In this document: positions 1-64,000 of the stretch, one piece after another
Numbering within the stretch: the stretch's first letter is position 1
How the letters are laid out: every line of letters begins with the position of its first letter
The notes under the pieces: model-generated
Seen by the model: the letters and a program-made list of their open reading frames with translations, nothing else
Databases searched by the model: none
Told to the model about the DNA's origin: nothing
DNA from: a virus
Length of the DNA: 64,000 nucleotides
Virus record (IMG/VR): IMGVR_UViG_3300045993_000425
Location: 64,001-128,000 of that record
Direction: 5' to 3' (one strand)
Translations under genes and position numbers: made by a program

Positions 1-1111
1 ACCAAAGATACGATTCCTCGAAGGTTCCACTGCCGACCGCTGTCGAGGTAACTGCCACCCAGGTCAGGTTTGCACTAGTTGGAACCATCGTGGTTGAGGA
101 GACAGCTCCTGTGTTTGAGTATGTATACGTTAGATAAACCCTATCACCGGCAAGTGCGTTGAATGTCGTCTTATGGAATCCGGCAGTTTGACCTAAGTTA
201 AGGCTGTGGTTGTTGGCGAGAGGAAAGCCTGTACGGACGGTTACGGACGCGCCCCCGCCGGAGCTTGCCTTTGCGATATTGAAGCCGCGACGACGGTAGC
301 CGTTAGTTGGCGGGCCACCTAGAGCGAAGGTGCTATTGCCGCTCCCCACGCCACCACCACTCGAGTTGCCCGCCAGAACAATTTCAACCGCAGCCGCACC
401 CATCGACGTGTTACCAGTCAGAAACGCGGCTAGGTCCGATGATCCGAACGTTACAGGCCCGGGCCCTGACGTGTTTGCGGTAAGCATGCCGGTAAAGCCG
501 TAATGATCCGATGCGTTGTGACTAAACAAATAGGTTGTGTTTGCCAGCGGGTTGAGCGTGCCGCCACCTGTTGACGACGCGGCGGGGGCGGCCCACGCTC
601 CCAGGAGCCAGTTATTGGCTGCGGTTGCGGTGATGGTCACATCCGCGTTGATCCTAGTGGTGCCGTTGCCCGTATTGGTCGAGGTTGCGCCAATCGGCGT
701 TGATGTATTGTGCCCGGTGATCGCACCCACGGTGAAGTTTATTGCGTGACCTGCTGATGCGGCCAGGGTCAGCGTTATCACTTGACTAGTAATCGCGGTT
801 GGGGCTGGCGCGGTCCAGATTTCAGCGGTGTTCCAGACGACCCCGCCGGTAGATCCAGGGGATGACACCCTCTTGGTCCACGTCAGGCCGCCACCAGAGA
901 CGCTTGTGATACCGCTATTGCCTACCGCACTACCAAGACCTACTAGAGCGACTATGAGACGGTCAGTACCAGAGGTGGTAATAGTGACGAAACGACTAGA
1001 AGTGGCAACGCCAGCGTTCATACCTCCATCTAGCCACGAGCCGTCGAGAGCCAGAGCGGCGCGTGCCTCGTTGGCGAGCAGGAGTAGGAGGAGCGGGAGG
1101 ATGCGGCGCAT
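1..1111 (-). CDS. Secreted-type beta-rich fibre/adhesin-like protein (partial, runs off left edge)
   Basis: ATG at 1111, open minus-strand frame to the window edge, read manually: MRRILPLLLLLLANEARA-ALALDGSW...; Thr/Gly/Ser-rich. Confidence 0.7.
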   Translation of the reverse strand, partial: MRRILPLLLLLLANEARAALALDGSWLDGGMNAGVATSSRFVTITTSGTDRLIVALVGLGSAVGNSGITSVSGGGLTWTKRVSSPGSTGGVVWNTAEIWTAPAPTAITSQVITLTLAASAGHAINFTVGAITGHNTSTPIGATSTNTGNGTTRINADVTITATAANNWLLGAWAAPAASSTGGGTLNPLANTTYLFSHNASDHYGFTGMLTANTSGPGPVTFGSSDLAAFLTGNTSMGAAAVEIVLAGNSSGGGVGSGNSTFALGGPPTNGYRRRGFNIAKASSGGGASVTVRTGFPLANNHSLNLGQTAGFHKTTFNALAGDRVYLTYTYSNTGAVSSTTMVPTSANLTWVAVTSTAVGSGTFEESYLW

Positions 1112-1122
1112 TGGCGTGCTTC

Positions 1123-2400
1123 CTAGTTATCGCTCTCGCAGTACATCAAGATGAAGCTCATGCCGAAGTTTGCCGCAGAGCCATTCGCGCCGATGATGCG
1201 CGGGGCCAGGAAAGCCGTGCTGCTGGGTAGGTCAGTAACTGCGCTGATCGTCGTCGTGCAGGAGGCGATGTTCGCGTCGAGTCGCTTCAGCTCCAGTGAT
1301 GCGCTCGTGCTCGACTGTGCAGCGTAGATGGAGAGAGCGAACGTGCTGGTTGGGCTGTTCTTTGCGTAGTTCGCGCCGCAATCCACGCAGGTAGCGGGGC
1401 CGGTCGCGTCGTTGCCACAGAGTGAGATCGTAGTCGATGCGCTCGACCAGCTCGCGAACAGAGAAGAAGTTGCGTTGACGACAGCCTGCGTTCCAGACGG
1501 CGCGGCGATGTTGGTGGACAAGCCGATAAATGCCTGCGACGTGGATAGCGGGACGTGATTGATCCATCGAAACTGGCAGAAGAAGCCGCCCAGACCAGCC
1601 TGATCTCCTCGCCAGTTGGTTGCTGGAGACGAAACGTAAAGGCCGACAGGCGTGCCGTTGGTAGCGCCCGTGCTGTATGGAGCGCGCTTCGTTGACGATG
1701 CCATATTGCCGCCAGCGAACACAGGTGTCGCTGCCGTGCCCGTGAACGTAGAGGCCCAGCCGCTATCGCTTTTACCTGCCGATGCGCCCGTGGCGAGCGT
1801 GTAGCCGGAACCGTTAGACCAGATGGCTGGCTGCGCAAACTGATCGACGCCCGAGGGGGCCATCCATGCCATAAGTGCTCGGTTAGCTCGCGTCCTGGCG
1901 AACAACGTGACCCCGTTGCTGGGCGGGTTGGGGATGGGCGACGAAGGGATCGTCAGGTATCCTGCACCGTCGCTGGCTGCGTAGACGAGGCCGCCCAGAG
2001 AGCCGCCGCCCGCGTTGAACTGGACAGCGTTAGTAGAGCCGCCAGGAGCGGTGGCAATCGTGGCTCCTACTGTGCAGTCGGTCCTGGTAGACCCCGAGTT
2101 ATCAACGCAAGTGATACCAGCCCCGGTGAAGTTGAGGTTGGTTCTAGCCGTCAGCGAAACGGCCTCGTCCTGAATCGTGAGCCCGCCGCCGCTGCCGCCC
2201 GAAGACGAAGACGGGCTGGAGATCGTGAGGATGCCGCCCGTCAGCGAGCAGGTCGAGCTACCGGAGCAGTTGAGAACCGTCGCCGCACCGAGAGGAGTAC
2301 CCGCGTTCTGAGCCTGGAGCGGCATTTGCGAGACTCCCGCTCCGATCAAGATGACGGCTACTAGGGCTGTTAGTCCACCCGCTAGGAATGGTCGATTCAT
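1123..2400 (-). CDS. Tail-fibre-like protein with N-terminal hydrophobic signal/anchor
   Basis: 425 aa, Gly/Ser/Thr-rich; TIQDEA..LNFTGAG and PGGS..AVQFN motifs are typical of phage fibre shafts. Confidence 0.6.
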   Translation of the reverse strand: MNRPFLAGGLTALVAVILIGAGVSQMPLQAQNAGTPLGAATVLNCSGSSTCSLTGGILTISSPSSSSGGSGGGLTIQDEAVSLTARTNLNFTGAGITCVDNSGSTRTDCTVGATIATAPGGSTNAVQFNAGGGSLGGLVYAASDGAGYLTIPSSPIPNPPSNGVTLFARTRANRALMAWMAPSGVDQFAQPAIWSNGSGYTLATGASAGKSDSGWASTFTGTAATPVFAGGNMASSTKRAPYSTGATNGTPVGLYVSSPATNWRGDQAGLGGFFCQFRWINHVPLSTSQAFIGLSTNIAAPSGTQAVVNATSSLFASWSSASTTISLCGNDATGPATCVDCGANYAKNSPTSTFALSIYAAQSSTSASLELKRLDANIASCTTTISAVTDLPSSTAFLAPRIIGANGSAANFGMSFILMYCESDN

Positions 2401-2675
2401 TAGTAGGCTCCCAGGTAGTGGACGAGGATCGTCGGATTGGCCGGTGCCCCTTCATTGGCCTCAAATACTATCGACACTGTATCCTCGCGAAGGACTACCA
2501 GAGGGGGTGTAAAGCGAGTCATGCCGGTACACTGAAACGCGACACTGTCGACACCAGTCGCGACCTTCAGAGAACCATCTGCATCACCGCAGTCGATTGA
2601 GACAATGAGACGATCTGCTGATGGCAGGTTGTCAAATGGCTGCGCTGCACCTGGAATCCACTGTGCGATGCTCAT
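2400..2675 (-). CDS. Hypothetical virion-associated protein
   Basis: 91-aa ORF coupled into the minus-strand operon. Confidence 0.6.
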   Translation of the reverse strand: MSIAQWIPGAAQPFDNLPSADRLIVSIDCGDADGSLKVATGVDSVAFQCTGMTRFTPPLVVLREDTVSIVFEANEGAPANPTILVHYLGAY

Positions 2676-2678
2676 GGC

Positions 2679-3752
2679 TTACCACTCCGTAATGCAGACG
2701 GTGACAGAAGTTCCCGTCTCAGAAATAAAGCTGACGGCACCCTTGTAGGTCGGATCAAGTGTGAACGACTGACCGGGCTCTAGTGGCATTTGCGTAGCTG
2801 TTGCTGTAGCGGCGAACGAGTAGCGAACGCGCACTGTGTTTGTGGAGAGCGAGGTCACGATTGCTCCCGCTCTAGTTCCGTTCACAGCCATCAGGTTGTT
2901 GCTGGTGGTTACCGCAGTGCATGTTCCTGTTTTGGTAGCGGCTACGGAGAAGGTCTGGTACATCAGCGTCCCGCTTGCGGAGCTTCCTCGCTGACGATCC
3001 CAAGTCGTTCCGTTGAAAACCATCCCATGTGACTCGACATCAACAGCCCCCGCAGTAGTAACCGCTTCAGCATCTGTATTGGTGCCACCACTATTGGTAC
3101 GCTCCCAGGTGGCCCCATTCCACGTCAGCAGGTAGGCACCGGCCTTTACTGCATCGGTTGGGTTGCCTAGAGCGTCACTCAACGTAGTCGCGCCGCCTGT
3201 TGTCCCAGTAACCGACACAGTGCCTGTGATCCCTACCGAGCCTGACACCACAGCGGTGCCGGTGGTCGCAATCGCCTGTCCACCCAAAATCCCCTGGATT
3301 GCGTTGCCAATAATAGTAATTGTAGTTGCGCTGATTGTCGAGGTGGCAGTTCCGCTCGTCACGGCTCCAGCTCTTACCCGACAGAACCTGGCTCCACCAC
3401 CAAGAGCAGCAGAAAGGTTGTATCCGGTTCCGCTAGCTGTTGCAGTGCTGGTAACTGCGTTTCCTGCGTAGTCAACCCATACTGTATTTGTCCAGACGTT
3501 TCCATCCATTGAGTAGTCTGTCTGAAGGACGCCAACTAGAGTAGAGCTGGTCGGTACTACCACTCCGCAGCCGTTCTCTCCAGCCAGGGCTACCTTGACG
3601 GTTGAGTTAGCAGCGCAGGCATTGATGGAGGCATCGGCGCAAGCCACAGATAAAGTCCCAGACACGATGACATCTGGTGTCTGAGTCGGGAGCGTAGCTG
3701 CCCAGGAGGGAGCCGCAAGCAAGGCAAGAAGGATGAGAAGTCTCAGTCGCAT
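2679..3752 (-). CDS. Signal-peptide protein, fibre/decoration-like, with C-terminal beta-sandwich
   Basis: MRLRLLILLALLAAPSWA signal; two (W/F)NGxTW(E/D)R repeats. Confidence 0.65.
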   Translation of the reverse strand: MRLRLLILLALLAAPSWAATLPTQTPDVIVSGTLSVACADASINACAANSTVKVALAGENGCGVVVPTSSTLVGVLQTDYSMDGNVWTNTVWVDYAGNAVTSTATASGTGYNLSAALGGGARFCRVRAGAVTSGTATSTISATTITIIGNAIQGILGGQAIATTGTAVVSGSVGITGTVSVTGTTGGATTLSDALGNPTDAVKAGAYLLTWNGATWERTNSGGTNTDAEAVTTAGAVDVESHGMVFNGTTWDRQRGSSASGTLMYQTFSVAATKTGTCTAVTTSNNLMAVNGTRAGAIVTSLSTNTVRVRYSFAATATATQMPLEPGQSFTLDPTYKGAVSFISETGTSVTVCITEW

Positions 3753-3758
3753 ATGTCC

Positions 3759-4001
3759 TCAATCGTTCAGAAATGCCCTAACCATCGTAGCCAGCGCAGC
3801 CCCACAAAGTGCCCCAACTAGATCGGCAAGGAAGTCAAGCGCACCTGGATCACCTTTGTGAAGCAGGCCATCCCAGAACACTTCCTTAAGTGCCCCTACT
3901 GTCAGTACCAACACAAAAGCAGGGATGGTGCCAATCTGAAGGGACAGCAACGCTACCAGACCGGCAGAGGCAGTGATATGCAATAGTTTGTCACTGGTCA
4001 T
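3759..4001 (-). CDS. Small membrane protein (DKxxH...KExxD...DxxAD type)
   Basis: Start reassigned to MTSDKLLH; three hydrophobic segments. Confidence 0.6.
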   Translation of the reverse strand: MTSDKLLHITASAGLVALLSLQIGTIPAFVLVLTVGALKEVFWDGLLHKGDPGALDFLADLVGALCGAALATMVRAFLND

Positions 4002-4546
4002 GGCAGCTTCTCCTTGATGTACTTGCCAATACCTGCCAGCAAAGCGAAGCCTAGAAGAATACCTACAAGCCAAGCCCACCAAGGGGGTCCAACCTTCAGT
4101 TCTTTGTGTAGTTCTTCGTGGTTGGTGCTTGTGGTGGCGAGCTCTACTCTGACCGAGCTAGTAGCTGATGCCTCGGTATGCTCTACCCGTCTCTCGACCT
4201 TTGCAGTCTCGAGGGGGCGTTCGATGCGCCTGATCTTGAGCTTCCCCATGACTGAGGAACCAGGAGTGCTAGTGGGAACCACAGAGACAGGCTGCGTAGA
4301 AGACTGGTTCCGCTCCCTAGCCTCTGCCTCGAGGATGGCAGCGATGACCTCTGGAGGCAATTCCGCCTCAGTTTCGGTGATCACCTCGACCGCAGGGGTC
4401 CTACGCTCCTCAGTGACCGTGCTGCTGGTAGATGTCTGAGCAACCGAGACGACTTCTGTTTGGGTCGACTTTTCATCTTGTTTGATTGTATCTTTGACGG
4501 TCGAACATGCCGCCAAGAGAACCAAACCGGCGACTAGGAGCCTCAT
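3998..4546 (-). CDS. Putative unimolecular spanin (N-terminal lipoprotein, C-terminal TM)
   Basis: Start reassigned to MRLLVAGLVLLAA-C lipobox; C-terminal TM PPWWAWLVGILLGFALLAGIG followed by a basic tail. Confidence 0.6.
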   Translation of the reverse strand: MRLLVAGLVLLAACSTVKDTIKQDEKSTQTEVVSVAQTSTSSTVTEERRTPAVEVITETEAELPPEVIAAILEAEARERNQSSTQPVSVVPTSTPGSSVMGKLKIRRIERPLETAKVERRVEHTEASATSSVRVELATTSTNHEELHKELKVGPPWWAWLVGILLGFALLAGIGKYIKEKLP

Positions 4547-4548
4547 AG

Positions 4549-4845
4549 CTACGACTCTTCCTCGACATACAGCACAGTTGCCGCAGCTGAGATGGCATAC
4601 AGGTCTACAGCTGGTCCCAGGGCTCGTTCCTCTGGGATACCAGCCTGCATCGGGTAGCCTGTAGAGGTAGTGACACCAAGAGGACCCAGATACACCTGGG
4701 TGTTTGTATCGTTTGACACTCCCCGCCACAGGAGTCGGCTAGCTAGGGGAACCCCAGAAGCTCCACTCCCGACCTTGGTAGCCGTGTTCGCTGCGAGGGA
4801 GATCTGGTTTGTTGCGACAGCCGTATTGGCGTATGGAGTCGTCAT
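4549..4845 (-). CDS. Small beta-sandwich virion/decoration-like protein
   Basis: 98 aa; R..xxxN....VYLG...T...GY.M.AG pattern shared with neighbouring genes. Confidence 0.6.
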   Translation of the reverse strand: MTTPYANTAVATNQISLAANTATKVGSGASGVPLASRLLWRGVSNDTNTQVYLGPLGVTTSTGYPMQAGIPEERALGPAVDLYAISAAATVLYVEEES

Positions 4846-4848
4846 GGG

Positions 4849-5223
4849 CTAGCCGCCCGGTTTTGCCGATGTCAGAACAGCCGCCTTGACACCAGCCCAC
4901 CCACCACCCTGCGCCAGAGCCTCGAAGGTCGACTTACCGGCCTGACCTACTGCAATGACGCTGGTGTAGAAGCAGAGGCTGTCGAAGCTGCGAAGGTTGA
5001 ACTCGTTCCAACCCTTGTTTGTGCTGAACAAGTAGGAGGCGAGCAACATGGCGATGGAAGCCAGAGCAGTTACAACCGTCCGATACGCAGGAATGGCTGA
5101 CTGTTCAGGTGTCTCGATGACAACCTTGCTAGTTGGCGCAGTTGCCTGGGGGGCAGTTGCCTGGGGGGCAGTTGCCTGGGGGGCAGTTGCCTGCACCCCC
5201 GTATCGGTCGTCGTATCCGCCAT
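4849..5223 (-). CDS. Holin-like membrane protein with QATAP repeats
   Basis: Two hydrophobic segments; lies near the spanin candidate. Confidence 0.45.
   Translation of the reverse strand: MADTTTDTGVQATAPQATAPQATAPQATAPTSKVVIETPEQSAIPAYRTVVTALASIAMLLASYLFSTNKGWNEFNLRSFDSLCFYTSVIAVGQAGKSTFEALAQGGGWAGVKAAVLTSAKPGG
5138..5193. repeat. 15-bp tandem repeat (GCAGTTGCCTGGGGG x ~3.7) encoding QATAP
   Basis: Directly visible. Confidence 0.9.
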
Positions 5224-5227
5224 ATTA

Positions 5228-5644
5228 CTAGCTGATGGAGATCGAGGTGATGTTCTCAGTCAGCGAGTCCGCAGTCGTTAGGCTGCGAGTCGCGGACAGA
5301 GCGCCCCAGCAGAAGATCTTGCCGGTGGTCCCAGAGGCAGTAGTGCAAACGAACCAGTGGGTGGCGTTCGTTAGCGTGATGCCGGTGCCCCACTGAACCG
5401 CCGCGCCCATGCTGAGAACACCAGCGCCGCTGATGGTAGCGTTGGCCGAGGTCCAGTTCTTTCGCGCATAGCCGCCAACCGTGGTGTGTTCGGTAATGGT
5501 GGCAAGCGTCGAGGTAGCAGTCGGGGCTACTGTAGCGAGTCCGACATATAGAGCGTCAGCAACGATGGTGCCGCCACCGGCAGTCGTCCCCTTCGCCAGC
5601 TGGTTGAGAAGAAATGCGCTGCCTTCTTGCGTAAAGTTAGCCAT
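5228..5644 (-). CDS. Phage minor tail/fibre-associated protein
   Basis: LYVGLAT..PT......E....GYAR pattern common in small phage tail proteins. Confidence 0.6.
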   Translation of the reverse strand: MANFTQEGSAFLLNQLAKGTTAGGGTIVADALYVGLATVAPTATSTLATITEHTTVGGYARKNWTSANATISGAGVLSMGAAVQWGTGITLTNATHWFVCTTASGTTGKIFCWGALSATRSLTTADSLTENITSISIS

Positions 5645-5654
5645 CGGATCCTCG

Positions 5655-6059
5655 TTACAGGCTGGTCACTAGCATTGACCAGTTGCCGGTTGTCAAGTCA
5701 GAGATTACTGTTCCCAATAGTGAACCCGTAGATTGGTTGGTCAGTTTGACTAGCTGCCCAGGTGGAGTGCAGGTTCCGGTCACAGTAAAGGGTAGGAGAA
5801 CCTCCCCATTCGGAGGAGGACTTGTGATAGTGATTACTGTCGGAGTGGGCTGATCAACCGGCCAGCTAGCGGTTGGGCTGCTTTTCCAGTCAAGTTCAGA
5901 TGTTGCCGCTGCCCCACCAGCGAACCCGAACTCGCGAAAGACAACCCCATCAGAAGACGCAGCAGAAGCCGCAGCAGCAACGGTGTCATACTCAGCAAAA
6001 GTGGGAGTCGGATCGAGCAGTAGGAGTCTTGCTGCTCTCTCCTGGGAGGCACCAGCCAT
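5655..6059 (-). CDS. Hypothetical protein with C-terminal Ig-like segment
   Basis: ITITSPPPNGEV..FTVTGTC...GNWS Ig-like pattern. Confidence 0.55.
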   Translation of the reverse strand: MAGASQERAARLLLLDPTPTFAEYDTVAAAASAASSDGVVFREFGFAGGAAATSELDWKSSPTASWPVDQPTPTVITITSPPPNGEVLLPFTVTGTCTPPGQLVKLTNQSTGSLLGTVISDLTTGNWSMLVTSL

Positions 6060-6071
6060 CTAAGTCTCCGG

Positions 6072-6383
6072 CTATGACCACTCGCAGAGGATGAGGGCAG
6101 CCCCAGCAGACATGGGTCCGCTTTCGGTTCGAGCGTATACCGCACATTGCTGACCAGCTGGAACGATAGGTAGGGAGTCGCCCTTCATGACCTGGCGACC
6201 CTGATTCCAGGCCAGACCTGATGTCGGTGCGGTGCCGCTGGTGATCACGATCCCAACAGATTGAGTGGTATCGTTGTTCAGAACCTCAACATAACTGCGA
6301 GGATTCAGGGGTGTAATGTCAAGCTGCGTCCAGCCGGTACTGACAGCGGTCACCACTTCTGTTTGTTTGGATGCTGAACTCAT
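6072..6383 (-). CDS. Small beta-sandwich virion/decoration-like protein
   Basis: 103 aa; same pattern as 4549-4845. Confidence 0.6.
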   Translation of the reverse strand: MSSASKQTEVVTAVSTGWTQLDITPLNPRSYVEVLNNDTTQSVGIVITSGTAPTSGLAWNQGRQVMKGDSLPIVPAGQQCAVYARTESGPMSAGAALILCEWS

Positions 6384-6392
6384 TCGACACCT

Positions 6393-9215
6393 CTAGCGAT
6401 AGATTAGAACTACACGACCCGGTTGCCCCGCGCCGCCGGACGCCGCCCCACCATTTCCGATGGTGCCCCGGAACGGATGCTTCGATTGCCCCGGCACGCT
6501 TGAGATCGCCGCTTCTAGGTAGCCGCTGGTGATGAAACTAGATCCGCCGCCGCCGCCGCCCGAGCCGCTGCTGCCGTTATTACTAGCGCCGCCGCCGCCG
6601 CCGCCGTAGTAGCCACCGCCACCGCCACCGCCAGAGGTCCTGATGCCCGCCCCTGCCCCGCCCTGACCAAATGCTCCCGCCGCGCCCGAGGTAACCGCGC
6701 AACCGCCAGCGCCGCCAGCGCCGCCCGTAGACGAGGTAGCGCCGTAGCCGAACCCTCCGAGGCAGCCTCCGATGGCGGGAAATCCGTTCTGCCCAATGCC
6801 TGCGCCGCCGCCGCCGCCGCCGTTGTATGTCGAGAATCCTAATAGAGCGCCGCCGCCACCTCCGGCCGCGACCGCCAGGAAGCCGGTCGTCGATACCGAG
6901 GTGGCGCCGCCTCCACCGGCCCCTCCGTAAGTACCGCTACCGCCCGCGCCGCCGCCGCCGAATCCTCCCCCTCCACCCGTCCCCGAAGTGGAGATGCCGC
7001 CGCCGCCGCCGCCGACCGTAACGACGATCATCTGTCCAGCAGTCACGCTGATCGTCGAAGATGCGAACGCGCCGCCGCCGCCAGTGACGTTGCAGACACC
7101 GCCACAGGCAGTGTCGGTGTCGCCACCGCCACCCGCACCCCACAGGTAGACATCTGCGGTTGTCGCGCCGGCCGGGACGACGACGCTTGTGGTCGTGCCG
7201 GTGTAGTCGATCACATTTGCCTTGTTGCTGGCAAGAGTAGGTGACACAGACACCTTGTAAAAGCGCAGCAAAGCATACCCGTCGCCCGGTGTGGGACGGT
7301 TCACGTCACCCCCGTATCCAACCGCCGTCGGGCGAAGCGGGTTTGATACCTGCGCCGGAGTCGATGTCACGGCTGCTTCGGCGTACTGTCCTGTTCCAGA
7401 CCCGCCGCCGCCAGGGCCAGCTCCCGCAGAGTTGGTCGTATCCGCGCCCCCGCCCCCCCCGCCGTAGTAGCCACCGCCACCGCCACCGCCGGAACGGCCG
7501 CCACCACCAATACCGCCTGCGCCACCGAGCCGGTAAGAGCCGCTAGAGCCCGAGACCGTACCGTTGACGACGGACGGGCCGCCCGATCCTCCGCTCATCT
7601 GCGATCCGCTGCCGCCAGCGCGGGCCGTCCAAGGATAGATCGACCACTCCATTTCACTCAGCACGCCGCCGGTCCAGCCGCCGCCTGGGCCGCCCCAATC
7701 GAACATAAACGGAGCAACCGAGCCGTTGAGCGCAGCTCCGCCGCCGCCGCCAGCCACGATAGACTCGCCAGTAGACACGCGAGTGACCCAGGTGCCGCCG
7801 CCGCCAGAGCCGGCACCGTAGCCGCCGGCAGTCGTGGATCCGCCACCGTTGAAGCCTCCAGCGTGCGCCGCGCCGCCACAGTCAAAACACCCGCTGCCGC
7901 CGCCACCGACGGACACAGACAACCGCTCGCCCGGTGTTACGGACCAAACACCGTACGAGAAGCCGCCGCCGCCGCCGCCTTGGCTACAGTAATTAAGGCC
8001 CACGCCGCACGCACTGGCATAAAAGCCGCCGCCGCCAGCGCCCCAGGTGAGCACTTCTACTGCGTTCATGCCGGCAGGCACTGCGATGGTGGATGACACT
8101 CCAGCGACGATGGCTACGGGAAACACCCCTGTTCCGGCAGTCCGGTTGAAAACGATCACCGCACGACCATTGTATCCATTTTGCACACTGTTAGTAGTTG
8201 TTGACATCCCACCCATACCGGCGTTCCCACCGTAGTATGGACTGCTAGTCATCGCTGCTACTGTGTAAACATCAGATCTTCGCGTATCCCCCCCGCCTCC
8301 GGCATATCCTGACCCACCACCTCCGCTGCCTCCACCCGCCCAGACCGGACCTGATGGTGAGTAGCCACCACCAGCTCCTCCACCAAAGTAACCACCGCCC
8401 CCTCCTCCAGCCAGACCCCCAACGGCTAGTCCGCTGCCGCCCAGAAAGTAGCTTCCCGCCGCCGAGGCTCCGTTGATGGCTTGGTTTCCCTGATCTCCTC
8501 CGGATGTCTGTCCTCCTGGCATGCCTCCACCACTGAAAAATAGTCCCGCACTTCCTTCAAGTGAGCAACAAGCACCTCCAGGAGACGGATAGCCTTCGAG
8601 GCCATATCCGCCGCCGCCCATGCCCCCATACGCATTCGTTCGTCCACCAGCCCCAGAAACGCCCCCACCACCACCAGCTACCAGAAGATCATATGTCGAG
8701 GTAACAACGGTGCCACCCCCTCCACCTCCACCTCCCTTGTTAGTGCTGGCGCAGGTGCTAGCATAGTCTCCGGGCCCACCTGGCGCGATGCCGCTACCTC
8801 CTAGTGCGTATGTGACCACTGAGGACGTTGGGGTACAGATTCCACCACCACCACCACCACCAACTGTTACTGATATTTGACCGTCTAGCGGCACGATTAT
8901 GGTACTGGATGTGAAACCTCCACCCCCACCACCACTTGTCGCGTATTGATGTACGCTGAGTCCACCACCACCGCCACCCCACAAGTAGACATCTACCGCA
9001 GGAACATCCGCCGGAACCGTGCAGGTAATGGTGCTGGTCGAGGTGAATACCTGACCATCGGTACACCAGCCACCGGCAGTCAATACTCTGGTCGATTCAT
9101 CGCTCTGAAAGGATAGCGTTCGACCCTTGCGACCGAGCCCACCTGTGGTCGAAAGCGTCTGGGCTAGTCCAGCGAAAGCTACCAGCAATGTAAGCGCACT
9201 TAGCAGTCTACGCAT
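6393..9215 (-). CDS. Glycine-rich adhesin-like protein with three tandem polyglycine domains and a signal peptide
   Basis: 940 aa; three VP.G...(D/E)V..WG.GGGG...G..ISV.VGGGG units; MRRLLSALTLLVAFAGLA signal. Confidence 0.75.
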   Translation of the reverse strand: MRRLLSALTLLVAFAGLAQTLSTTGGLGRKGRTLSFQSDESTRVLTAGGWCTDGQVFTSTSTITCTVPADVPAVDVYLWGGGGGGLSVHQYATSGGGGGGFTSSTIIVPLDGQISVTVGGGGGGGICTPTSSVVTYALGGSGIAPGGPGDYASTCASTNKGGGGGGGGTVVTSTYDLLVAGGGGGVSGAGGRTNAYGGMGGGGYGLEGYPSPGGACCSLEGSAGLFFSGGGMPGGQTSGGDQGNQAINGASAAGSYFLGGSGLAVGGLAGGGGGGYFGGGAGGGYSPSGPVWAGGGSGGGGSGYAGGGGDTRRSDVYTVAAMTSSPYYGGNAGMGGMSTTTNSVQNGYNGRAVIVFNRTAGTGVFPVAIVAGVSSTIAVPAGMNAVEVLTWGAGGGGFYASACGVGLNYCSQGGGGGGFSYGVWSVTPGERLSVSVGGGGSGCFDCGGAAHAGGFNGGGSTTAGGYGAGSGGGGTWVTRVSTGESIVAGGGGGAALNGSVAPFMFDWGGPGGGWTGGVLSEMEWSIYPWTARAGGSGSQMSGGSGGPSVVNGTVSGSSGSYRLGGAGGIGGGGRSGGGGGGGYYGGGGGGADTTNSAGAGPGGGGSGTGQYAEAAVTSTPAQVSNPLRPTAVGYGGDVNRPTPGDGYALLRFYKVSVSPTLASNKANVIDYTGTTTSVVVPAGATTADVYLWGAGGGGDTDTACGGVCNVTGGGGAFASSTISVTAGQMIVVTVGGGGGGISTSGTGGGGGFGGGGAGGSGTYGGAGGGGATSVSTTGFLAVAAGGGGGALLGFSTYNGGGGGGAGIGQNGFPAIGGCLGGFGYGATSSTGGAGGAGGCAVTSGAAGAFGQGGAGAGIRTSGGGGGGGYYGGGGGGASNNGSSGSGGGGGGSSFITSGYLEAAISSVPGQSKHPFRGTIGNGGAASGGAGQPGRVVLIYR

Positions 9216-9653
9216 TTAGAACCCGATAGCTGAGACATCGATAGAGCTGTTGGTGGATGTCGCGAAGCTCAAGCATGAGATCGCGCCAAGATAGGTGCCG
9301 GGACCCTGGTTGCAGGTATAGGACAGACCGTCGCCTGTGCTGGTGGCAGTACTAGCCTTCAAGATGAAGTGTCGAGTCGTGGTGGGTGTCGAGTGGGCGC
9401 AGAACAGAGGAGTAGTTCCCGTGTTCTGAAGCAAGCACTGGAATCTCTTGGCGTTTGCGCTCAGGACGAGTGTCGATGTTGTATTTAGGTTTAGACAAGG
9501 GCTCGTGCCACAAGCTGGCTGCTCATTGACAGTGCCACCGCTGGGAGAAATACCGACAGGGGTTCCATTGGATAGCCCCTGAACCCTGGTTGTCTGAGCT
9601 ACAGCAACGCTGGCAAGAAGCAAAATCGCAAGAAATGCAAGTAGACGGCTCAT
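9216..9653 (-). CDS. Signal-peptide beta-sandwich protein
   Basis: MSRLLAFLAILLLASVAVA signal; GGAGG SD upstream. Confidence 0.65.
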   Translation of the reverse strand: MSRLLAFLAILLLASVAVAQTTRVQGLSNGTPVGISPSGGTVNEQPACGTSPCLNLNTTSTLVLSANAKRFQCLLQNTGTTPLFCAHSTPTTTRHFILKASTATSTGDGLSYTCNQGPGTYLGAISCLSFATSTNSSIDVSAIGF

Positions 9654-9694
9654 CAAGGCCTCCAAGCCTGTTCAGAGCAAAGATTGCCGCCAGA

Positions 9695-10120
9695 TTAAAC
9701 TAGAACCTGACCAACGGAATCGATTGCCTTGACATAGAGGCCAATCCTGCTACCCAGCCAACCATCTGTTCTCTTTAGGACGAATCGGAAACCACTAGAG
9801 ATGGGGGTCTTGTTGCAGCCTAAGAAGTCTGACGTGAATGTCAGGCTGTCATAGATCGTCTCAAACTGCTGTGTCCCGATATAGTTAACGTAAATGATGA
9901 TCGTCGCGAACATACCGCTACCGGTCGTCAAGTCGAACTGGACCGGGTCGTGTGGCAGCAGGTGCGTAGCCAGGTTGGGCAGGATGTTAGTGATGCTAGG
10001 GCCAAGTGGCAGGTAGGAACCTGGGCGTGGGGCTCTAGGAATAGGAGACGGATTTCTGACGATGCCAGATACCCGAATCATCGCTCTAGAGCTGCTAGAG
10101 TCTATAGTCTGGTATCTCAC
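9695..10120 (-). CDS. Hypothetical virion protein
   Basis: 141-aa ORF in the late operon. Confidence 0.55.
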   Translation of the reverse strand: MRYQTIDSSSSRAMIRVSGIVRNPSPIPRAPRPGSYLPLGPSITNILPNLATHLLPHDPVQFDLTTGSGMFATIIIYVNYIGTQQFETIYDSLTFTSDFLGCNKTPISSGFRFVLKRTDGWLGSRIGLYVKAIDSVGQVLV

Positions 10121-10130
10121 CTAAGCCACC

Positions 10131-11321
10131 TTACATCGCTGGCACGACGGTCTGGGTTCCTAGAGGCAGCCAAACATGCCCAGCGACCATCGAGGCGTAG
10201 GGAGGAGTTCCAGGCTCGCAGGTTCCACCTGCCACCCCAAGCTGAAACGAAATATCTACCAATCTGCCGCGTCTGGTCATCGGGCTTGTATTCAGCAGGA
10301 ACACTGCGCTATCGACCCATGCCGTAAACACGCTGTCGATACCTGAAATGAAGGCGGGCCAAGTGTCATACCCGCCAGAAAAAGCATCGATGTTCGTAGT
10401 TGATCTCGAGTACGAGACAAAGCCAGCCTTTAGAACGCAGGTGGAGCCACTCTGCCGACTCTTGAAATATGGCGACCAGCTATTGACCAGAGTACCGACG
10501 ACAAGTGAGATACCGTAGGTGAGAGAGCAGTCACGGTAGATAACAGCCGGCCAAGGGTCGGAGAGGTATGGGTCACCCATCTCCTGCACGATCAATGCAG
10601 AGTCAAACTTACCTACTGCGGTTCTACCGCTTACGATCCAGAATGCTCCGTCAGATGCAAGACCAGCATGGTATCGAACGGTTCCTGCTGTATTGCTGGC
10701 TCCATGCCGGTTGCTGAACGCATCCCACATGTTGCCGTATCTAGCTACCTCAGACACAACAGACCCAGCTCCAATAGAGCCAGCATTACCGAACGCATCA
10801 AACCCAGTATCGTCTGTGCTCCAGGGTCTACGGATGACGCTACCACCTGTCGGCATGGTCTTGCACAGGTATACAGAACTTGCACCGTCATCAGCCCCGA
10901 TGCAGTCCAAGATCAAGTAGTAGGATGCTCCTGATGTCATCACTGGAGACTTCAGGACGCACCAACTATGGCAGGTTACGTTTGCTGTTCCAGCGAACTG
11001 CGGGGAGGTGCGGTTGGTGGTGTCCCAGTACAGCTTGGCTTCTGCCGTTCCATTCCAGACGCTTCCCCAGGTGCCGCCGGTCCCATTATCTACGATTGCA
11101 GCAGAACCATCTCCAGTGACTGCGAAGTCGCTGTTATTCGTCGTGGAATATCCAGTTCGACCACAAGACTGAACCAACGTCCACAGTCCCTGCGTCAATC
11201 CACCGATCTGCCCAGTCAGAAACGCTTTGATGAACCATACTCCATACTTACCACTGCTCGTACCAGCAGTCGCTAGGTTGTTCGTGCTGCTCTGCCAGAC
11301 TTTTTCAAACGAGGTCGCCAT
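10131..11321 (-). CDS. Hypothetical virion/tail-associated protein
   Basis: 396 aa, Gly/Ser/Thr/aromatic-rich; AGGAG SD. Confidence 0.65.
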   Translation of the reverse strand: MATSFEKVWQSSTNNLATAGTSSGKYGVWFIKAFLTGQIGGLTQGLWTLVQSCGRTGYSTTNNSDFAVTGDGSAAIVDNGTGGTWGSVWNGTAEAKLYWDTTNRTSPQFAGTANVTCHSWCVLKSPVMTSGASYYLILDCIGADDGASSVYLCKTMPTGGSVIRRPWSTDDTGFDAFGNAGSIGAGSVVSEVARYGNMWDAFSNRHGASNTAGTVRYHAGLASDGAFWIVSGRTAVGKFDSALIVQEMGDPYLSDPWPAVIYRDCSLTYGISLVVGTLVNSWSPYFKSRQSGSTCVLKAGFVSYSRSTTNIDAFSGGYDTWPAFISGIDSVFTAWVDSAVFLLNTSPMTRRGRLVDISFQLGVAGGTCEPGTPPYASMVAGHVWLPLGTQTVVPAM

Positions 11322-11329
11322 CTGGTCTC

Positions 11330-11698
11330 CTAGCTACTGTTTCTCATCGACAGTTCTGAGGCTTCCAACTGCGACACAGGGAGGTCGCGAGTCGAAACAT
11401 TCGTCTTGCCGTCAGGCTGGATAGTCAGCCGGTGCTCAACGAACGACACCTCACCCACGATGCCGATGATCTTGGCAACTAGGCGGCCAGGGCCACCTAC
11501 CCAGGAGAGAACCTCATTCGCGAAGTAAAATCGAAGACCTGGGTGACCAGTGAAAGAAGCCAGCTCCTCTCGGCCCTTGTCACCGTAGTGAACCAGGGAG
11601 AGCTTAGAGATGCCATCTTTGACATCATCCCAGTAGCAGCCACCCTCGGCCATCTCCTGACCGTCAGGGTAGCTGGCGACGAATCCAACGAATGCCAT
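11330..11698 (-). CDS. Hypothetical protein
   Basis: 122-aa ORF with AGGAG SD. Confidence 0.6.
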   Translation of the reverse strand: MAFVGFVASYPDGQEMAEGGCYWDDVKDGISKLSLVHYGDKGREELASFTGHPGLRFYFANEVLSWVGGPGRLVAKIIGIVGEVSFVEHRLTIQPDGKTNVSTRDLPVSQLEASELSMRNSS

Positions 11699-11709
11699 CT
11701 TAGCTCCTA

Positions 11710-12426
11710 TTAGGTGGTGATCCAGCCCTCTTGCGAGTCAACCGTACCTGTCGGAGGGATGTCGAGCTTGTAGAGGGGAGCGACGGTGCCCGAGTTGCAG
11801 TGCCGTAGACCGTTGATACCGGGAGTGAGCTTGGTCCAGACCGGCGAAAGCTCAGTTCCACCGTCATTGTAATACCAGGAGACGGTCGGAGCGGGACCAG
11901 TGTACTGATACCGGATCATGAGGTCATAAGTCATGTTGTCGCTGGTCTGAACGTCGCTCGACATCTCGAGCATTTCGTTCCAGCGCATGCAGCCAGTCGG
12001 GTTGTCTGGGTTGCCTACGGCTCCCGACCCGTTGCCAAGGGCTCCAGTAGCCGCTGAGAAGCCGGTTCCGTAGCAGCCCACCCCAAAGGCCCCACCAGCA
12101 GTCATGCCGCTCTGAACGTAGCTGCTGCGTCCAGAGAGCCGGTTCGGGTTAGCAGCTCCTGCCGTGGCATTCGTAGGCTTCCAACCACTCGCTGGAGCCG
12201 TCGCCGAGGTGTCCACGACGCTGACCATTGGTCGGTTGCCGTTACCTGTCGTCCCAACCAGCACCTTGCCGACGTTGGTGGTTCCAGAGCCGACTAGAGG
12301 AAAGATTGAGCCATCGTAGGCCTCTAGCGTGGGAGCCGCACTCAGTGGCTGCGAGAATGTGGCGGCAAACACGTTTCGAGCGGGACTGTTGTTGCCGTAA
12401 CCGATTGCTTTTGATGGGATTGACAT
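11710..12426 (-). CDS. Hypothetical virion structural protein
   Basis: 238 aa, Gly/Thr/Asn-rich; preceded by a GTAATCT motif. Confidence 0.65.
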   Translation of the reverse strand: MSIPSKAIGYGNNSPARNVFAATFSQPLSAAPTLEAYDGSIFPLVGSGTTNVGKVLVGTTGNGNRPMVSVVDTSATAPASGWKPTNATAGAANPNRLSGRSSYVQSGMTAGGAFGVGCYGTGFSAATGALGNGSGAVGNPDNPTGCMRWNEMLEMSSDVQTSDNMTYDLMIRYQYTGPAPTVSWYYNDGGTELSPVWTKLTPGINGLRHCNSGTVAPLYKLDIPPTGTVDSQEGWITT

Positions 12427-12487
12427 TCTTTGCCCTCTGTTGCGGGTCGTGCCTTAGAGATTACCACCAATGTGCTATGGGTAGGGT

Positions 12488-12871
12488 ATGCGCCAAGACA
12501 TCGACCTGATCGTGGACGTGCTGGGCTCTGCCGCTGCTAGAGTCAACGACGAGTCCCTCCGACTCAAGAGAGCTGTCGAGCAGAGGAACCTCATTCACAA
12601 GCTAGCTGCTCGAGGTGAGCCTCCAGTAGACCACCCACGCTACCGCTGGGTCATGGAGCACACAAACCTGATGGCCCTGCAATTCAAGGAGTGGGCAGAC
12701 CAGTACGAGCTCGAGAACCCAGGAGAAGCCATAGGTCCGCTAGACATGTACGACCTAGCCGACAATGTCCACAGCGTGCTACTGGATGGCCTCAGGGAGT
12801 GCGGCATCGACCCAACCAAGCCGATAGAGGTCATCGATGAAGAGGCTGATAAGACAGAAGGGGATGCCTAG
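12488..12871 (+). CDS. Hypothetical protein (counter-oriented insert)
   Basis: 127-aa ORF filling the gap between late genes. Confidence 0.6.
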   Translation: MRQDIDLIVDVLGSAAARVNDESLRLKRAVEQRNLIHKLAARGEPPVDHPRYRWVMEHTNLMALQFKEWADQYELENPGEAIGPLDMYDLADNVHSVLLDGLRECGIDPTKPIEVIDEEADKTEGDA

Positions 12872-14916
12872 TCGACCCCTAGTGCTGACTTGATATCTGG
12901 GAGAAACTTGGTTTCCCATTCCCTCTGGGCCCAGATGAGACCCTGGTCAAAGAACCTCATCCCCTCCATACCAGGGTGCTCCCACTTGACACCCTCGTGT
13001 TTGCTGGAGACGATTCGGAAGGTCAGAATGGATCTATTGACCATCTGCTGCCCCTTCTTGTCCGTCTTGGGGATAGTGCGACCATCGCCTGCCTTCTCAA
13101 AGATGGGGTTCTGGTAGATCCTGACACCCTGGAGAAGAGGTGTACCTGTCGGCCCCACCATCGGAGCCCCGATGGCACCTCTCCCGAAGCCGTGATCGTT
13201 TGGTGGCTTTCCGGCGACATTCCCGAGGTTTGGAGTAGCTACTCCGAAATCAGGCCTGTTCGGGGTAGGCATGTACCCCCTATTATTCTTTCCACCCATC
13301 CCGAACGAGTGCAGCATCCCGGTCTTAGCCGAACCGTCATCATTGCGCTCGATTTTGGCGTATGGAATGCCTCTGGTTTTCAGTTCCTTCTTGATGGTGG
13401 CAGTCAGAGTCTGCTCTGCCATCGTCTGGCTGGCGGGTCCCTTGTTCTTGACGAATGGGATCACTCGGTATGTGCTGTTGTGGATGAATACTGTCTCACA
13501 ACAAAACGAGTGTTCGTCTGCGTCTAGTACGATGTCGTACTTCTTGGCATAGACATGATCTGCTCGGTTCACGACACCCTTCTTGATGCTTCCAACCCTA
13601 ACCCAAGCCAGTCCGATTTCGCTTGAATGGTTTTTGATCCAAAGGGCCAAGTGTCGCGCCATTTCTTGGCCTATCTTATAAATCTTGTGCGACGGGACTC
13701 TGAGTATCCTCACGTCAGCTTCCCTGCACGCCTCATCCTTGGCTCGATCACGCTCTATTTGTTCAGGTCGCGAATGCCACTTCGTTCCATCGAGTTCTAT
13801 CAACAGTCTCAGTCTCGGAATGTAAAAGTCACCGTATAGAATGGACTTTCTGGTCATTCCCCTTCCTGCGTTGACGATCCTGTCTGTTTCAATTGGGATT
13901 TCACGTTCATACGAAACCATAGCCTCGTTGAGACATTTCTCAAAATAGGCCTCGGGCCTCCAACTGCCACCGTGCGACAAAGCGGCTCTCATAGACTTTG
14001 AACTAGCGTCTCTCATCTTCTTCAGATGCGACGGATTTCTGGCCCCCCAATCAGGACGATCAAAGCACCCACTGTCTCTAGCTGCCTTATTCGCCTTGAT
14101 CCCATTTCGGCGGCGATCTTCTTTATTGATCGGCAACGCACGCCCCTCAAGTACCGAGGCTCTTCTGGCGCATTTGTTGTTCAGGCAATACTGAGTCAAC
14201 TTGGCGTTGATCGGCAGCGGAGCATGACACGATCTGCAACGTCTTAGCAGGTCTGCCGGGGTTGCGATCAAGTCATCCTTCTTCAATTCTCCGGCCGGTT
14301 TCCATCCTTCTGGAGTTAGTACTGGGTGATCGATTGTCAATGACAGAGCAGGCAGAGTCAGGTCAGAGTTAACTTTGGATGCGTTACCGGGGCCTGCCGT
14401 TTTCGGTCTGATGCGAACATACTCGGTGCCGATTCCTGCTGGACGCACCAGCAACTCCTTTACCTCCCTGAACTTGCCAGAGTGACTCAACACCATATCT
14501 CCAGCAACGATATCTTTGATCTTTTTCCACCCAAGGTTGGTCAGAACTTTGTTTCGTGGATTTAGAACACATCCATCTTTCGCACGCTTAGGCCCAGACT
14601 TGCTGTTCCCTCGAGATGACTGCCGTAGTAGGTCTTTCACCATGCTGTGCTGCGGCATCCCCATCTCAATCCACCCAGCTGGGGCTAGTAGGGTGATCAT
14701 CCAGACACCTGGAGCTATCTCGACAGGTTCTTTCAGGTTTTCTAGGTACGATGCTCGCCTGGTGTGTAGCTTGACCTGGGCTTGCTCCGCGATTTTGGCG
14801 TGTGTTTGCCCTGCTAGTCGCTTGGCTGTCAGATGTAGCAGCTTGTCTAGCTGGCCCAGCTTCTCGGCCGCCACCTCGAGGTCACCTACATCTAGAGTGA
14901 GTGATAGGTCTGCCAT
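12868..14916 (-). CDS. Neck/tail-completion-like virion protein containing an intein
   Basis: Extein ends TFRIVSSKH...WEHPG, recalling A511/K-like morphogenesis proteins; intein motifs internal. Confidence 0.6.
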   Translation of the reverse strand: MADLSLTLDVGDLEVAAEKLGQLDKLLHLTAKRLAGQTHAKIAEQAQVKLHTRRASYLENLKEPVEIAPGVWMITLLAPAGWIEMGMPQHSMVKDLLRQSSRGNSKSGPKRAKDGCVLNPRNKVLTNLGWKKIKDIVAGDMVLSHSGKFREVKELLVRPAGIGTEYVRIRPKTAGPGNASKVNSDLTLPALSLTIDHPVLTPEGWKPAGELKKDDLIATPADLLRRCRSCHAPLPINAKLTQYCLNNKCARRASVLEGRALPINKEDRRRNGIKANKAARDSGCFDRPDWGARNPSHLKKMRDASSKSMRAALSHGGSWRPEAYFEKCLNEAMVSYEREIPIETDRIVNAGRGMTRKSILYGDFYIPRLRLLIELDGTKWHSRPEQIERDRAKDEACREADVRILRVPSHKIYKIGQEMARHLALWIKNHSSEIGLAWVRVGSIKKGVVNRADHVYAKKYDIVLDADEHSFCCETVFIHNSTYRVIPFVKNKGPASQTMAEQTLTATIKKELKTRGIPYAKIERNDDGSAKTGMLHSFGMGGKNNRGYMPTPNRPDFGVATPNLGNVAGKPPNDHGFGRGAIGAPMVGPTGTPLLQGVRIYQNPIFEKAGDGRTIPKTDKKGQQMVNRSILTFRIVSSKHEGVKWEHPGMEGMRFFDQGLIWAQREWETKFLPDIKSALGVD
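13477..14571 (-). mobile_element. Intein (365 aa) with Vsr/DUF559-like endonuclease
   Basis: Starts C-VLNPRNKVLT..GWKKIKDI..GD.V; block B T.DHPVLT; ends FIHN|S; internal DFYIP..RLLIELDGTKWH...RD..KD. Confidence 0.9.
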
Positions 14917-14951
14917 CGACTGCTAGATTGCAGCTGTGCTACTATCATTCC

Positions 14952-15236
14952 ATGACCAAGCCAGCGTTCAGCGTTCGGAAGGAACAGCGTCATCACTTCG
15001 ATGTCGAGCAGAGGGATGATGCGATTCAGGAACTAGCCAAAATCATGACTGACGACCCCACCCTGCCTCAGGCCTTCTTGAGCAGTGGTGACTTCCTGGT
15101 CCTCGCCTCCAGGGATGCCGAGTCGACTGATTTTGAGATCTACGACTGCACCATCGAGCGCACCGGCTCCAGCTACGATCAGAAGGAAGAAACCCATCTG
15201 TGTCGGGCGTGTCGACAGTGCTCCTGCCGTGCTTAG
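14952..15236 (+). CDS. Hypothetical protein
   Basis: Start reassigned to MTKPAF; C-terminal CxxC. Confidence 0.55.
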   Translation: MTKPAFSVRKEQRHHFDVEQRDDAIQELAKIMTDDPTLPQAFLSSGDFLVLASRDAESTDFEIYDCTIERTGSSYDQKEETHLCRACRQCSCRA

Positions 15237-15275
15237 GCAGAGGCAATCATTTATCCTGAACTTCCGAGGACATAA

Positions 15276-15530
15276 ATGAGATCAGAAGAGTCGAACCCCG
15301 ATTGGTTCCAGGACTTTATCGTTCCGCAAGACACAGACAGCGTGGTCTGCCAGAAGTGCAAGGAGGCCTCCCCCTTGCCTGATTGGCAGCTGAGTTTCGC
15401 TGGGTGCGACAGTTGCGGAGAGCACGCTGTCCTCCAGTGCCCTAGCTGTTTGGATTGGGTTGACATGGTCGATGAACTAGAGGACCCCCTAGAGATTCTA
15501 CCAGGAGGAAAAGATGTGCCAGTCGTGTGA
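15276..15530 (+). CDS. Small Zn-ribbon protein
   Basis: Three CxxC pairs; GAGGA SD. Confidence 0.6.
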   Translation: MRSEESNPDWFQDFIVPQDTDSVVCQKCKEASPLPDWQLSFAGCDSCGEHAVLQCPSCLDWVDMVDELEDPLEILPGGKDVPVV

Positions 15531-15702
15531 TTGGGAGGATGCGGCTTACAGGGCGAGGCGAGTCTCGGAAGACCAGCCAGCCTGGAAGAACCGGTCGAGC
15601 GAGTTCTTCCTGAGCCTGTCCGACTCGATTGAGTCAAGTCACCATGTGACGACCCGGCAGATCGAGGTCATCGAGCAGGGCGAGGCAGAACTGGAAGACT
15701 AG
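15514..15702 (+). CDS. Hypothetical protein
   Basis: 62 aa; AGGAGG SD. Confidence 0.55.
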   Translation: MCQSCDWEDAAYRARRVSEDQPAWKNRSSEFFLSLSDSIESSHHVTTRQIEVIEQGEAELED

Positions 15703-17004
15703 CTAGCCAGCCTGCCCTGACTGTCCATCGACACCTACCGGCTGACCGGCTTGGTTGAGGACAGTCTGGGTCTTGTGGGAGCATCCCTGCTGCCTAGATG
15801 AGGTAGTGTGACCATCTGGGCTAGTGACGGTTCCCGCCCTCTCCTGCACCCAGCCAGCCTTGCCGTCACCGTGCATGACCTTTGACCGGCCATCTCGGAC
15901 ACTTCCTACGGGTAGGTGCAGTTCGTGGCGACCTGTCTTGGTTGGCTTCAGAGGCTTGGAGGCTGACGGCTCATCCTTATGGATCTCCTGGGTAGGGGGA
16001 ACCAGCTTCAGGCCACTGTAATGCTTGGGGTTCCTGAGGATGTTGTGTAGCACCTTGAGGGTAGCCTCATGGTCGTCCACCTTCCCCTTCCCTTGAGCCT
16101 GCTCGTGCCGGAATCCGTTGGCGAACTCGTCCCAGTCGATGGGTGGTTCTGCCTTGAATAGGCGACCGAATACATTAGCCACCTTGTCACCATAGGTCCT
16201 CCTCACCCGGCCGTTCCAAGCTGACTTCTGTACCGGCTGACCCTGCTGCCCGCCACCTAGCTGCTGGGCGAGGGCGACGACTGCCTGCGTCATAGCCATG
16301 ACTGCCTGGTAGGCTCCCGGGTTCTGCTTCTTCATCTCCTCGAGCCCAGGAAGCTGCTTCTTGACATCGGCCAGGACCTGACCCACCGCCTGGAGGAGCT
16401 GCTGATTGCTAGGCTTGCCACCCTGAGCTGGAGCTCCCTGCTGACCAGGAGGGGCAGCATCGCTGGGGCTGGGAGGACTCGGAGGGCTAGGTTCGGCTGC
16501 TGTCGCTGAGAGCTGTCCTTGCTGGATCTTGGTCGCCTCGCCACCCGAAGGCTGACCATCCGCCTTCGTCAACCCATCCTTGCTCTTCTCGTCAAAGATC
16601 GACTCGTGGCTCACCTCCTGGTTCTTTCGGTCCTCATCAGCTACGGAAGGCGTAAAGAGGACAACGGCTGGGTCCCCGCCACGATTTCTGGCCACCCTGA
16701 GAGCAATTGCGGCTTCCCTTAGGTCTGCTCCCACTCCACAGGCTAGGCTGTCGCCTGTAGTCTCTCCCGCTTGAGTCAAGACAACTAGAAGCTCATCGAG
16801 ACGCTCTGCCGGGACGGAAGCCTGAATGTCGCAGCCGTCAGAGCGGATCATCTGCCCGCGACTGGTCAGAACCCAGCTTTCGAGAGTCCGCACTGCTCTC
16901 TCGATTCCCTGGCCCAATCGGCGCACTTGTTCAGTTTCGCTCGCAATCGTGGCATGTTCGAGCTTTCGGTCTACATTTAGATGGCAAGCAATGACGAGGT
17001 CCAT
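15703..17004 (-). CDS. Putative head-associated protein with degenerate palm/mCpol-like N-domain and xxK[AS] motifs
   Basis: 433 aa; LTKAD, VQKSA and LFKAE separate its segments. Confidence 0.55.
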   Translation of the reverse strand: MDLVIACHLNVDRKLEHATIASETEQVRRLGQGIERAVRTLESWVLTSRGQMIRSDGCDIQASVPAERLDELLVVLTQAGETTGDSLACGVGADLREAAIALRVARNRGGDPAVVLFTPSVADEDRKNQEVSHESIFDEKSKDGLTKADGQPSGGEATKIQQGQLSATAAEPSPPSPPSPSDAAPPGQQGAPAQGGKPSNQQLLQAVGQVLADVKKQLPGLEEMKKQNPGAYQAVMAMTQAVVALAQQLGGGQQGQPVQKSAWNGRVRRTYGDKVANVFGRLFKAEPPIDWDEFANGFRHEQAQGKGKVDDHEATLKVLHNILRNPKHYSGLKLVPPTQEIHKDEPSASKPLKPTKTGRHELHLPVGSVRDGRSKVMHGDGKAGWVQERAGTVTSPDGHTTSSRQQGCSHKTQTVLNQAGQPVGVDGQSGQAG

Positions 17005-17068
17005 GAGAGCAAGATTGCTGCCACGGTGACTCTATGCTAGAATCACCCAAACAGCTGAAAGGGGCACC

Positions 17069-17539
17069 ATGAAGCTTTCAAAGCCAGAAACCGAGAGACG
17101 ACACAAGGCAGTCTTCGACTACTTCACCCAGAACCCATCGGCCACGGGAGAATCTCTCAACAGAGCTTTAACAGACGGGATTCTGACAGGTGCAAAGGAG
17201 CCAGCCCTCAACATCGCCAAGATCTACCAGATACGACGAGAGGCGAGAGCCAAACTGGCCGATGCCATGCGTCCCCCAGGCATGCCCCAGGAGCAGTTCA
17301 TGAATGCCATGCGATTCGACCAGAGCGTTCCACCTGCTCCCATCATCCCTCAGAGTCACTCTGTCGCCCCACCAGCCAGGTCACCGCAGCTGACCGACCA
17401 GGTACGCAAGGGGATCTCCGAGGTGGTGTCAGGGTTTCCGTTCTGCTCGCCAGACATCACCTGGGTCACGATCCGCAGAGACGGAGGTGTCAGCCTTGGT
17501 CGCGTGATCCAGCAGGAGGAGCAGGTGTCTCTGAGTTAG
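17069..17539 (+). CDS. Hypothetical protein, possibly DNA-binding (counter-oriented)
   Basis: 156-aa ORF with TGcTAGAAT extended -10 upstream. Confidence 0.6.
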   Translation: MKLSKPETERRHKAVFDYFTQNPSATGESLNRALTDGILTGAKEPALNIAKIYQIRREARAKLADAMRPPGMPQEQFMNAMRFDQSVPPAPIIPQSHSVAPPARSPQLTDQVRKGISEVVSGFPFCSPDITWVTIRRDGGVSLGRVIQQEEQVSLS

Positions 17540-17922
17540 GACACCAGGAAGTCGTCTGATGGGTGTGCCTTGTAGCGGTATGCCTTCTCAGCACCTTCCC
17601 CCTCTGCGTAGCGACGAACTTCTGTTGGCACTGGGTCATTTGGTTGGTGACCTAGTGCTTTGATGTGAAGCCTGTACATCTCATAGTGCCTCTTGGCATC
17701 GTCTGTGGCTCCACTAGCTGACGCTGCCTTGAGGGACTGAAGGTGATGGGCTGCTCCTCGAGCATGGTGCTCTCGCCGGTACTCATCCAGAGCCATCTTT
17801 TCGGCTGTCTTTCGGTCATGCCCAGCGTGAAACTCATGCACTGCCGCAGCTAGTTCAAGACGCTCTGAGTGCTTGGGGTCGATGAGCTTGTGCCCTCCCC
17901 AGCTAGCTTTAGCTGTCGGCAT
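17536..17922 (-). CDS. Hypothetical His-rich helical protein
   Basis: ORF in the late operon. Confidence 0.6.
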   Translation of the reverse strand: MPTAKASWGGHKLIDPKHSERLELAAAVHEFHAGHDRKTAEKMALDEYRREHHARGAAHHLQSLKAASASGATDDAKRHYEMYRLHIKALGHQPNDPVPTEVRRYAEGEGAEKAYRYKAHPSDDFLVS

Positions 17923-18682
17923 GGCTTGCTCCACCCAGGATGTCGATGAGGACTCGACGGCTCCCTACTGTCCAATCCGGCCCAAATGTCAGGTCAAATC
18001 CGCTCTCCACCTGACGACAGTCTACTGACTTGGCTAGGGCCCTCAGGCAGTAGCAGCCTGTGAAGTCGCCCTTCTTGAAGCTCTTCGACTCACAGACAGT
18101 GCAGATGCTCTCAGCTTGAGCCTTGGTGACGTGAAGGCTGCTCTGCCCAGTACTCTGCTTGGTACTCTGAGGAGTCTGACCAGGCTGGGCCGCTTTGGTT
18201 CGACGGCTCTGGATTTCTGGCCCCTTTGGTTCGATGGGCCCATGAGGAGCAGCTACAGCTCCAGACTCCTGGGCAGCCTTTAGCATCTGAACCAATCGAG
18301 ACTTGCATAGTAAATCCACAGACTTCCCTAAGCCGACTAGGTCACCGTCTCGGAGCTTGCCGGTTGGGGTAGATCCGCCCAGGACGACCGTCATCGTGGC
18401 TGCTAGCTGGGTCAGGTCAGCGTCAGCGAAGTCGAAGATGTCGTCGTCTAGACCGATGCTCCCCTCGAGCCCACCTTCAGCCTTCCGAAACGCGAGGACA
18501 GACCCCTCGACTCCTGGGATCTGGCCACTGTACTCATGACCACCCACCAGCTCTAGCCAGCCGAGGACTACTCGAGGTCCCAGCCATCCAGCCAAAGCCT
18601 CCGACCGGTCGGTAGCCTTAGAAAGAGCACTAGCAGCATCTGCTCCTAGAACATCAGAAATGAAATCACCAAAGTGGCTCAT
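17909..18682 (-). CDS. Putative head-associated protein with many xxK[AS] motifs and a C-terminal Zn ribbon
   Basis: Start reassigned to MSHFGDF; LSKAT, FRKAE, LGKSV, LCKSR, LAKSV. Confidence 0.6.
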   Translation of the reverse strand: MSHFGDFISDVLGADAASALSKATDRSEALAGWLGPRVVLGWLELVGGHEYSGQIPGVEGSVLAFRKAEGGLEGSIGLDDDIFDFADADLTQLAATMTVVLGGSTPTGKLRDGDLVGLGKSVDLLCKSRLVQMLKAAQESGAVAAPHGPIEPKGPEIQSRRTKAAQPGQTPQSTKQSTGQSSLHVTKAQAESICTVCESKSFKKGDFTGCYCLRALAKSVDCRQVESGFDLTFGPDWTVGSRRVLIDILGGASHADS

Positions 18683-18683
18683 G

Positions 18684-19520
18684 CTATACCTGCTCGTCGA
18701 TGTCGGGGAGTTGCTTCTGCTGCTTCTGCTTGTCTGGTGCCTGGTCATCCGGCGTTTGGGTACGATGGACGTATTCCCGCTGGAGGACAGCCCCGAAACC
18801 AAGCCTTTCCATCCGAACCTCTTCTGGGCTCAGATAGTCTGCGGTCGGATAGAGGCGAAGTTCATGGATTAGTCGCTCGACATAGTAGTAAGGGCGATAC
18901 TGATACCATGCCGTATAGACACTCCCGACATTGGGCCCCTTGCCGTCCCGCCAAGAGAGGTCGCCACTAGCTAGGATGTCGAAGTCGATGTGCTGGAAAT
19001 ACTCTTTCTGGCAGCTATCTATGAGGTGCTCGACCTGCACGATAGCGAACTCAAACTTGTCTGGAGCTCCATCGAGTCGCCTCTTGGTGAGCTCCCAGGT
19101 TCCAGTCAGAAGGTCCTGCTGCTCAAGGTAGAATCGGTCATACGGCTTGATGAGCACCCTCTTGTCGCCATCCGAGTCATAGTAGCGTGGGAAGGTGGCC
19201 ATCACAGTAGAGCCATCAAACCAGCCAAACTCCTGGCGTTTAATCTCAGCGGCGTTGCTCGTCAGGGTGGTCGTCACCCTACCGATTGCCTTGTAGAGGA
19301 ATCCATTCGAGCAGCCAGAGTGGTCCTCGTGGATGCGCCGAACATCAGTCGGGTCGATTAGGCCTACTGGGCAACGCATCGCTCGGTGATGGATGAGAGG
19401 GACACCCTTCCCTCGCACTACGTTGTCGAACGACTCCAGATCCATGCCCATCTGCTCAGATGGCAGCATGATGCCACCATCGAGGACGCCTAGTCTGGGC
19501 TGTTTAGTCGCTGGAGCCAT
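18684..19520 (-). CDS. Head-completion/neck-like protein
   Basis: FD..V..KG...HHRAMRCP...C.NGFLY pattern recalls the A511/K-like head-closure family. Confidence 0.5.
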   Translation of the reverse strand: MAPATKQPRLGVLDGGIMLPSEQMGMDLESFDNVVRGKGVPLIHHRAMRCPVGLIDPTDVRRIHEDHSGCSNGFLYKAIGRVTTTLTSNAAEIKRQEFGWFDGSTVMATFPRYYDSDGDKRVLIKPYDRFYLEQQDLLTGTWELTKRRLDGAPDKFEFAIVQVEHLIDSCQKEYFQHIDFDILASGDLSWRDGKGPNVGSVYTAWYQYRPYYYVERLIHELRLYPTADYLSPEEVRMERLGFGAVLQREYVHRTQTPDDQAPDKQKQQKQLPDIDEQV

Positions 19521-19525
19521 CTGTA

Positions 19526-19834
19526 TTACTCGCCAGCGATGATCTGATTCATTCGCTCAGTCAGAGCCAGATAGCGGTCGGACACAGAGAGGATGCTCGC
19601 CTCATCTAGCCAGTCACTCTTGCTTAGTTCAGTGATGACGAGGTCTGGCTCCTTCTTCATAGCGAGCCAGCGGCTGACACCACGGTGAGGTCCAGAGCCG
19701 AGGATGGTCGTCTTGCCGTTCGTTTCGGTCACTACCAGATTGAGCCCGCCATGTGTCGTCAGCTCCACGACAGGCTTGCCCTTCAGGGTTCCGATTCGCT
19801 TTTTGGTAGCAATATGCTTGGCTTGGATGTCCAC
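19526..19834 (-). CDS. Hypothetical virion protein
   Basis: GTG start, GGAGG SD, GCAATCT motif upstream; contains LSKSD. Confidence 0.6.
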   Translation of the reverse strand: MDIQAKHIATKKRIGTLKGKPVVELTTHGGLNLVVTETNGKTTILGSGPHRGVSRWLAMKKEPDLVITELSKSDWLDEASILSVSDRYLALTERMNQIIAGE

Positions 19835-19895
19835 TATGTGCCTCCAGCCTAGAAGATTGCTACGCTGTGCTATTGGACAATGAAAGGAGCATCAA

Positions 19896-20498
19896 GTGAC
19901 CACACAGGCAAAACAACTGACCATCCTCCTCGACATGGACTCAATCGTCGTCGATTTCATGCCGGGGCTTCTGGATGCCTACAACAAGCGGTACGGTCGG
20001 GATGTCACCATCGAGCAGATCATCACCTGGGATGTAGGCAAGTGCGTACCAGATGGGGACCTGATCTACGATGTCATGAGGGAGCCAGGTCTTTTCCTGA
20101 ACCTGAAGCCGGTTCCTGGGGCCCTAGCTGCCATCCAGCGACTCAGCGATGAGGGGCACCGCATCTGCTTGGTCACCTCTGCCTCAGGGACAGCTATGGC
20201 TGAGAAGGAAGCGTGGGTTCGGCAATACATCCCTCTCCTCTTCCACCGGATGATCATCGCTAGGGGGCTGACACCTAAGAGCTTCGTCCAGGGGGATGTC
20301 TTCATCGATGACGCTCCGCACAATATCATCAACTACCGCCACAGCCATCCTACCGCCCTCATCATGGGCATCTGCTACCCGTACACGGTGTCTGCTCTGA
20401 ACTACGCCAACGTCCTCTTCGACTACCGCGACCCCAAAGAGGCCTGGAAGCAGATGGTTGAGCGGATCGAGTGTTTCGCCCGCCAGGAGACTGTCTAG
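19896..20498 (+). CDS. 5'(3')-deoxyribonucleotidase (HAD superfamily)
   Basis: LLDMD motif I, VTS motif II, GDVFIDDAPHN motif IV. Confidence 0.85.
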   Translation: MTTQAKQLTILLDMDSIVVDFMPGLLDAYNKRYGRDVTIEQIITWDVGKCVPDGDLIYDVMREPGLFLNLKPVPGALAAIQRLSDEGHRICLVTSASGTAMAEKEAWVRQYIPLLFHRMIIARGLTPKSFVQGDVFIDDAPHNIINYRHSHPTALIMGICYPYTVSALNYANVLFDYRDPKEAWKQMVERIECFARQETV

Positions 20499-20668
20499 TG
20501 GACTTCACATTTCTGGCACTGGTGAGGCTCGTCCTCTGCTGCCTCTGGGTGGGATTCTGGTACGGTGAGAACCGCTCTGTTCGCCGGGACTCAGAGAGGC
20601 ACCTGATTCTATGGGGCTTTGTCGTCCTTACTGTGTCTGCTGCCACCTTCATCCTAGATAGCCGGTAG
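20498..20668 (+). CDS. Small two-TM membrane protein
   Basis: GTG start overlapping the upstream stop; two hydrophobic stretches. Confidence 0.45.
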   Translation: MDFTFLALVRLVLCCLWVGFWYGENRSVRRDSERHLILWGFVVLTVSAATFILDSR

Positions 20669-20676
20669 TATCGGAC

Positions 20677-20705
20677 TTGACTGCCTGACGGGCTTCTGCT
20701 AGTAT
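20677..20705 (+). promoter_or_regulatory. Sigma70-type promoter upstream of the ligase
   Basis: TTGACT-N17-TAGTAT with extended TG. Confidence 0.7.
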
Positions 20706-20711
20706 CGGTTC

Positions 20712-21857
20712 ATGGAGGAAACACCGATGACAAGCCTTCCGACGCTCTACAAGCTGACCAAGACGGGCGCGGTCCAGCAATGGACCGTCTCCTACGAGGA
20801 CAACAAGGTGATCACCCGCTGGGGTCAGCAGGGTGGAGCCATCCAGACCACATCCGAGGTGGTGACCGGCAAGAACACCGGGAAGTCGAACGAGACGACC
20901 GACACCCAGCAGGCAGCCATCGAGGCTCTTGCTCAGTGGGTCAAGCAGACCAAGAAAGGGTATGTCGAGACGGTCGAGAAGGCGAAGGCTGGCGAGGTCG
21001 GGGATGTGATCAAGGGAGGGATCAACCCGATGCTGGCCGAAAAGTTCAGCGACTTCGGCAACGAGGTGGTGTGGCCAGCTTACGCCCAACCCAAACTGGA
21101 TGGGCACCGCTGCATCGCTGTCATCACCAACAGCAGCGTGACCCTCTGGAGCCGCACTCGCAAGGAGATCCTCTCTGTGCCGCACATCGCAGAGGCTCTT
21201 CGCAGCCACATCGACATACCTGAGGCAGGGAAGCGGATCATCCTCGATGGGGAGTTGTACAACCATTCCTTGAAGAGCGACTTCGAGGAACTGACATCCG
21301 CCATCCGCAAGCAGAAGCCCAGCGAGGCGTCCAAGAAGGTCGTGTACCACATCTATGACTTCCCTACCGCCTTCGGAGGCTTCGGGGAGCGTCATCAGCA
21401 GCTGCTCGACTTGCTTCTCAAGAACGGAATGCCTCCTCGTTGCCTGGTGTCGGTCGCCACCCACAAGGTGCAGAGCGAGGAGACGATGAGAGATTTGTTC
21501 AGTGTCTTCCTCGATGAGGGCTATGAGGGTCTCATGGTCAGGTCTGCCGCCGGTCACTACGAGGAGCGGCGCAGTCGCAACCTGCTCAAGGTCAAGGAGT
21601 TCCAGGACGCTGAGTTCCCTATCATCGGGGTCGAGGAGGGGAAGGGGAAGTTGGCTGGTCATGCCATCTTCGTCTGCAAGACCGACTCTGGTCAGGAGTT
21701 CCGCTGCAAGCTCAAGGGTGAGCAGTCACACCTCAAGAGCTACTTCCTGTGTCCAGAGTTGGTCATCGGTCGGTTGTTGACGGTCAAGTTTCAGGAGCTC
21801 ACCAAGGACGGGATCCCCCGCTTCCCGGTTGGGGAGCGAATCAGAGAGGATGTGTGA
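20712..21857 (+). CDS. lig: ATP-dependent DNA ligase with N-terminal WGR-like domain
   Basis: QPKLDGHR adenylation motif, ILDGELY, YEGLMVR, LLKVK, OB-fold ending G.PRFP. Confidence 0.92.
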   Translation: MEETPMTSLPTLYKLTKTGAVQQWTVSYEDNKVITRWGQQGGAIQTTSEVVTGKNTGKSNETTDTQQAAIEALAQWVKQTKKGYVETVEKAKAGEVGDVIKGGINPMLAEKFSDFGNEVVWPAYAQPKLDGHRCIAVITNSSVTLWSRTRKEILSVPHIAEALRSHIDIPEAGKRIILDGELYNHSLKSDFEELTSAIRKQKPSEASKKVVYHIYDFPTAFGGFGERHQQLLDLLLKNGMPPRCLVSVATHKVQSEETMRDLFSVFLDEGYEGLMVRSAAGHYEERRSRNLLKVKEFQDAEFPIIGVEEGKGKLAGHAIFVCKTDSGQEFRCKLKGEQSHLKSYFLCPELVIGRLLTVKFQELTKDGIPRFPVGERIREDV

Positions 21858-21870
21858 CAATCTAGAATAC

Positions 21871-22210
21871 GGGCATGTAACGGTATCGATTTCGGGACGA
21901 GAGGATAGAACGCGAGCAGGGCAAGCCTATGGCCCTTCAAACCCAAGGCAACGCAACAACTGCCAACGACAACGTTGAGCAGGCCGCTTACGCTCTCGCA
22001 GCGTAGCGACCCGGAGAACGGTGAGATACCTCTGGTAACCGTCAACTCCGTCAGCACAAGAGGCGCCTAGACTCGGGTCACCGGGGTCCAAGGTAGACAA
22101 ACAGGTGCTGCAAGGTAGCCGAAGACCACGCCTGGAGCCGCCAGGACACGCTCGTAGGGTTCTACCAAACAACCTGAAAGACATGGGTTCGACTCCCATC
22201 ATGTCCACCA
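21871..22210 (+). ncRNA. ssrA: tmRNA, tag (A)ANDNVEQAAYALAA*
   Basis: GGGCATG/CATGTCC-ACCA acceptor stem with G3:U; T-arm GGGTTCGACTCCC; tag ORF 21962-22006. Confidence 0.93.
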
Positions 22211-22211
22211 A

Positions 22212-22373
22212 CTACCTGATCTCACTCAGGGTTGCGGTAAGTGAGATGGTGGAGGCGGCGAAAGTCGCCCTCCTGGTCAGTATAGAGCCCCTGGCCAGGG
22301 ATGTCTGCGAAGTGGTTCTTATACAGTAGTTTCCACATGCAGCCGGTAGCGCAGTACCGGTTGTGCTTCACCA
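22212..22373 (+). ncRNA. Candidate structured RNA between tmRNA and tRNA-Tyr
   Basis: Four hairpins, one with a GAAA tetraloop; ends ...TTCACCA. Confidence 0.4.
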
Positions 22374-22379
22374 AGATAC

Positions 22380-22464
22380 GGACTGGATGGGCAACTGGTA
22401 GCCCAGCGGGCTGTAAACCCGTCCCCTAACGGGGCAGGAGGTTCGAGTCCTCCCCGGTCCACCA
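22380..22464 (+). tRNA. tRNA-Tyr(GTA)
   Basis: GGACTGG/CCGGTCC-ACCA stem, CTGTAAA anticodon loop, long variable arm, GTTCGAGTC. Confidence 0.93.
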
Positions 22465-22477
22465 CTGCGAGGGCGAG

Positions 22478-24049
22478 ATGCGACTGATCGAGCAGACGGT
22501 AGAGCTAGAGTGGATCACCCCTGATGCCCTCAAGGTCATCGAGACGGCAGGTCGGGTATCCTACAAGTCGGAAGACCTCATCACCGACACCTCCGCTGCT
22601 GTCTTCGTAAATAAATTGAACCGGCTCGGTCACCACAGCGTCCTGGAGCATGCCTGTGCCTCTGTCAGGGTTGTGACAGATAGAGGTATCTCTCACGAAC
22701 TGGTTCGGCACAGGATTGCCAGTTTCACCCAAGAATGCGTATCTGGAGATACGAAGATCGACAAGAACCTTACGATCAAGGAAGCGTTTGATCGTCGGAA
22801 GCAAGGTCTACGCATCAAGAGCGAGATGGCCGGTCGAATCGTTCCAAATTGGATCGATGAGGTTCTTTACAATGGGAAAGCCCCTGTATACAGGGTTACC
22901 ACCAGGCTTGGCTATTGCATCAAGACGACATTGGCTCATGAGTTCAAGAAATCAGATGGAGAGTTCGTCAGACTCGAGTCACTAACGGTCGGTGACAAGG
23001 TAATGGTCAACGGAAGACCATGCTTGTTAACTATATCTGACGATGCACTAGAGTATGAGTACTTTGGGCTCCACCTGGCTCCGACAGAGATAGCTGAGAA
23101 GTACATGGTTTCTGCTCAGGTGGTTCGGCGGCGGCTCCATAAGCTTGGCATCTTTGAGAAACACATCAACGACAAGAACCCCGACAAGTACAGCAAGAAC
23201 GTCACGCAGTACAGCATTGAGAAGATGAGAGAGGCTATTCTCGATCAGTACTCCAATGGACGAAAGCCTTGGAATCTTGGGCTCACAGAACATGACCACC
23301 CAGGTGTCGCGACACAAGCAGATACACTCCGCACTCATCACTGGGATAATTCCCAACGACCAAACCACGGTCCCGGTATCGTCGATACTGTAGGTCACAT
23401 GAGAGCTCGCGAATTGAAGATCGATGTAACGTCGTGCGAGTTATGCTCTTGCGACACCGACCTACACGTTCATCACATCAACTCACTTCCACATGACAAC
23501 AGAATGGAGAATCTGATCAAGGTATGTGTCAAGTGCCATGCTAGACTTCACTGTGGGTGGTGGTTGGCGGTTGTTGCCCATCCAGATGAAATCGTCTCTA
23601 TCGAACTAGTCGGTGAAGAGGATGTCTACGACCTAAGAATGCGCCCTCCGCTGCACAACTACATAGCAAATGGCTTTGTTGTGCATAATTCCACGAGATA
23701 CGTCTCCTATGCCAAGGAGAAGCATGGGGGAGGCGACATCCGCTTCATCCTCCCTGTCGGCCTGGATGAGTACCAGCAGAGGCTATTTGAGCAGGCCTAT
23801 CGGGACTCTGAGAGGCACTACCTCGAGGCTATCCGGCTTGGCTGCTCTCCCCAGCAGGCGAGAGACATCCTCCCCTGCGGTGTCAAGACAGAACTAGTGA
23901 TAACCGCTAACTTCCGCGAATGGATCCATATCCTTACCCTCAGGACGGACAAAGCTGCCCATCCCAAGATGCGAGTCCTGGCTGGGATGATCAGAGATGT
24001 ACTATCAGAGCAGTGTCCTGTCGTTTTCAAGACTGAGGAGAAGCCGTGA
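22478..24049 (+). CDS. thyX: Flavin-dependent thymidylate synthase with intein
   Basis: GHHSVLEH, ELVRHRIASFTQE|intein|STRY, ARDILP, NFREW...LR. Confidence 0.93.
   Translation: MRLIEQTVELEWITPDALKVIETAGRVSYKSEDLITDTSAAVFVNKLNRLGHHSVLEHACASVRVVTDRGISHELVRHRIASFTQECVSGDTKIDKNLTIKEAFDRRKQGLRIKSEMAGRIVPNWIDEVLYNGKAPVYRVTTRLGYCIKTTLAHEFKKSDGEFVRLESLTVGDKVMVNGRPCLLTISDDALEYEYFGLHLAPTEIAEKYMVSAQVVRRRLHKLGIFEKHINDKNPDKYSKNVTQYSIEKMREAILDQYSNGRKPWNLGLTEHDHPGVATQADTLRTHHWDNSQRPNHGPGIVDTVGHMRARELKIDVTSCELCSCDTDLHVHHINSLPHDNRMENLIKVCVKCHARLHCGWWLAVVAHPDEIVSIELVGEEDVYDLRMRPPLHNYIANGFVVHNSTRYVSYAKEKHGGGDIRFILPVGLDEYQQRLFEQAYRDSERHYLEAIRLGCSPQQARDILPCGVKTELVITANFREWIHILTLRTDKAAHPKMRVLAGMIRDVLSEQCPVVFKTEEKP
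22736..23689 (+). mobile_element. Intein (318 aa) with HNH endonuclease
   Basis: Starts CVSGDT; block B T..HEF; VYDL...NYIANGFVVHN|S; HNH motif CELC..LHVHHIN..DN..ENL..VC.KCH. Confidence 0.92.
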
Positions 24050-24402
24050 GCGAAACACCCAAGGTCTGCCAGATCTGCGAGAGCGACCTTTTTGAGGGAG
24101 TGTGTAGGAGCAGAGTCAGTCTCGGGGTTTCTGCCTGCTTTGAGTCTGGATACCATATGCTTCGCTCCCGCCTGGATGCGGTCAGTGAGGACCAAGCCAA
24201 GACAGCTACTAGGCTTTTCGCCTCTGAACTCGCCCGTGAAGAACTCGACAAGGCACTGACTCAACTCATCTACGCATCCGAAACCATCGCTCTAGCCATC
24301 GACACCCCCACTCCGGTGGGTCCCACCCACAGTGACGCTCAAGACCTATGGGCTGTCATCCGCAGTGCAGAGAAGGCTCTTCTTACAAAAGGAATGAAAT
24401 AA
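24046..24402 (+). CDS. Hypothetical protein
   Basis: GTGA-coupled to thyX. Confidence 0.6.
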   Translation: MSETPKVCQICESDLFEGVCRSRVSLGVSACFESGYHMLRSRLDAVSEDQAKTATRLFASELAREELDKALTQLIYASETIALAIDTPTPVGPTHSDAQDLWAVIRSAEKALLTKGMK

Positions 24403-24710
24403 TGGGCACCATCGTCATCGACACGATCACAGGCAAGACCATCGACACAGAGTCGGAGATCACCTCCCTGCGTCGGCAGCTACATGCAGCAGAGCATGAA
24501 ATTGCCTGGTCGCAGCGAGAGACATCTGAAAAGCTCAAGCAGCTTCAGGCAGAGAACAAGCTGCTCCATGACCGGCTGGCGGATGCCGAGAAGACCCTCG
24601 AGAAGAAGGAAGAGCTGATGCGGGCTCAGAGGCAGGTCATCGACCAGTTCCTCTACGGCTCAAAGGTGTTACAAGAGAAAGGTGGAGGCGCACATGGAAA
24701 AGTCCCTTGA
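24402..24710 (+). CDS. Coiled-coil hypothetical protein
   Basis: Start reassigned to MGTIVID. Confidence 0.6.
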   Translation: MGTIVIDTITGKTIDTESEITSLRRQLHAAEHEIAWSQRETSEKLKQLQAENKLLHDRLADAEKTLEKKEELMRAQRQVIDQFLYGSKVLQEKGGGAHGKVP

Positions 24711-24879
24711 GGCCCAGGAAGTCGAGCGTCTGACCAAAGAGAACAAGATGAAGCAGGAGATGATCGACCTTCTCAACCGGCGACGGCAGCAGATCATGCT
24801 CCAGCTAGAGCGAGGCGACTTCAAGAAGGCTCTCCGCTTCAGCCATATGCCTCTCGGGGCAGACTTTGAGGAGCCTTAG
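24694..24879 (+). CDS. Hypothetical protein
   Basis: GGAGG SD, MEKSLE start. Confidence 0.55.
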   Translation: MEKSLEAQEVERLTKENKMKQEMIDLLNRRRQQIMLQLERGDFKKALRFSHMPLGADFEEP

Positions 24880-24886
24880 TACTGCA

Positions 24887-24915
24887 TTGACCGGCATCCT
24901 GCCTGCTGCTATCAT
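24887..24915 (+). promoter_or_regulatory. Sigma70-type promoter for xis-int
   Basis: TTGACC-N17-TATCAT with extended TG. Confidence 0.6.
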
Positions 24916-24959
24916 TGCGGGATGCCGGTCGAGAGCCCTGGTTGTGCTTCTAGAGTACT

Positions 24960-25277
24960 ATGTCAGAACACTGCCAAGGCCTCCTGCTCTGTCGTAGTTG
25001 CTGCGCCTCCTACCTGGGCGTTAGCCTCAAGACATTCCAGCGACATATCAGACCCAGCCTCAAGGGTGTGCGTGTCGGAGATGTCCGATGGACCAAGGCC
25101 GGCCTCGATGAGTGGGTCAAGTCCCACCAGGAGGCTCCATGTCAGGCTACGAAGTATTCCAGAAAAAGAACGGATCAGGCAAGGTTAGCCCCTTCTACAG
25201 GGTCCGCTTCACCCTCGACGGCAAGCAGGTTAGTTTCCCAACGGGTGAGAGAGATGGAGCGGCTGCTGACCGGGTAG
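24960..25277 (+). CDS. xis: Excisionase-like HTH protein
   Basis: A.YLGVS.KTF...I.P....R.G.VRW....LDEW pattern; overlaps the integrase start. Confidence 0.65.
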   Translation: MSEHCQGLLLCRSCCASYLGVSLKTFQRHIRPSLKGVRVGDVRWTKAGLDEWVKSHQEAPCQATKYSRKRTDQARLAPSTGSASPSTASRLVSQRVREMERLLTG

Positions 25278-26392
25278 GTGCTCAGATCTACCTGACTCAC
25301 CACCAGCAGGCTGGGAAGCCGGTTCCTGAGGGTACAGTCGACGCAGAAGACATCACCCTGGTCAGGGTCGGAGCCATCCTTCTGGTAGCCCTAGAGGATG
25401 AACTCGCCAGGGGAGACATCAAAAGGGGCCCCAGGTTTGTGAAGGATGTCCGCTTTGATATCCGAGGCATCCAGACCAAGTTCCAGACGATCACCCAGCT
25501 AACCGGGCCAGAGTGGACCAAAGCCGTCAAAGAGTGGCACGCTGGCTATCCTGACAGGAAGGAAGCCCTTAGCTGGCGCTACCTCCAGCGATGGACCATC
25601 ACAGCTAGAGCTCTGACCAGGCACGCGAAGCTGCTAGGGCTGATCGATGTCGTCCCGACCCTTGTCGCTCCCAGCAATGAGCAGGTCAAGAACGAAGAGG
25701 CTCATCGCAGAGCCTACTCGCTGGACGAGAGGGACCTCTTCCTGGCCACTGTAGCCGAGATGGCTAAGGACTCCCCCAGAGGCAAGAGGAAGGGGAGGAG
25801 AGCCTACAGGGCCTTCCTGGTGCTCTTCACGACAGGTCTAAGGAAGTCGGCCCTCGAGCGGATGAGAGTCAGGCAGATCAACTGGGATACCGGCTTCGTC
25901 GTTCTACCGGCTGGAACGATGAAGAAGAGGAACAGGGATCGCGAGATCTGGCTGCGCCCAGAAACCAAGCAGGCCATTCTGGAGGAGCTGGAGGAGGTCA
26001 GGGCAGACCTGGGACGCGACCTCCTGCCTTCCGACTTCGTCTTTGGCGAGATGGACCTCCGCTATTGGTTCAGGTCTGCCATCAGAAAGGCGGGCATCGA
26101 CCCTCGAGGTCTGACAGCTCACCATGCGACCAGGCACACCCTAGCCACCCAGCTAGGTGACGCTGATGCCACCCTGGCCCAGATGCTAAACACCTTCCAC
26201 TGGGAAACACCTACGATGCCAGCTCGGTACATGCACGACAACGCCCAGCTCGCTAAGGCTGCATTAGAGCGACTCCCACCGCCGGTACTACCTCTGCCTC
26301 AATCAAAAGCTAGCGTTGCAGGAGAGCCCGTTTCCGTTCGCCTGGATGCCGCTCCTGAATCCGGTCGCAATCTGCCTAACCAGACCACTTAG
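25139..26392 (+). CDS. int: Tyrosine integrase
   Basis: TGLR, K, HxxRH (HHATRHT), H/W and Y (PARY) catalytic set; N-terminal arm-binding-like segment. Confidence 0.88.
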   Translation: MSGYEVFQKKNGSGKVSPFYRVRFTLDGKQVSFPTGERDGAAADRVGAQIYLTHHQQAGKPVPEGTVDAEDITLVRVGAILLVALEDELARGDIKRGPRFVKDVRFDIRGIQTKFQTITQLTGPEWTKAVKEWHAGYPDRKEALSWRYLQRWTITARALTRHAKLLGLIDVVPTLVAPSNEQVKNEEAHRRAYSLDERDLFLATVAEMAKDSPRGKRKGRRAYRAFLVLFTTGLRKSALERMRVRQINWDTGFVVLPAGTMKKRNRDREIWLRPETKQAILEELEEVRADLGRDLLPSDFVFGEMDLRYWFRSAIRKAGIDPRGLTAHHATRHTLATQLGDADATLAQMLNTFHWETPTMPARYMHDNAQLAKAALERLPPPVLPLPQSKASVAGEPVSVRLDAAPESGRNLPNQTT

Positions 26393-26400
26393 GAGATCCC

Positions 26401-26646
26401 GTGACACCCATCAGCGCAACCCAGACCATCGGCAGCAAGAGGTACTCGACCGACAACTCGACATTGCTGGGCGACGACAGCATCACCATGCTCTTCCGCA
26501 CCCCCAACGGCCATTACTTCGGACAGAAGTCGGATGGAATCCTCTTCAAGCTAGATCTGGACGATGCCATCGACCTCTTTTTGACCCTAGTCCCCACGAT
26601 GTCATTCTGGGAAGCCTTCCCTGGAATCACCATCCAGGATGCCTAA
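26401..26646 (+). CDS. Hypothetical protein
   Basis: AGGAG SD, GTG start; KRYST...LFRT..G.YF. Confidence 0.55.
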   Translation: MTPISATQTIGSKRYSTDNSTLLGDDSITMLFRTPNGHYFGQKSDGILFKLDLDDAIDLFLTLVPTMSFWEAFPGITIQDA

Positions 26647-26647
26647 A

Positions 26648-26820
26648 TTAGGGACCAGCTAGGGACCGATAGCGGCTAAGTGCCTGTATTTCGGTGCTGA
26701 GTCATGGATTTTGAGTCCTTAACCCAGCCTAGCATGAGAGTAAAATCATAGGCTTGAATGGGTCCTAGCGGGTCCTAGACTCCCCTCTCGGGCCCTAATT
26801 TAGGGACCGGCTAGGGACCG
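26648..26820. other. Putative attP: arm-type repeats around a tRNA-Leu(CAA)-anticodon-like core
   Basis: TAGGGACC pairs at 26649/26660 and 26801/26812; GGGTCCTAG x2 at 26760/26770; core GGATTTTGAGTCC at 26706-26718. Confidence 0.7.
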
Positions 26821-27107
26821 GAAATACACTGAAAGGGCTTGACTCCCAGGAGGCTGCTGATCACGGTCCCGAGGACAGCCCCAGCAACCGTGAAGACAGA
26901 GCCGGTGGCGACGACCCCGAGGAGCATCCCGAAGCCAACCAGAGCCCTGGCGGCCAGGAGAGCTGGAACCGGGTTGCCGAAGATGCCGCCAGCCAGAAGG
27001 AGGCCTGCATAGCCTCCGTAGACGAGGGCGGGGACTAGCGCGAAGACGATGAAGAGGGAGGCGCCAGCGAATGCGCCGAGGACAGCCGCTGTCTTGTTCT
27101 GAGTCAT
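26811..27107 (-). CDS. Small hydrophobic membrane protein
   Basis: AGGAG SD, MTQNKT start; PAL.YGGYAGL motif; stop lies inside the att arm repeat. Confidence 0.65.
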   Translation of the reverse strand: MTQNKTAAVLGAFAGASLFIVFALVPALVYGGYAGLLLAGGIFGNPVPALLAARALVGFGMLLGVVATGSVFTVAGAVLGTVISSLLGVKPFQCISGP

Positions 27108-27254
27108 GTGAATCTCCTTGACCCAGGATATTAGCAAGCTGCGTGCCAACAAAAATCACTGATAATACAGGAACTGGCAGAATAGTCAAGTCCTATTCTG
27201 GCGAAAGATGTCTGGAAAAGCAGACAGTCAGAGATGTAGGGAAAAGGTGACTAG

Positions 27255-27340
27255 TGGTGCCCCGAGTCGGACTCGAACCGACAAGCCCCTGAGGGCAGCT
27301 ACTTTTGAGGCAGCCGTGTAAACCGTTCCACCATCGGGGC
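27255..27340 (-). tRNA. tRNA-Leu(CAA)
   Basis: GCCCCGA/TCGGGGC-ACCA stem, CTCAAAA loop, variable arm, GTTCGAGTC. Confidence 0.93.
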
Positions 27341-27356
27341 TATGCCTGACACTAGC

Positions 27357-27686
27357 CTACAACGATCTGCAAGGGAAGGGGTCGATGCGATACTGCACCT
27401 CCGACCCAAGAGTCTGAGCAATCGCCAGCCTGCCCTTGACGCTGGTCGAGTGGATGATGACCTCGCCAGGTCGAAACTCCTTGGGCGTGCTGAACCTGAT
27501 GAAATGGGCCAAGTCGGACCCATTCCTGTCTGGCTGGAAGTCGAAGTCGAGAAAGAGACGACCGACCCTCCACCCCTGGAGGATGACCACTGCCTCCTCG
27601 TAAGTCGACACCATGTGGGCCTTGGGCAGCCGCTCCCTGAACCAAGCGAGCCTGCCGGGGTCATCATCTACAACGAGGTCGATCAC
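27357..27686 (-). CDS. Stand-alone receiver-like domain (cyclic-phosphate-processing type)
   Basis: VVDDD..R...FLDFD...NG.D...IIHS pattern. Confidence 0.55.
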   Translation of the reverse strand: MIDLVVDDDPGRLAWFRERLPKAHMVSTYEEAVVILQGWRVGRLFLDFDFQPDRNGSDLAHFIRFSTPKEFRPGEVIIHSTSVKGRLAIAQTLGSEVQYRIDPFPCRSL

Positions 27687-28075
27687 AGCGAGGCTCTGTC
27701 CAGCTTTAGGGGTCTGTCCGGAAACCCTGGACGATGAGCCATCACCGCACAAGAGCAGAAGGCGCAGTGAGTCAACTTGCCTTCTTCCAGGTGGCACTCG
27801 ATGTCATGTCCGCACCGGCAGAAGATAGGCGGATCGACCTCCTCTTTCCGCTTGGATGACATGACGAACAAGCTGGGGATCTCCTCCAGGCCCACTGTCA
27901 CGCTACGCACCTCCATCTTGCCCTCCTGCCTGACAAGCCAATCATCGCAGAAACGCCGCATCCGAATGTAGGTGTCGCTGGCTACCATGACAACAGCAGC
28001 TTCTGCACTGTCGGCCTCTACGAAAACTCCGTTCGTCTCTTCGTAGTCTCTGCACCACACCCAGTATCTGCTCAT
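27683..28075 (-). CDS. Hypothetical Cys/His-rich protein
   Basis: CxCGH...H...C..C.C. Confidence 0.55.
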   Translation of the reverse strand: MSRYWVWCRDYEETNGVFVEADSAEAAVVMVASDTYIRMRRFCDDWLVRQEGKMEVRSVTVGLEEIPSLFVMSSKRKEEVDPPIFCRCGHDIECHLEEGKLTHCAFCSCAVMAHRPGFPDRPLKLDRASL

Positions 28076-28361
28076 TTTAGGCCTCCCCTACGGTTGTCCA
28101 CGAGACAGCGCAGCCTTGTGGAGGATCGCTTGCTCGTCTTCCTCTTCTTCAGCACCATCAGCCTGCTTGCTGTCCTTGCTGTAGCACTCATCGATGGCTT
28201 TGACCTCTGCCATAAAGAGGTCGATCTCCTCCTCGGTCATGTTGTCTCGGTACTTCACTTGATCGCCCCGATTCGCCTGAGAGCTTTGAAGAAGAACAAA
28301 GGAACGGATGCGAACAGAAGCATCGAAAAGACGAGCCAGAAGTCTGGATTTCTATCTGATT

Positions 28362-28688
28362 TCATGACTTCCCTCCTGAGATGACTACAGCAGCACCAGC
28401 CAGCAACATCCCAACAACCTGCCTACCGCCTGGTGCCTGCCTAGTCAGGTAGTACACAATCAGCGGCTCTGCGATCACCACCGATGATACGGATGCCACA
28501 GACACGACCCAGATGTCCCCGATGTGCTTGAGGCCTTGGTTGTAGAGCACCAGCAGGGCTAGGGCAGAGGACATCTGGACCACCAGGACAGGAGGAGCCC
28601 ACCAATTGCTCTGAGCGGCTAGCACCTCGGCGTAGATCATGGCTCCTTCAGCAGCAGCCATTCCGAGGCAGAACAGGACGATACTCAC
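28362..28688 (-). CDS. SMR/DMT-like four-TM membrane protein
   Basis: Four hydrophobic helices; C-terminal Q.VG..L..A.V. Confidence 0.5.
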   Translation of the reverse strand: MSIVLFCLGMAAAEGAMIYAEVLAAQSNWWAPPVLVVQMSSALALLVLYNQGLKHIGDIWVVSVASVSSVVIAEPLIVYYLTRQAPGGRQVVGMLLAGAAVVISGGKS

Positions 28689-28969
28689 TGATTCTCCACC
28701 TTGAGGGCGGCGCGGGCCAGTTCGTTCACGGCACGATCCGCCATGTCTCCTGCGGGGCGCGTCCGATCCTCGATCTCCCGCAGCGCCGCCTCCAGCTTCC
28801 CTGCGTAGATCTCCCAGCACTCTGCCAGGGCTGTATCCTCAGGCGAGTGTCCAGAGATGTCGAGGTGCGCCCCACAGAGCTCGCCGGGACGACTCATGGC
28901 AAATCCGCTAGAGTGAACAGCCTGCTCCTTCTTGCAGCGAGGGCAGAACTCAGGTGTATATTCGCTCAC
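28685..28969 (-). CDS. Hypothetical protein
   Basis: Coupled ORF ending ARAALK. Confidence 0.55.
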   Translation of the reverse strand: MSEYTPEFCPRCKKEQAVHSSGFAMSRPGELCGAHLDISGHSPEDTALAECWEIYAGKLEAALREIEDRTRPAGDMADRAVNELARAALKVENQ

Positions 28970-29346
28970 GGCTTCTCCTTGAGGGCGGCGCGGGCCTTGT
29001 CCAGAACCCTTTGGATGCTCTCATCCACTTCGCCGTCCACCCTGACTAGCTTCTCCCAGGCAGCGACAGCGAGGACATCTTGCAACGCCGCCTCCAGGCG
29101 ATTGATGCGGTCGGTCGCCACCTTGTTCGCCACATAGAGCTGTGCATTCTGGATAATGCCCTGAACAGACAGCACCTTCTCCAGCTTGCTCTCCAGCGTC
29201 ATGCTGTAGGCCACCTGCCTCTCGTAGCCCAGCTTGTAGCAATCGCCGGTAGCCCGATCTGGCAGCCCAACTGCACAATGAGCGGCGTAGCACCCATCCC
29301 CATCGGGGGTGTTTCGGTGACGACCGCAGACCTCACAGATGTCCAT
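28966..29346 (-). CDS. Hypothetical protein
   Basis: Coupled ORF ending ARAALKEKP. Confidence 0.55.
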   Translation of the reverse strand: MDICEVCGRHRNTPDGDGCYAAHCAVGLPDRATGDCYKLGYERQVAYSMTLESKLEKVLSVQGIIQNAQLYVANKVATDRINRLEAALQDVLAVAAWEKLVRVDGEVDESIQRVLDKARAALKEKP

Positions 29347-29813
29347 CACGGCTGCCACCCGATGGCCAGGATGGACTCAAATCCCTCCTCCAGCTTGGGC
29401 TCGTCCAGCTTGCCAGCCACCCGCTCGAAGTCCCGGTCAGGAACCCGCCGATCAGGGGGGCGAGCCTGGTTACGCTTCCGGCAGACCTCGATGGGGGTAT
29501 TCATGAAGACGGCCTCGACGCGGAGTGCCGCCCCAGCGCAGATGTTGATGATGGCAGCACGGTCGATCTCCCGGCTGAACTTAGCGTCGAAGATCACGGG
29601 ACGACGGTCGTCCAGGTCGATGATCCATCCCCCAAGCCGGTTATAGGAGGCTCGCCATGCCCTCGCCGCCCGCTGGGGGCTCCAGTTGTAGCGACCATCG
29701 ACACCCACCAGCTGGGCATCGGGAGAGATGACGAGAGCGTCCCCCTTGTGCTGTTCCAGCCAGGTCGTCTTGCCAGAGCCGGGAAGTCCCACCATCAGCG
29801 TCAGCATCTTCAT
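29346..29813 (-). CDS. P-loop kinase (AAA_33/polynucleotide-kinase-like)
   Basis: GLPGSGKTT Walker A; C..RN..R...VP; P...EGF. Confidence 0.85.
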   Translation of the reverse strand: MKMLTLMVGLPGSGKTTWLEQHKGDALVISPDAQLVGVDGRYNWSPQRAARAWRASYNRLGGWIIDLDDRRPVIFDAKFSREIDRAAIINICAGAALRVEAVFMNTPIEVCRKRNQARPPDRRVPDRDFERVAGKLDEPKLEEGFESILAIGWQP

Positions 29814-29827
29814 CGCATCCTCCTAGT

Positions 29828-30157
29828 TTAGCTTCTGTTCATTTCCAGAATAGCACCATCGCTCGTACTGTACTGCACCCTCCTGACACCCGCCTTCCGA
29901 AGGGCCTCCTGACACTCAGGGCAGGGCTTGGCGAGCCCCCACTCCCCTCTGATGCGAACCCTGATCGAGAGGACATCTGCTCCCTTGGCAGCCTCTCCTG
30001 CCTGCTCCAGAGCGTGGATCTCAGCATGTTTCGTAGCTGAGTTCCAGCCGGTAGCGATGACCCTGCGACCGACGAAGATGAGAACGGCATGCTTGTGCTG
30101 CCGATGCCTCGCCTTCCTGACCGCGAGCCTCTCTGCGACTCTGATAGGAGCGTTCAT
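29828..30157 (-). CDS. Cytidine-deaminase-superfamily protein
   Basis: HAE and PCPEC Zn motifs. Confidence 0.8.
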   Translation of the reverse strand: MNAPIRVAERLAVRKARHRQHKHAVLIFVGRRVIATGWNSATKHAEIHALEQAGEAAKGADVLSIRVRIRGEWGLAKPCPECQEALRKAGVRRVQYSTSDGAILEMNRS

Positions 30158-30588
30158 GCCGCCCCACTGATGAGTCGCTCCAAGTCGAACCGCTCTCCGA
30201 TCACTTCAGAAGCGAAGACCTCCAGCCCAGAGGCGAAGACCACCCTCCCCTCCTGCTCGAGGACGTATTCTGGAACCCTCTGCTCACCCAGAATGAACCC
30301 AACCCCAAGAGGGGTGGGCCTCCAGGCTCCGTAGCTGGGGTCCTTGCTGTCTTCTGCCTGATACTTCTCGATCAGCCCCCAGAGGGCCAATCGGGAGTAG
30401 TCATCCCCCTGAGGGGGAGCGTCCGTCCTCTTCCCAGCCTTGGGAACCCAAGGGAGCAGCCCTTGCTTGACCTGCTTCCGGCTCTCCTGAACCAACCAGG
30501 CGAGCCACTTGACTTGGGACTTCCTGAGGGTCCGCTTATACTCTCGGACCTCATGCCCGCAAGCCCGACATTTGTGGGCGACCCTCAT
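30154..30588 (-). CDS. Hypothetical protein (winged-HTH-like)
   Basis: CxxC, DYSRL..WGLIE, G.W..T..G..F. Confidence 0.55.
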   Translation of the reverse strand: MRVAHKCRACGHEVREYKRTLRKSQVKWLAWLVQESRKQVKQGLLPWVPKAGKRTDAPPQGDDYSRLALWGLIEKYQAEDSKDPSYGAWRPTPLGVGFILGEQRVPEYVLEQEGRVVFASGLEVFASEVIGERFDLERLISGAA

Positions 30589-30675
30589 CAGTTCTCCCCC
30601 AGGTCCTTGAGGGTGATGAGGCAGAAGAGGACGATTGCCATCAGCGGGAGCAGGACGATTTCCATTTTTGTCTCC

Positions 30676-31020
30676 TTAGTCAGCGTAGATGGCCGAGTAC
30701 CAGCCGGTGCAGGCCTCTGCCCACAGGTCCTTCGCGTCGAGAGCCTTCTGCATCCCGTCGATCAGGCTCCACCCGTACTCGAGGGCGGTATCGGAGTTGA
30801 AAAAGTACCGGATGTCGCCACCGTCGTAGACGACGATGAGAGCTGCACCCTTGCCGTACTCCTCGCCCCGCGCCGACCACTCCTGAGGCGAGTAGAAGGT
30901 CTTGCAGCCACCCGAGTCGGTCAGGCCGTTCTTCTCCAGCTGCTTGATGATTGCCCGGTAGGCCTTCTTGCCTGCGCCGGAGAGTCCTTCGGGCTGCTCG
31001 AGGTTCTTGATGTCGGCCAT
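30676..31020 (-). CDS. Early hypothetical protein
   Basis: Own promoter and AAGGAG SD. Confidence 0.7.
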   Translation of the reverse strand: MADIKNLEQPEGLSGAGKKAYRAIIKQLEKNGLTDSGGCKTFYSPQEWSARGEEYGKGAALIVVYDGGDIRYFFNSDTALEYGWSLIDGMQKALDAKDLWAEACTGWYSAIYAD

Positions 31021-31058
31021 TTTGAGCTCCTTGGTTCGGGGTGAACTGCGATGAAGAG

Positions 31059-31087
31059 ATACTATCAAAACACCGAGCAGAGGTCAA
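31059..31087 (-). promoter_or_regulatory. Early sigma70-type promoter
   Basis: TTGACC-N17-TAGTAT. Confidence 0.75.
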
Positions 31088-31117
31088 CGTCTTTCGACAT
31101 CACCAGCCTGCTGCCTA

Positions 31118-32578
31118 CTACGGCAGCCCCGAGACGCGGACCAGAACCCGCTTGGTACGGGTCACGGCAACGTACTCGATGTTCGTCTCCTCCTGCCGGT
31201 CAGCGTTCTTGATGTAGAAGGTGTCGTCGAGGACATAGACAGTGTCCCGCTCCAACCCCTTCGCCTTGTGAACCGAGGAGCAGACGATGTAGCACTCAGG
31301 GGTCGCGTTGTCCGCGAACAGCCCATCCACGCGAGCCTCGATCTCCTGAATGGAGGTGGCAGCGGTGGCGATTGCATACAGACACGCCGCCTGGTCGCAG
31401 ACCTGATCGAGTTTGGCAGCCAGCTTCTTGTTGCCCGACAGCTTGGCGGTTTCCTTCTCTTCCCAAGCCTCGACCTTTGCGATGAACTCGCGAACGTCCT
31501 TCGCCTTCGCCTTCAGGTTCTTGATGACAGCCTTGAGCCCTGCCCCTATGTCGCGACCCTCCACCTTCGCAGGCTTGTTGAGGGCGAGCAGCTTGAGAGC
31601 GGTGCGAACCAGAGGTGCATTCTTGCGGGAGAGGACGAAGCTGCCGACGTTGGCATCCGCGAGCATCCCCTCGTAGTTGGTCTTGCGGACCTCGCCCTGA
31701 GGAGCCTCAGGAGCCGCCTGGTAGTCGGGAACCAGCTTGGCGGCGATCTCGACCACCAACTTGGGGCAACGGTAGGTCGTCGTCAGAGGGAGCTCCTTCG
31801 CCTTCAGTTCGACCTTGAGGCGGTCGAGGCTGCCAGAGTCGGCACCCCGAAAGCCGTAGATCGCCTGCCGGTCGTCACCGATGACCACCACCCTCCCGCC
31901 CTTCTTGACCACCTTCTGAGCGAGCAGGATCTGCGCCTCATTCATGTCCTGGCACTCATCGATGACCACCAGATCGTACCGACCATTCGCCCATCCCGGC
32001 TGGGCGACAGCGAGGTACACCATGTCGTCGAAGTCAACCGTCCCGTCCTTGATGAGGGCGAGAGCCATCGCCTTCTTGGCGCAGTCAGCGACCCGAGAGG
32101 TGGTCCAGTTGTCCTGCTGCCACTCTTCCTTGGGCTCCAGGTCGAACTCAACTGCGATCTCGACCAGCCGCTCGATGGTCGGGAAGAGAGAGATCCCCTT
32201 CGCCTTGCTGGCGAGGTTTGCGATGAGTTTGGTCATGTCGTCGGGGGTCGCGTCCCCGACCGCCGCCTTCTTGGCGAGCCTCCAGCCACGGTCCTTGTCG
32301 ACCCGAACCCCAGACCAGTTCCTGCGAACGATCTCGAAGCCCACAGAGTGCAGGGTCGCGGAGGAGGCCTTGGGGTTCTTGATCTTGCGACCGAGTTCGT
32401 CCGCGATCTTCTTGTTGAAAGCGGCGAAGAGCAGCTTGCCCTCAGGGGCAAATGAAATTGCCTCCACCGCAGTGGTGGTTTTGCCAGTGCCCGCCCTCGC
32501 CCGCACGACGAGGTTCCCAGAGCCGGTCGCGAACCACTGGAAGATGTCCTTCTGCTGCTGGGACCAGGTCGTCGTCAT
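31118..32578 (-). CDS. UvrD/Rep-like SF1 helicase
   Basis: ARAGTGKT, DECQD, GDDRQAIYGFRGA, YRCP, HKAKGLE, YVAVTR. Confidence 0.92.
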   Translation of the reverse strand: MTTTWSQQQKDIFQWFATGSGNLVVRARAGTGKTTTAVEAISFAPEGKLLFAAFNKKIADELGRKIKNPKASSATLHSVGFEIVRRNWSGVRVDKDRGWRLAKKAAVGDATPDDMTKLIANLASKAKGISLFPTIERLVEIAVEFDLEPKEEWQQDNWTTSRVADCAKKAMALALIKDGTVDFDDMVYLAVAQPGWANGRYDLVVIDECQDMNEAQILLAQKVVKKGGRVVVIGDDRQAIYGFRGADSGSLDRLKVELKAKELPLTTTYRCPKLVVEIAAKLVPDYQAAPEAPQGEVRKTNYEGMLADANVGSFVLSRKNAPLVRTALKLLALNKPAKVEGRDIGAGLKAVIKNLKAKAKDVREFIAKVEAWEEKETAKLSGNKKLAAKLDQVCDQAACLYAIATAATSIQEIEARVDGLFADNATPECYIVCSSVHKAKGLERDTVYVLDDTFYIKNADRQEETNIEYVAVTRTKRVLVRVSGLP

Positions 32579-32619
32579 TGCGCTCTCCTTGGAAGGTGGT
32601 TGGCGTCGAAGACAAAAGC

Positions 32620-32648
32620 AGACTATCAGAACGCTCCGAAGCCGTCAA
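32620..32648 (-). promoter_or_regulatory. Early sigma70-type promoter
   Basis: TTGACG-N17-TAGTCT. Confidence 0.7.
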
Positions 32649-32660
32649 CCGGTTTTGATA

Positions 32661-32987
32661 CTATTTCTTCAGGTCTGGGTGCTGCTTGGGGTCGTCCCAT
32701 CCGCAGTCACAGCCAGGAAGGCAGGAAACCAGCCCGGTTAGCCGCTCCAGGACTGTCTCCCAGACCCAGATTCGAGCCTCGGTTTCGTCTCCGTAGGCAG
32801 TTGCCGCTCCCGCAACATGCCCATCATCGATCCATCGCCAGCCCTCTGGCGAGCAGACATCGACCCTCAGGAATCGCCCATCCTGCTCGACCTCGAGGTC
32901 CAGATTCTGACCGGCGACCTCCTCGATCTTCTTGATCTTTGCCTCGACCTTCTTTCGGAGGGCGAGTTCCTTCCTTGTGGGTTTCAT
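32661..32987 (-). CDS. Hypothetical protein
   Basis: Coupled ORF. Confidence 0.6.
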   Translation of the reverse strand: MKPTRKELALRKKVEAKIKKIEEVAGQNLDLEVEQDGRFLRVDVCSPEGWRWIDDGHVAGAATAYGDETEARIWVWETVLERLTGLVSCLPGCDCGWDDPKQHPDLKK

Positions 32988-33250
32988 GCTGCCCTCTCTG
33001 CCTCGTCAAGGCTATCCTCGACCTCGACCAGGTGCTTGAGTGCCTCCATCTGATCCTGTCGGAGGTAGTCGAGAACGTCGAACTTTCCAGCAGTTGTTGC
33101 GTACTTGATCGCTGACTTGCACACCCTGAAGACGCGAGCAGCTTTCTCGTATTCCTGACGCAGGGCTGCCAGCTTGATGAGACTGAGCCGCTTCCGCTTG
33201 AGAGCGGGGGTCAGCTTGGTTGCCTTCTTCTTCGGCTTCTTGGTTGCCAT
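32984..33250 (-). CDS. Basic hypothetical protein
   Basis: AAGGAG SD; Lys-rich N-terminus. Confidence 0.6.
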   Translation of the reverse strand: MATKKPKKKATKLTPALKRKRLSLIKLAALRQEYEKAARVFRVCKSAIKYATTAGKFDVLDYLRQDQMEALKHLVEVEDSLDEAERAA

Positions 33251-33262
33251 TTTGCTCCTTGG

Positions 33263-33559
33263 TTAGAGATGGGTGTCGAGCCCAGTGATGGAGGTGAACA
33301 CCTTCGCCAGGTCTTCTGCGTAGATCCCGTTGAGCAGCGTCGGCTTGATCGACTTCTTGCGGCTGACACCGAAGACCGTATAGGTGTCATCGGCTTCCAG
33401 CCGAACGTCCACCGACTTCATGCTGCCGATGGTCAGCTTGATCGACACCGAGTCCGACAGGAAGAGGAACTTTGCCCCTGTCATCATGACGAACCGGTTG
33501 CCACCCAGCTGCTGGACGATGGTCTTGCCGACTTGGAAGTAGTCTTCTTCGTTGGTCAT
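33263..33559 (-). CDS. Phage hypothetical protein (QLGG..F..MTGAK type)
   Basis: Motif recognised from memory; leaderless start 6 nt after the -10. Confidence 0.7.
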   Translation of the reverse strand: MTNEEDYFQVGKTIVQQLGGNRFVMMTGAKFLFLSDSVSIKLTIGSMKSVDVRLEADDTYTVFGVSRKKSIKPTLLNGIYAEDLAKVFTSITGLDTHL

Positions 33560-33565
33560 GGTGTG

Positions 33566-33594
33566 AGACTATCAGAAGCCGACGAGGCTGTCAA
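33566..33594 (-). promoter_or_regulatory. Early sigma70-type promoter
   Basis: TTGACA-N17-TAGTCT. Confidence 0.75.
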
Positions 33595-33605
33595 CTACGA
33601 TAGGA

Positions 33606-34199
33606 TCACTTGCTCCAGCGGAGGGGCGGCAGGATAGGCAAGCGACCTCCAGACCTCTTCCAGACGAACAGCCCATATTCTGAACTGTCAGTGCCACCAT
33701 CTGTGAAGGAGGGTCTACCGGCTATGGGCTGAAGCGCATATAGAGGGTAGCGTTCGTAGAGGTCAGCCCTCTTCTGCCCAGCTAGGAAGGCGAGCCTGAG
33801 GAGGAAGGCGAGGCAACCACCATCGTTGAGAAGCGGGAGGCAGTGCCTGACCGTCTCTTCTGCCTTTGAGTAGTCAGGGTTGCCCACGATGAGGTCTACA
33901 GGCTCGCTCCAGTCGAAGACGTTCATCTTGCTGACTAGCCCAGGTCCAGAGCAGGCAGGGAGGAGGTCGATGCCTTCCAGGCTTGACTCAGGCCAGATGC
34001 TATCAGCAGCCCGAAGGAATGCCCCTCCTCCGCAGCCTGGCTCGAGGACGGTCCTGGGCGCGATTCCGAGCCTGTCCCTAAGGGAGCGGCAGATCGCCAG
34101 GGCTAGGCCATCTGGGGTGTAGAAGGCCCCTCGTTCCTTTCGGCCTGTTTCGCCATCTGGAGCGAGGATATTGATGAGCAGCTTGTGGTCTTCAGTCAT
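33606..34199 (-). CDS. DNA amino-methyltransferase (N6A/N4C)
   Basis: FYTP, VLEPGCGGGAF (motif I), IVGNPDY (motif IV variant). Confidence 0.8.
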   Translation of the reverse strand: MTEDHKLLINILAPDGETGRKERGAFYTPDGLALAICRSLRDRLGIAPRTVLEPGCGGGAFLRAADSIWPESSLEGIDLLPACSGPGLVSKMNVFDWSEPVDLIVGNPDYSKAEETVRHCLPLLNDGGCLAFLLRLAFLAGQKRADLYERYPLYALQPIAGRPSFTDGGTDSSEYGLFVWKRSGGRLPILPPLRWSK

Positions 34200-34214
34200 G
34201 CTCGATTGATAGCA

Positions 34215-34844
34215 CTAACGCTTGACAGACCTAGCCAATCCGATGAGCATGTCTCTGAACTCAAGAGGGGTAGCTGCTCGCTTCTTTTTGCCCATGAGCT
34301 CGACGGCATCATTCGGACCTCGAGCGCCACGCACTCGATCCTCGGGGCTCCCCTTCCACTTATGGGTGGAGGTGCCGTCACCGTGCCATATCTGGGGTCT
34401 ATCTGTTCCTACGGCATAGAGCCAAGTCGGCTTGATCGCTCCATGACCGTAAGCTCCCTGCTCGACCTCGACGGTGTGCCCGATGCCATCTCCGGCGGGG
34501 GTCCAAGGCGAATAGATGCCCCCTACCGGCTTGGCGATACCAAACATTTTCCAAGCCAGGGTGCCCGCTGGGTGCTCGAGGACGCCACCATACCGCCTGA
34601 CCTGCTGTAGAGCGTGCTCAAAGAGCCCTCCATCCATGCCAGGACGCTCGTATCGCACCTTGCCGCTGGGACCACCTGACCAGTATTTACCGAAGCGGGC
34701 ACAGGGCGGGTGTGCAATCACCGGGTGAGGCCCCTGGTAGGTCCGAGCGTCCCTCTTCTCGTCATAGGGGTCGACTCCCGGCACGTCGGAGTAGATACCT
34801 TTTGACTGTACATAGAGGGCAGCGATGGGACTTTTGCTAGTCAT
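34215..34844 (-). CDS. C5 DNA methyltransferase-like protein
   Basis: AHPPC catalytic motif, VLEHP, Q..YGH...KPTWL. Confidence 0.7.
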   Translation of the reverse strand: MTSKSPIAALYVQSKGIYSDVPGVDPYDEKRDARTYQGPHPVIAHPPCARFGKYWSGGPSGKVRYERPGMDGGLFEHALQQVRRYGGVLEHPAGTLAWKMFGIAKPVGGIYSPWTPAGDGIGHTVEVEQGAYGHGAIKPTWLYAVGTDRPQIWHGDGTSTHKWKGSPEDRVRGARGPNDAVELMGKKKRAATPLEFRDMLIGLARSVKR

Positions 34845-34903
34845 GCACAGAAGATTGGTACTATTAGCTGGACGAGCGGCTAGCCTTCTGCTAGTATCGC
34901 TGC

Positions 34904-35221
34904 ATGTTCACTCAAGCCGATTGGGTCGAGGGGTCGGGAGCTCGCAGGAAGCTCTTCGACTTCGTCTGCCAGAAGCTCAATGACATCTCGCCTGGCTTTG
35001 AGGTCCAGGACGGTGTCACGGGACCTCTCATCAGGCACATCCCCTCCAACGTGGCTGTTGGGGTGCGCCCCACCCTGCCTGCTAACTCGTTGAAACCGTT
35101 CTACATTCACTGCCGTCTCACTCGCAAGTTCCCAGTGAAGGCTGACGGCACCTTCAACGCTGACCTGCTCGTCCAGCGGGTCCTAGAGGTCGAGGAACTA
35201 TTCGGAGAGGTGGAGTCATGA
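34904..35221 (+). CDS. Hypothetical protein
   Basis: Leaderless after TGGACG-N17-TAGTAT (34869-34897). Confidence 0.6.
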   Translation: MFTQADWVEGSGARRKLFDFVCQKLNDISPGFEVQDGVTGPLIRHIPSNVAVGVRPTLPANSLKPFYIHCRLTRKFPVKADGTFNADLLVQRVLEVEELFGEVES

Positions 35222-35406
35222 GCGAGGCGAGGTTGGAGGAATCTGTCGAGCCCTTGAGGTCTAGGAGGCACCGCTGCAAGTCCTGTGACAGGTCAGCGGC
35301 GTTCCTGTCGCCAGATGGGCGCTACCGGGCTGACCCAGAGCATGACCTCTGCCGACAGTGCTACAGGTCAGCAGCACAGAGTGCCAGAATGAGGAGAGCA
35401 TCATGA
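35218..35406 (+). CDS. Small Zn-binding protein
   Basis: Two CxxC; ATGA-coupled. Confidence 0.5.
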   Translation: MSEARLEESVEPLRSRRHRCKSCDRSAAFLSPDGRYRADPEHDLCRQCYRSAAQSARMRRAS

Positions 35407-35666
35407 GCGACGAGGTAGCATTCCTGAAGAAGGACATCACCGACCTGGAGCGGGAGTTGGAGCGGCACCGGCATGGTGAGACGCTGGAGGGCGACTTCAT
35501 CTGCCCTGACAGCCTCATGATGACCCAGCTGGCGAGTACTCTCGAAAAGACGATGATGTGTCTGGAGGGAATCCTCTCTGACCCTGACCTCGACGCTCTC
35601 GCAATCCGCAATAAAATCGATGGCATCCTCATGGCCATCGATGCAGCGACGACCATCGACCCATGA
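35403..35666 (+). CDS. Hypothetical protein
   Basis: GAGGAG SD, MSDEV start. Confidence 0.6.
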   Translation: MSDEVAFLKKDITDLERELERHRHGETLEGDFICPDSLMMTQLASTLEKTMMCLEGILSDPDLDALAIRNKIDGILMAIDAATTIDP

Positions 35667-35914
35667 CACTCCCAACCGCCAAAAGACTAGCTAGAGGCCT
35701 CTGGAACATCACCCAGGTGATGGGGTCAGAGGAGCGTCTAGAGGTGCATATGCAGGCGACTACCGGCGATTGGCACCTCCACTATGGCAAGGGGTCCAAG
35801 AAGCCAGACCAGATGGGGCATTGGGCTACAGGTACGGTGACGGCTGGGATGTCGGACAGACAGCTGTTTGATGTAGCCGTACAGATGCTGACACAGTTGG
35901 AGGGAACATGCTGA
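35663..35914 (+). CDS. Hypothetical protein
   Basis: Coupled ORF. Confidence 0.55.
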   Translation: MTLPTAKRLARGLWNITQVMGSEERLEVHMQATTGDWHLHYGKGSKKPDQMGHWATGTVTAGMSDRQLFDVAVQMLTQLEGTC

Positions 35915-36159
35915 TTTCTGCCGGAGAGGACAACTACTACGCCAAGCAGTCTGGCGGTCCTGATTGCGATGACGACGTGCCTGAGCCAGACGAGGACGAT
36001 CTCGATGAGGAAATGGCTCGTCTTGGGAAGCAGATCCTAGAGGACTACATCCCCGAGGCGTGGCCCGAGATGTTCGCGGAATTGCTCAAGAACAAAGTCG
36101 AGATCGCCTACCAGTGGGGACTCGCCAAAATGAAGGAGCCGGTAGACTATGACGACTGA
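35908..36159 (+). CDS. Acidic hypothetical protein
   Basis: GGAGG SD. Confidence 0.55.
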   Translation: MLISAGEDNYYAKQSGGPDCDDDVPEPDEDDLDEEMARLGKQILEDYIPEAWPEMFAELLKNKVEIAYQWGLAKMKEPVDYDD

Positions 36160-36388
36160 ATACGAGCCAAGCACCTGGAATGGGGACTTCTCTGAACTGC
36201 TAGGAATGGAGAAGATTTCTCGGCACCCAGACGAGATCCAAGCCCTGAAGAAGGCGATCTCCGACATCCAGTGGGCAAAAAAGCAGGTCGGATGCACCTG
36301 CGATCCGCACTGCGACCTGAAGTGGAACGAACAAGAACAGCAGTTCTCAGCCTACACCAGCCACTCTGACAAGTGCGCTAGCCGGTAG
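36149..36388 (+). CDS. Hypothetical protein
   Basis: AAGGAG SD. Confidence 0.55.
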   Translation: MTTEYEPSTWNGDFSELLGMEKISRHPDEIQALKKAISDIQWAKKQVGCTCDPHCDLKWNEQEQQFSAYTSHSDKCASR

Positions 36389-36854
36389 AGTCCATTCCTG
36401 GGTTGCTGTCCGTCTTGCTATTGAAGGACGGCAGCACCGCAGGCGTAAGACCATGACCTTGCTGGCTATTTGCTCTCATAACCTGAAGCAAGATTGAGAT
36501 CTGGTCCTTCGTCGCACGCTGGCTCTTCAGGATGGCATCGAAGCGGGCTTCCTCCTGTTTCGTGTGTTCCGACAGAGCCTTACTCACAGCACCGACGACT
36601 CTAGCGTCAACCTTCGCCAGGAATGACTCATAGAGCCGAATCAGGTTCTGCCCACCCACGAAGAGGCTCATCATGCCGCCACAGATGAGCACCAGAAGAG
36701 GCCAGTGCTCTGCCAGCTGCCACTCCCCGGTGCCGTTAGCCGCAGCCGCAGCTAGAGTAGAACCGGCGTAGATGCTCAGACCAGAGAAGGCCTTGGTCTT
36801 GACTGAAAATCCTGTCATTCTAGTTACTTCTGACCACAGCATCCCTACGCTCAT
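36378..36854 (-). CDS. Membrane protein with coiled-coil tail (holin-like)
   Basis: GAGGAG SD, 1-2 TM segments, GTAATCT motif upstream. Confidence 0.5.
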   Translation of the reverse strand: MSVGMLWSEVTRMTGFSVKTKAFSGLSIYAGSTLAAAAANGTGEWQLAEHWPLLVLICGGMMSLFVGGQNLIRLYESFLAKVDARVVGAVSKALSEHTKQEEARFDAILKSQRATKDQISILLQVMRANSQQGHGLTPAVLPSFNSKTDSNPGMDSTG

Positions 36855-36910
36855 AGCTGACTCCTCAACAAGGCATGAGGTAGAGATTACATCCGACCAT
36901 ACTATCAGAG

Positions 36911-36939
36911 TTGACACCATCAGAACGGTCTGGTAGTAT
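36911..36939 (+). promoter_or_regulatory. Early sigma70-type promoter
   Basis: TTGACA-N17-TAGTAT. Confidence 0.8.
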
Positions 36940-36968
36940 CCTTCTCACCTCAGACAAGGAGACACACA

Positions 36969-37352
36969 ATGGCAAAGCTGACCAAGAAGTCCCTGGAGCA
37001 AGACCTGGAGTCCGCGAAGTTCAGCAACGAGCGTCTCGCCTATCAGGTCAGCACCCTCGAGGAGGAGCTCAAGAAGAAGTCGCTGCCGCTGGTGACCCCG
37101 ACGATCCACCTCAACGGGTCGGGTCGGAACGCTTTGGTCGAGAAGGTCTGCTGCTCGATGGACGGTGTTCGCAAGGCCATCGAGGCCCTCTCCGATGCCT
37201 CCCCCCACGGTCGCGACTACTACCCGCAGGGGAACGACGCCTACCTGAAGGCGGAACTCGCCTGGCAGCAGCGGCTGGGGCTCCTGCGCGACCTCTACAA
37301 GGAGCTGGTGGAGCACGCCCAAGAGATCGATGAGTCTGGGCGGAAGAAGTAG
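36969..37352 (+). CDS. Early hypothetical protein
   Basis: AAGGAG SD; PTIHLNG...P.GRDYY. Confidence 0.7.
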   Translation: MAKLTKKSLEQDLESAKFSNERLAYQVSTLEEELKKKSLPLVTPTIHLNGSGRNALVEKVCCSMDGVRKAIEALSDASPHGRDYYPQGNDAYLKAELAWQQRLGLLRDLYKELVEHAQEIDESGRKK

Positions 37353-37381
37353 TTGACGGCTAGTCCCAGTTCTGATAGTAT
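37353..37381 (+). promoter_or_regulatory. Early sigma70-type promoter
   Basis: TTGACG-N17-TAGTAT. Confidence 0.8.
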
Positions 37382-37406
37382 CGCTTTCACCTTCAGGGGA
37401 GGTCAC

Positions 37407-37625
37407 ATGGCGAACCAACCAGAAATCTGTGAGTCATGCGACACCAAGGCGGCGAAGGTTCTGTTCCGCCCCACCCGCTTCCACAAGGATGACCTCCTCG
37501 CCTCCTGCGATACCTGCCTCAACTTGGTCTGCGAGGAGTGCATCGGAGAGCAGAATGAGGGGCAGATCGTCTGCATCGACTGCCTCTCACAGCAGTGTCT
37601 CGTCGAACAGTCATCCCACCTGTAG
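37407..37625 (+). CDS. Small Zn-finger protein
   Basis: Four CxxC; GGAGG SD. Confidence 0.65.
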   Translation: MANQPEICESCDTKAAKVLFRPTRFHKDDLLASCDTCLNLVCEECIGEQNEGQIVCIDCLSQQCLVEQSSHL

Positions 37626-37642
37626 TACCAGAGGAGCCCACA

Positions 37643-37921
37643 ATGGCAAAGACCAAGTTCCCCAGCATCAAAGATGTCGCCAATGACCTGCGGCTCGCCA
37701 ACAAGCAGGTCGAGGGCTCCTGCGACGTTCGACTCCAGGTGAGCGAGTCTGGCTCCTGGGAGATCCGAGTCGGAGATGCCTCATACGACCTCGACCACCG
37801 GGGCTACTGGGGTGCGTCGGGGGTGCCGGGAGATGGGCACCGGTTCAACAGCATCGAAACGGCGAGGGAACTGCTCGACCAGGCGAAGGACCAGTACCAC
37901 TGCTGCCAGGAGAACGACTAA
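37643..37921 (+). CDS. Early hypothetical protein
   Basis: GAGGAG SD; GDASYD.DHRG.WGA. Confidence 0.7.
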   Translation: MAKTKFPSIKDVANDLRLANKQVEGSCDVRLQVSESGSWEIRVGDASYDLDHRGYWGASGVPGDGHRFNSIETARELLDQAKDQYHCCQEND

Positions 37922-38241
37922 TGGATGCCTACTGCTACCAAGCTGCACTTCTCTGCGGCTCCTGCGGGTCGAACGCAGCTTCTGACCTCCTCAAGGAGGG
38001 GGCAGAGGACACGGGGGACTCCAACGACTTCCCTCAGGGTCCGTTCGCGGACGGTGGAGGAGAGTCGGACTCGCCGCAGCACTGCGACCACTGCGGCGAG
38101 TTCCTCGAGAACCCCCTCACCAGCGAGGGGGTCGAGTACGTCATGCAGGCCCTGCTGGAGGACAAAGGCTCCTCTGAGGTGCTGGCTGAGTGGTCGCAGT
38201 TCTACGACATCAAGCTGCCCGAGGCCGACGATGAAGGATAG
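37921..38241 (+). CDS. Acidic Zn-binding hypothetical protein
   Basis: Two CxxC; ESDSP.HC. Confidence 0.65.
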   Translation: MDAYCYQAALLCGSCGSNAASDLLKEGAEDTGDSNDFPQGPFADGGGESDSPQHCDHCGEFLENPLTSEGVEYVMQALLEDKGSSEVLAEWSQFYDIKLPEADDEG

Positions 38242-38620
38242 CATCCTGAGGGAGGAGACCTACGACCTGTCCGGTGGCAGCTACCTGCTGACCACTTGGG
38301 ACTCTGGCAGGCTGGACGGTCGAGGCTGCACCGTCATCGGCTACCGCTTCGAGCAGAAGCTGCCGGTCGAGAAGATGCTCTTTGAGGCAGAGGACTTCTG
38401 CCACAGCCCGCTAGACGCTGACGATTCGGACGAGTCGCTCTGGGCACTCCTCGGGTTCCTCACCCTGCGTAAGGGCGACACCGATAGTGAGTACTTCCAG
38501 ACCTACAACGAGGATCAACTCGCCTGGTCGGAGTCCAGCGACTGCGAGGAACTGTCTGGAGTTGTTGCGGTGGCGCAGGACAGACCGAACGACGACTCGG
38601 GCGAACAGAGGTGGAAGTAG
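38231..38620 (+). CDS. Acidic hypothetical protein
   Basis: Start reassigned to MKDSIL; FLTLR.GDTD.EYF. Confidence 0.65.
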   Translation: MKDSILREETYDLSGGSYLLTTWDSGRLDGRGCTVIGYRFEQKLPVEKMLFEAEDFCHSPLDADDSDESLWALLGFLTLRKGDTDSEYFQTYNEDQLAWSESSDCEELSGVVAVAQDRPNDDSGEQRWK

Positions 38621-38629
38621 AAATGACGC

Positions 38630-38658
38630 TTGACGCAGTATCACACTTCTGATAGTAT
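38630..38658 (+). promoter_or_regulatory. Early sigma70-type promoter
   Basis: TTGACG-N17-TAGTAT. Confidence 0.8.
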
Positions 38659-38690
38659 CTCTTCATCGCAGCACACAAAGGAGGCACACA

Positions 38691-39056
38691 ATGACCGAAA
38701 TCGACAGCAACGCGAACACCATCGACAGCCGCGACGTGATCACCCGCATCAAGGAGCTGCAGCTGGAGATCTCGGAGGAGGACAAGGTCGAGTTCGAGGG
38801 CCAGGAGGAGCTGGACAAGCTGGTCGACCTCCAGGAGCGGTGCGAGGGGTACTGCGCCGACTGGAAGTACGGGGCAATCCTCGTCTCGGACAGCTACTTC
38901 ACCGAGTACGCTCAGACGTTGGCAGAGGACATCGGGGCGGTCGGGAGCAAGGTGGAGTGGCCCTACACCTGCATCGACTGGGAGGCAGCGGCGCGGGACC
39001 TCAGGATGGACTACACGCCCGTCGACTTCGACGGCACCACCTTCTGGTATCGCTAG
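38691..39056 (+). CDS. ArdA-like antirestriction/DNA-mimic candidate
   Basis: Acidic; FTEYA..LAED...IDWEAAARDL resembles the ArdA C-terminal motif. Confidence 0.55.
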   Translation: MTEIDSNANTIDSRDVITRIKELQLEISEEDKVEFEGQEELDKLVDLQERCEGYCADWKYGAILVSDSYFTEYAQTLAEDIGAVGSKVEWPYTCIDWEAAARDLRMDYTPVDFDGTTFWYR

Positions 39057-39065
39057 GAGAAACCA

Positions 39066-39809
39066 ATGGGATACGACCTGTCCACGCTGGACCTCAAGAA
39101 GATCAAGAGCCTGCCGGTACTCGACCTACCGGCTGGCTACTCTGTCCAGAAGAACCCCGGCAGCGGCTGCTTCCTCGACCCGCCTGGCTACCCGTCCTAC
39201 TTCATCAGAGCCGTCTACAACAAGTACGGCAACGAGCCAGCGAACTACGACCCCTACTGCTTTGAGGTCGATGGGGTGCGGTACGGCTTCTCGCTGGAGG
39301 GGAAGGGGCCAGAGTTTCTCGAAAGCTTCTGGCTCGCCCTTCCTCCGAACCACCCTCGGGTCCACGCCTGGTTCCTGGCCGTCTACCAGCACCTCGTTCA
39401 CTGTTACGAAAACGAGTCAGCTACCGGGCATGACAAGCTGCTGATCTACCCGGTGCCTAGCTACCAGCTGAAGAAGGCGAAGATCGACCCTCGCTTCAAG
39501 ACGGAGATCAACGAAGCCCTCACCAAGGAGGCTGAGAAGAGCAACAAGGAGCTCCTCGAGCACGCCGAAAAGGTGGGCATCCCTGAGAATCACAAGGGCT
39601 ACCGGCTGATCAAGGACTTCTACCCGAACGTCCAGCCCGACCTGGAGTTGATCAAGGACCCAGGAGTCAGGAAGCCTGGAGACTGGTGGGAGCGGTACTC
39701 CACGAAGCCCTCCCACGAGGACTGCCCTGGAGACGAAATCGGTGGGCATCGGACTCACCCGACCAGCAATAACTGGTGCCAGCTTTGCGGCTGGAAGGAC
39801 GGAGAGTAA
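39066..39809 (+). CDS. Early hypothetical protein
   Basis: 247 aa; AGGAG SD. Confidence 0.7.
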   Translation: MGYDLSTLDLKKIKSLPVLDLPAGYSVQKNPGSGCFLDPPGYPSYFIRAVYNKYGNEPANYDPYCFEVDGVRYGFSLEGKGPEFLESFWLALPPNHPRVHAWFLAVYQHLVHCYENESATGHDKLLIYPVPSYQLKKAKIDPRFKTEINEALTKEAEKSNKELLEHAEKVGIPENHKGYRLIKDFYPNVQPDLELIKDPGVRKPGDWWERYSTKPSHEDCPGDEIGGHRTHPTSNNWCQLCGWKDGE

Positions 39810-39810
39810 C

Positions 39811-39984
39811 ATGACAAAGACGGAAAAGACGAAGAAGGCAAGGGACATCTACCAGAAGCTGGGCTGCAACCTCATGAAGGCGACAGCCGTCTGGAGGCAG
39901 TTGGAGCCTACTGCGACTGAGCAGGAGGTCGCAGGCCTCATCGAGGACCGGCACAGCAAGCAGCAGCGAAACGAGATCTACTGA
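39811..39984 (+). CDS. Small hypothetical protein
   Basis: Start reassigned to MTKTEK. Confidence 0.5.
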   Translation: MTKTEKTKKARDIYQKLGCNLMKATAVWRQLEPTATEQEVAGLIEDRHSKQQRNEIY

Positions 39985-40439
39985 TGGACGCCCCCGAGAT
40001 GACAGAGTCCCGTCTGGCTGCCTATCTGGAGGCAGGCAAGCAAGCGGCTGAAAACAGCTCCCAGCCTGCTCAGGCGAAGGGCAGGAAGACCAGGCGAGCC
40101 AAGGAGGAGGTGGCAGCCGCGCGAGCCGCCAGGGCAGCCTATGAAGCTGAGAGGGTGCTCTACGAGGGGCGCTACCGGCTGCGCTCTGAGATCCTCGAGC
40201 GGATGCTGGAGGGTGCCTGGAAGGGAGCGACGGTGTCAGAGACGGATACCGAGCACGTCTTACAGCTAGCAGGGGCGGAACTCCACCTCCGCAAGGGCAA
40301 CATTGACCTAGACGGCTGGAGCAAGCAAGCGTGCGAACGAGGGATCCATCACCGGACGGCTCGTGATGACTATGGATTTGAGAACAGGACTTGCTTCTGC
40401 CAGAGCAGGAAGGGTCGAAAGGCTATCAAAAGCACTTGA
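39984..40439 (+). CDS. Hypothetical protein
   Basis: TGATG-coupled ORF. Confidence 0.55.
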   Translation: MDAPEMTESRLAAYLEAGKQAAENSSQPAQAKGRKTRRAKEEVAAARAARAAYEAERVLYEGRYRLRSEILERMLEGAWKGATVSETDTEHVLQLAGAELHLRKGNIDLDGWSKQACERGIHHRTARDDYGFENRTCFCQSRKGRKAIKST

Positions 40440-40464
40440 CCGCTAGCTGGCTGTCTGGTAGTAT
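40436..40464 (+). promoter_or_regulatory. Early sigma70-type promoter
   Basis: TTGACC-N17-TAGTAT. Confidence 0.8.
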
Positions 40465-40490
40465 CCTTCTCACCTCAGACAAGGGAGCCC

Positions 40491-40910
40491 ATGATGGTAG
40501 CCAAGAACATCACCCCCTCGCTCGCCTCCATCCTGCGGCTCCTCCTCGACCAGGGTGGGTCGCGCCGCCTGGTCTACAAGAATGGGACCCGTCTCCAGCT
40601 GCGGGGGCTCGCCGGGAAGCTGATTCGGCTCCAGAAGGCTGGGCTGGTCGAGAACGTCAAGACGGAGAACTACAAGACCTACGAACAAGAGGAGGTCTTG
40701 GTCCTCCAGGCTGCCCACTTGGCAAGTGTCGAGGAGTCCAAGAACCACAACGCTATGGTCCTAGCCAAGAATGGGGTGGTCGAGAACCCAATGTTCGTCG
40801 GTCCCTACTTCGGACCCAAGGTCGGTGACAAGATCTTGGTCGAGGTGGAGTGGCACCACTTCGTGACTGCCGCCGGTTGCGAGGCTCTCAACGCTTTCGA
40901 GCAGAAGTAG
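40491..40910 (+). CDS. Early hypothetical protein (possibly wHTH)
   Basis: Own promoter and SD. Confidence 0.65.
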   Translation: MMVAKNITPSLASILRLLLDQGGSRRLVYKNGTRLQLRGLAGKLIRLQKAGLVENVKTENYKTYEQEEVLVLQAAHLASVEESKNHNAMVLAKNGVVENPMFVGPYFGPKVGDKILVEVEWHHFVTAAGCEALNAFEQK

Positions 40911-40939
40911 TTGACGGCTGGTTCCCGTTCTGATAGTAT
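40911..40939 (+). promoter_or_regulatory. Early sigma70-type promoter
   Basis: TTGACG-N17-TAGTAT. Confidence 0.8.
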
Positions 40940-40965
40940 CGCTTTCACCTTCAGGGGAGAACACA

Positions 40966-41835
40966 ATGACCAAGACCAAGCTGACCGATGCCGCCAAGGA
41001 GCTCGACCTCACCATCAGCAACTACATCCTCTGCAAGTTCGAGGAAGAGGGAGCCCCGCTCTACGAGAGCCGCAGCGACACCGAGGTGGGTCAGGCCTAC
41101 CTGAACCTCGACCTGGAGGACGGGGAGGTTTCGGTGACGACCGGTCACTACCAGGGTGACGGCATCCCCATGAGGGAGTGGCACGGTGAGATCCAGAGCT
41201 GGAAGTTCGGCTCGACCTGCATCTCGGGGGAGCAGCTGGAGAAGCTGGTCCAGAAGGCCCTCCCGCTGCTCGCCCGCGTCAACGACGGGGGGTACATCGA
41301 GTGGGATGGCAGCAACCACGTCGGTCAGCTGAACGAGGATGCCAGCGATGCAGAGCGGGAACTGGAGGACCTGCTGGAGCAGGTGGAGGGCGACATCGAG
41401 GCCTGGCAGGCTGGCGACTGGTTCTGCGAGTACCGCGACTCCCAGTTCCTCCAGGAGCTCTCCGATGCCGGCAGCGTCGAGGCCCTGATCGAGCAGTTGG
41501 AGTCGGAAGTCGACCACGACACCGTCATCGAGGGGCTCTCCTCCTACATCGAGGAGCGGGTGGAGGAGTTCCTGAAGGCCATCGAGGAGTGGATCGAGGA
41601 CGACCGCCTGGTCGAGGTCCGCTACCGGCTGACCGGGCAGGACCCTGAGATGGACGAGGAGAGCGGAATCTGGGAGGGGGAGTCGAGCGAGCAGGCCCTC
41701 TCCAAGCACATCGGGGGCATCATCGACTGGCCCACCGACGAGCGGCCAGAACTCAAGGCGAAGGTCGTCGGGCTGACCATCGATGTAGACAAGGACGGGG
41801 ACCTCCTGGCGCACTTCACCGTCGAGACGATCTAG
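40966..41835 (+). CDS. Highly acidic early protein
   Basis: 289 aa, very Asp/Glu-rich. Confidence 0.75.
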   Translation: MTKTKLTDAAKELDLTISNYILCKFEEEGAPLYESRSDTEVGQAYLNLDLEDGEVSVTTGHYQGDGIPMREWHGEIQSWKFGSTCISGEQLEKLVQKALPLLARVNDGGYIEWDGSNHVGQLNEDASDAERELEDLLEQVEGDIEAWQAGDWFCEYRDSQFLQELSDAGSVEALIEQLESEVDHDTVIEGLSSYIEERVEEFLKAIEEWIEDDRLVEVRYRLTGQDPEMDEESGIWEGESSEQALSKHIGGIIDWPTDERPELKAKVVGLTIDVDKDGDLLAHFTVETI

Positions 41836-42081
41836 GTGGCTGCTTACTTCATCGTACCTGCCCCTGGTAGCTATGGGGGCAGGACGAGGGTGATCTCCAG
41901 CCATCACACCCTCAAGGCTGCCGAGAGGGCCTTGGGGTCGCAGAAGGGGCATGCAGTGCAGTACTGCGTCAGGAGGGGCTGGCTGGTGAAAGGCGATCCC
42001 TTCTACCAGGCAGATCTCGCCCGCTTCCCGGTAGTCTACCCCTATTCTCCATCGAATGTTGACACGCCCGTCCCGTTTTGA
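41836..42081 (+). CDS. Hypothetical protein
   Basis: GTG start abutting the upstream stop. Confidence 0.45.
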   Translation: MAAYFIVPAPGSYGGRTRVISSHHTLKAAERALGSQKGHAVQYCVRRGWLVKGDPFYQADLARFPVVYPYSPSNVDTPVPF

Positions 42082-42087
42082 TAGTAT
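42059..42087 (+). promoter_or_regulatory. Early sigma70-type promoter
   Basis: TTGACA-N17-TAGTAT. Confidence 0.8.
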
Positions 42088-42130
42088 CCCTTCATCAGTC
42101 AGCCAGCCGGTACAACCAAAGGAGAACACA

Positions 42131-42751
42131 ATGGCCAAGTTCACGAAGGCGTCCGCGAAGAAGTTCATCAAGAACGCCAAGATCACGGTCTACGTCAGCA
42201 AGCGTAGCGAGTACAACTGCTCGCACGCATTCATCGTCTTCCAGGAAGGTGAGGACAAGGGCTGGGGTCTGGCTCGGCAGTTCCGCATCGAGTTCCAGGC
42301 CAATAACCTGACCCACGCAGAGGATACGTTCTCAGATGTATCGCCCTACAAGCTGTTCGACTACGGGAACGTCCCGTTCGGCGGCTTCTACGGTGGGCAC
42401 CTCGACGTGGGGCACGATCTCTCCTTCGACTCCGACTGGTCTGAGAAGCTGGTCGTCCCGCAGTTGGTCTGCAGCCTCCTTCAGGAGCAGATCCGCAACT
42501 GCAACCTGCACCTCGTCACCGAGTGCCAGCTGGGCGGGATCTGCGAGGCCATCGAGAAGCTGGGTGGCACCTACACCCTCGTTCGCCGGAACCACAACGA
42601 CCGGGAGATCCTCGACATCCACTCCGATGAGATCAAGTTCGGAGTCGGGGCAGAGAAGGTCGCTCAGATCCGGGCCAACCTCGCCGCCAGGGACGCAGAG
42701 GTGAGGGCGAAGAGGGCGGCAGAGCTGGGGCTGTCCGAGGAGGTGGCGTAA
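42131..42751 (+). CDS. Early hypothetical protein
   Basis: AAAGGAG SD, MAKFTK start. Confidence 0.7.
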   Translation: MAKFTKASAKKFIKNAKITVYVSKRSEYNCSHAFIVFQEGEDKGWGLARQFRIEFQANNLTHAEDTFSDVSPYKLFDYGNVPFGGFYGGHLDVGHDLSFDSDWSEKLVVPQLVCSLLQEQIRNCNLHLVTECQLGGICEAIEKLGGTYTLVRRNHNDREILDIHSDEIKFGVGAEKVAQIRANLAARDAEVRAKRAAELGLSEEVA

Positions 42752-42987
42752 TGGCACTCTCCACCCTCGACCAGCAGGCCCTGAAGGCCCTCCTGGCTGG
42801 CAACCAGGAGAAGACCAAAGAACTCTCCAACTACGCTCGCCAGGTTCGAGGGAACACGCTTCCTTGCCCTGCCTGCGACGACACTGGGCCTCACGACGAC
42901 AACGGAGAGAACGGATATGATCGGATGCTCTGCTGCCGGAAGTGCGGCGAGCACTGGGATGTCTACACCGAGGCTGTGTACTGGTAG
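42751..42987 (+). CDS. Small Zn-ribbon protein
   Basis: CPAC...CRKC. Confidence 0.6.
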   Translation: MALSTLDQQALKALLAGNQEKTKELSNYARQVRGNTLPCPACDDTGPHDDNGENGYDRMLCCRKCGEHWDVYTEAVYW

Positions 42988-43030
42988 TTTGTACTAGATA
43001 TCTGACAGGTAGTACCACAAGGAGAACAAC

Positions 43031-43420
43031 GTGAAGAATCTGACCAAGGCGCAGCTCATCAAGAAGACCGAACTCACCGACGCTATCCAGAAGGCACAGG
43101 AGGTACTGGAGGCGAAGATCGCAACCTTCAACGAGATCAAGGCCACTGAGTGGTGTGAGGTGGAGGATGCTCTCGCCAAACTCAACGACGAGGTCGAGGA
43201 GTTCAACGACTTCCGGCAGGAGATCGTGGACGAGCAGAACGAGTACTACGAGGGGAAGAGCGAGAGGTGGCAGGAGAGCGATGCGGGGCAGGACTACGAC
43301 GCCTGGCGGCAGGAGTGGGACAACGAGATCTCCACCGCCAACGACATCGACGAGCCCGACGACGCCACGTTCGACGAAACCCCCGCTGACGACATCGAGA
43401 ACCTTCGCGAGGAGCCGTGA
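43031..43420 (+). CDS. Highly acidic helical protein
   Basis: AAGGAG SD; KSERWQES.AG motif. Confidence 0.7.
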   Translation: MKNLTKAQLIKKTELTDAIQKAQEVLEAKIATFNEIKATEWCEVEDALAKLNDEVEEFNDFRQEIVDEQNEYYEGKSERWQESDAGQDYDAWRQEWDNEISTANDIDEPDDATFDETPADDIENLREEP

Positions 43421-43597
43421 CCACAATACTGACCATCGTCATCACCCTGGCCGCCAGCCTTGTCATCGACATCCTGGCGGCTGTTTTCATCCTCCGCAGC
43501 CGTAGCCGGTCACAGCAGCTAGTCAACTTGATCAAGAGGTGGCTATGAGCATACAGGAAGACGATAACGCCGCCCGAGCCGCCCTGAAGGAGGAGCC

Positions 43598-43837
43598 GTG
43601 AACCAGATCGGATGCGACATGTGCGTGCATGAACTTATCGCCATGCAGTTGCGTGAGCGGGTGAAGGTGCTGGAGGCTGACTTCCAGAGCTGCGCGCACG
43701 AACTGGAAATCTCAGACGCCGCTGCGGACAGGGCTGTGGCCCGCGCCTCCCAGCTGGAGGCGGCGCTGGTGTGCCCCTGCGGAGGTGACTACGGCACCCA
43801 CAGGTGCATCCGCTGTGACTCGGAGGTGGGGCCGTGA
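43598..43837 (+). CDS. Hypothetical protein
   Basis: GGAGGAG SD, GTG start. Confidence 0.5.
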   Translation: MNQIGCDMCVHELIAMQLRERVKVLEADFQSCAHELEISDAAADRAVARASQLEAALVCPCGGDYGTHRCIRCDSEVGP

Positions 43838-43871
43838 GCCTGCTATCAAACACGTCTCTAAGAGGTGGGCT

Positions 43872-44141
43872 ATGACTGACAATAGCGATGAATCTCACAA
43901 GCGTTATGAGTTCATAGAACTGCACGCTGAGATCTATCGCCTGCGCGCAAATTGTGAGAGTCTAGAAGCCATCGTAACCGACCTGCTAGTTGGAGCCAGA
44001 GATCTCAAGTCTAGAAACGAGCTGCTGAAAACAGCACTACATGAGATTGTGGCCATAACCAGCGATGCCGACACAAACCATAGAGTTTTCACAGCCATGA
44101 CAATTGCCAGAGCTGCTATTGAACAGGAGAATGGGCTATGA
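43872..44141 (+). CDS. Coiled-coil hypothetical protein
   Basis: Start reassigned to MTDNSD; ends ARAAIE. Confidence 0.5.
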   Translation: MTDNSDESHKRYEFIELHAEIYRLRANCESLEAIVTDLLVGARDLKSRNELLKTALHEIVAITSDADTNHRVFTAMTIARAAIEQENGL

Positions 44142-44344
44142 GCGACAAGGCTGAGATCACATGCCCATTCTGCCGGTCGAGCGACATAGCAGAACTCTGG
44201 ATCCTCGACCGGCTCCTTCACCTTCGCTGCCTGGCTTGCTGGGGTCTTTTCTGCAAGGCTAGCTAGCAGCAATCTTGTTGACAGAAAACCCATCGATATG
44301 TTATTCATCTATCATGCTGCAACGACGCGGCTAGGGAGATACCA

Positions 44345-44584
44345 ATGGCGAACGAATTGACGGCAGCAGAGCAGGCATACGAGGCGGCACTCATCGGGTG
44401 CAAGCGTGCGGCCTATGCTATGCATCGCGCCGCCGACGAGGCCACCCAAGAGCAGTACGCGGCACTCAAGGTGCGCCATGTCATGTCACGGGCCACTCTG
44501 GCCGCCGCCTCCGCGTCGATGGGATCGTCGGTGAACCGCGAGGAGATCGAGTCCCGCGTGGCGACGATGAGGATCTCCCGGTAA
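44345..44584 (+). CDS. Hypothetical protein
   Basis: GGGAG SD. Confidence 0.55.
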   Translation: MANELTAAEQAYEAALIGCKRAAYAMHRAADEATQEQYAALKVRHVMSRATLAAASASMGSSVNREEIESRVATMRISR

Positions 44585-44586
44585 GG

Positions 44587-47500
44587 CTAGCAGCCAGACC
44601 ACAGTTTGTTCATGCCCTCTGACAGGTTGCCGTGGATGTCTCGCAGCTGCCGCAGCCTAGTCATAGGGCATTCAGTACCAACCCCATAAAGTCTAAGCGT
44701 TTTCTCGATGACATTCTCATTCAGGTCGAGTAGCCACTCCCTGAGGTCGATATCGTCCTGACCAGCCAGCTTAGGCATGTAGACAAGCCGGTCCTCTGGG
44801 GCCATCTTCATGAAGTCTAGAGGAGCCCATGCTCGCAGGATGTAAGGCACGAAGCTGCTAGGGTCAGTTCCAGGCGAGTAGTCCGTACCGGCGAAAGCTG
44901 ACCCATGATCGATGAGGGCGATAGCACCGGCTGGCTCGACCAGAATGTTCTGGCCATGAGCATCAGTCTCCCCAATGACCCAGAGGTAGCAGGCTAGCCG
45001 GTGTAGGAGGCCTGACTTCAGGTAGGGGATGAGCACCTCAGAGGCTAGCTGCTCTGCCTGCCTGTTCTGCTCGTCCAAGGGCTTGAATTGCGCCCCTAGC
45101 AGCCTCATGGCGGCGGTTTCGCGCCCATTGATGAGGAGCAGGTCGCAGTGGGGGATCGACTGCCCTAGCCCCATCTCCTTCGCAATATGGTAGGCTGCCG
45201 CTTCCCTGGCCGACTGGCTGGCGGTTTCCTGCCTGACTCCAGCAGCCGGTGAAAGTTTCCCACTGCCTGGCTTGAGGAGCCAGATGCCACCAGACTTAGG
45301 GTCACGAGCAGCTAGAGCCCCCTTGGAGTGCTTGCCGTTGAGGTTGAGAGGCCAGACGAGGCCTTCCTTCGCCGCTCTCCCTACCTCGAGTGCTGTGTCA
45401 CGCGCCTCGAGGACAGCCGGTGTGACAGTCTTGACCCAGTGCTTCTCCTCTTCAGCCTTCCCAAGGTCCCTTCCGCCAAGCTCTAGGACAGCCTCCAGGG
45501 CTCGGAGGTTCTGTTCGTTGTCGGCTAGCTGGACAGCGAAGAGGACAGCCTTCTTCTTGTCTCCAAGCACCCTGTAGGCAATCTGGTACTGGTCATGGTC
45601 GAACGGCCTACCGGCGGCCAGGAAGATAGCTGCACTGACCAAGCGGTCTAGGTCTGGGTCGTGCCCAAGCTGCCTGGAGGCCTGGATGATCTCCCAGGAC
45701 TCAAGCTTACCGGCTTCTGGGTCGAGCCCGAGTAGCTGCTCTGACTTCTTGGTCTTGTTGGGACTAGCAGGAGCCATCTGAAGGCTGTGACGGTCCGGCT
45801 TGCCGGGAGTGCCTTGCTGCACCTTTAGGTCTGGCTGTGTCTCTAGTGAGTCCCACAGAGCGTAAGACTCTGGTGAGTTTGTGGTGTCTGACCATACCGT
45901 CCCGAACCTAGAAGCTAGATGGCGATACAGAGCAGTAGCGACCCCTTGTCGCTGGAACTTGGGATGGACGACTGTATTGAAAATGGTCATTCCGGTTCTA
46001 TTCGAGATACCTCTTAGGGTTGCGATGGTCGGTCGCTCTTCGATGTGAGTTGGCACGTCTGTTGCCGTGACATTGAAGCGGGACCACGGGATATCTCCTT
46101 CGTCCTCTGAGTCTCGATAGTGATGTACCCACCTGCCTTCCCCCAAGGGGTGAGTGTCGATGTAGGTATCAGGGGTTCCTGGGCGAGCGTCTTCGGCCTG
46201 ATACCTAGCCTCATTGTCTGGCCATGAAGGGTACTCTAGTGGCATCTTTCTTAGCCGCTCTGACTTCCGAGTACTATCAGGTGCAGGAGGCAGCTGACCC
46301 GGCAATCTGCGGCGACGAGGGATGGCTCCAGCAGCTGCAATGCCACCAGCAATGCCCAAGCCAACAGCACCCAGACCGAATCCGACCCGGCTGCCGGTTT
46401 GGGCTCCTTCGTAGGTAGACAGGGCGGCCTCTCGCATCTCGGGATCAACCGGCATAGGAGCGTGGTCCCAAGCTCTCTTCTCTGACTCCAGAGTGGCCCC
46501 ACTCAAGGTATTCGCTATAGTCCCCGGTGCAGGAGGGTTGGGGTCTAGGATGTGACCTGCCTCATGGGAGACTGCACTCGGGTGAGCAGTGTCATTGGCA
46601 AAGATGTGCCCCTCGGATGGAATCGAGAAGGGGCTCATCTTTACGGAGGTCTTGAACTTCGCCCAGCGTGCTTCCTCCTTTGGGGTGGTGGGAGCTCGTA
46701 GGTCTGCTGGGGTAGTCAGCTTGATCCCAGGAAGCTTGGAGGCATTGCGGTCGAATATGGCTCGAGTCGGCTCTACTTCATGTGCGTGCCTGGCATTGAC
46801 CTGACTCCAGTGCTTGGCCTGAGTCAAACTGCCAACCCCACTACCCGCCTTGGCTCCCGCTAGCCCACCGGCAGTCGCCATGCCAAGAGCAAGCGCACCT
46901 ATGACTCCATTACGGATAGCTCCCTTCTCAAGAGAGTCGTCGCTCTCGGCAATGGAGTCGATCAACCCGTAAATCCAGGTCAGGTTGACCTCGTCCACCT
47001 TGGCCTTGTCGGCTGTCAGGGATGTCTCGACAGTGACCGTCAGAGGGCAGCCCAGATGCTCGAAGACCCCTTGCGTCGTATTGTCAATATCCTTGCAGAT
47101 GAGCAAGCCGTCTGGGTCTACTGTCCCTTTATTCCCCTCGACATCGTAGAGCTCGACCTTCTGCCCAGCCGCAGCCGGTAGAATCTCGGCAGCCTTCTTA
47201 GCCACCTCTCGGAGCTGGTCATCGAAGACATAGGCATAGGTAGATGGAGGTAGGTCTTTCTTGTCTAGGTCAGAGTCCTGGTGGAGGTCTACCATCGCAT
47301 CCGGCGTAGGGATGGAGATGATGTCCTCATAGAAGGCTTTAGCCTCGTCTGAGGCATCAGGAGCTACTCGGACATCGTCATACCGCCGGTCAGCTACCTC
47401 GAGCACCCATTTCCCTTTGACCCGGTACTCGATCAAGTGGTTGGAAGGCGTCCCATCCTTGATGTTTCTCTTGCCTCGCCCCCAGCCGGTAGGATTGTAG

Positions 47501-47979
47501 AGGGGGTAGATATTCAGACCCACACCCTTCTCCTTGGCGTATTTCAGGATGTCAGGAAGCCTCTCGAGGACTGTCAGGGGGCCAACTTGCTCCTCCCCAT
47601 GTACCCCAGAGATGATCGTCAAGTGCTTCTCACCCTCGGTCACCAGCTTGACGAGGGGTAGACCCTCCACCTCGCCATAGCTATCTGAGCCAGCCACCTT
47701 CTCCCACTCCTTCAGGAAGGCCTTGTAGGGAGTCTTCCAATCCTTGGATGTGAAGACGGAGGGCTCAGGCTGCTCTGCCTTGTGGACAGGCTCCTCATGG
47801 TGATGGTGCGCCTCATGCTGCAAGGTGCGCCTCAAGGCCTTGATGCAGTCAACGTCCTTGGTAGCGATGACTCTGGCGACAGCAGCATCCACCTCCCCCT
47901 TGCTCGAGGAGGGATCGAGGATGACTCTCTCGGCATCGATGAGGATATCGATAGGCTTACTTGTTGTCATGACGTTCAT
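44587..47979 (-). CDS. Polyvalent protein D: M14 carboxypeptidase + TM-flanked zincin + GNAT + HipA/PI3K-like kinase
   Basis: GVHGEE..NP.G..DLH; HEAGH..E; VHPKFQRQGVATALY; LLKP..REAAAY..D.H..N..IDHG. Confidence 0.8.
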   Translation of the reverse strand: MNVMTTSKPIDILIDAERVILDPSSSKGEVDAAVARVIATKDVDCIKALRRTLQHEAHHHHEEPVHKAEQPEPSVFTSKDWKTPYKAFLKEWEKVAGSDSYGEVEGLPLVKLVTEGEKHLTIISGVHGEEQVGPLTVLERLPDILKYAKEKGVGLNIYPLYNPTGWGRGKRNIKDGTPSNHLIEYRVKGKWVLEVADRRYDDVRVAPDASDEAKAFYEDIISIPTPDAMVDLHQDSDLDKKDLPPSTYAYVFDDQLREVAKKAAEILPAAAGQKVELYDVEGNKGTVDPDGLLICKDIDNTTQGVFEHLGCPLTVTVETSLTADKAKVDEVNLTWIYGLIDSIAESDDSLEKGAIRNGVIGALALGMATAGGLAGAKAGSGVGSLTQAKHWSQVNARHAHEVEPTRAIFDRNASKLPGIKLTTPADLRAPTTPKEEARWAKFKTSVKMSPFSIPSEGHIFANDTAHPSAVSHEAGHILDPNPPAPGTIANTLSGATLESEKRAWDHAPMPVDPEMREAALSTYEGAQTGSRVGFGLGAVGLGIAGGIAAAGAIPRRRRLPGQLPPAPDSTRKSERLRKMPLEYPSWPDNEARYQAEDARPGTPDTYIDTHPLGEGRWVHHYRDSEDEGDIPWSRFNVTATDVPTHIEERPTIATLRGISNRTGMTIFNTVVHPKFQRQGVATALYRHLASRFGTVWSDTTNSPESYALWDSLETQPDLKVQQGTPGKPDRHSLQMAPASPNKTKKSEQLLGLDPEAGKLESWEIIQASRQLGHDPDLDRLVSAAIFLAAGRPFDHDQYQIAYRVLGDKKKAVLFAVQLADNEQNLRALEAVLELGGRDLGKAEEEKHWVKTVTPAVLEARDTALEVGRAAKEGLVWPLNLNGKHSKGALAARDPKSGGIWLLKPGSGKLSPAAGVRQETASQSAREAAAYHIAKEMGLGQSIPHCDLLLINGRETAAMRLLGAQFKPLDEQNRQAEQLASEVLIPYLKSGLLHRLACYLWVIGETDAHGQNILVEPAGAIALIDHGSAFAGTDYSPGTDPSSFVPYILRAWAPLDFMKMAPEDRLVYMPKLAGQDDIDLREWLLDLNENVIEKTLRLYGVGTECPMTRLRQLRDIHGNLSEGMNKLWSGC

Positions 47980-50900
47980 AGTCGAGGCCTCCCATAGGAG
48001 ACTGATAGTAGTATGGGTTCTCGTCCTCTAGGATATGTGTTGGCGCGTCAAGTAGATGGAAATGCATTTCCCGAACCAGCGAATCGAACATACCACCACG
48101 AATCGGAGTCTTTAGGTCAAACCAACCAGAAGAGCCAGTTGTTGGATGTAGGATGTGTGAGAACTTCCTCGCAGCCCAGACATACCTGTGCCTATCAGTA
48201 GAAGCTGGCGGCAGGAGGCCAAATCTCCGATGCAGGAACATCTGGGAGAGGAACTTCAACCTCTCAGAATGAGACAGCTTCTTGCATTGCAGCGCATACC
48301 AGACGACCATGTGGTTTAGCTGCTTGCGCTTCCCTTCCAAGCCTACCACCGTATTGTCGGGCTTGTTGTCACTGTATGTCGGGTCATCGAGTCCCTCAAT
48401 GTGTGCGACTAGAGCCCCGAACCTCTGTACCCAACCAACGTAGGCACAAGCTCGCCTCGCTTGGATGAGCTGTGGCCTCTTGGCTCCCTCTGGCAAGTCA
48501 TCTGGGTATACACCACCAGGGTAGTCATCTTTGTCATATGAGTTTTCAGCATGGAGCAACCCACCTCCATCCCCCCACTTCCAAGGAGTTCTGTCGCTCC
48601 CTAAGATGTGTCTTATGAACTCAGGAGTGTAGTGCTGGGCCAAGATCTCCGTCGTCGCCTCCTCTAGGGCCTTGGCGCTATCTGAGTCGTAGTCGTGATA
48701 TTGGGAGGCACCATGCATGGCTTCGTGCAGGTAGACAGTTACAGCATCATCATAATCCCACAGGTTCGCACCCGAGTCAGCATCCGACAGTACCTTGGCG
48801 AAGTCAGACGCATCCTGGCGACCCATCACGATCTTGCCAGCCCAGGTGTGATGAGCTCTGGCTTCAGGCAGAGGCAATGCCCGGTCAATCGCACCACCTA
48901 AGCGGTTGCCTACAGGATTGCGTGCCCCCACCATAGCAACAACAGCTCCACCCAGCTTGATCAGAGCCGACTGGTTGCGAGTGAAGTCATCAGCCCTGTT
49001 ACCATCCACATCTTCCTGGTCATAGTCCCAGATGGGCTTCCCTTGGATGTGGGTCGTCGGCTTCCAGTCATCCTTCAGGTCAGGAGCATGGCTCCCCCAA
49101 GCCGGTAGAGGGAACTCGATCTCGTGGTTCGGCTTGGAGTCATAGGGCTCACCTGACCAGTACAGCTTGGGCTGTGGAGGCAGAGGAGCAATAGCTGGTG
49201 CAGGGACGACCTCCACCTTGGGCTCAGACTTGGGCGCCTTCTTGCGAGGCTTCTTGGCCTTAGGCGGCTCTGCCTTCTCGAGTGCGCCGATGTTGACCTC
49301 AGAGCAGGGCACAGCCTCCACCCAGTAAGCCCTTCCATCAGGGAGTTTCCCTCGAGGTGGCTGGTCGGTGCGGAAGAAGACCAGCTGGCTGCCTGGGGGC
49401 AGAGCTAATTGGAGCTCCTGGTAGAGAGGGATCGAGGATGGCCAAGCTGTTACGGCTTTCCCTTCCACCACCTCGTCTGTCACCTCTGTCGGGATGAGCC
49501 TGTCAGCTAGATGCTGCGCTGCGGCAACGATAGGCATGATCGTCATCCAGCCTGGCACCTCTCGCTTCCGCTCTGCGATCCACCCATGCAATTGAGACAA
49601 CCAGACGGCCTGCTGGTCATCATCTGAGGATTTACCCAGTTTGTTCCTCTCTGCATGAGCCGCAATCTCGGCAGGGTTACGCCACCAGTGACCTCCACCC
49701 CATCTCTCCTCTACCTGCTGCCTAATGAAACCAGCAGCACCGAATGCCCTCTGGGACCCAATGTTGTTGGTCGCAATAAATGCGCGAGCTGGCTTGTCCC
49801 CAATGTACTGCTTGAGAGCCCTACCCGCATGACCATTGCCTCGAGCGGCTGGAGTGATATAAGTCGCACCAGCTCGAATAACACCATCCTCAGTCCTGGG
49901 TGTGAAGAAACCTACCGGCTTACCAGCGTGGTCCAGAATGGGGTGGCGATAGGCTCCATCCTCTGAGTCAACATGCCCACGCAGCTCTGGGTCATTTGAG
50001 GCCTCATCGATTAGGTGAGCCAGATTTGGTTGCTCCCCCTTCGCCAATCCAGCCGGTAGCGGCTTGATGAGGTGTTTCTCTGACCTGTCCTTCTCATACT
50101 GCAACCGGAACTGAATCGCCTTCTGAATATCCCTGTAAGCCACAGACTTGGCATCAGCCGGTAGGGACTCGTGAAGGAGAGCTATAGGAACCTTCCTGTT
50201 GCTCAAGACGGCCTTCCTGACCTTAGGGCTGGTGTGGTTGGCCAGGAGGGAGATGATCTCAGGGCTCAGGTTCTTCTGTTGAGCCAAGTCCCGTAGCTGA
50301 GACTCGATGTTATTGGAGTTTCTGGGATGATTGAATAGCCGGTATGCGACCGCCTGAAGGCGAGGAGATATCCCGATATTCACCATCCTCCGACTGAGAT
50401 CGTCAGCATTCGTCTGTAAGTCGTCGACACCTACACTAGAGCTTCCAAACCTGTCGAGAGCGGCCTCAATCGCCTCATCACTAAGGCGATGGTTGTGGAG
50501 TAGCATCTCAGTCAAGAGATTCTTTGTGCCGACATGCTGCTGGTGGTTGATCGGGTTCCGACACTTGCTAGCTAGAGACTCCACCGCAGCAGCAGACAGT
50601 GGAGCGTTTGCCACCATCTGATTCCCCATGCCAACGGCTGTTACCGCTTGCTGGGCGCGAAACAGTCGGTCTGCCTGCTGCTCTGTAAGGTTTGGGTTTC
50701 CAGCTAGCCAGTCAATATGATTCAGAGGCTTGCGATTGCTGTGGTTCTTGGTCGCCCAATCTACCATTTCATCTAGGAGTGAACCCGACACCAGATTGGA
50801 TTCAACCAAGGGTTGAGGAGCCTCCTCTGGCTTGATTCTCCTCCATAGCCTTTCCATGTGGGCACTTGTTGCGTTTGGGTGCATGGTCAGGCGTGTGACA

Positions 50901-51919
50901 CCCATGTGGTCATCTGGAGGCACCCGATCGGCAATCAGATTGAGGTCTTCCGATGTCAGAGTTTTTGCTCTAGCTGACTCACTATCTGTTCTGGCCAGAT
51001 CTTCCTTGAACTTATCAAAATGCCTTCGTCTTGATGCAAGGTCGCCCTTTTTCAGGCCCCTCCACCAGCTGCTGCCGTTATTCAGTATCGACCGCCTGAT
51101 GTCCTCTGCTCTCGCCTCATATCTAGTGCCTGAGTTGGACACCAGATACTCATTCTCGTGATTATCGTCACAGTACGAACGGTGGAAGTGCGGATACGCG
51201 AACCAGATGTCTTTCAAGGGCACCCAGGCATGGTGCATATTCGAGCCGAAGCCGGTATCGACTTGGTCAGCGAAGCTCGACAGAGCATGCTCTTGGGTCA
51301 TTAGGTGGGTGTCGAGCCCCCTAGTGAGGGCGACGTGAGTTTCCCCATTGATGAGCCGAGTATTCAGCCCACAGCCCCCAAGGATGTCGTTGTGAAGTTC
51401 CTGCCGGTGGTCAAGCAGGTCCTGCATGAGACGCGGGTTCTTCTGAACCCAGAGGTGAAGCTGCTTACTAGTGAGGTGCTTGGTCCTGCTGTTCGCCTCA
51501 CCTGTCTGGATCAGCTTTAGGAAGTCCCTATCGAGGGTGTGACCCGTCTCTGGGTCATCATAGGCTGCCAGATTGTTGAAGCGATGGACGAAGTACTTGG
51601 CTACGACAGCCGGTGGCTGGTGGGGGCTCGCCTTGTAGGCCCTAAATAGATGCTGGGCGGTAGACTCACCCTTGTCGAGGGCTGTGGCACGCTCCCAAGC
51701 ATCATCATCGACATCAATCGAATCCCACCCACCATTCGTCTTCCTCTTGGTGTTCGGGTCGACAGGGGTTGGGTGACCTGACTCTAGGTGCTGTTGCTTG
51801 AGGTCTGCCCTGGAGGGATGCCTTAGCCACCTCTCCTGGGCGCGATTCTGCCTGACCATCTGGTCTGCATGGTCAAGACCAACGTCTGCATTTTGGCTTG
51901 CGCCTGACTTGTCTGGCAT
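47957..51919 (-). CDS. Polyvalent protein C: R-S-E ART-like + helical repeats + GNAT + zincin metallopeptidase
   Basis: LTRG..LSSF..ENEYLV; NPNL-type helical repeats; ARGNGHA..N..S..F...GF; HEAMH..LEEATTE. Confidence 0.75.
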   Translation of the reverse strand: MPDKSGASQNADVGLDHADQMVRQNRAQERWLRHPSRADLKQQHLESGHPTPVDPNTKRKTNGGWDSIDVDDDAWERATALDKGESTAQHLFRAYKASPHQPPAVVAKYFVHRFNNLAAYDDPETGHTLDRDFLKLIQTGEANSRTKHLTSKQLHLWVQKNPRLMQDLLDHRQELHNDILGGCGLNTRLINGETHVALTRGLDTHLMTQEHALSSFADQVDTGFGSNMHHAWVPLKDIWFAYPHFHRSYCDDNHENEYLVSNSGTRYEARAEDIRRSILNNGSSWWRGLKKGDLASRRRHFDKFKEDLARTDSESARAKTLTSEDLNLIADRVPPDDHMGVTRLTMHPNATSAHMERLWRRIKPEEAPQPLVESNLVSGSLLDEMVDWATKNHSNRKPLNHIDWLAGNPNLTEQQADRLFRAQQAVTAVGMGNQMVANAPLSAAAVESLASKCRNPINHQQHVGTKNLLTEMLLHNHRLSDEAIEAALDRFGSSSVGVDDLQTNADDLSRRMVNIGISPRLQAVAYRLFNHPRNSNNIESQLRDLAQQKNLSPEIISLLANHTSPKVRKAVLSNRKVPIALLHESLPADAKSVAYRDIQKAIQFRLQYEKDRSEKHLIKPLPAGLAKGEQPNLAHLIDEASNDPELRGHVDSEDGAYRHPILDHAGKPVGFFTPRTEDGVIRAGATYITPAARGNGHAGRALKQYIGDKPARAFIATNNIGSQRAFGAAGFIRQQVEERWGGGHWWRNPAEIAAHAERNKLGKSSDDDQQAVWLSQLHGWIAERKREVPGWMTIMPIVAAAQHLADRLIPTEVTDEVVEGKAVTAWPSSIPLYQELQLALPPGSQLVFFRTDQPPRGKLPDGRAYWVEAVPCSEVNIGALEKAEPPKAKKPRKKAPKSEPKVEVVPAPAIAPLPPQPKLYWSGEPYDSKPNHEIEFPLPAWGSHAPDLKDDWKPTTHIQGKPIWDYDQEDVDGNRADDFTRNQSALIKLGGAVVAMVGARNPVGNRLGGAIDRALPLPEARAHHTWAGKIVMGRQDASDFAKVLSDADSGANLWDYDDAVTVYLHEAMHGASQYHDYDSDSAKALEEATTEILAQHYTPEFIRHILGSDRTPWKWGDGGGLLHAENSYDKDDYPGGVYPDDLPEGAKRPQLIQARRACAYVGWVQRFGALVAHIEGLDDPTYSDNKPDNTVVGLEGKRKQLNHMVVWYALQCKKLSHSERLKFLSQMFLHRRFGLLPPASTDRHRYVWAARKFSHILHPTTGSSGWFDLKTPIRGGMFDSLVREMHFHLLDAPTHILEDENPYYYQSPMGGLDYERHDNK

Positions 51920-51949
51920 CAGAGGCTAGATTGCGGCTGATCGAAGGTG

Positions 51950-52213
51950 CTAACCGTGCCTGATCCAGGGGTCTTCGGCTTGCTTGAGGTAGTCCTCTGG
52001 GATCTGGTTCGGGTCGACATTAGGCCTATAGGGCTCGACCTTGACCTCGAGGTCGCCACGCTTGTTGGCGACAGCCACAGCCTCCTCGAGGCTCCTAGCC
52101 GTTTCTGCCTCAGGCACATGGAGGTCGATCCAGTTTCGGATGGTCTGGTGGTCACCAAATACAGCCTCCTGGCGGCCTTCTGTCAGGTGTAGTACCGTCA
52201 ATTTAAGTAGCAT
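51950..52213 (-). CDS. Small hypothetical protein between the polyproteins
   Basis: Start reassigned to MLLKLT, overlapping the upstream stop. Confidence 0.55.
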   Translation of the reverse strand: MLLKLTVLHLTEGRQEAVFGDHQTIRNWIDLHVPEAETARSLEEAVAVANKRGDLEVKVEPYRPNVDPNQIPEDYLKQAEDPWIRHG

Positions 52214-55200
52214 CTTTGGCTCTAGGAGAAAGTGGAGAAACCGCTTGATTTGCTTGGTGATTCTCAATCCTATCAAAACCCATCAGCTTGATGGCAACGT
52301 CGTCCTGGTGGGCTAGGTTGCTCATGATCTCAGCCGGTACACCGCTGCTGCAATCGACCCACCGCCACTCCTCGACCTCATTGTCGGGGTCATTCGCAGA
52401 AGTGGGCTCCCCATCAGAGACGCCGAAGAAGATCGAGACAGGAACCTCTCCCTTAGGCCCACCATTCGCCTGCCCGACCTCTCTGAGGGTCTTCACCTCT
52501 AGGCCAGCCTCTTCCATCAACTCCCTCTTGGCTGCGTCCAGTGCCTGCTCTCCTGCCTCTACATGGCCACCAGGGAAGGTCCAGCCTCCAGCCTGTCGCC
52601 TTCCGAAGAGGATACGCCCATCCCAGTGCTCGATGATGCAGGTAACGGCAGAGGTCATGGAGGGAGACAACTCACCCTTGCCTAGACTAGGCTTCATTGG
52701 CATGGGCTTCATTGGCATGGGCTCCCTAGACCTGATCCCGATGTCGGAAGGTCGCAAGTCCCCAGGAACGTATCCATTGCGCTCTGGATAGGGGGTAGGG
52801 GCAGGGACAGCCGGTAGATATCTAGTGTCACCAGCTAGGTGATTGGTGGTGTTCCTCGCGACCCTGACTGGAACCTCCTTCAGTCCAGCAATTCCAGCTG
52901 CGATCAAGCGGTGATGACCCTCTCCCAAGGTCAAGGTCTTCTCTCGCTGGTGATAGGTCAGCATCAGAGGCTCCCTGATGCCGTTCGTCTTGATGTCATC
53001 AGCCAGTGCCCTGTTCTGGGCTGCATCGTTCCGGCGATCTACCTGAATGTACTTCAGAACTTCGTCAATAGGAACCAGTTCAGTATGGTCAGACCAGTTA
53101 CGTTTCATCGTGCTGTGGGCCTCCTCAGTGAACCGTCCACTCGCGTCTCGCCACTCTGGAGGCTCCTGCGAGCTCGCCTTCCTGATGTCATTGGTCATGA
53201 CAGTATCTATAACACGTTTGTCCATCTTTGGACTAGGGCCAAATGAGTCTATTTCAGAGGAGGACTTGCCGAGGCCATACTTGTACGGCTTCCCATATTC
53301 AGGGTGGTCTGGGTTGCCCTGGTCATACCCCTCCAGCTCGTGGTCCCTCGTGACAGAGACATGAGTCCTGGCAGCAGGGCCTGAGTGATAACTTCCGAGG
53401 ACAGTATGGCATCCGAAGTGGTTTCTAGCATGGGCGTTGAAAGCTTCCACCATCAGCTTCCCAAACCCCTTCTTCTTCATGTCCTCGTCCCGAATCTCCT
53501 GGTAGTCGATCCGAGCCGTCTTAGGTGCATCCCAATCAATCCGGCCATCTAGGACGCCTAGCCGGTTGCCTGAGGGGTACAGGAGAGCGACGGACTGCAT
53601 TCGTGGCTCAAGTAGAGGCTCCCCAGCAGGCCATCCATCCTGCCTCTCTCTGACCTCTCTCGTCGTGAGCTTGTCAGACCAATGTCGGACGTGCAGCTTG
53701 AAGCCCTTATCCTGGTACTCCTTCGGGAGGCGGAAGCTGTAGTCATGGCTCGTCACTACCGGCTCATCCGCTTTGGGTGCCCCAGGAGGAACCGGGATGG
53801 TAGACAAGGCCATCTTCTCGAGGTCCTCGCCCTTGCCCAGACCGTACCTGTAGGGCCCGAAGCGATTGTCGAAGCTTGACTCATTGGAATTGTGCTGGAT
53901 ACCATTCCTCTCGGGTTTCAGGTCCCTGGCCCGATAGGGTAGTTCATGCACCCTGGCCATCTTGTTGTGGACCCTGTTCGCATCAGTCGAGTGGTACTCA
54001 CCTTGGACCGTATGGCAGCCGTGGTGGTTGCGGACATGGGCGAGGAAGGTTTCGTACATCAGACTACCCAGCCCCCTCCCCTTCAGGTTGTTGTCTATTA
54101 GATCGGTATAGTCAATCTCAGCCACATTGGGAGCAGACAGATGTGCCTGCCCAGACACCTCGCCAACCTTGTTGTTGCCTTTGTCCAGCAAGTTCGCGTT
54201 GATGTGGTACACTCTAGGTCCATTCCCGATTGGTCCCTTACTGGAAGCAGGGGTGTTATTCACCACCAGCCGGTATCCAAGCCTTTGATACTCCTCAGGA
54301 AGCCTCTTGGTGTAGTCATGCTGGATAGCTCCCCTAGCCTGCTGGAATGGGGTCAGAACTGGGTTACTTACTAGTGGACCCACGGGAATGGTAGACAGGG
54401 CCATCTTGGTGAGGCTAGCTGGCAGCTCTGACTTGAGCTCCATCTCATGCGGCCCAAACATCCCATCGAATGCCGTATCGCCCTTCTTCCTTCTAGCCAT
54501 CTCAGAGGGGGTAGGGTGTGGATTCAGGACTGGCTTGTAGTCCAGCCCCTGCTGCCTGGCTACGCTTGCTCTCGCCCTCGAGGCTGCTGTGCTGTGGACA
54601 CCCGAGACATCCGTTGTGCAGCCATGGTGATTCTTGGCATGGGCCATAATAGCCGTATACATCGAACTGCCCATGCCTTGACCCTGGAAGCCGTTGTCGA
54701 GGTCCGAGAGCCCGATGTTGAGAGAGCCCTGCTGGTAATTCATAGGCTGCTTGCTATTTTGGTGCTCATGCAGGCGACCAACTACCTGCCCGAGGACGTT
54801 GTTCTCCTTGTCGTACATGGTAGCCGAGATGTCGCCAGCCTCAGGGAAACCTCTCTTGTATGTTTTGGCTGACTCGACTATTAGCTGGTGCCCTGCCTTC
54901 TGGTGCTCAGGCTTCAGAAGGTGGGAGTAGTCGAACGCTTGAGTGCCATCACTGCCAGCTGTTCCAGTAGGCTTTCCGAGGGCAATGTTGGCTAGGGCCA
55001 TCTTCTCGAGGTCTTCCGAGTCGGACTTCTTTACTGGAGGAAGAGGACGCCCATTGATTGCAGACCTCACCTGCTGGTCATGGTCGAATGGGCGGTATGT
55101 GATGTGAGTCTGAAGCTCGTCGGCACCATGGTCTTCAGGGTCTGCCAAGTGATCGTATTCTCTACTCAAAGCTTGGATCTCGCCTGGATCTTTCCCGAGT

Positions 55201-56039
55201 AGGTTTGGAGCAGCCTCGGTCACACCCTGGAAGATGTCTCTGTGGATAATACCATCATAGCCAAGTCGCTTGCCTACAACTGGCGTCCTGGGGGCATCCA
55301 CGAAGGCGAAGGTGTCAGCCCTGATGTTGTCAGCATGCTTGAAAGCTGACTTCGTATCTGTCTCCATGTCCTTGAAGTCATCCCTTGCCTGCATGAGAGG
55401 GGTGGACATGTGCATGAAACCAGACTGATCTTCGTAGGGAACCTTGTTCCAGGGGTCCATCCCTGCATTGACCTTGAAGCTAGACTCTCCATCCATATTC
55501 ATATCTTTGACATGACGTTTGGATAGGTAATTCAATACCTTGACCGCTTCTTCGTGTGTCATCCCATTCGGCTTACCATATTTCATCGCTCTCAGGTAGT
55601 GACCAAATGACATTTGAGGACCATGCTTAGTCAGGTCTAGTGGGTTCTTGAGCACCATATGGACAGGGAACACATTGGCTCCCTCTCCAAACTTGCTGCC
55701 GCCCTTGTAGGAAGGTCCTGGGGTTCCCGAGTAGATGCTGCCGATGTCGGACGAGTCTGTGTATGAACGAGTCGAAAGAGCACCATGCGGGTTGCCAGCT
55801 CGCCTAGTGCCCCGATACAGGACGATAGGCTTACCTTTACTGTCAACCAGCCTGGAGCCAGCGAACCAAGAAGGGTCGGGTTCGACAGCCTTCATAAGCT
55901 CACCCGCACTTACAACATACTCAGACCTCTTATGCAGCCGGAAACGCCCATTGGCGCTCTTTTCGGGAGAAGCCGGTACATCGGGCTCATCCGACCCCTT
56001 CGTCGCTTGGTGAGCCGCCTTCCTCGCTTTAATCTTCAT
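52203..56039 (-). CDS. Polyvalent protein B: ART + 3x GNAT + ParB/Srx + Nudix
   Basis: Start reassigned to MKIKARK; GKP.VLYRGT..V.PV....KNP..GYDGII; three G.G.G..MY/V modules; GIREP..EGHHR; GGHVEAGE...AKRELMEEAGL. Confidence 0.82.
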   Translation of the reverse strand: MKIKARKAAHQATKGSDEPDVPASPEKSANGRFRLHKRSEYVVSAGELMKAVEPDPSWFAGSRLVDSKGKPIVLYRGTRRAGNPHGALSTRSYTDSSDIGSIYSGTPGPSYKGGSKFGEGANVFPVHMVLKNPLDLTKHGPQMSFGHYLRAMKYGKPNGMTHEEAVKVLNYLSKRHVKDMNMDGESSFKVNAGMDPWNKVPYEDQSGFMHMSTPLMQARDDFKDMETDTKSAFKHADNIRADTFAFVDAPRTPVVGKRLGYDGIIHRDIFQGVTEAAPNLLGKDPGEIQALSREYDHLADPEDHGADELQTHITYRPFDHDQQVRSAINGRPLPPVKKSDSEDLEKMALANIALGKPTGTAGSDGTQAFDYSHLLKPEHQKAGHQLIVESAKTYKRGFPEAGDISATMYDKENNVLGQVVGRLHEHQNSKQPMNYQQGSLNIGLSDLDNGFQGQGMGSSMYTAIMAHAKNHHGCTTDVSGVHSTAASRARASVARQQGLDYKPVLNPHPTPSEMARRKKGDTAFDGMFGPHEMELKSELPASLTKMALSTIPVGPLVSNPVLTPFQQARGAIQHDYTKRLPEEYQRLGYRLVVNNTPASSKGPIGNGPRVYHINANLLDKGNNKVGEVSGQAHLSAPNVAEIDYTDLIDNNLKGRGLGSLMYETFLAHVRNHHGCHTVQGEYHSTDANRVHNKMARVHELPYRARDLKPERNGIQHNSNESSFDNRFGPYRYGLGKGEDLEKMALSTIPVPPGAPKADEPVVTSHDYSFRLPKEYQDKGFKLHVRHWSDKLTTREVRERQDGWPAGEPLLEPRMQSVALLYPSGNRLGVLDGRIDWDAPKTARIDYQEIRDEDMKKKGFGKLMVEAFNAHARNHFGCHTVLGSYHSGPAARTHVSVTRDHELEGYDQGNPDHPEYGKPYKYGLGKSSSEIDSFGPSPKMDKRVIDTVMTNDIRKASSQEPPEWRDASGRFTEEAHSTMKRNWSDHTELVPIDEVLKYIQVDRRNDAAQNRALADDIKTNGIREPLMLTYHQREKTLTLGEGHHRLIAAGIAGLKEVPVRVARNTTNHLAGDTRYLPAVPAPTPYPERNGYVPGDLRPSDIGIRSREPMPMKPMPMKPSLGKGELSPSMTSAVTCIIEHWDGRILFGRRQAGGWTFPGGHVEAGEQALDAAKRELMEEAGLEVKTLREVGQANGGPKGEVPVSIFFGVSDGEPTSANDPDNEVEEWRWVDCSSGVPAEIMSNLAHQDDVAIKLMGFDRIENHQANQAVSPLSPRAKDAT

Positions 56040-59000
56040 TGGCTTTCCTGACCTTGCCTCGCCACATCTTCCTGCCCTTCCAGGGACCGTCCTGGGTAGG
56101 GAACTCCCCGTACTTGGCCTCCTTGAAGCCCCAGAGGCGTCGAGGAAGCTCATCATAGGAGAAGCGGAAGTGAACCGGCAGTGGGTCCTTTGGGTCTAGA
56201 CCAGAGATTGGAACTTTGAACTCAGGATGCGGCCAGTGGATGTCCCCATAAAACTCTCGGTTGCGGAGGTGCTGTAGGAAAGCCTCAGAGATGAGCTCAT
56301 TAGGGTGCGTGCCACCGTAAAGAATCTCCTGGATACGCTTGAGCTGTTCTGGAGGGTATTGATTGTTGTAGTCATTCCTGAGGGCCTTTTCATGCTGCTC
56401 CCTATCTCGCTCCACGTTCTCTCGAGGTTGCCTCTCTTCGTACTCCCTCTCGCGATTGATGAGACTCTCCCTTACATTCGCAATATCTTCCTCTGTCCAG
56501 GGGTGATGGGTGTGCTCATTGGCTACATCGTACTTGTTGCCCTTCTCGTCAACGTAAACAACGTATCCCTCACGGTCATTGTACTCATGCACTCCCTCAA
56601 GCATCTTGGGGCTAAACCTCCTCCCATTCGAGATGACGGGCTGGCAGTTACCCACCTTCAAGCCTGACTCCATCAGATGGGCCATCCTCAAATCTGCCTT
56701 CTTGGCGTAGTCAGCTTCTGGGTCGTCTGGGAGGATGGTATCATCAGGGAACATATTCAATGCCCTCTGCTTGGCCTTTGACTCCATCCTCTTCGTCCAT
56801 TCATGCCCGAGGTCGCTCTGCACCTCGTCTACATGGATGGGCTTGTGCTCCTGCTTGTCCTCATCCCACTCGCCACCCGTAAACCTGACCCAGCCTGCCG
56901 TCTTCGGAGAGCCCACAGGGTTGACAGGGTGCCCGCTATTGTACCGGGAGTTGAATAACCCCTGGAATAGCTCCATGAGCCCTTCCTTCTTCAGTTGGAC
57001 CATCCGCTCCATAGGGAAGTCCAGCCGGAAGACGTTGCTCTCCTGGGCTGAGTGCTGCTGGGTAGGGAGGAGGTCATCAGGCAATACCTCACCCTTGACC
57101 TTCCTCATACCATTGCAGCTAGGACAGGTAACCGATGTCTCCTCCTCGAACTCACCCTTTCCATCGCAGATGTGACAAGGTCCCTTGAGTCCAGCAGGTA
57201 GGGCTACACCGGTCTGAGCACACATCAGGCAACGATTGACCCTTGGCTCCTCATTGAAGCAGCGTCGACATACCTTCGCCTCCGAGCTGCCGGTTCCTAC
57301 GCAGGCGTGGCAGTCAGCTTCCCCAGCACTCCCGGTCCCATGACAGGTTTCACAGTCTTTAGGCAGAGTACTGACGTGCTCTAGGGCTGAATCGAGGTCT
57401 GGCCTGTTTCCACGCTTTGTACCATTGCACTCACTGCAAGGGACCATCACCGTGGTAGGAACGTGACCCTTCCCGTGGCAATGCTGGCACCACTTCATGT
57501 AGTCAGACTCACCCTTGCCCCAGTGCCCCTTCGAGAACCGCCAGGTTTCCTCTGGCTGCTTGTCGATCTCGGCTTGGATGGACTCTACCGACACATGGCC
57601 TGGATTCCTGCTGTCTCTAGGCCAGTTCCCTGGAGGCATCTCCTTGTGATGGACCGATGTCTTCCCCTGCTCGAGGATGTGGTCCCTAGCTGCCCTGAGC
57701 TTGTTGGTACGCAGTCTGAAGGTGATGTTCTCGTCCTCTTCCTCACCGAAAGGCTGGGTCCAGCTCTCGTCCTTCTCTGTCTTCCTCACCTGCCCTGCCC
57801 ACATCTTCACCCTGCCCCAAGGCCCATCCTGAGTCGGTAGATCACCGTAATGCGCCTCCTTGAAGCCCCAGAGCCGCTTAGGGAGCTCGTCGTAGGAGAA
57901 GCGGAAATGTACCGGCGGCTCATCCTCTGGACGCCCCAGAGAGATGGGTGCCTTGAACTCTGGGTGCGGCCAGTGGATATCCCCTGTATAGCCCTGGTTC
58001 CTGAAATGCTGTAGGAATGCCTCGGCAATAAGCTCGTTAGGGTGGGTTTGACCAAACAGAATCTGGTTGACTCTCTCCAGCTTCTCGGGTGGGAACTCCT
58101 TGTCGAACTGAGCCTGTAGACCAGCAGCGTGCTTGGCTCGCATCTCCTCGATGACAGCCTTGGGCTTCCTCTTGTCATTGATCATCATGCTGGTGACGAC
58201 CTGAGACTCGAGGCTGGCGATGTCCTCCTTGGTCCAGGGATGGTGGGTGGTTGCATCTGGAACTGAAGTTACCGTGCCATCAGGATGACTAAAGCGAGTG
58301 TCTCCATAGAAGGCCTTGATCGTTTCGATCCCATCCTTCATTTTAGGATAGAATGCCATCGAACCACCGACCCTACCTCCGTCCACATACAGTGGCTTGA
58401 ACGTGCCTTCTAGCGACTGTTGGGTCCGCATAAGAGCATCCCTGACTGCCTCCTCTGCGAACTTGGCATACTCAGCCTTGACATCATCAGGCAAGATCAT
58501 CTCGTTTGGGTATTCCTCGATGGCCTTAGCTCTAGCCTCTGAGCCTGCCTTCTTCGTCCAGCTCTGACCATAGTCGGACTGCACCTCGTCTACATGGATA
58601 GGCTGTCTCTCACCATTCGCACTCACCTTATTGCCACCCGTGAAGCGAACCCACCCAAGCGTAGGCGCAGCACTATTCTCGCTTACAGGATGCCCTGCAC
58701 CCAGAGAGGCCTTGTACATATTGCCGAAGAACTCCTCCAGCCCCTCGTCTCGCAGCTGCTGGAGGTGCCTGTCATGCAGGTCGAGCCGGAAAACGTTGCT
58801 CTCCTGGGCTGAGTGCTGCTGGGTAGGGAGGAGGTCGTCCTTGTTTGGGGTTCCTCCTGTGATCATCCCGCTGCCCTCGCAGTCAACGCAGGTTTCGTTG
58901 ATAGGCTCTAGCGTGCCATCACCGTGGCAATGATGACAGTAGTTTATATAGTTGCCAGGGATGTTGACACCGGTTCCCGCACATGCTTCGCAGTCGTCGA

Positions 59001-62000
59001 CCCTGTCTGCTGCATTGCGGCACTCTCTGCACCTGTCCAGGCCACTAAAGCACTGCCCCATGCAATAATCGCAGTCGTCACCGCTGACCTTGACTACACC
59101 CTTTTCTTTGCACTCACCACAACCCTCTCCCCCTCCCTCACAGTCAGGGCACTCCTTGTGCTCATTGCCATCGCCACCACAGAACTCACAGTCCCCACAC
59201 TTCTGGCCGATATCGGTGATGTACTCGCGAGCCAGTGCTAGTGTTAGGCCTGTCCTACCAGTCCCATCACATTTCTTGCACTTAGGCACGATTCTGTCGG
59301 TGATCCCATCACCACCACAAGTGTCACAGACTTGATGACCGAGGCCATCTTCCGCCTCCCCATAGTACCCCTTGGAGAAGTTCCAGACATGCGAGGGCTG
59401 CTTGTCGATTTCAGCCTGAAGGTGCTCTGCCGAACAGTGTGAGGGATTCTTGGGGTCCCGTGGCCAGTTCCCAGGAGGCATCTGCTTGTAGTGGATCGAG
59501 GGCTTACCCGTAGCCAAGATTTGGTCCCGGCCGAGGCGCAGCTTGTTGGTCCTGAGCTTGAAGCTGATCTCGCCCTCATTCGGGTTTGAAGGGTCACTGC
59601 CTTCAGTCCAGCTCGCATCCGTCTCTGTCTTCTCGAGGTTCTTGTGCAATTGGTTATCCAGCTGCTGGCTCCCATAGCGGAATAGCTGGTCGCTGAAGTC
59701 TCTATGCACCTGAGGGTCCACCATCCAGCTCTTGATTGCCTGGTTCTCGTCCCTGTCAGCGTCAGTCTTGGCTTCCAGGTTCCGACCCAGCTCAGAGTCC
59801 TGGTAGAGGGCGAGGTTGTAGGCATTGACGTGACTGATGATGTCCTTGTGCCGGTCTAGCCAGTTGAGGGTCCTACCATATGTCTCTTGGTTCTCCCCAG
59901 GTAGCCCCACCATGATGTTCGGGATGAGGCTGACACCAGCCTGCCTGAGCTTCCCTGCCGCCTCCTCGAGTAGCTTCTCTGAGGCTGGCTTCTTGTGAGC
60001 CCTCAGGATTGGGTCATTGAAGGTTTCTACCCCTAGCTCGACGTGCCTGATGCCAGCAGCCTTCAGGAAGTCAGGAGTCATGTTCTTCATGGCAGCTGCT
60101 GTCGTCTGGATTACGAACCCCTTGAAGTTAGGGTTCTTCTCCTTGATCTTCTGGTAGATCTGAGGGAGCAGCTTATGGTTGTCAGCTTGGCCGAACGTCT
60201 TGTCATTGAGGTAAATCAGCTTTGTTGGCAGGTGCTTAGAGATGGACTCCACCTGCTGCATGACCTCATCGGTGCTCTTCTCCTCTACCTTCTTGGGGAC
60301 GCAGCAGAATGTGCATTGGTGCCTGCATCCATCCGATAGGGTCAGCCTGGGGATAGTCGGAGTCCCTTGGAAGTGTCTGTAGTCATGGCCAGGATTGTAG
60401 GGAAGTCCGAACTCCTCTACGAAGCTCCGCATGTCAGGATGCACCTTGACATTGTTGAGCCCAGCGAAGTGGCTCATGTCGGTGTAGCCCCCTACCGCGA
60501 TCTTCTGGGTAGGGACAGCCTGGGCTAGCTGCTTGATGAAATCCTTGTTGACATCCAACGCACTGAAGGCGACATGAGAATACCCAGCGTCCTTGATCAT
60601 CCTGGCTGCTTCCTCTGGGTTTCGGACTGTCAGATGGTCTGCATTCGGGACACTATGGGCCAGATGCGCTTGCCATTGGGGGATTTCCCAGAAATCCTGA
60701 GGTCTATCATAGCCTTCCCTGTTTGCGTACAGCTTGTCATAGTAGGCATCTGAGTCATCCCTCTGACGGTTCCCTTGTAGGAGGTCAGATGAGAACTGCA
60801 CCATCAGGACTCGATTGGAGTTGCTACCAGATGGATGCTGCCGTACCCACAGGTTCTGGTCTTGGGTAGGTGATTTGAAGCCCTGCGGCGGCTTTGGCTT
60901 CGCTTGGCTTGCCTGCTGGTATGTCTGGTGGGGACTCGTGTGCTTCGAGCCAGGGACCTCTCCTCCTGCCTCCTGGTGGGCTTCCTTGGGCTGTACCCTT
61001 CCAGTAGGTGTACCTAGCGTGACGAGCCCCTTGCTGAGACGCTCAGGCTCAGGTTCTGCCCATCCGTCCCTATGAGGGCTCTGGTTCAGGTGGCTAGAGA
61101 GGACAGCCTTGACTGCCTCCTCGAGCCCTTCCCTTGTGTCCTGTAGGTTTACCTTGAAGCCTCCACCGCTACCTTCGACACTACCTACCAGCCGTCCACC
61201 CTTGCTGACACTAGCGATGTGGTTGGAGTTGATAGCGAGCTTGTACCCTTCAGCCTCAAGCTGGTGAGGAAGCTGGTGGATGTGCGAAGTGACTACACCC
61301 TCGTTCTTCGCTAGCCTTACCCGATATGGACCATACCTGCCATCGTAGTCGCTGATAGCTCTCGGATTGATCCACTCTGAGAAGTCATTGTAGGAGCCAT
61401 CTACTGAGTTGCTCCCATAGTTAGGCTTGGCGGTGTAGACGAGGTTGTGCTTGTCTGCTAGACGCTCCCTGGTTCTGTGGGCAGAGGTCGAATGCACATC
61501 TCCTACCTCCTCCTTGACCCCGAGGTGCCTGACAGCATGCGTCATTGCAGCCTCGTATAGAGCCGTTCCTAGCCTATTCTCTTTGCTCCTGTGGTTCGCC
61601 TTGACGCAGACATCAATCGTCTTGAGGACCGGCTTGCCATTCTCCATCTTGATTTCGCCATCCCACATACCTACAGGGACAGAATGGTCCAATGGCTTGA
61701 CATGAGCTACCAGGCTCTTCAGTTGGGGCTTGTACCTAATGAGTAGCTGGTACTTGGATCTGGCAGGAATGGGTAGGTGCTCGGAGTAGTCATAGACATG
61801 CTCTCCGGTAGGATACTGCCTGACCAGCTTACCCTCTGGTAGTTCCTCAATTGCCTTCTGTAGCCTTGGTGAGACTGCTTCTCCGTCCTTCTCTCCCTCC
61901 TCGGCGGCTTCCTCGTTGCTCCTTACGTTGTCAATGATAGATTTTGCGTACTTCGATGGTCTATCCCAGCCAGTTAGTGGACCCTCTGCGACACCCTTGC

Positions 62001-64000
62001 TGTAGTCAGGAGGAGTCTCAAACTGGTCCCAGGTCGGGTCTAGGACAGTCTTCGTCTTGGTGTGGAATAGGAAGTGGTGGGTGTCGCCCTCGTGATGGAC
62101 CCACCTCATCTGCCAGCCTGTCCTGGGAGCCCCGATGAGATGAGCCAGAGCCTCGGCACCTACATAGCAATAGCCTTTCGTCGGATGCTTGTCGCCACGG
62201 TATCTTGGCTTCCGCATCTCGTCTTTGAAGCTATCCCTGACCCCATGCATCGCTGCCAGGATGTGGTCAGGTAGGTCGATGTGGCTTGCAGGCTCTGGGT
62301 AGGGAGCCTCTGCCTTCCTGATTTTGCCACGCCACATCTTTAGGCCCCTCCAAGGTCCATCCTCGGTAGGGAAGTCATCATCCCCATACAGGCTTTCCTT
62401 GAATCCCCAGAGGCGGCTTGGTAGTTCGTCATAGCCGAAACGGAAATGGACCGGCAGCGGCTTGTCGGGACTCAGTCCAGAAATTGGGGCCTTGAACTCA
62501 GGATGGGGCCAGTGAATGTCTCCTGTGTACCCCTTATCGCGGAAGTGCTGGAGGAAGGCCTCTGAGATCATCTCGTTCGGGTGTACTCCACCAAACAAGA
62601 TCTCCATGATCCGAGCCCTCTTTTCAGGTGGCAAGTCTCTGTTTTCACGGTCCTTGTACCTTTGTGCTATCTCAGCACGCAAGATACGCATCCTTTCCAG
62701 GGTTGGGCGCTCGTCCTGGCTTCTCAGATGCTCAATCATCTCAGCCCTTACCCGAGCCAGAGACTGCTCAGTCCAAGGCTGGTGAGTCTTTTCACTTGGA
62801 TAGTAGTGAGGATTGCCATCAGCATCGATCCAATCGATACCGGGCTTATTTACGCCAGGATTCAGATCTGGAAAGAACTGCGTACTACCAAACGAACCGT
62901 GACTAGAGGAACCCTCCAAGCTCGGAAATGAAACAGTACCTACTGGATGATACACCAACAACTCATCAGCTTTTTTCGCATACTCCTCTTCTGCGTTAGC
63001 TGGCCGAGCCTTGGAGTCGGGGTAATTATCTTCTGCCACCTTATCCCAGTGCTTGCTCCTGTCCTTTGCCCACTTCTGCCCGAAGTCCGATTGCACCTCA
63101 TCGACGTGGATCGGGTTTCTGCGGTGGTTCTCATGATCCCAATCGCCACCAGTGAATCTAACCCACCCTAGATGGTCATCTCCACCAGGGTGTGACTCAT
63201 AGTGGCTCAGGTCATGCATATTGCGAAATACATCCAGAAGCCCCTCACTCTCGAGTTGCTTCAAATGTTCCGCTGTCAGGCCAAGCAGGAATGCGTTCGA
63301 CTCCTGATTTGAGTGCTGCTGCGTGCTTTTCAGGCTCTCTCGAGTGGGCTCGTACTGAACGTTACCTTTTCCCTCACAGGTAGGGCACTTGCTTCTGACA
63401 ATGTCGCTGCCGGTTCCACCGCAATGATCGCAATTTCCTCTATGACCGATAGGTACATGAACACCTGTCGATCCACAGGTCTCGCAGTCTTCCTTCAGCT
63501 CATCTTTATTGTGGCAAGACCGGCATACCTCTAGAGGTCCGAGCCCAAGCCCTTCACAGCTAAAGCACTGGTTGCCATCGATGTCCTTGCCTACTCCTTC
63601 ACAAATGGCGCACTCACTTCCATTCAGATTCATGTACCGTTTTGCATCAACGTAATGACAGTACGATTCATCTTTGCTTGTGCCCGACCCATCGCAGGCA
63701 GAGCAAGTATGGTTAACACTGAGCGTTCCAAAATTACAATTGTCCTCCGGGCAAGGCTTAATCCAATCGCTAGGCCCCTTGCCATAGTAACCAGTCGTTA
63801 CCATGTAGCGATGCACAGGCCTCTTGTCGATTTCGGCCTGGATGGCTTCTACGGATACATGACCTGGGTTGTTAGGGTCGCGTGGCCAATTGCCTGGGGG
63901 CATCTGCTTGTGGTGCAAGCTCGTCTTCCCCTGCTCGAGGATGTGGTCCCTAGCCATCCTGAGCTTGTTGGTTCGGGTCTTGACGTTGACAAGTACATCG
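56029..64000 (-). CDS. Polyvalent protein A (5'-truncated): 3x Zn-finger/EVQSD module + Cys-His-Asp domain + GNAT + radical SAM
   Basis: Frame is open to the window edge (DVLVNVKTRTNKLRMARD matches the internal repeat starts); CxxCxGxG repeats; CRHQCTFC. Confidence 0.82.
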   Translation of the reverse strand, partial: DVLVNVKTRTNKLRMARDHILEQGKTSLHHKQMPPGNWPRDPNNPGHVSVEAIQAEIDKRPVHRYMVTTGYYGKGPSDWIKPCPEDNCNFGTLSVNHTCSACDGSGTSKDESYCHYVDAKRYMNLNGSECAICEGVGKDIDGNQCFSCEGLGLGPLEVCRSCHNKDELKEDCETCGSTGVHVPIGHRGNCDHCGGTGSDIVRSKCPTCEGKGNVQYEPTRESLKSTQQHSNQESNAFLLGLTAEHLKQLESEGLLDVFRNMHDLSHYESHPGGDDHLGWVRFTGGDWDHENHRRNPIHVDEVQSDFGQKWAKDRSKHWDKVAEDNYPDSKARPANAEEEYAKKADELLVYHPVGTVSFPSLEGSSSHGSFGSTQFFPDLNPGVNKPGIDWIDADGNPHYYPSEKTHQPWTEQSLARVRAEMIEHLRSQDERPTLERMRILRAEIAQRYKDRENRDLPPEKRARIMEILFGGVHPNEMISEAFLQHFRDKGYTGDIHWPHPEFKAPISGLSPDKPLPVHFRFGYDELPSRLWGFKESLYGDDDFPTEDGPWRGLKMWRGKIRKAEAPYPEPASHIDLPDHILAAMHGVRDSFKDEMRKPRYRGDKHPTKGYCYVGAEALAHLIGAPRTGWQMRWVHHEGDTHHFLFHTKTKTVLDPTWDQFETPPDYSKGVAEGPLTGWDRPSKYAKSIIDNVRSNEEAAEEGEKDGEAVSPRLQKAIEELPEGKLVRQYPTGEHVYDYSEHLPIPARSKYQLLIRYKPQLKSLVAHVKPLDHSVPVGMWDGEIKMENGKPVLKTIDVCVKANHRSKENRLGTALYEAAMTHAVRHLGVKEEVGDVHSTSAHRTRERLADKHNLVYTAKPNYGSNSVDGSYNDFSEWINPRAISDYDGRYGPYRVRLAKNEGVVTSHIHQLPHQLEAEGYKLAINSNHIASVSKGGRLVGSVEGSGGGFKVNLQDTREGLEEAVKAVLSSHLNQSPHRDGWAEPEPERLSKGLVTLGTPTGRVQPKEAHQEAGGEVPGSKHTSPHQTYQQASQAKPKPPQGFKSPTQDQNLWVRQHPSGSNSNRVLMVQFSSDLLQGNRQRDDSDAYYDKLYANREGYDRPQDFWEIPQWQAHLAHSVPNADHLTVRNPEEAARMIKDAGYSHVAFSALDVNKDFIKQLAQAVPTQKIAVGGYTDMSHFAGLNNVKVHPDMRSFVEEFGLPYNPGHDYRHFQGTPTIPRLTLSDGCRHQCTFCCVPKKVEEKSTDEVMQQVESISKHLPTKLIYLNDKTFGQADNHKLLPQIYQKIKEKNPNFKGFVIQTTAAAMKNMTPDFLKAAGIRHVELGVETFNDPILRAHKKPASEKLLEEAAGKLRQAGVSLIPNIMVGLPGENQETYGRTLNWLDRHKDIISHVNAYNLALYQDSELGRNLEAKTDADRDENQAIKSWMVDPQVHRDFSDQLFRYGSQQLDNQLHKNLEKTETDASWTEGSDPSNPNEGEISFKLRTNKLRLGRDQILATGKPSIHYKQMPPGNWPRDPKNPSHCSAEHLQAEIDKQPSHVWNFSKGYYGEAEDGLGHQVCDTCGGDGITDRIVPKCKKCDGTGRTGLTLALAREYITDIGQKCGDCEFCGGDGNEHKECPDCEGGGEGCGECKEKGVVKVSGDDCDYCMGQCFSGLDRCRECRNAADRVDDCEACAGTGVNIPGNYINYCHHCHGDGTLEPINETCVDCEGSGMITGGTPNKDDLLPTQQHSAQESNVFRLDLHDRHLQQLRDEGLEEFFGNMYKASLGAGHPVSENSAAPTLGWVRFTGGNKVSANGERQPIHVDEVQSDYGQSWTKKAGSEARAKAIEEYPNEMILPDDVKAEYAKFAEEAVRDALMRTQQSLEGTFKPLYVDGGRVGGSMAFYPKMKDGIETIKAFYGDTRFSHPDGTVTSVPDATTHHPWTKEDIASLESQVVTSMMINDKRKPKAVIEEMRAKHAAGLQAQFDKEFPPEKLERVNQILFGQTHPNELIAEAFLQHFRNQGYTGDIHWPHPEFKAPISLGRPEDEPPVHFRFSYDELPKRLWGFKEAHYGDLPTQDGPWGRVKMWAGQVRKTEKDESWTQPFGEEEDENITFRLRTNKLRAARDHILEQGKTSVHHKEMPPGNWPRDSRNPGHVSVESIQAEIDKQPEETWRFSKGHWGKGESDYMKWCQHCHGKGHVPTTVMVPCSECNGTKRGNRPDLDSALEHVSTLPKDCETCHGTGSAGEADCHACVGTGSSEAKVCRRCFNEEPRVNRCLMCAQTGVALPAGLKGPCHICDGKGEFEEETSVTCPSCNGMRKVKGEVLPDDLLPTQQHSAQESNVFRLDFPMERMVQLKKEGLMELFQGLFNSRYNSGHPVNPVGSPKTAGWVRFTGGEWDEDKQEHKPIHVDEVQSDLGHEWTKRMESKAKQRALNMFPDDTILPDDPEADYAKKADLRMAHLMESGLKVGNCQPVISNGRRFSPKMLEGVHEYNDREGYVVYVDEKGNKYDVANEHTHHPWTEEDIANVRESLINREREYEERQPRENVERDREQHEKALRNDYNNQYPPEQLKRIQEILYGGTHPNELISEAFLQHLRNREFYGDIHWPHPEFKVPISGLDPKDPLPVHFRFSYDELPRRLWGFKEAKYGEFPTQDGPWKGRKMWRGKVRKANED

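Follow-up and report, generated by a model that had tools for sequence, protein, structure and literature searches.

Four giant genes that lie side by side in a phage genome raise the question of whether each of them yields one long multi-enzyme chain or a polyprotein that is cut, inside the capsid, into separate enzymes. Polyvalent proteins occur widely among phages and plasmids, and the question of whether they work uncut, each as a single chain, or as polyproteins has stood since 2017. The genes are found in the window, i.e., the whole stretch of 64,000 nucleotides that was analyzed, whose source is a 166.8-kb Mx1-like phage (Myxococcus-type, myovirus).

A first, sequence-only reading of the window had described four giant multi-enzyme ORFs, and this description holds with two corrections concerning the length of protein A and the start of protein B. 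The four long ORFs are co-oriented on the minus strand (D, 44587-47979; C, 47957-51919; B, 52203-56156; A, 56029-63957 and beyond) and encode proteins of 2797 aa (A, full length), 1279 aa (B), 1320 aa (C), and 1130 aa (D). A runs past the window end to genome position 128422, where an N-terminal ParB-like domain is encoded, and the most likely start of B is the Met of MKIKARK (window position 56042), just within the 3' end of A. According to Pfam and PHROG, unrelated domains are combined in these proteins, i.e., a radical SAM domain, DnaJ-type zinc fingers, three GNAT domains, ParB-like domains (matched in PHROGs only), and a NUDIX domain, to which an M14-like peptidase and a kinase-like domain homologous to the Mx1 'kinase' have to be added. 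HExxH motifs are also present in C and D, spotted by eye only. The features are as follows (window positions; the arrow marks the predicted cleavage point).

56029-64000, minus strand: putative polyprotein A, with Pfam radical SAM and DnaJ-type zinc finger matches; its window part begins inside R1
62314-64000, minus strand: A module R1 (residues 131-703), Cys-rich zinc-ribbon, copy 1 of the R repeat, ends at IRK↓AE
61855-62313, minus strand: A module 704-856, phrog_12251-like by PHROG likeness, ends at LQK↓AI
61306-61854, minus strand: A module 857-1039, a homologue of B's GNAT modules, ends at LAK↓NE
61030-61305, minus strand: A small module 1040-1131, defined by site position, ends at LSK↓GL
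59629-61029, minus strand: A radical SAM module 1132-1598 (Pfam PF04055, E 1e-19), ends at LEK↓TE
57781-59628, minus strand: A module R2, copy 2 of the R repeat by repeat homology, ends at VRK↓TE
56044-57780, minus strand: A module R3, copy 3 of the R repeat by repeat homology, ends at VRK↓AN, with the stop codon four residues on
52203-56042, minus strand: putative polyprotein B, an ORF of 1279 aa from the Met of MKIKARK
55890-56042, minus strand: B N-terminal leader of 51 aa, ends at LMK↓AV; homologue HSP starts cluster at B 50-58
55026-55889, minus strand: B ART-PolyVal-like module (B 52-339), weak PF18760 match, with stand-alone homologues of 250-300 aa
54405-55001, minus strand: B GNAT module 1 (B 348-546), from LEK↓MA to LTK↓MA, by domain match, HSPs, and model
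53832-54404, minus strand: B GNAT module 2 (B 547-737), ends at LGK↓GE, followed by a 6-aa linker to LEK↓MA, by domain match, HSPs, and model
53265-53813, minus strand: B GNAT module 3 (B 744-926), ends at LGK↓SS, by domain match and HSPs
53178-53264, minus strand: B spacer of 29 aa, from LGK↓SS to IRK↓AS, defined by the flanking sites
52677-53177, minus strand: B ParB-like module (B 956-1122), ends at LGK↓GE; PHROG ParB-like families, HSPs at 972-1115
52206-52676, minus strand: B NUDIX module (B 1123-1279), PF00293, E 2e-19; N-terminus of the protein in many relatives
47957-51919, minus strand: putative polyprotein C, an ORF of 1320 aa
Within C, minus strand, predicted pieces: 1-83 leader, 84-627, 628-763 weak GNAT, 764-882, and 883-1320 HExxH zincin-like; Lys codons at 51671-51673, 50039-50041, 49631-49633, and 49274-49276
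44587-47979, minus strand: putative polyprotein D, an ORF of 1130 aa
Within D, minus strand, predicted pieces: 1-67 leader, 68-352 M14/AstE-like peptidase, 353-578 Gly-rich segment plus HExxH, 579-841 GNAT-like plus helical, and 842-1130 PI3/4-kinase-like; Lys codons at 47779-47781, 46924-46926, 46246-46248, and 45457-45459

The ART-PolyVal match of B 52-339 (PF18760) has an E of 0.0028 and 18.9 bits, under the 31.2-bit cut-off. No family was found for R1, and ESM Atlas and homologue searches with the R module gave no usable relatives.

The four genes are placed among virion/late genes. Upstream of them and on the same strand there is a head module that encodes the portal, a prohead protease, the scaffold, the capsid protein (MCP), and the terminase, and that includes a MuF-like protein as a gene of its own; A-D follow directly 3' of these genes. 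The sequence-only reading had placed the protease and capsid genes outside the window, and in fact they are located 3.6-12.7 kb past its end, on the same strand as A-D. The gene order protease, GGDEF, scaffold, MCP, ~285-aa protein, and polyprotein(s) is common to Mx1 and dozens of IMG/VR contigs; in Mx1, a 'NUDIX hydrolase' of 1479 aa and a 'kinase' of 619 aa are encoded downstream of the MCP gene. The best explanation is that these four genes form the end of the head-morphogenesis operon and that their products are polyvalent cargo proteins. Searched by megablast, the region matched none of 50,697 phage records, and the relatives among viral contigs were found by MCP alignment after a scan of these contigs with the D kinase domain as a single protein had given none. 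The capsid homologues of the lineage exceed 1,400, among them that of the culturable Myxococcus phage Mx1, and the lineage is mostly uncultured, with a head module distantly related to that of the Herelleviridae. No virion proteomic study for Mx1-like phages was found in a literature search.

Processing inside the head predicts a prohead protease and a matching site in the capsid protein. The sequence-only reading had proposed to look for the two as a check, which came out in its favor: both are present just upstream of A-D, the capsid protein carrying LVK↓ALE. In 119 of 120 homologues, the capsid N-terminus consists of a variable leader of about 8-20 aa followed by the near-invariant L-x-K↓A-[LM]-E-A-G, the remaining one being a shortened entry that begins just after the site. 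Scaffold homologues contain 187 loose sites vs. 48.9 ± 6.9 (z 20), and their strict sites reach z 31. The candidate prohead protease makes up the N-terminal domain (about 190 aa) of a protein of 1590 aa whose gene lies 8 kb past the window end; the motif flanks this domain, and the protein also contains LRK↓MQGG, resembling the capsid N-terminus, and a doubled site, conserved in Mx1, ahead of a kinase-like domain. One short motif is therefore common to the predicted capsid maturation site, the scaffold, and the cargo proteins.

The Pfam prohead-protease model PF04586 (Peptidase_S78) matched nowhere in the genome and the 1590-aa protein had no protease match in Pfam and PHROGs; since no curated model matches it, the assignment as prohead protease rests on fold and synteny and not on sequence family. 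When the AF2 model of the protease domain (pLDDT 85.6) was compared using VIA-align, T4 gp21 (5jbl_A) came top, with a Z of 9.9 and an rmsd of 2.9 over 124 aa, and herpesvirus assemblins gave Z values of 9.2 (VZV protease), 7.1, and 5.9. The top Foldseek matches were all herpesvirus proteases, although weak (E 0.016). Throughout 35 protease sequences, the candidate catalytic residues His48 and Ser128 are invariant and His103 is nearly so. The modelled structure indicates that the enzyme is a prohead protease of the T4 gp21/assemblin fold. Among its structural relatives, T4 gp21 cleaves after Glu and the assemblins after Ala, which counts against a P1-Lys reading.

Each of the 23 pentapeptides listed in the sequence-only reading is found in A-D with its Lys codon where that reading had placed it (offset 0 in 23/23). 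The loose motif [LIV]xK[AGSTNM] shows just a modest, 1.6-fold excess in A-D (35 vs. 22.4 ± 4.8 in shuffles), and about 12 of the 35 matches are away from boundaries. The refined motif [LIVM]-x-K↓[SAGTM]-[E/D], a strict form that was refined after the data had been seen, is about 8-fold enriched across A-D. With Glu at P2', there are 11 matches vs. 1.4 ± 1.2 (0/500 shuffles as high), at a density 9 times that of the other 166 ORFs of the genome, and the Arg-for-Lys control motif is not enriched. The same was observed in 28 polyproteins of related phages, where the motif occurs 58 times vs. 13.7 ± 3.5 expected (z 12.8; here as elsewhere, the z-scores overstate independent events because homologous modules have common ancestry), with neither the Arg version nor the reversed motif being enriched. 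In 108 large homologues from a library of 1.84 billion proteins, the count is 247 vs. 82.7 ± 8.9. That the sites are often doubled was weakly borne out, with 24 pairs lying 4-14 aa apart vs. 13.3 ± 3.4 expected. Duplicated modules had also been said to begin and end at these sites; this is true of the R repeats in A and of the GNAT repeats in B, three copies in each case, whose sites are mutually non-independent because the modules are duplicated.

The comparison of the motif with domain boundaries, proposed from the sequence as a check, came out in favor of the polyprotein reading, the motif being concentrated at independently defined module boundaries and in linkers. The fraction of BLAST homology breakpoints that lie at most 10 aa from a motif site is 28%, vs. 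13% at random (z 8.5), and in B the limits of the HSPs, starts as well as ends, cluster at residues 50-58, 320-347, 530-547, 730-745, 900-930, and 1100-1122, which correspond to motif sites. Folding was limited to a two-module segment of B because the MAFFT alignments of domain fragments onto long B, stretched across unrelated domains, had been discarded. In the AlphaFold model of this segment (B 320-760, pLDDT 80.8), sites 339, 347, 546, 737, and 743 fall within linkers of low confidence or at their borders, and an unlisted match at B 621 lies inside an ordered, well-folded beta-hairpin. Kyte-Doolittle and TOP-IDP windows, which are crude hydropathy and disorder scales, showed no difference around motif sites, a result that speaks neither for nor against their location in linkers. 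The position is conserved with divergent flanks at the GNAT junctions, at D site 841 (kept in 8/9 relatives), and at C site 83 (supported by one relative), so that independent boundary support covers one of the four sites in C and one of the four in D. Homologue searches with protein C gave no usable relatives and the N-terminal modules of D were found in none of five complete relatives; thus, boundary checks were limited to site 83 in C and to the C-terminal half in D.

The ART and GNAT modules show to what extent the motif belongs to the lineage or to the module. The ART modules of the Mx1-like lineage have a motif site 8-15 aa upstream of the domain start, whereas those of other phage lineages and stand-alone ARTs have none. 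By this comparison, the motif is lineage-specific and not intrinsic to the ART module. The ART-containing giants of other lineages were examined for another enriched P1 residue and revealed no clear motif. The GNAT-module sites (K↓MA...) persist even where the rest of a large homologue is devoid of the strict motif, and in one homologue the residues after the site are the natural N-terminus; therefore, these sites could be module-intrinsic or gene-fusion scars.

Because the motif at nearly every module junction is the predicted capsid maturation motif, A-D are probably cut into about 20 cargo enzymes. Our best reading, which we consider rather probable, is that the prohead protease cuts A-D in trans at the predicted sites to give about 20-25 fragments. 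A-D would be incorporated into the prohead, possibly via the short leaders at the N-termini of B, C, and D, and the prohead serine protease would cleave each chain behind the Lys of [LIVM]-x-K↓[S/A/G/T/M]-(E/D). This enzyme would also take the 13-aa leader off the capsid protein at LVK↓ALE, break down the scaffold, and release itself from its own long C-terminal extension. The linkers between paired sites would be excised, and the 20-25 or so domains thus separated would be carried in the capsid and would probably reach the host together with the DNA. The sequences and models show the motif with its enrichment, its placement at module junctions and in linkers, its occurrence in capsid, scaffold, and protease proteins, the fold of the protease, and the synteny, whereas the P1-Lys specificity, the cutting at the sites, the packaging of A-D, and the injection of the products are what we infer, and the interpretation given in the sequence-only reading is thus partly supported.

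The alternative that survives best, which we regard as unlikely, is that the motif marks module ends without any cleavage, as a cap/linker element or a gene-fusion scar shuffled with the modules, and that the chains act intact. As a fusion scar, it would arise where the C-terminal tail of one ancestral protein runs into the N-terminus, of Met/Ala/Ser-Glu type, of the following one. In agreement with such a marker, the GNAT start K-M-A-[IL]-x-D-I-P is found in all 24 aligned homologues, one of them having it as its true N-terminus, the NUDIX module begins at residue 1-4 of many relatives, exactly at the site of B, and the P1' residues A, S, G, T, and M are typical of protein N-termini. Moreover, P1 DarB (PMC9024508) and N4 vRNAP (PMC5512222) are large polyvalent proteins that are packaged full-length. 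However, a marker that is not cut leaves unexplained the Lys at P1 together with the hydrophobic P3, given that the Arg version is not enriched, the presence of the motif behind the variable capsid leader and its extreme density in the scaffold, the sites behind short leaders at true N-termini, and the absence of the motif in the homologous ART modules of other lineages.

Cutting by another protease, i.e., the HExxH zincin-like modules of C and D, the M14-like module of D acting by autoprocessing, or a host protease, appears improbable. The HExxH motifs of C and D and the resemblance of D residues 68-352 to M14-type metallopeptidases fit this explanation, and autoproteolysis by embedded peptidases (MPTase domains) has been proposed by Iyer et al. 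(2017; PMC5512222). Nevertheless, the capsid, scaffold, and protease proteins that carry the same motif are canonical prohead-protease substrates, and the motif persists in relatives in whose sampled polyproteins no homologue of the C/D modules was detected. In addition, M14 enzymes are carboxypeptidases, not endopeptidases.

Internal translation starts, in which a P1' Met (K↓MA, K↓MP) initiates the downstream module without proteolysis, would account for the ATG at P1' in 4/23 sites and for the true N-terminus that the same residues form in one homologue, but they are very improbable and were rejected because no Shine-Dalgarno-like sequence precedes the four internal ATGs; besides, 19/23 sites have no Met and the requirement for Lys plus a hydrophobic residue is left unexplained. 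Finally, that a degenerate tripeptide was picked by eye in long Lys-rich proteins agrees with the 1.6-fold excess of the loose motif and its 12/35 matches off boundaries, but such chance can practically be dismissed given the strong enrichment in independent relatives, with negative controls, and the co-localization of the motif with boundaries.

Cleavage by the prohead protease, the reading that we prefer, has parallels in known phages. T4 gp21 processes capsid and scaffold core proteins at one common motif, L/I-x-E↓, and trims N-terminal targeting leaders off packaged, injected proteins, including an ADP-ribosyltransferase (Alt). The candidate protease shares the fold of this enzyme, its best structural match. 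However, P1 is Glu in T4 and single leaders are removed from single-domain cargo, whereas here P1 is predicted to be Lys and 4-8 internal junctions per chain would release many enzymes. Among the Herelleviridae (SPO1/A511/K-like), whose MCP is a distant homologue (23% identity, E 2e-8), the A511 capsid protein reportedly matures at Lys↓Ser, a finding attributed to Loessner and Scherer in 1995. Bacillus phage YungSlug, of the same family, has DLNK↓ALSAGY at the MCP N-terminus, 13 φ-x-K↓S/G sites within the scaffold, and, following the protease domain, an MCP-mimic, as in the Mx1-like phage. In contrast, its one polyvalent-like protein beside the portal gene, a 'PARP polymerase' of 869 aa, is not enriched in the motif (4 vs. 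7.3 expected).

For T4 and phiKZ/SPN3US, it is established that prohead proteases process head cargo at several sites. In phiKZ, 201phi2-1, and SPN3US (gp175, gp245), the prohead protease cuts itself and a large number of head and ejection proteins, some of them at more than one site, and the motif A/S/G-x-E↓ was recognized by mass spectrometry, with 14 sites in 9 SPN3US proteins (PMC10052503). Unlike what is proposed for A-D, these cuts mostly remove and fragment N-terminal propeptides, and the mature products are single proteins. The Dar proteins of P1 (DarB, DdrB, and DarA) are large multi-domain anti-defense proteins that an N-terminal localization signal directs into the capsid as it is assembled (PMC9024508); unlike A-D, DarB is reported as a 250-kDa virion protein (PMC9024508), no junction motif has been described, and the capsid site is E120↓S121.

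The closest precedent is that of Iyer, Burroughs, Anand, de Souza, and Aravind (2017), who described polyvalent proteins as giant chains of 2-15 unrelated effector domains (ART-PolyVal, ParB-like, NUDIX, GNAT, peptidases, and others) encoded beside virion genes, predicted that they are packaged and delivered with the DNA, and, by analogy with RNA-virus polyproteins, proposed the release of domains by peptidases, assemblin-like ones included (PMC5512222). A-D resemble these proteins in combining unrelated enzyme domains, among them NUDIX and GNAT domains and putative ART-PolyVal-like, ParB-like, and peptidase-like modules, and in their virion-gene neighborhood. The earlier proposal considered peptidases embedded in cis and named no cleavage motif, whereas in A-D the junction motif is shared with the predicted capsid maturation site, pointing to a separate prohead protease in trans at nearly every junction, and the paired sites point to linker excision. 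The label of a candidate new system, given in the sequence-only reading, is too strong, because polyvalent proteins had already been likened to viral polyproteins and their processing proposed (PMC5512222), and because multi-site head-cargo processing is established.

We see about an even chance for a more general proposal, namely a large phage lineage in which a single prohead protease specific for Lys, together with a universal code at the junctions (φ-x-K↓small-acidic, often paired for linker excision), turns hypervariable giant polyvalent proteins, within the capsid, into about 20 free enzymes, the code-flanked modules being swappable as injectable cargo. A code at the junctions that can be read from sequence and is linked to capsid maturation would make the question of single chain or polyprotein directly testable in the culturable phage Mx1 on Myxococcus xanthus. 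If true, polyvalent proteins would have their first defined processing code, and the assemblin/gp21 protease fold would gain a branch specific for Lys. The cargo products of hundreds of metagenomic phages would become predictable from sequence, any code-flanked module would be exchangeable as injectable cargo, and the leader plus cleavable junctions would constitute a natural design rule for multi-enzyme capsid loading.

The window covers bases 64001-128000 of a virus genome of 166,843 bp. The candidate cargo polyproteins A, B, C and D are four long minus-strand ORFs that extend from window position 44587 to the end of the window:

A, minus strand: 2797 aa in full, continuing past the window to genome position 128422; an N-terminal ParB-like domain and, further, three Cys-rich modules of ~580 aa and phrog_12251-like, GNAT-like and radical SAM modules.
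B, minus strand: 1279 aa, most likely starting at an internal Met at window 56042, just within the end of A; weak ART-PolyVal-like, three GNAT, ParB-like and NUDIX modules.
C, minus strand: 1320 aa; a weak GNAT match and an HExxH motif.
D, minus strand: 1130 aa; an M14-like peptidase, a second HExxH motif, a GNAT-like module and a PI3/4-kinase-like domain.

All four are what Iyer et al. (2017) call polyvalent proteins. Pfam and PHROG scans gave no other family for C. The Cys-rich modules of A (window 56044-64000, minus strand) are three tandem copies that contain several zinc ribbons of the CxxCxGxG type plus a conserved C-terminal subdomain. Searches of Pfam, PHROGs and the ESM Atlas and a search for homologues assigned them to no family; they occur only within giant proteins of related phages (loci L011, L019, L038 and L051). 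The radical SAM module (window 59629-61029, minus strand; PF04055, E 1e-19) is preceded by a low-complexity stretch of ~100 aa rich in Pro, Gln and Lys, and an Fe-S enzyme is unusual as presumed capsid cargo.

The sequence-only reading had proposed that module boundaries carry a lysine motif, [LIV]xK|[AGSTNM], cut after the Lys. All 23 sites that it listed are present, with the Lys codon exactly where it had been placed. The enrichment of this loose motif in A-D is modest (35 matches vs 22.4 +/- 4.8 expected), and it is only with Glu at P2' that it becomes strong (11 vs 1.4 +/- 1.2), being then nine-fold denser than in the genome's other 166 ORFs. The sites show a 4-fold excess of Glu at P2' and an excess of acidic residues at P4 and P5, features that exceed the pattern first drawn. 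Because this refinement was post hoc, the refined motif was tested on sequences new to that reading. Among 28 polyproteins from relatives and from the closest described phage, Myxococcus phage Mx1 (major capsid protein, MCP, 51% identical), it was found 58 times vs 13.7 +/- 3.5 expected (z 12.8; motif z-scores are inflated by shared ancestry, and the negative controls carry equal inflation), the Arg version and the reversed motif being at or under expectation. In 108 large homologues from an exhaustive HMMER search the count was 247 vs 82.7 +/- 8.9 expected.

The position of the motif at domain boundaries rather than interiors is supported by an AlphaFold model of B 320-760, which places five sites within low-confidence linkers or at their edges; a loose match at residue 621, absent from the original list, falls within a hairpin with pLDDT ~95. 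Homology breakpoints among the shuffled polyproteins lie within 10 aa of a site in 28% of cases vs 13% of random positions (z 8.5), and in B the starts and ends of ~400 HSPs cluster exactly at sites 51, 339/347, 546, 737/743, 926 and 1122 (residue numbers of the motif Lys). Stand-alone homologues of 250-300 aa cover the predicted fragment of the ART-like module of B end to end. When segments spanning two GNAT modules were aligned from 24 proteins (~30% identity), one module closed with a conserved Y-x-Y-x-L-K|S-E and the next opened with a conserved phi-x-K|M-A (phi, hydrophobic), the linker between them ranging from 0 to ~40 residues. Site 841 of D is conserved in position in 8/9 relatives while its flanks diverge, and site 83 of C is matched in a relative that carries this module inside a 1620-aa protein, preceded there by an unrelated partner. 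No homologues were found for boundary comparison at the remaining C sites and the N-terminal D sites.

For the ART-like module, sequence comparison indicates that the motif belongs to the phage lineage. Proteins of Mx1-like phages carry a phi-x-K|A/S/T site 8-15 residues upstream of the conserved ART domain start and a second one after the domain end; such sites are missing from stand-alone ARTs and from the ART modules that giant proteins of another phage type contain. The GNAT start site is conserved everywhere sampled, being the true N-terminus in one protein, and therefore the GNAT sites could be module-intrinsic. A phage of another type, rich in radical SAM genes, encodes 3198-aa and 882-aa ART-PolyVal proteins without the lysine junction motif (L053:10001-22242, an ENA contig; P0188 and neighbour). 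This type is a possible natural contrast group for the question whether other lineages use a different junction code.

The whole-genome ORF map, with PHROG and Pfam scans, places the head module immediately upstream of A and co-oriented with it, in the order terminase, intein-bearing portal, MuF-like protein, 1590-aa protein, GGDEF protein, 162-aa protein, Ala/Pro-rich scaffold-like protein, MCP, several small proteins, 288-aa protein, A, B, C and D. Its located members, in genome coordinates (L005 and L006 being loci of this phage), are:

149197-153984 (L006, outside the window): portal protein; intein with LAGLIDADG endonuclease (Pfam matches).
146926-149195 (L006, outside the window): MuF-like head gene, apparently split over two ORFs; intein-splicing and DUF559/Vsr-like matches.
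135946-140718 (L005:9946-14718), minus strand, outside the window: 1590-aa protein; protease in the first ~190 aa only.
134843-135631 (L005:8843-9631), minus strand: GGDEF diguanylate-cyclase-like protein, between protease and scaffold.
131613-133070, same strand as A-D: MCP.

This order from head module to polyproteins is shared by Mx1, by an unrelated Logan contig and by 45 IMG/VR loci that a search with an MCP alignment retrieved. Five complete genomes of relatives (G001-G005; behind L014, L015, L019, L028 and L031) share the head genes at 50-60% identity but are hypervariable in cargo content; C has a single partial match there, and the N-terminal 760 aa of D have none. The GGDEF protein, which ends with a motif site (VKK|SE), is retained in Mx1, where it is annotated as 'nucleotide cyclase'; one relative, L055, encodes it as a fusion with the protease protein. 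Elsewhere on the plus strand (window 22478-24049 and 25112-26392) are a thymidylate synthase ORF broken by an HNH endonuclease-like segment, each half having PHROG matches, and, close to it, a tyrosine-integrase-like gene; the phage architecture is otherwise lytic-looking.

A prohead protease and a matching capsid site, which the sequence-only reading had expected outside the window, were both located. No curated sequence model in Pfam and PHROG scans recognises the first 190 residues of the 1590-aa protein. AlphaFold gives them a confident fold (pLDDT 85.6), which in structure comparison comes closest to the T4 prohead protease gp21 (Z 9.9, rmsd 2.9 over 124 aa) and to herpesvirus assemblins; one His and one Ser are invariant in 35 homologues. 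Beyond these residues the protein comprises a capsid-N-terminus mimic, an intein containing a LAGLIDADG-like segment and, at its C-terminus, a PI3/4-kinase-like domain resembling the one that ends D, and thus the protease gene product is itself a polyvalent protein. A site precedes the mimic and a doubled site precedes the kinase-like domain, both kept in Mx1. In 119/120 homologues the MCP has, after a leader variable in length and sequence, the essentially invariant L-x-K|A-[LM]-E-A-G; the other, a truncated entry, begins just after the site. The scaffold homologues carry about seven sites each (loose motif 187 vs 48.9 +/- 6.9 expected, z 20; strict motif z 31).

The same three features, i.e., the MCP site, the scaffold sites and the capsid mimic after the protease domain, are present in the Herelleviridae phage YungSlug, a Bacillus phage whose MCP is distantly related. 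This suggests an old Lys-specific branch of the protease fold. The A511 capsid protein reportedly matures at Lys|Ser. YungSlug also has an 869-aa 'PARP polymerase' gene immediately upstream of the portal gene (L057:5345-7954), in which the motif is not enriched (4 vs 7.3 expected), while the scaffold and capsid N-terminus of that phage carry it.

Cleavage of capsid, scaffold, protease and polyproteins at one motif by the prohead protease is the simplest account, and a probable one. A-D would then yield about 22-25 pieces, with some short linkers excised. In B, C, D and many relatives a site falls 3-83 residues from the N-terminus, and the leaders so bounded resemble the cleavable ones that target T4 internal proteins to the capsid. 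From gene position, and by analogy with T4 Alt and internal proteins, the phiKZ/SPN3US ejection proteins and the P1 Dar proteins, we infer that A-D may be packaged and injected. That the motif is instead a junction element left uncleaved, or a scar of fusion, is a distinctly less probable reading. It is improbable that the sites are cut by the embedded zincin-like modules or by a host enzyme, and very improbable that they mark internal translation starts, for which no ribosome-binding signal was seen; chance is negligible.

It is established that prohead proteases process head cargo at multiple sites. Polyvalent proteins have been likened to viral polyproteins, and release of their domains by embedded peptidases, with assemblin-like ones mentioned, has been proposed (Iyer et al., PMC5512222). 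The literature searched describes no defined junction motif in polyvalent proteins, nor one identical to the capsid maturation site, nor the action in trans at nearly every junction that is implied here, nor the consistency of such a motif throughout a phage group that is very large and mostly uncultured and includes a culturable member. With Mx1 as that member, the processing of polyvalent proteins becomes directly testable.
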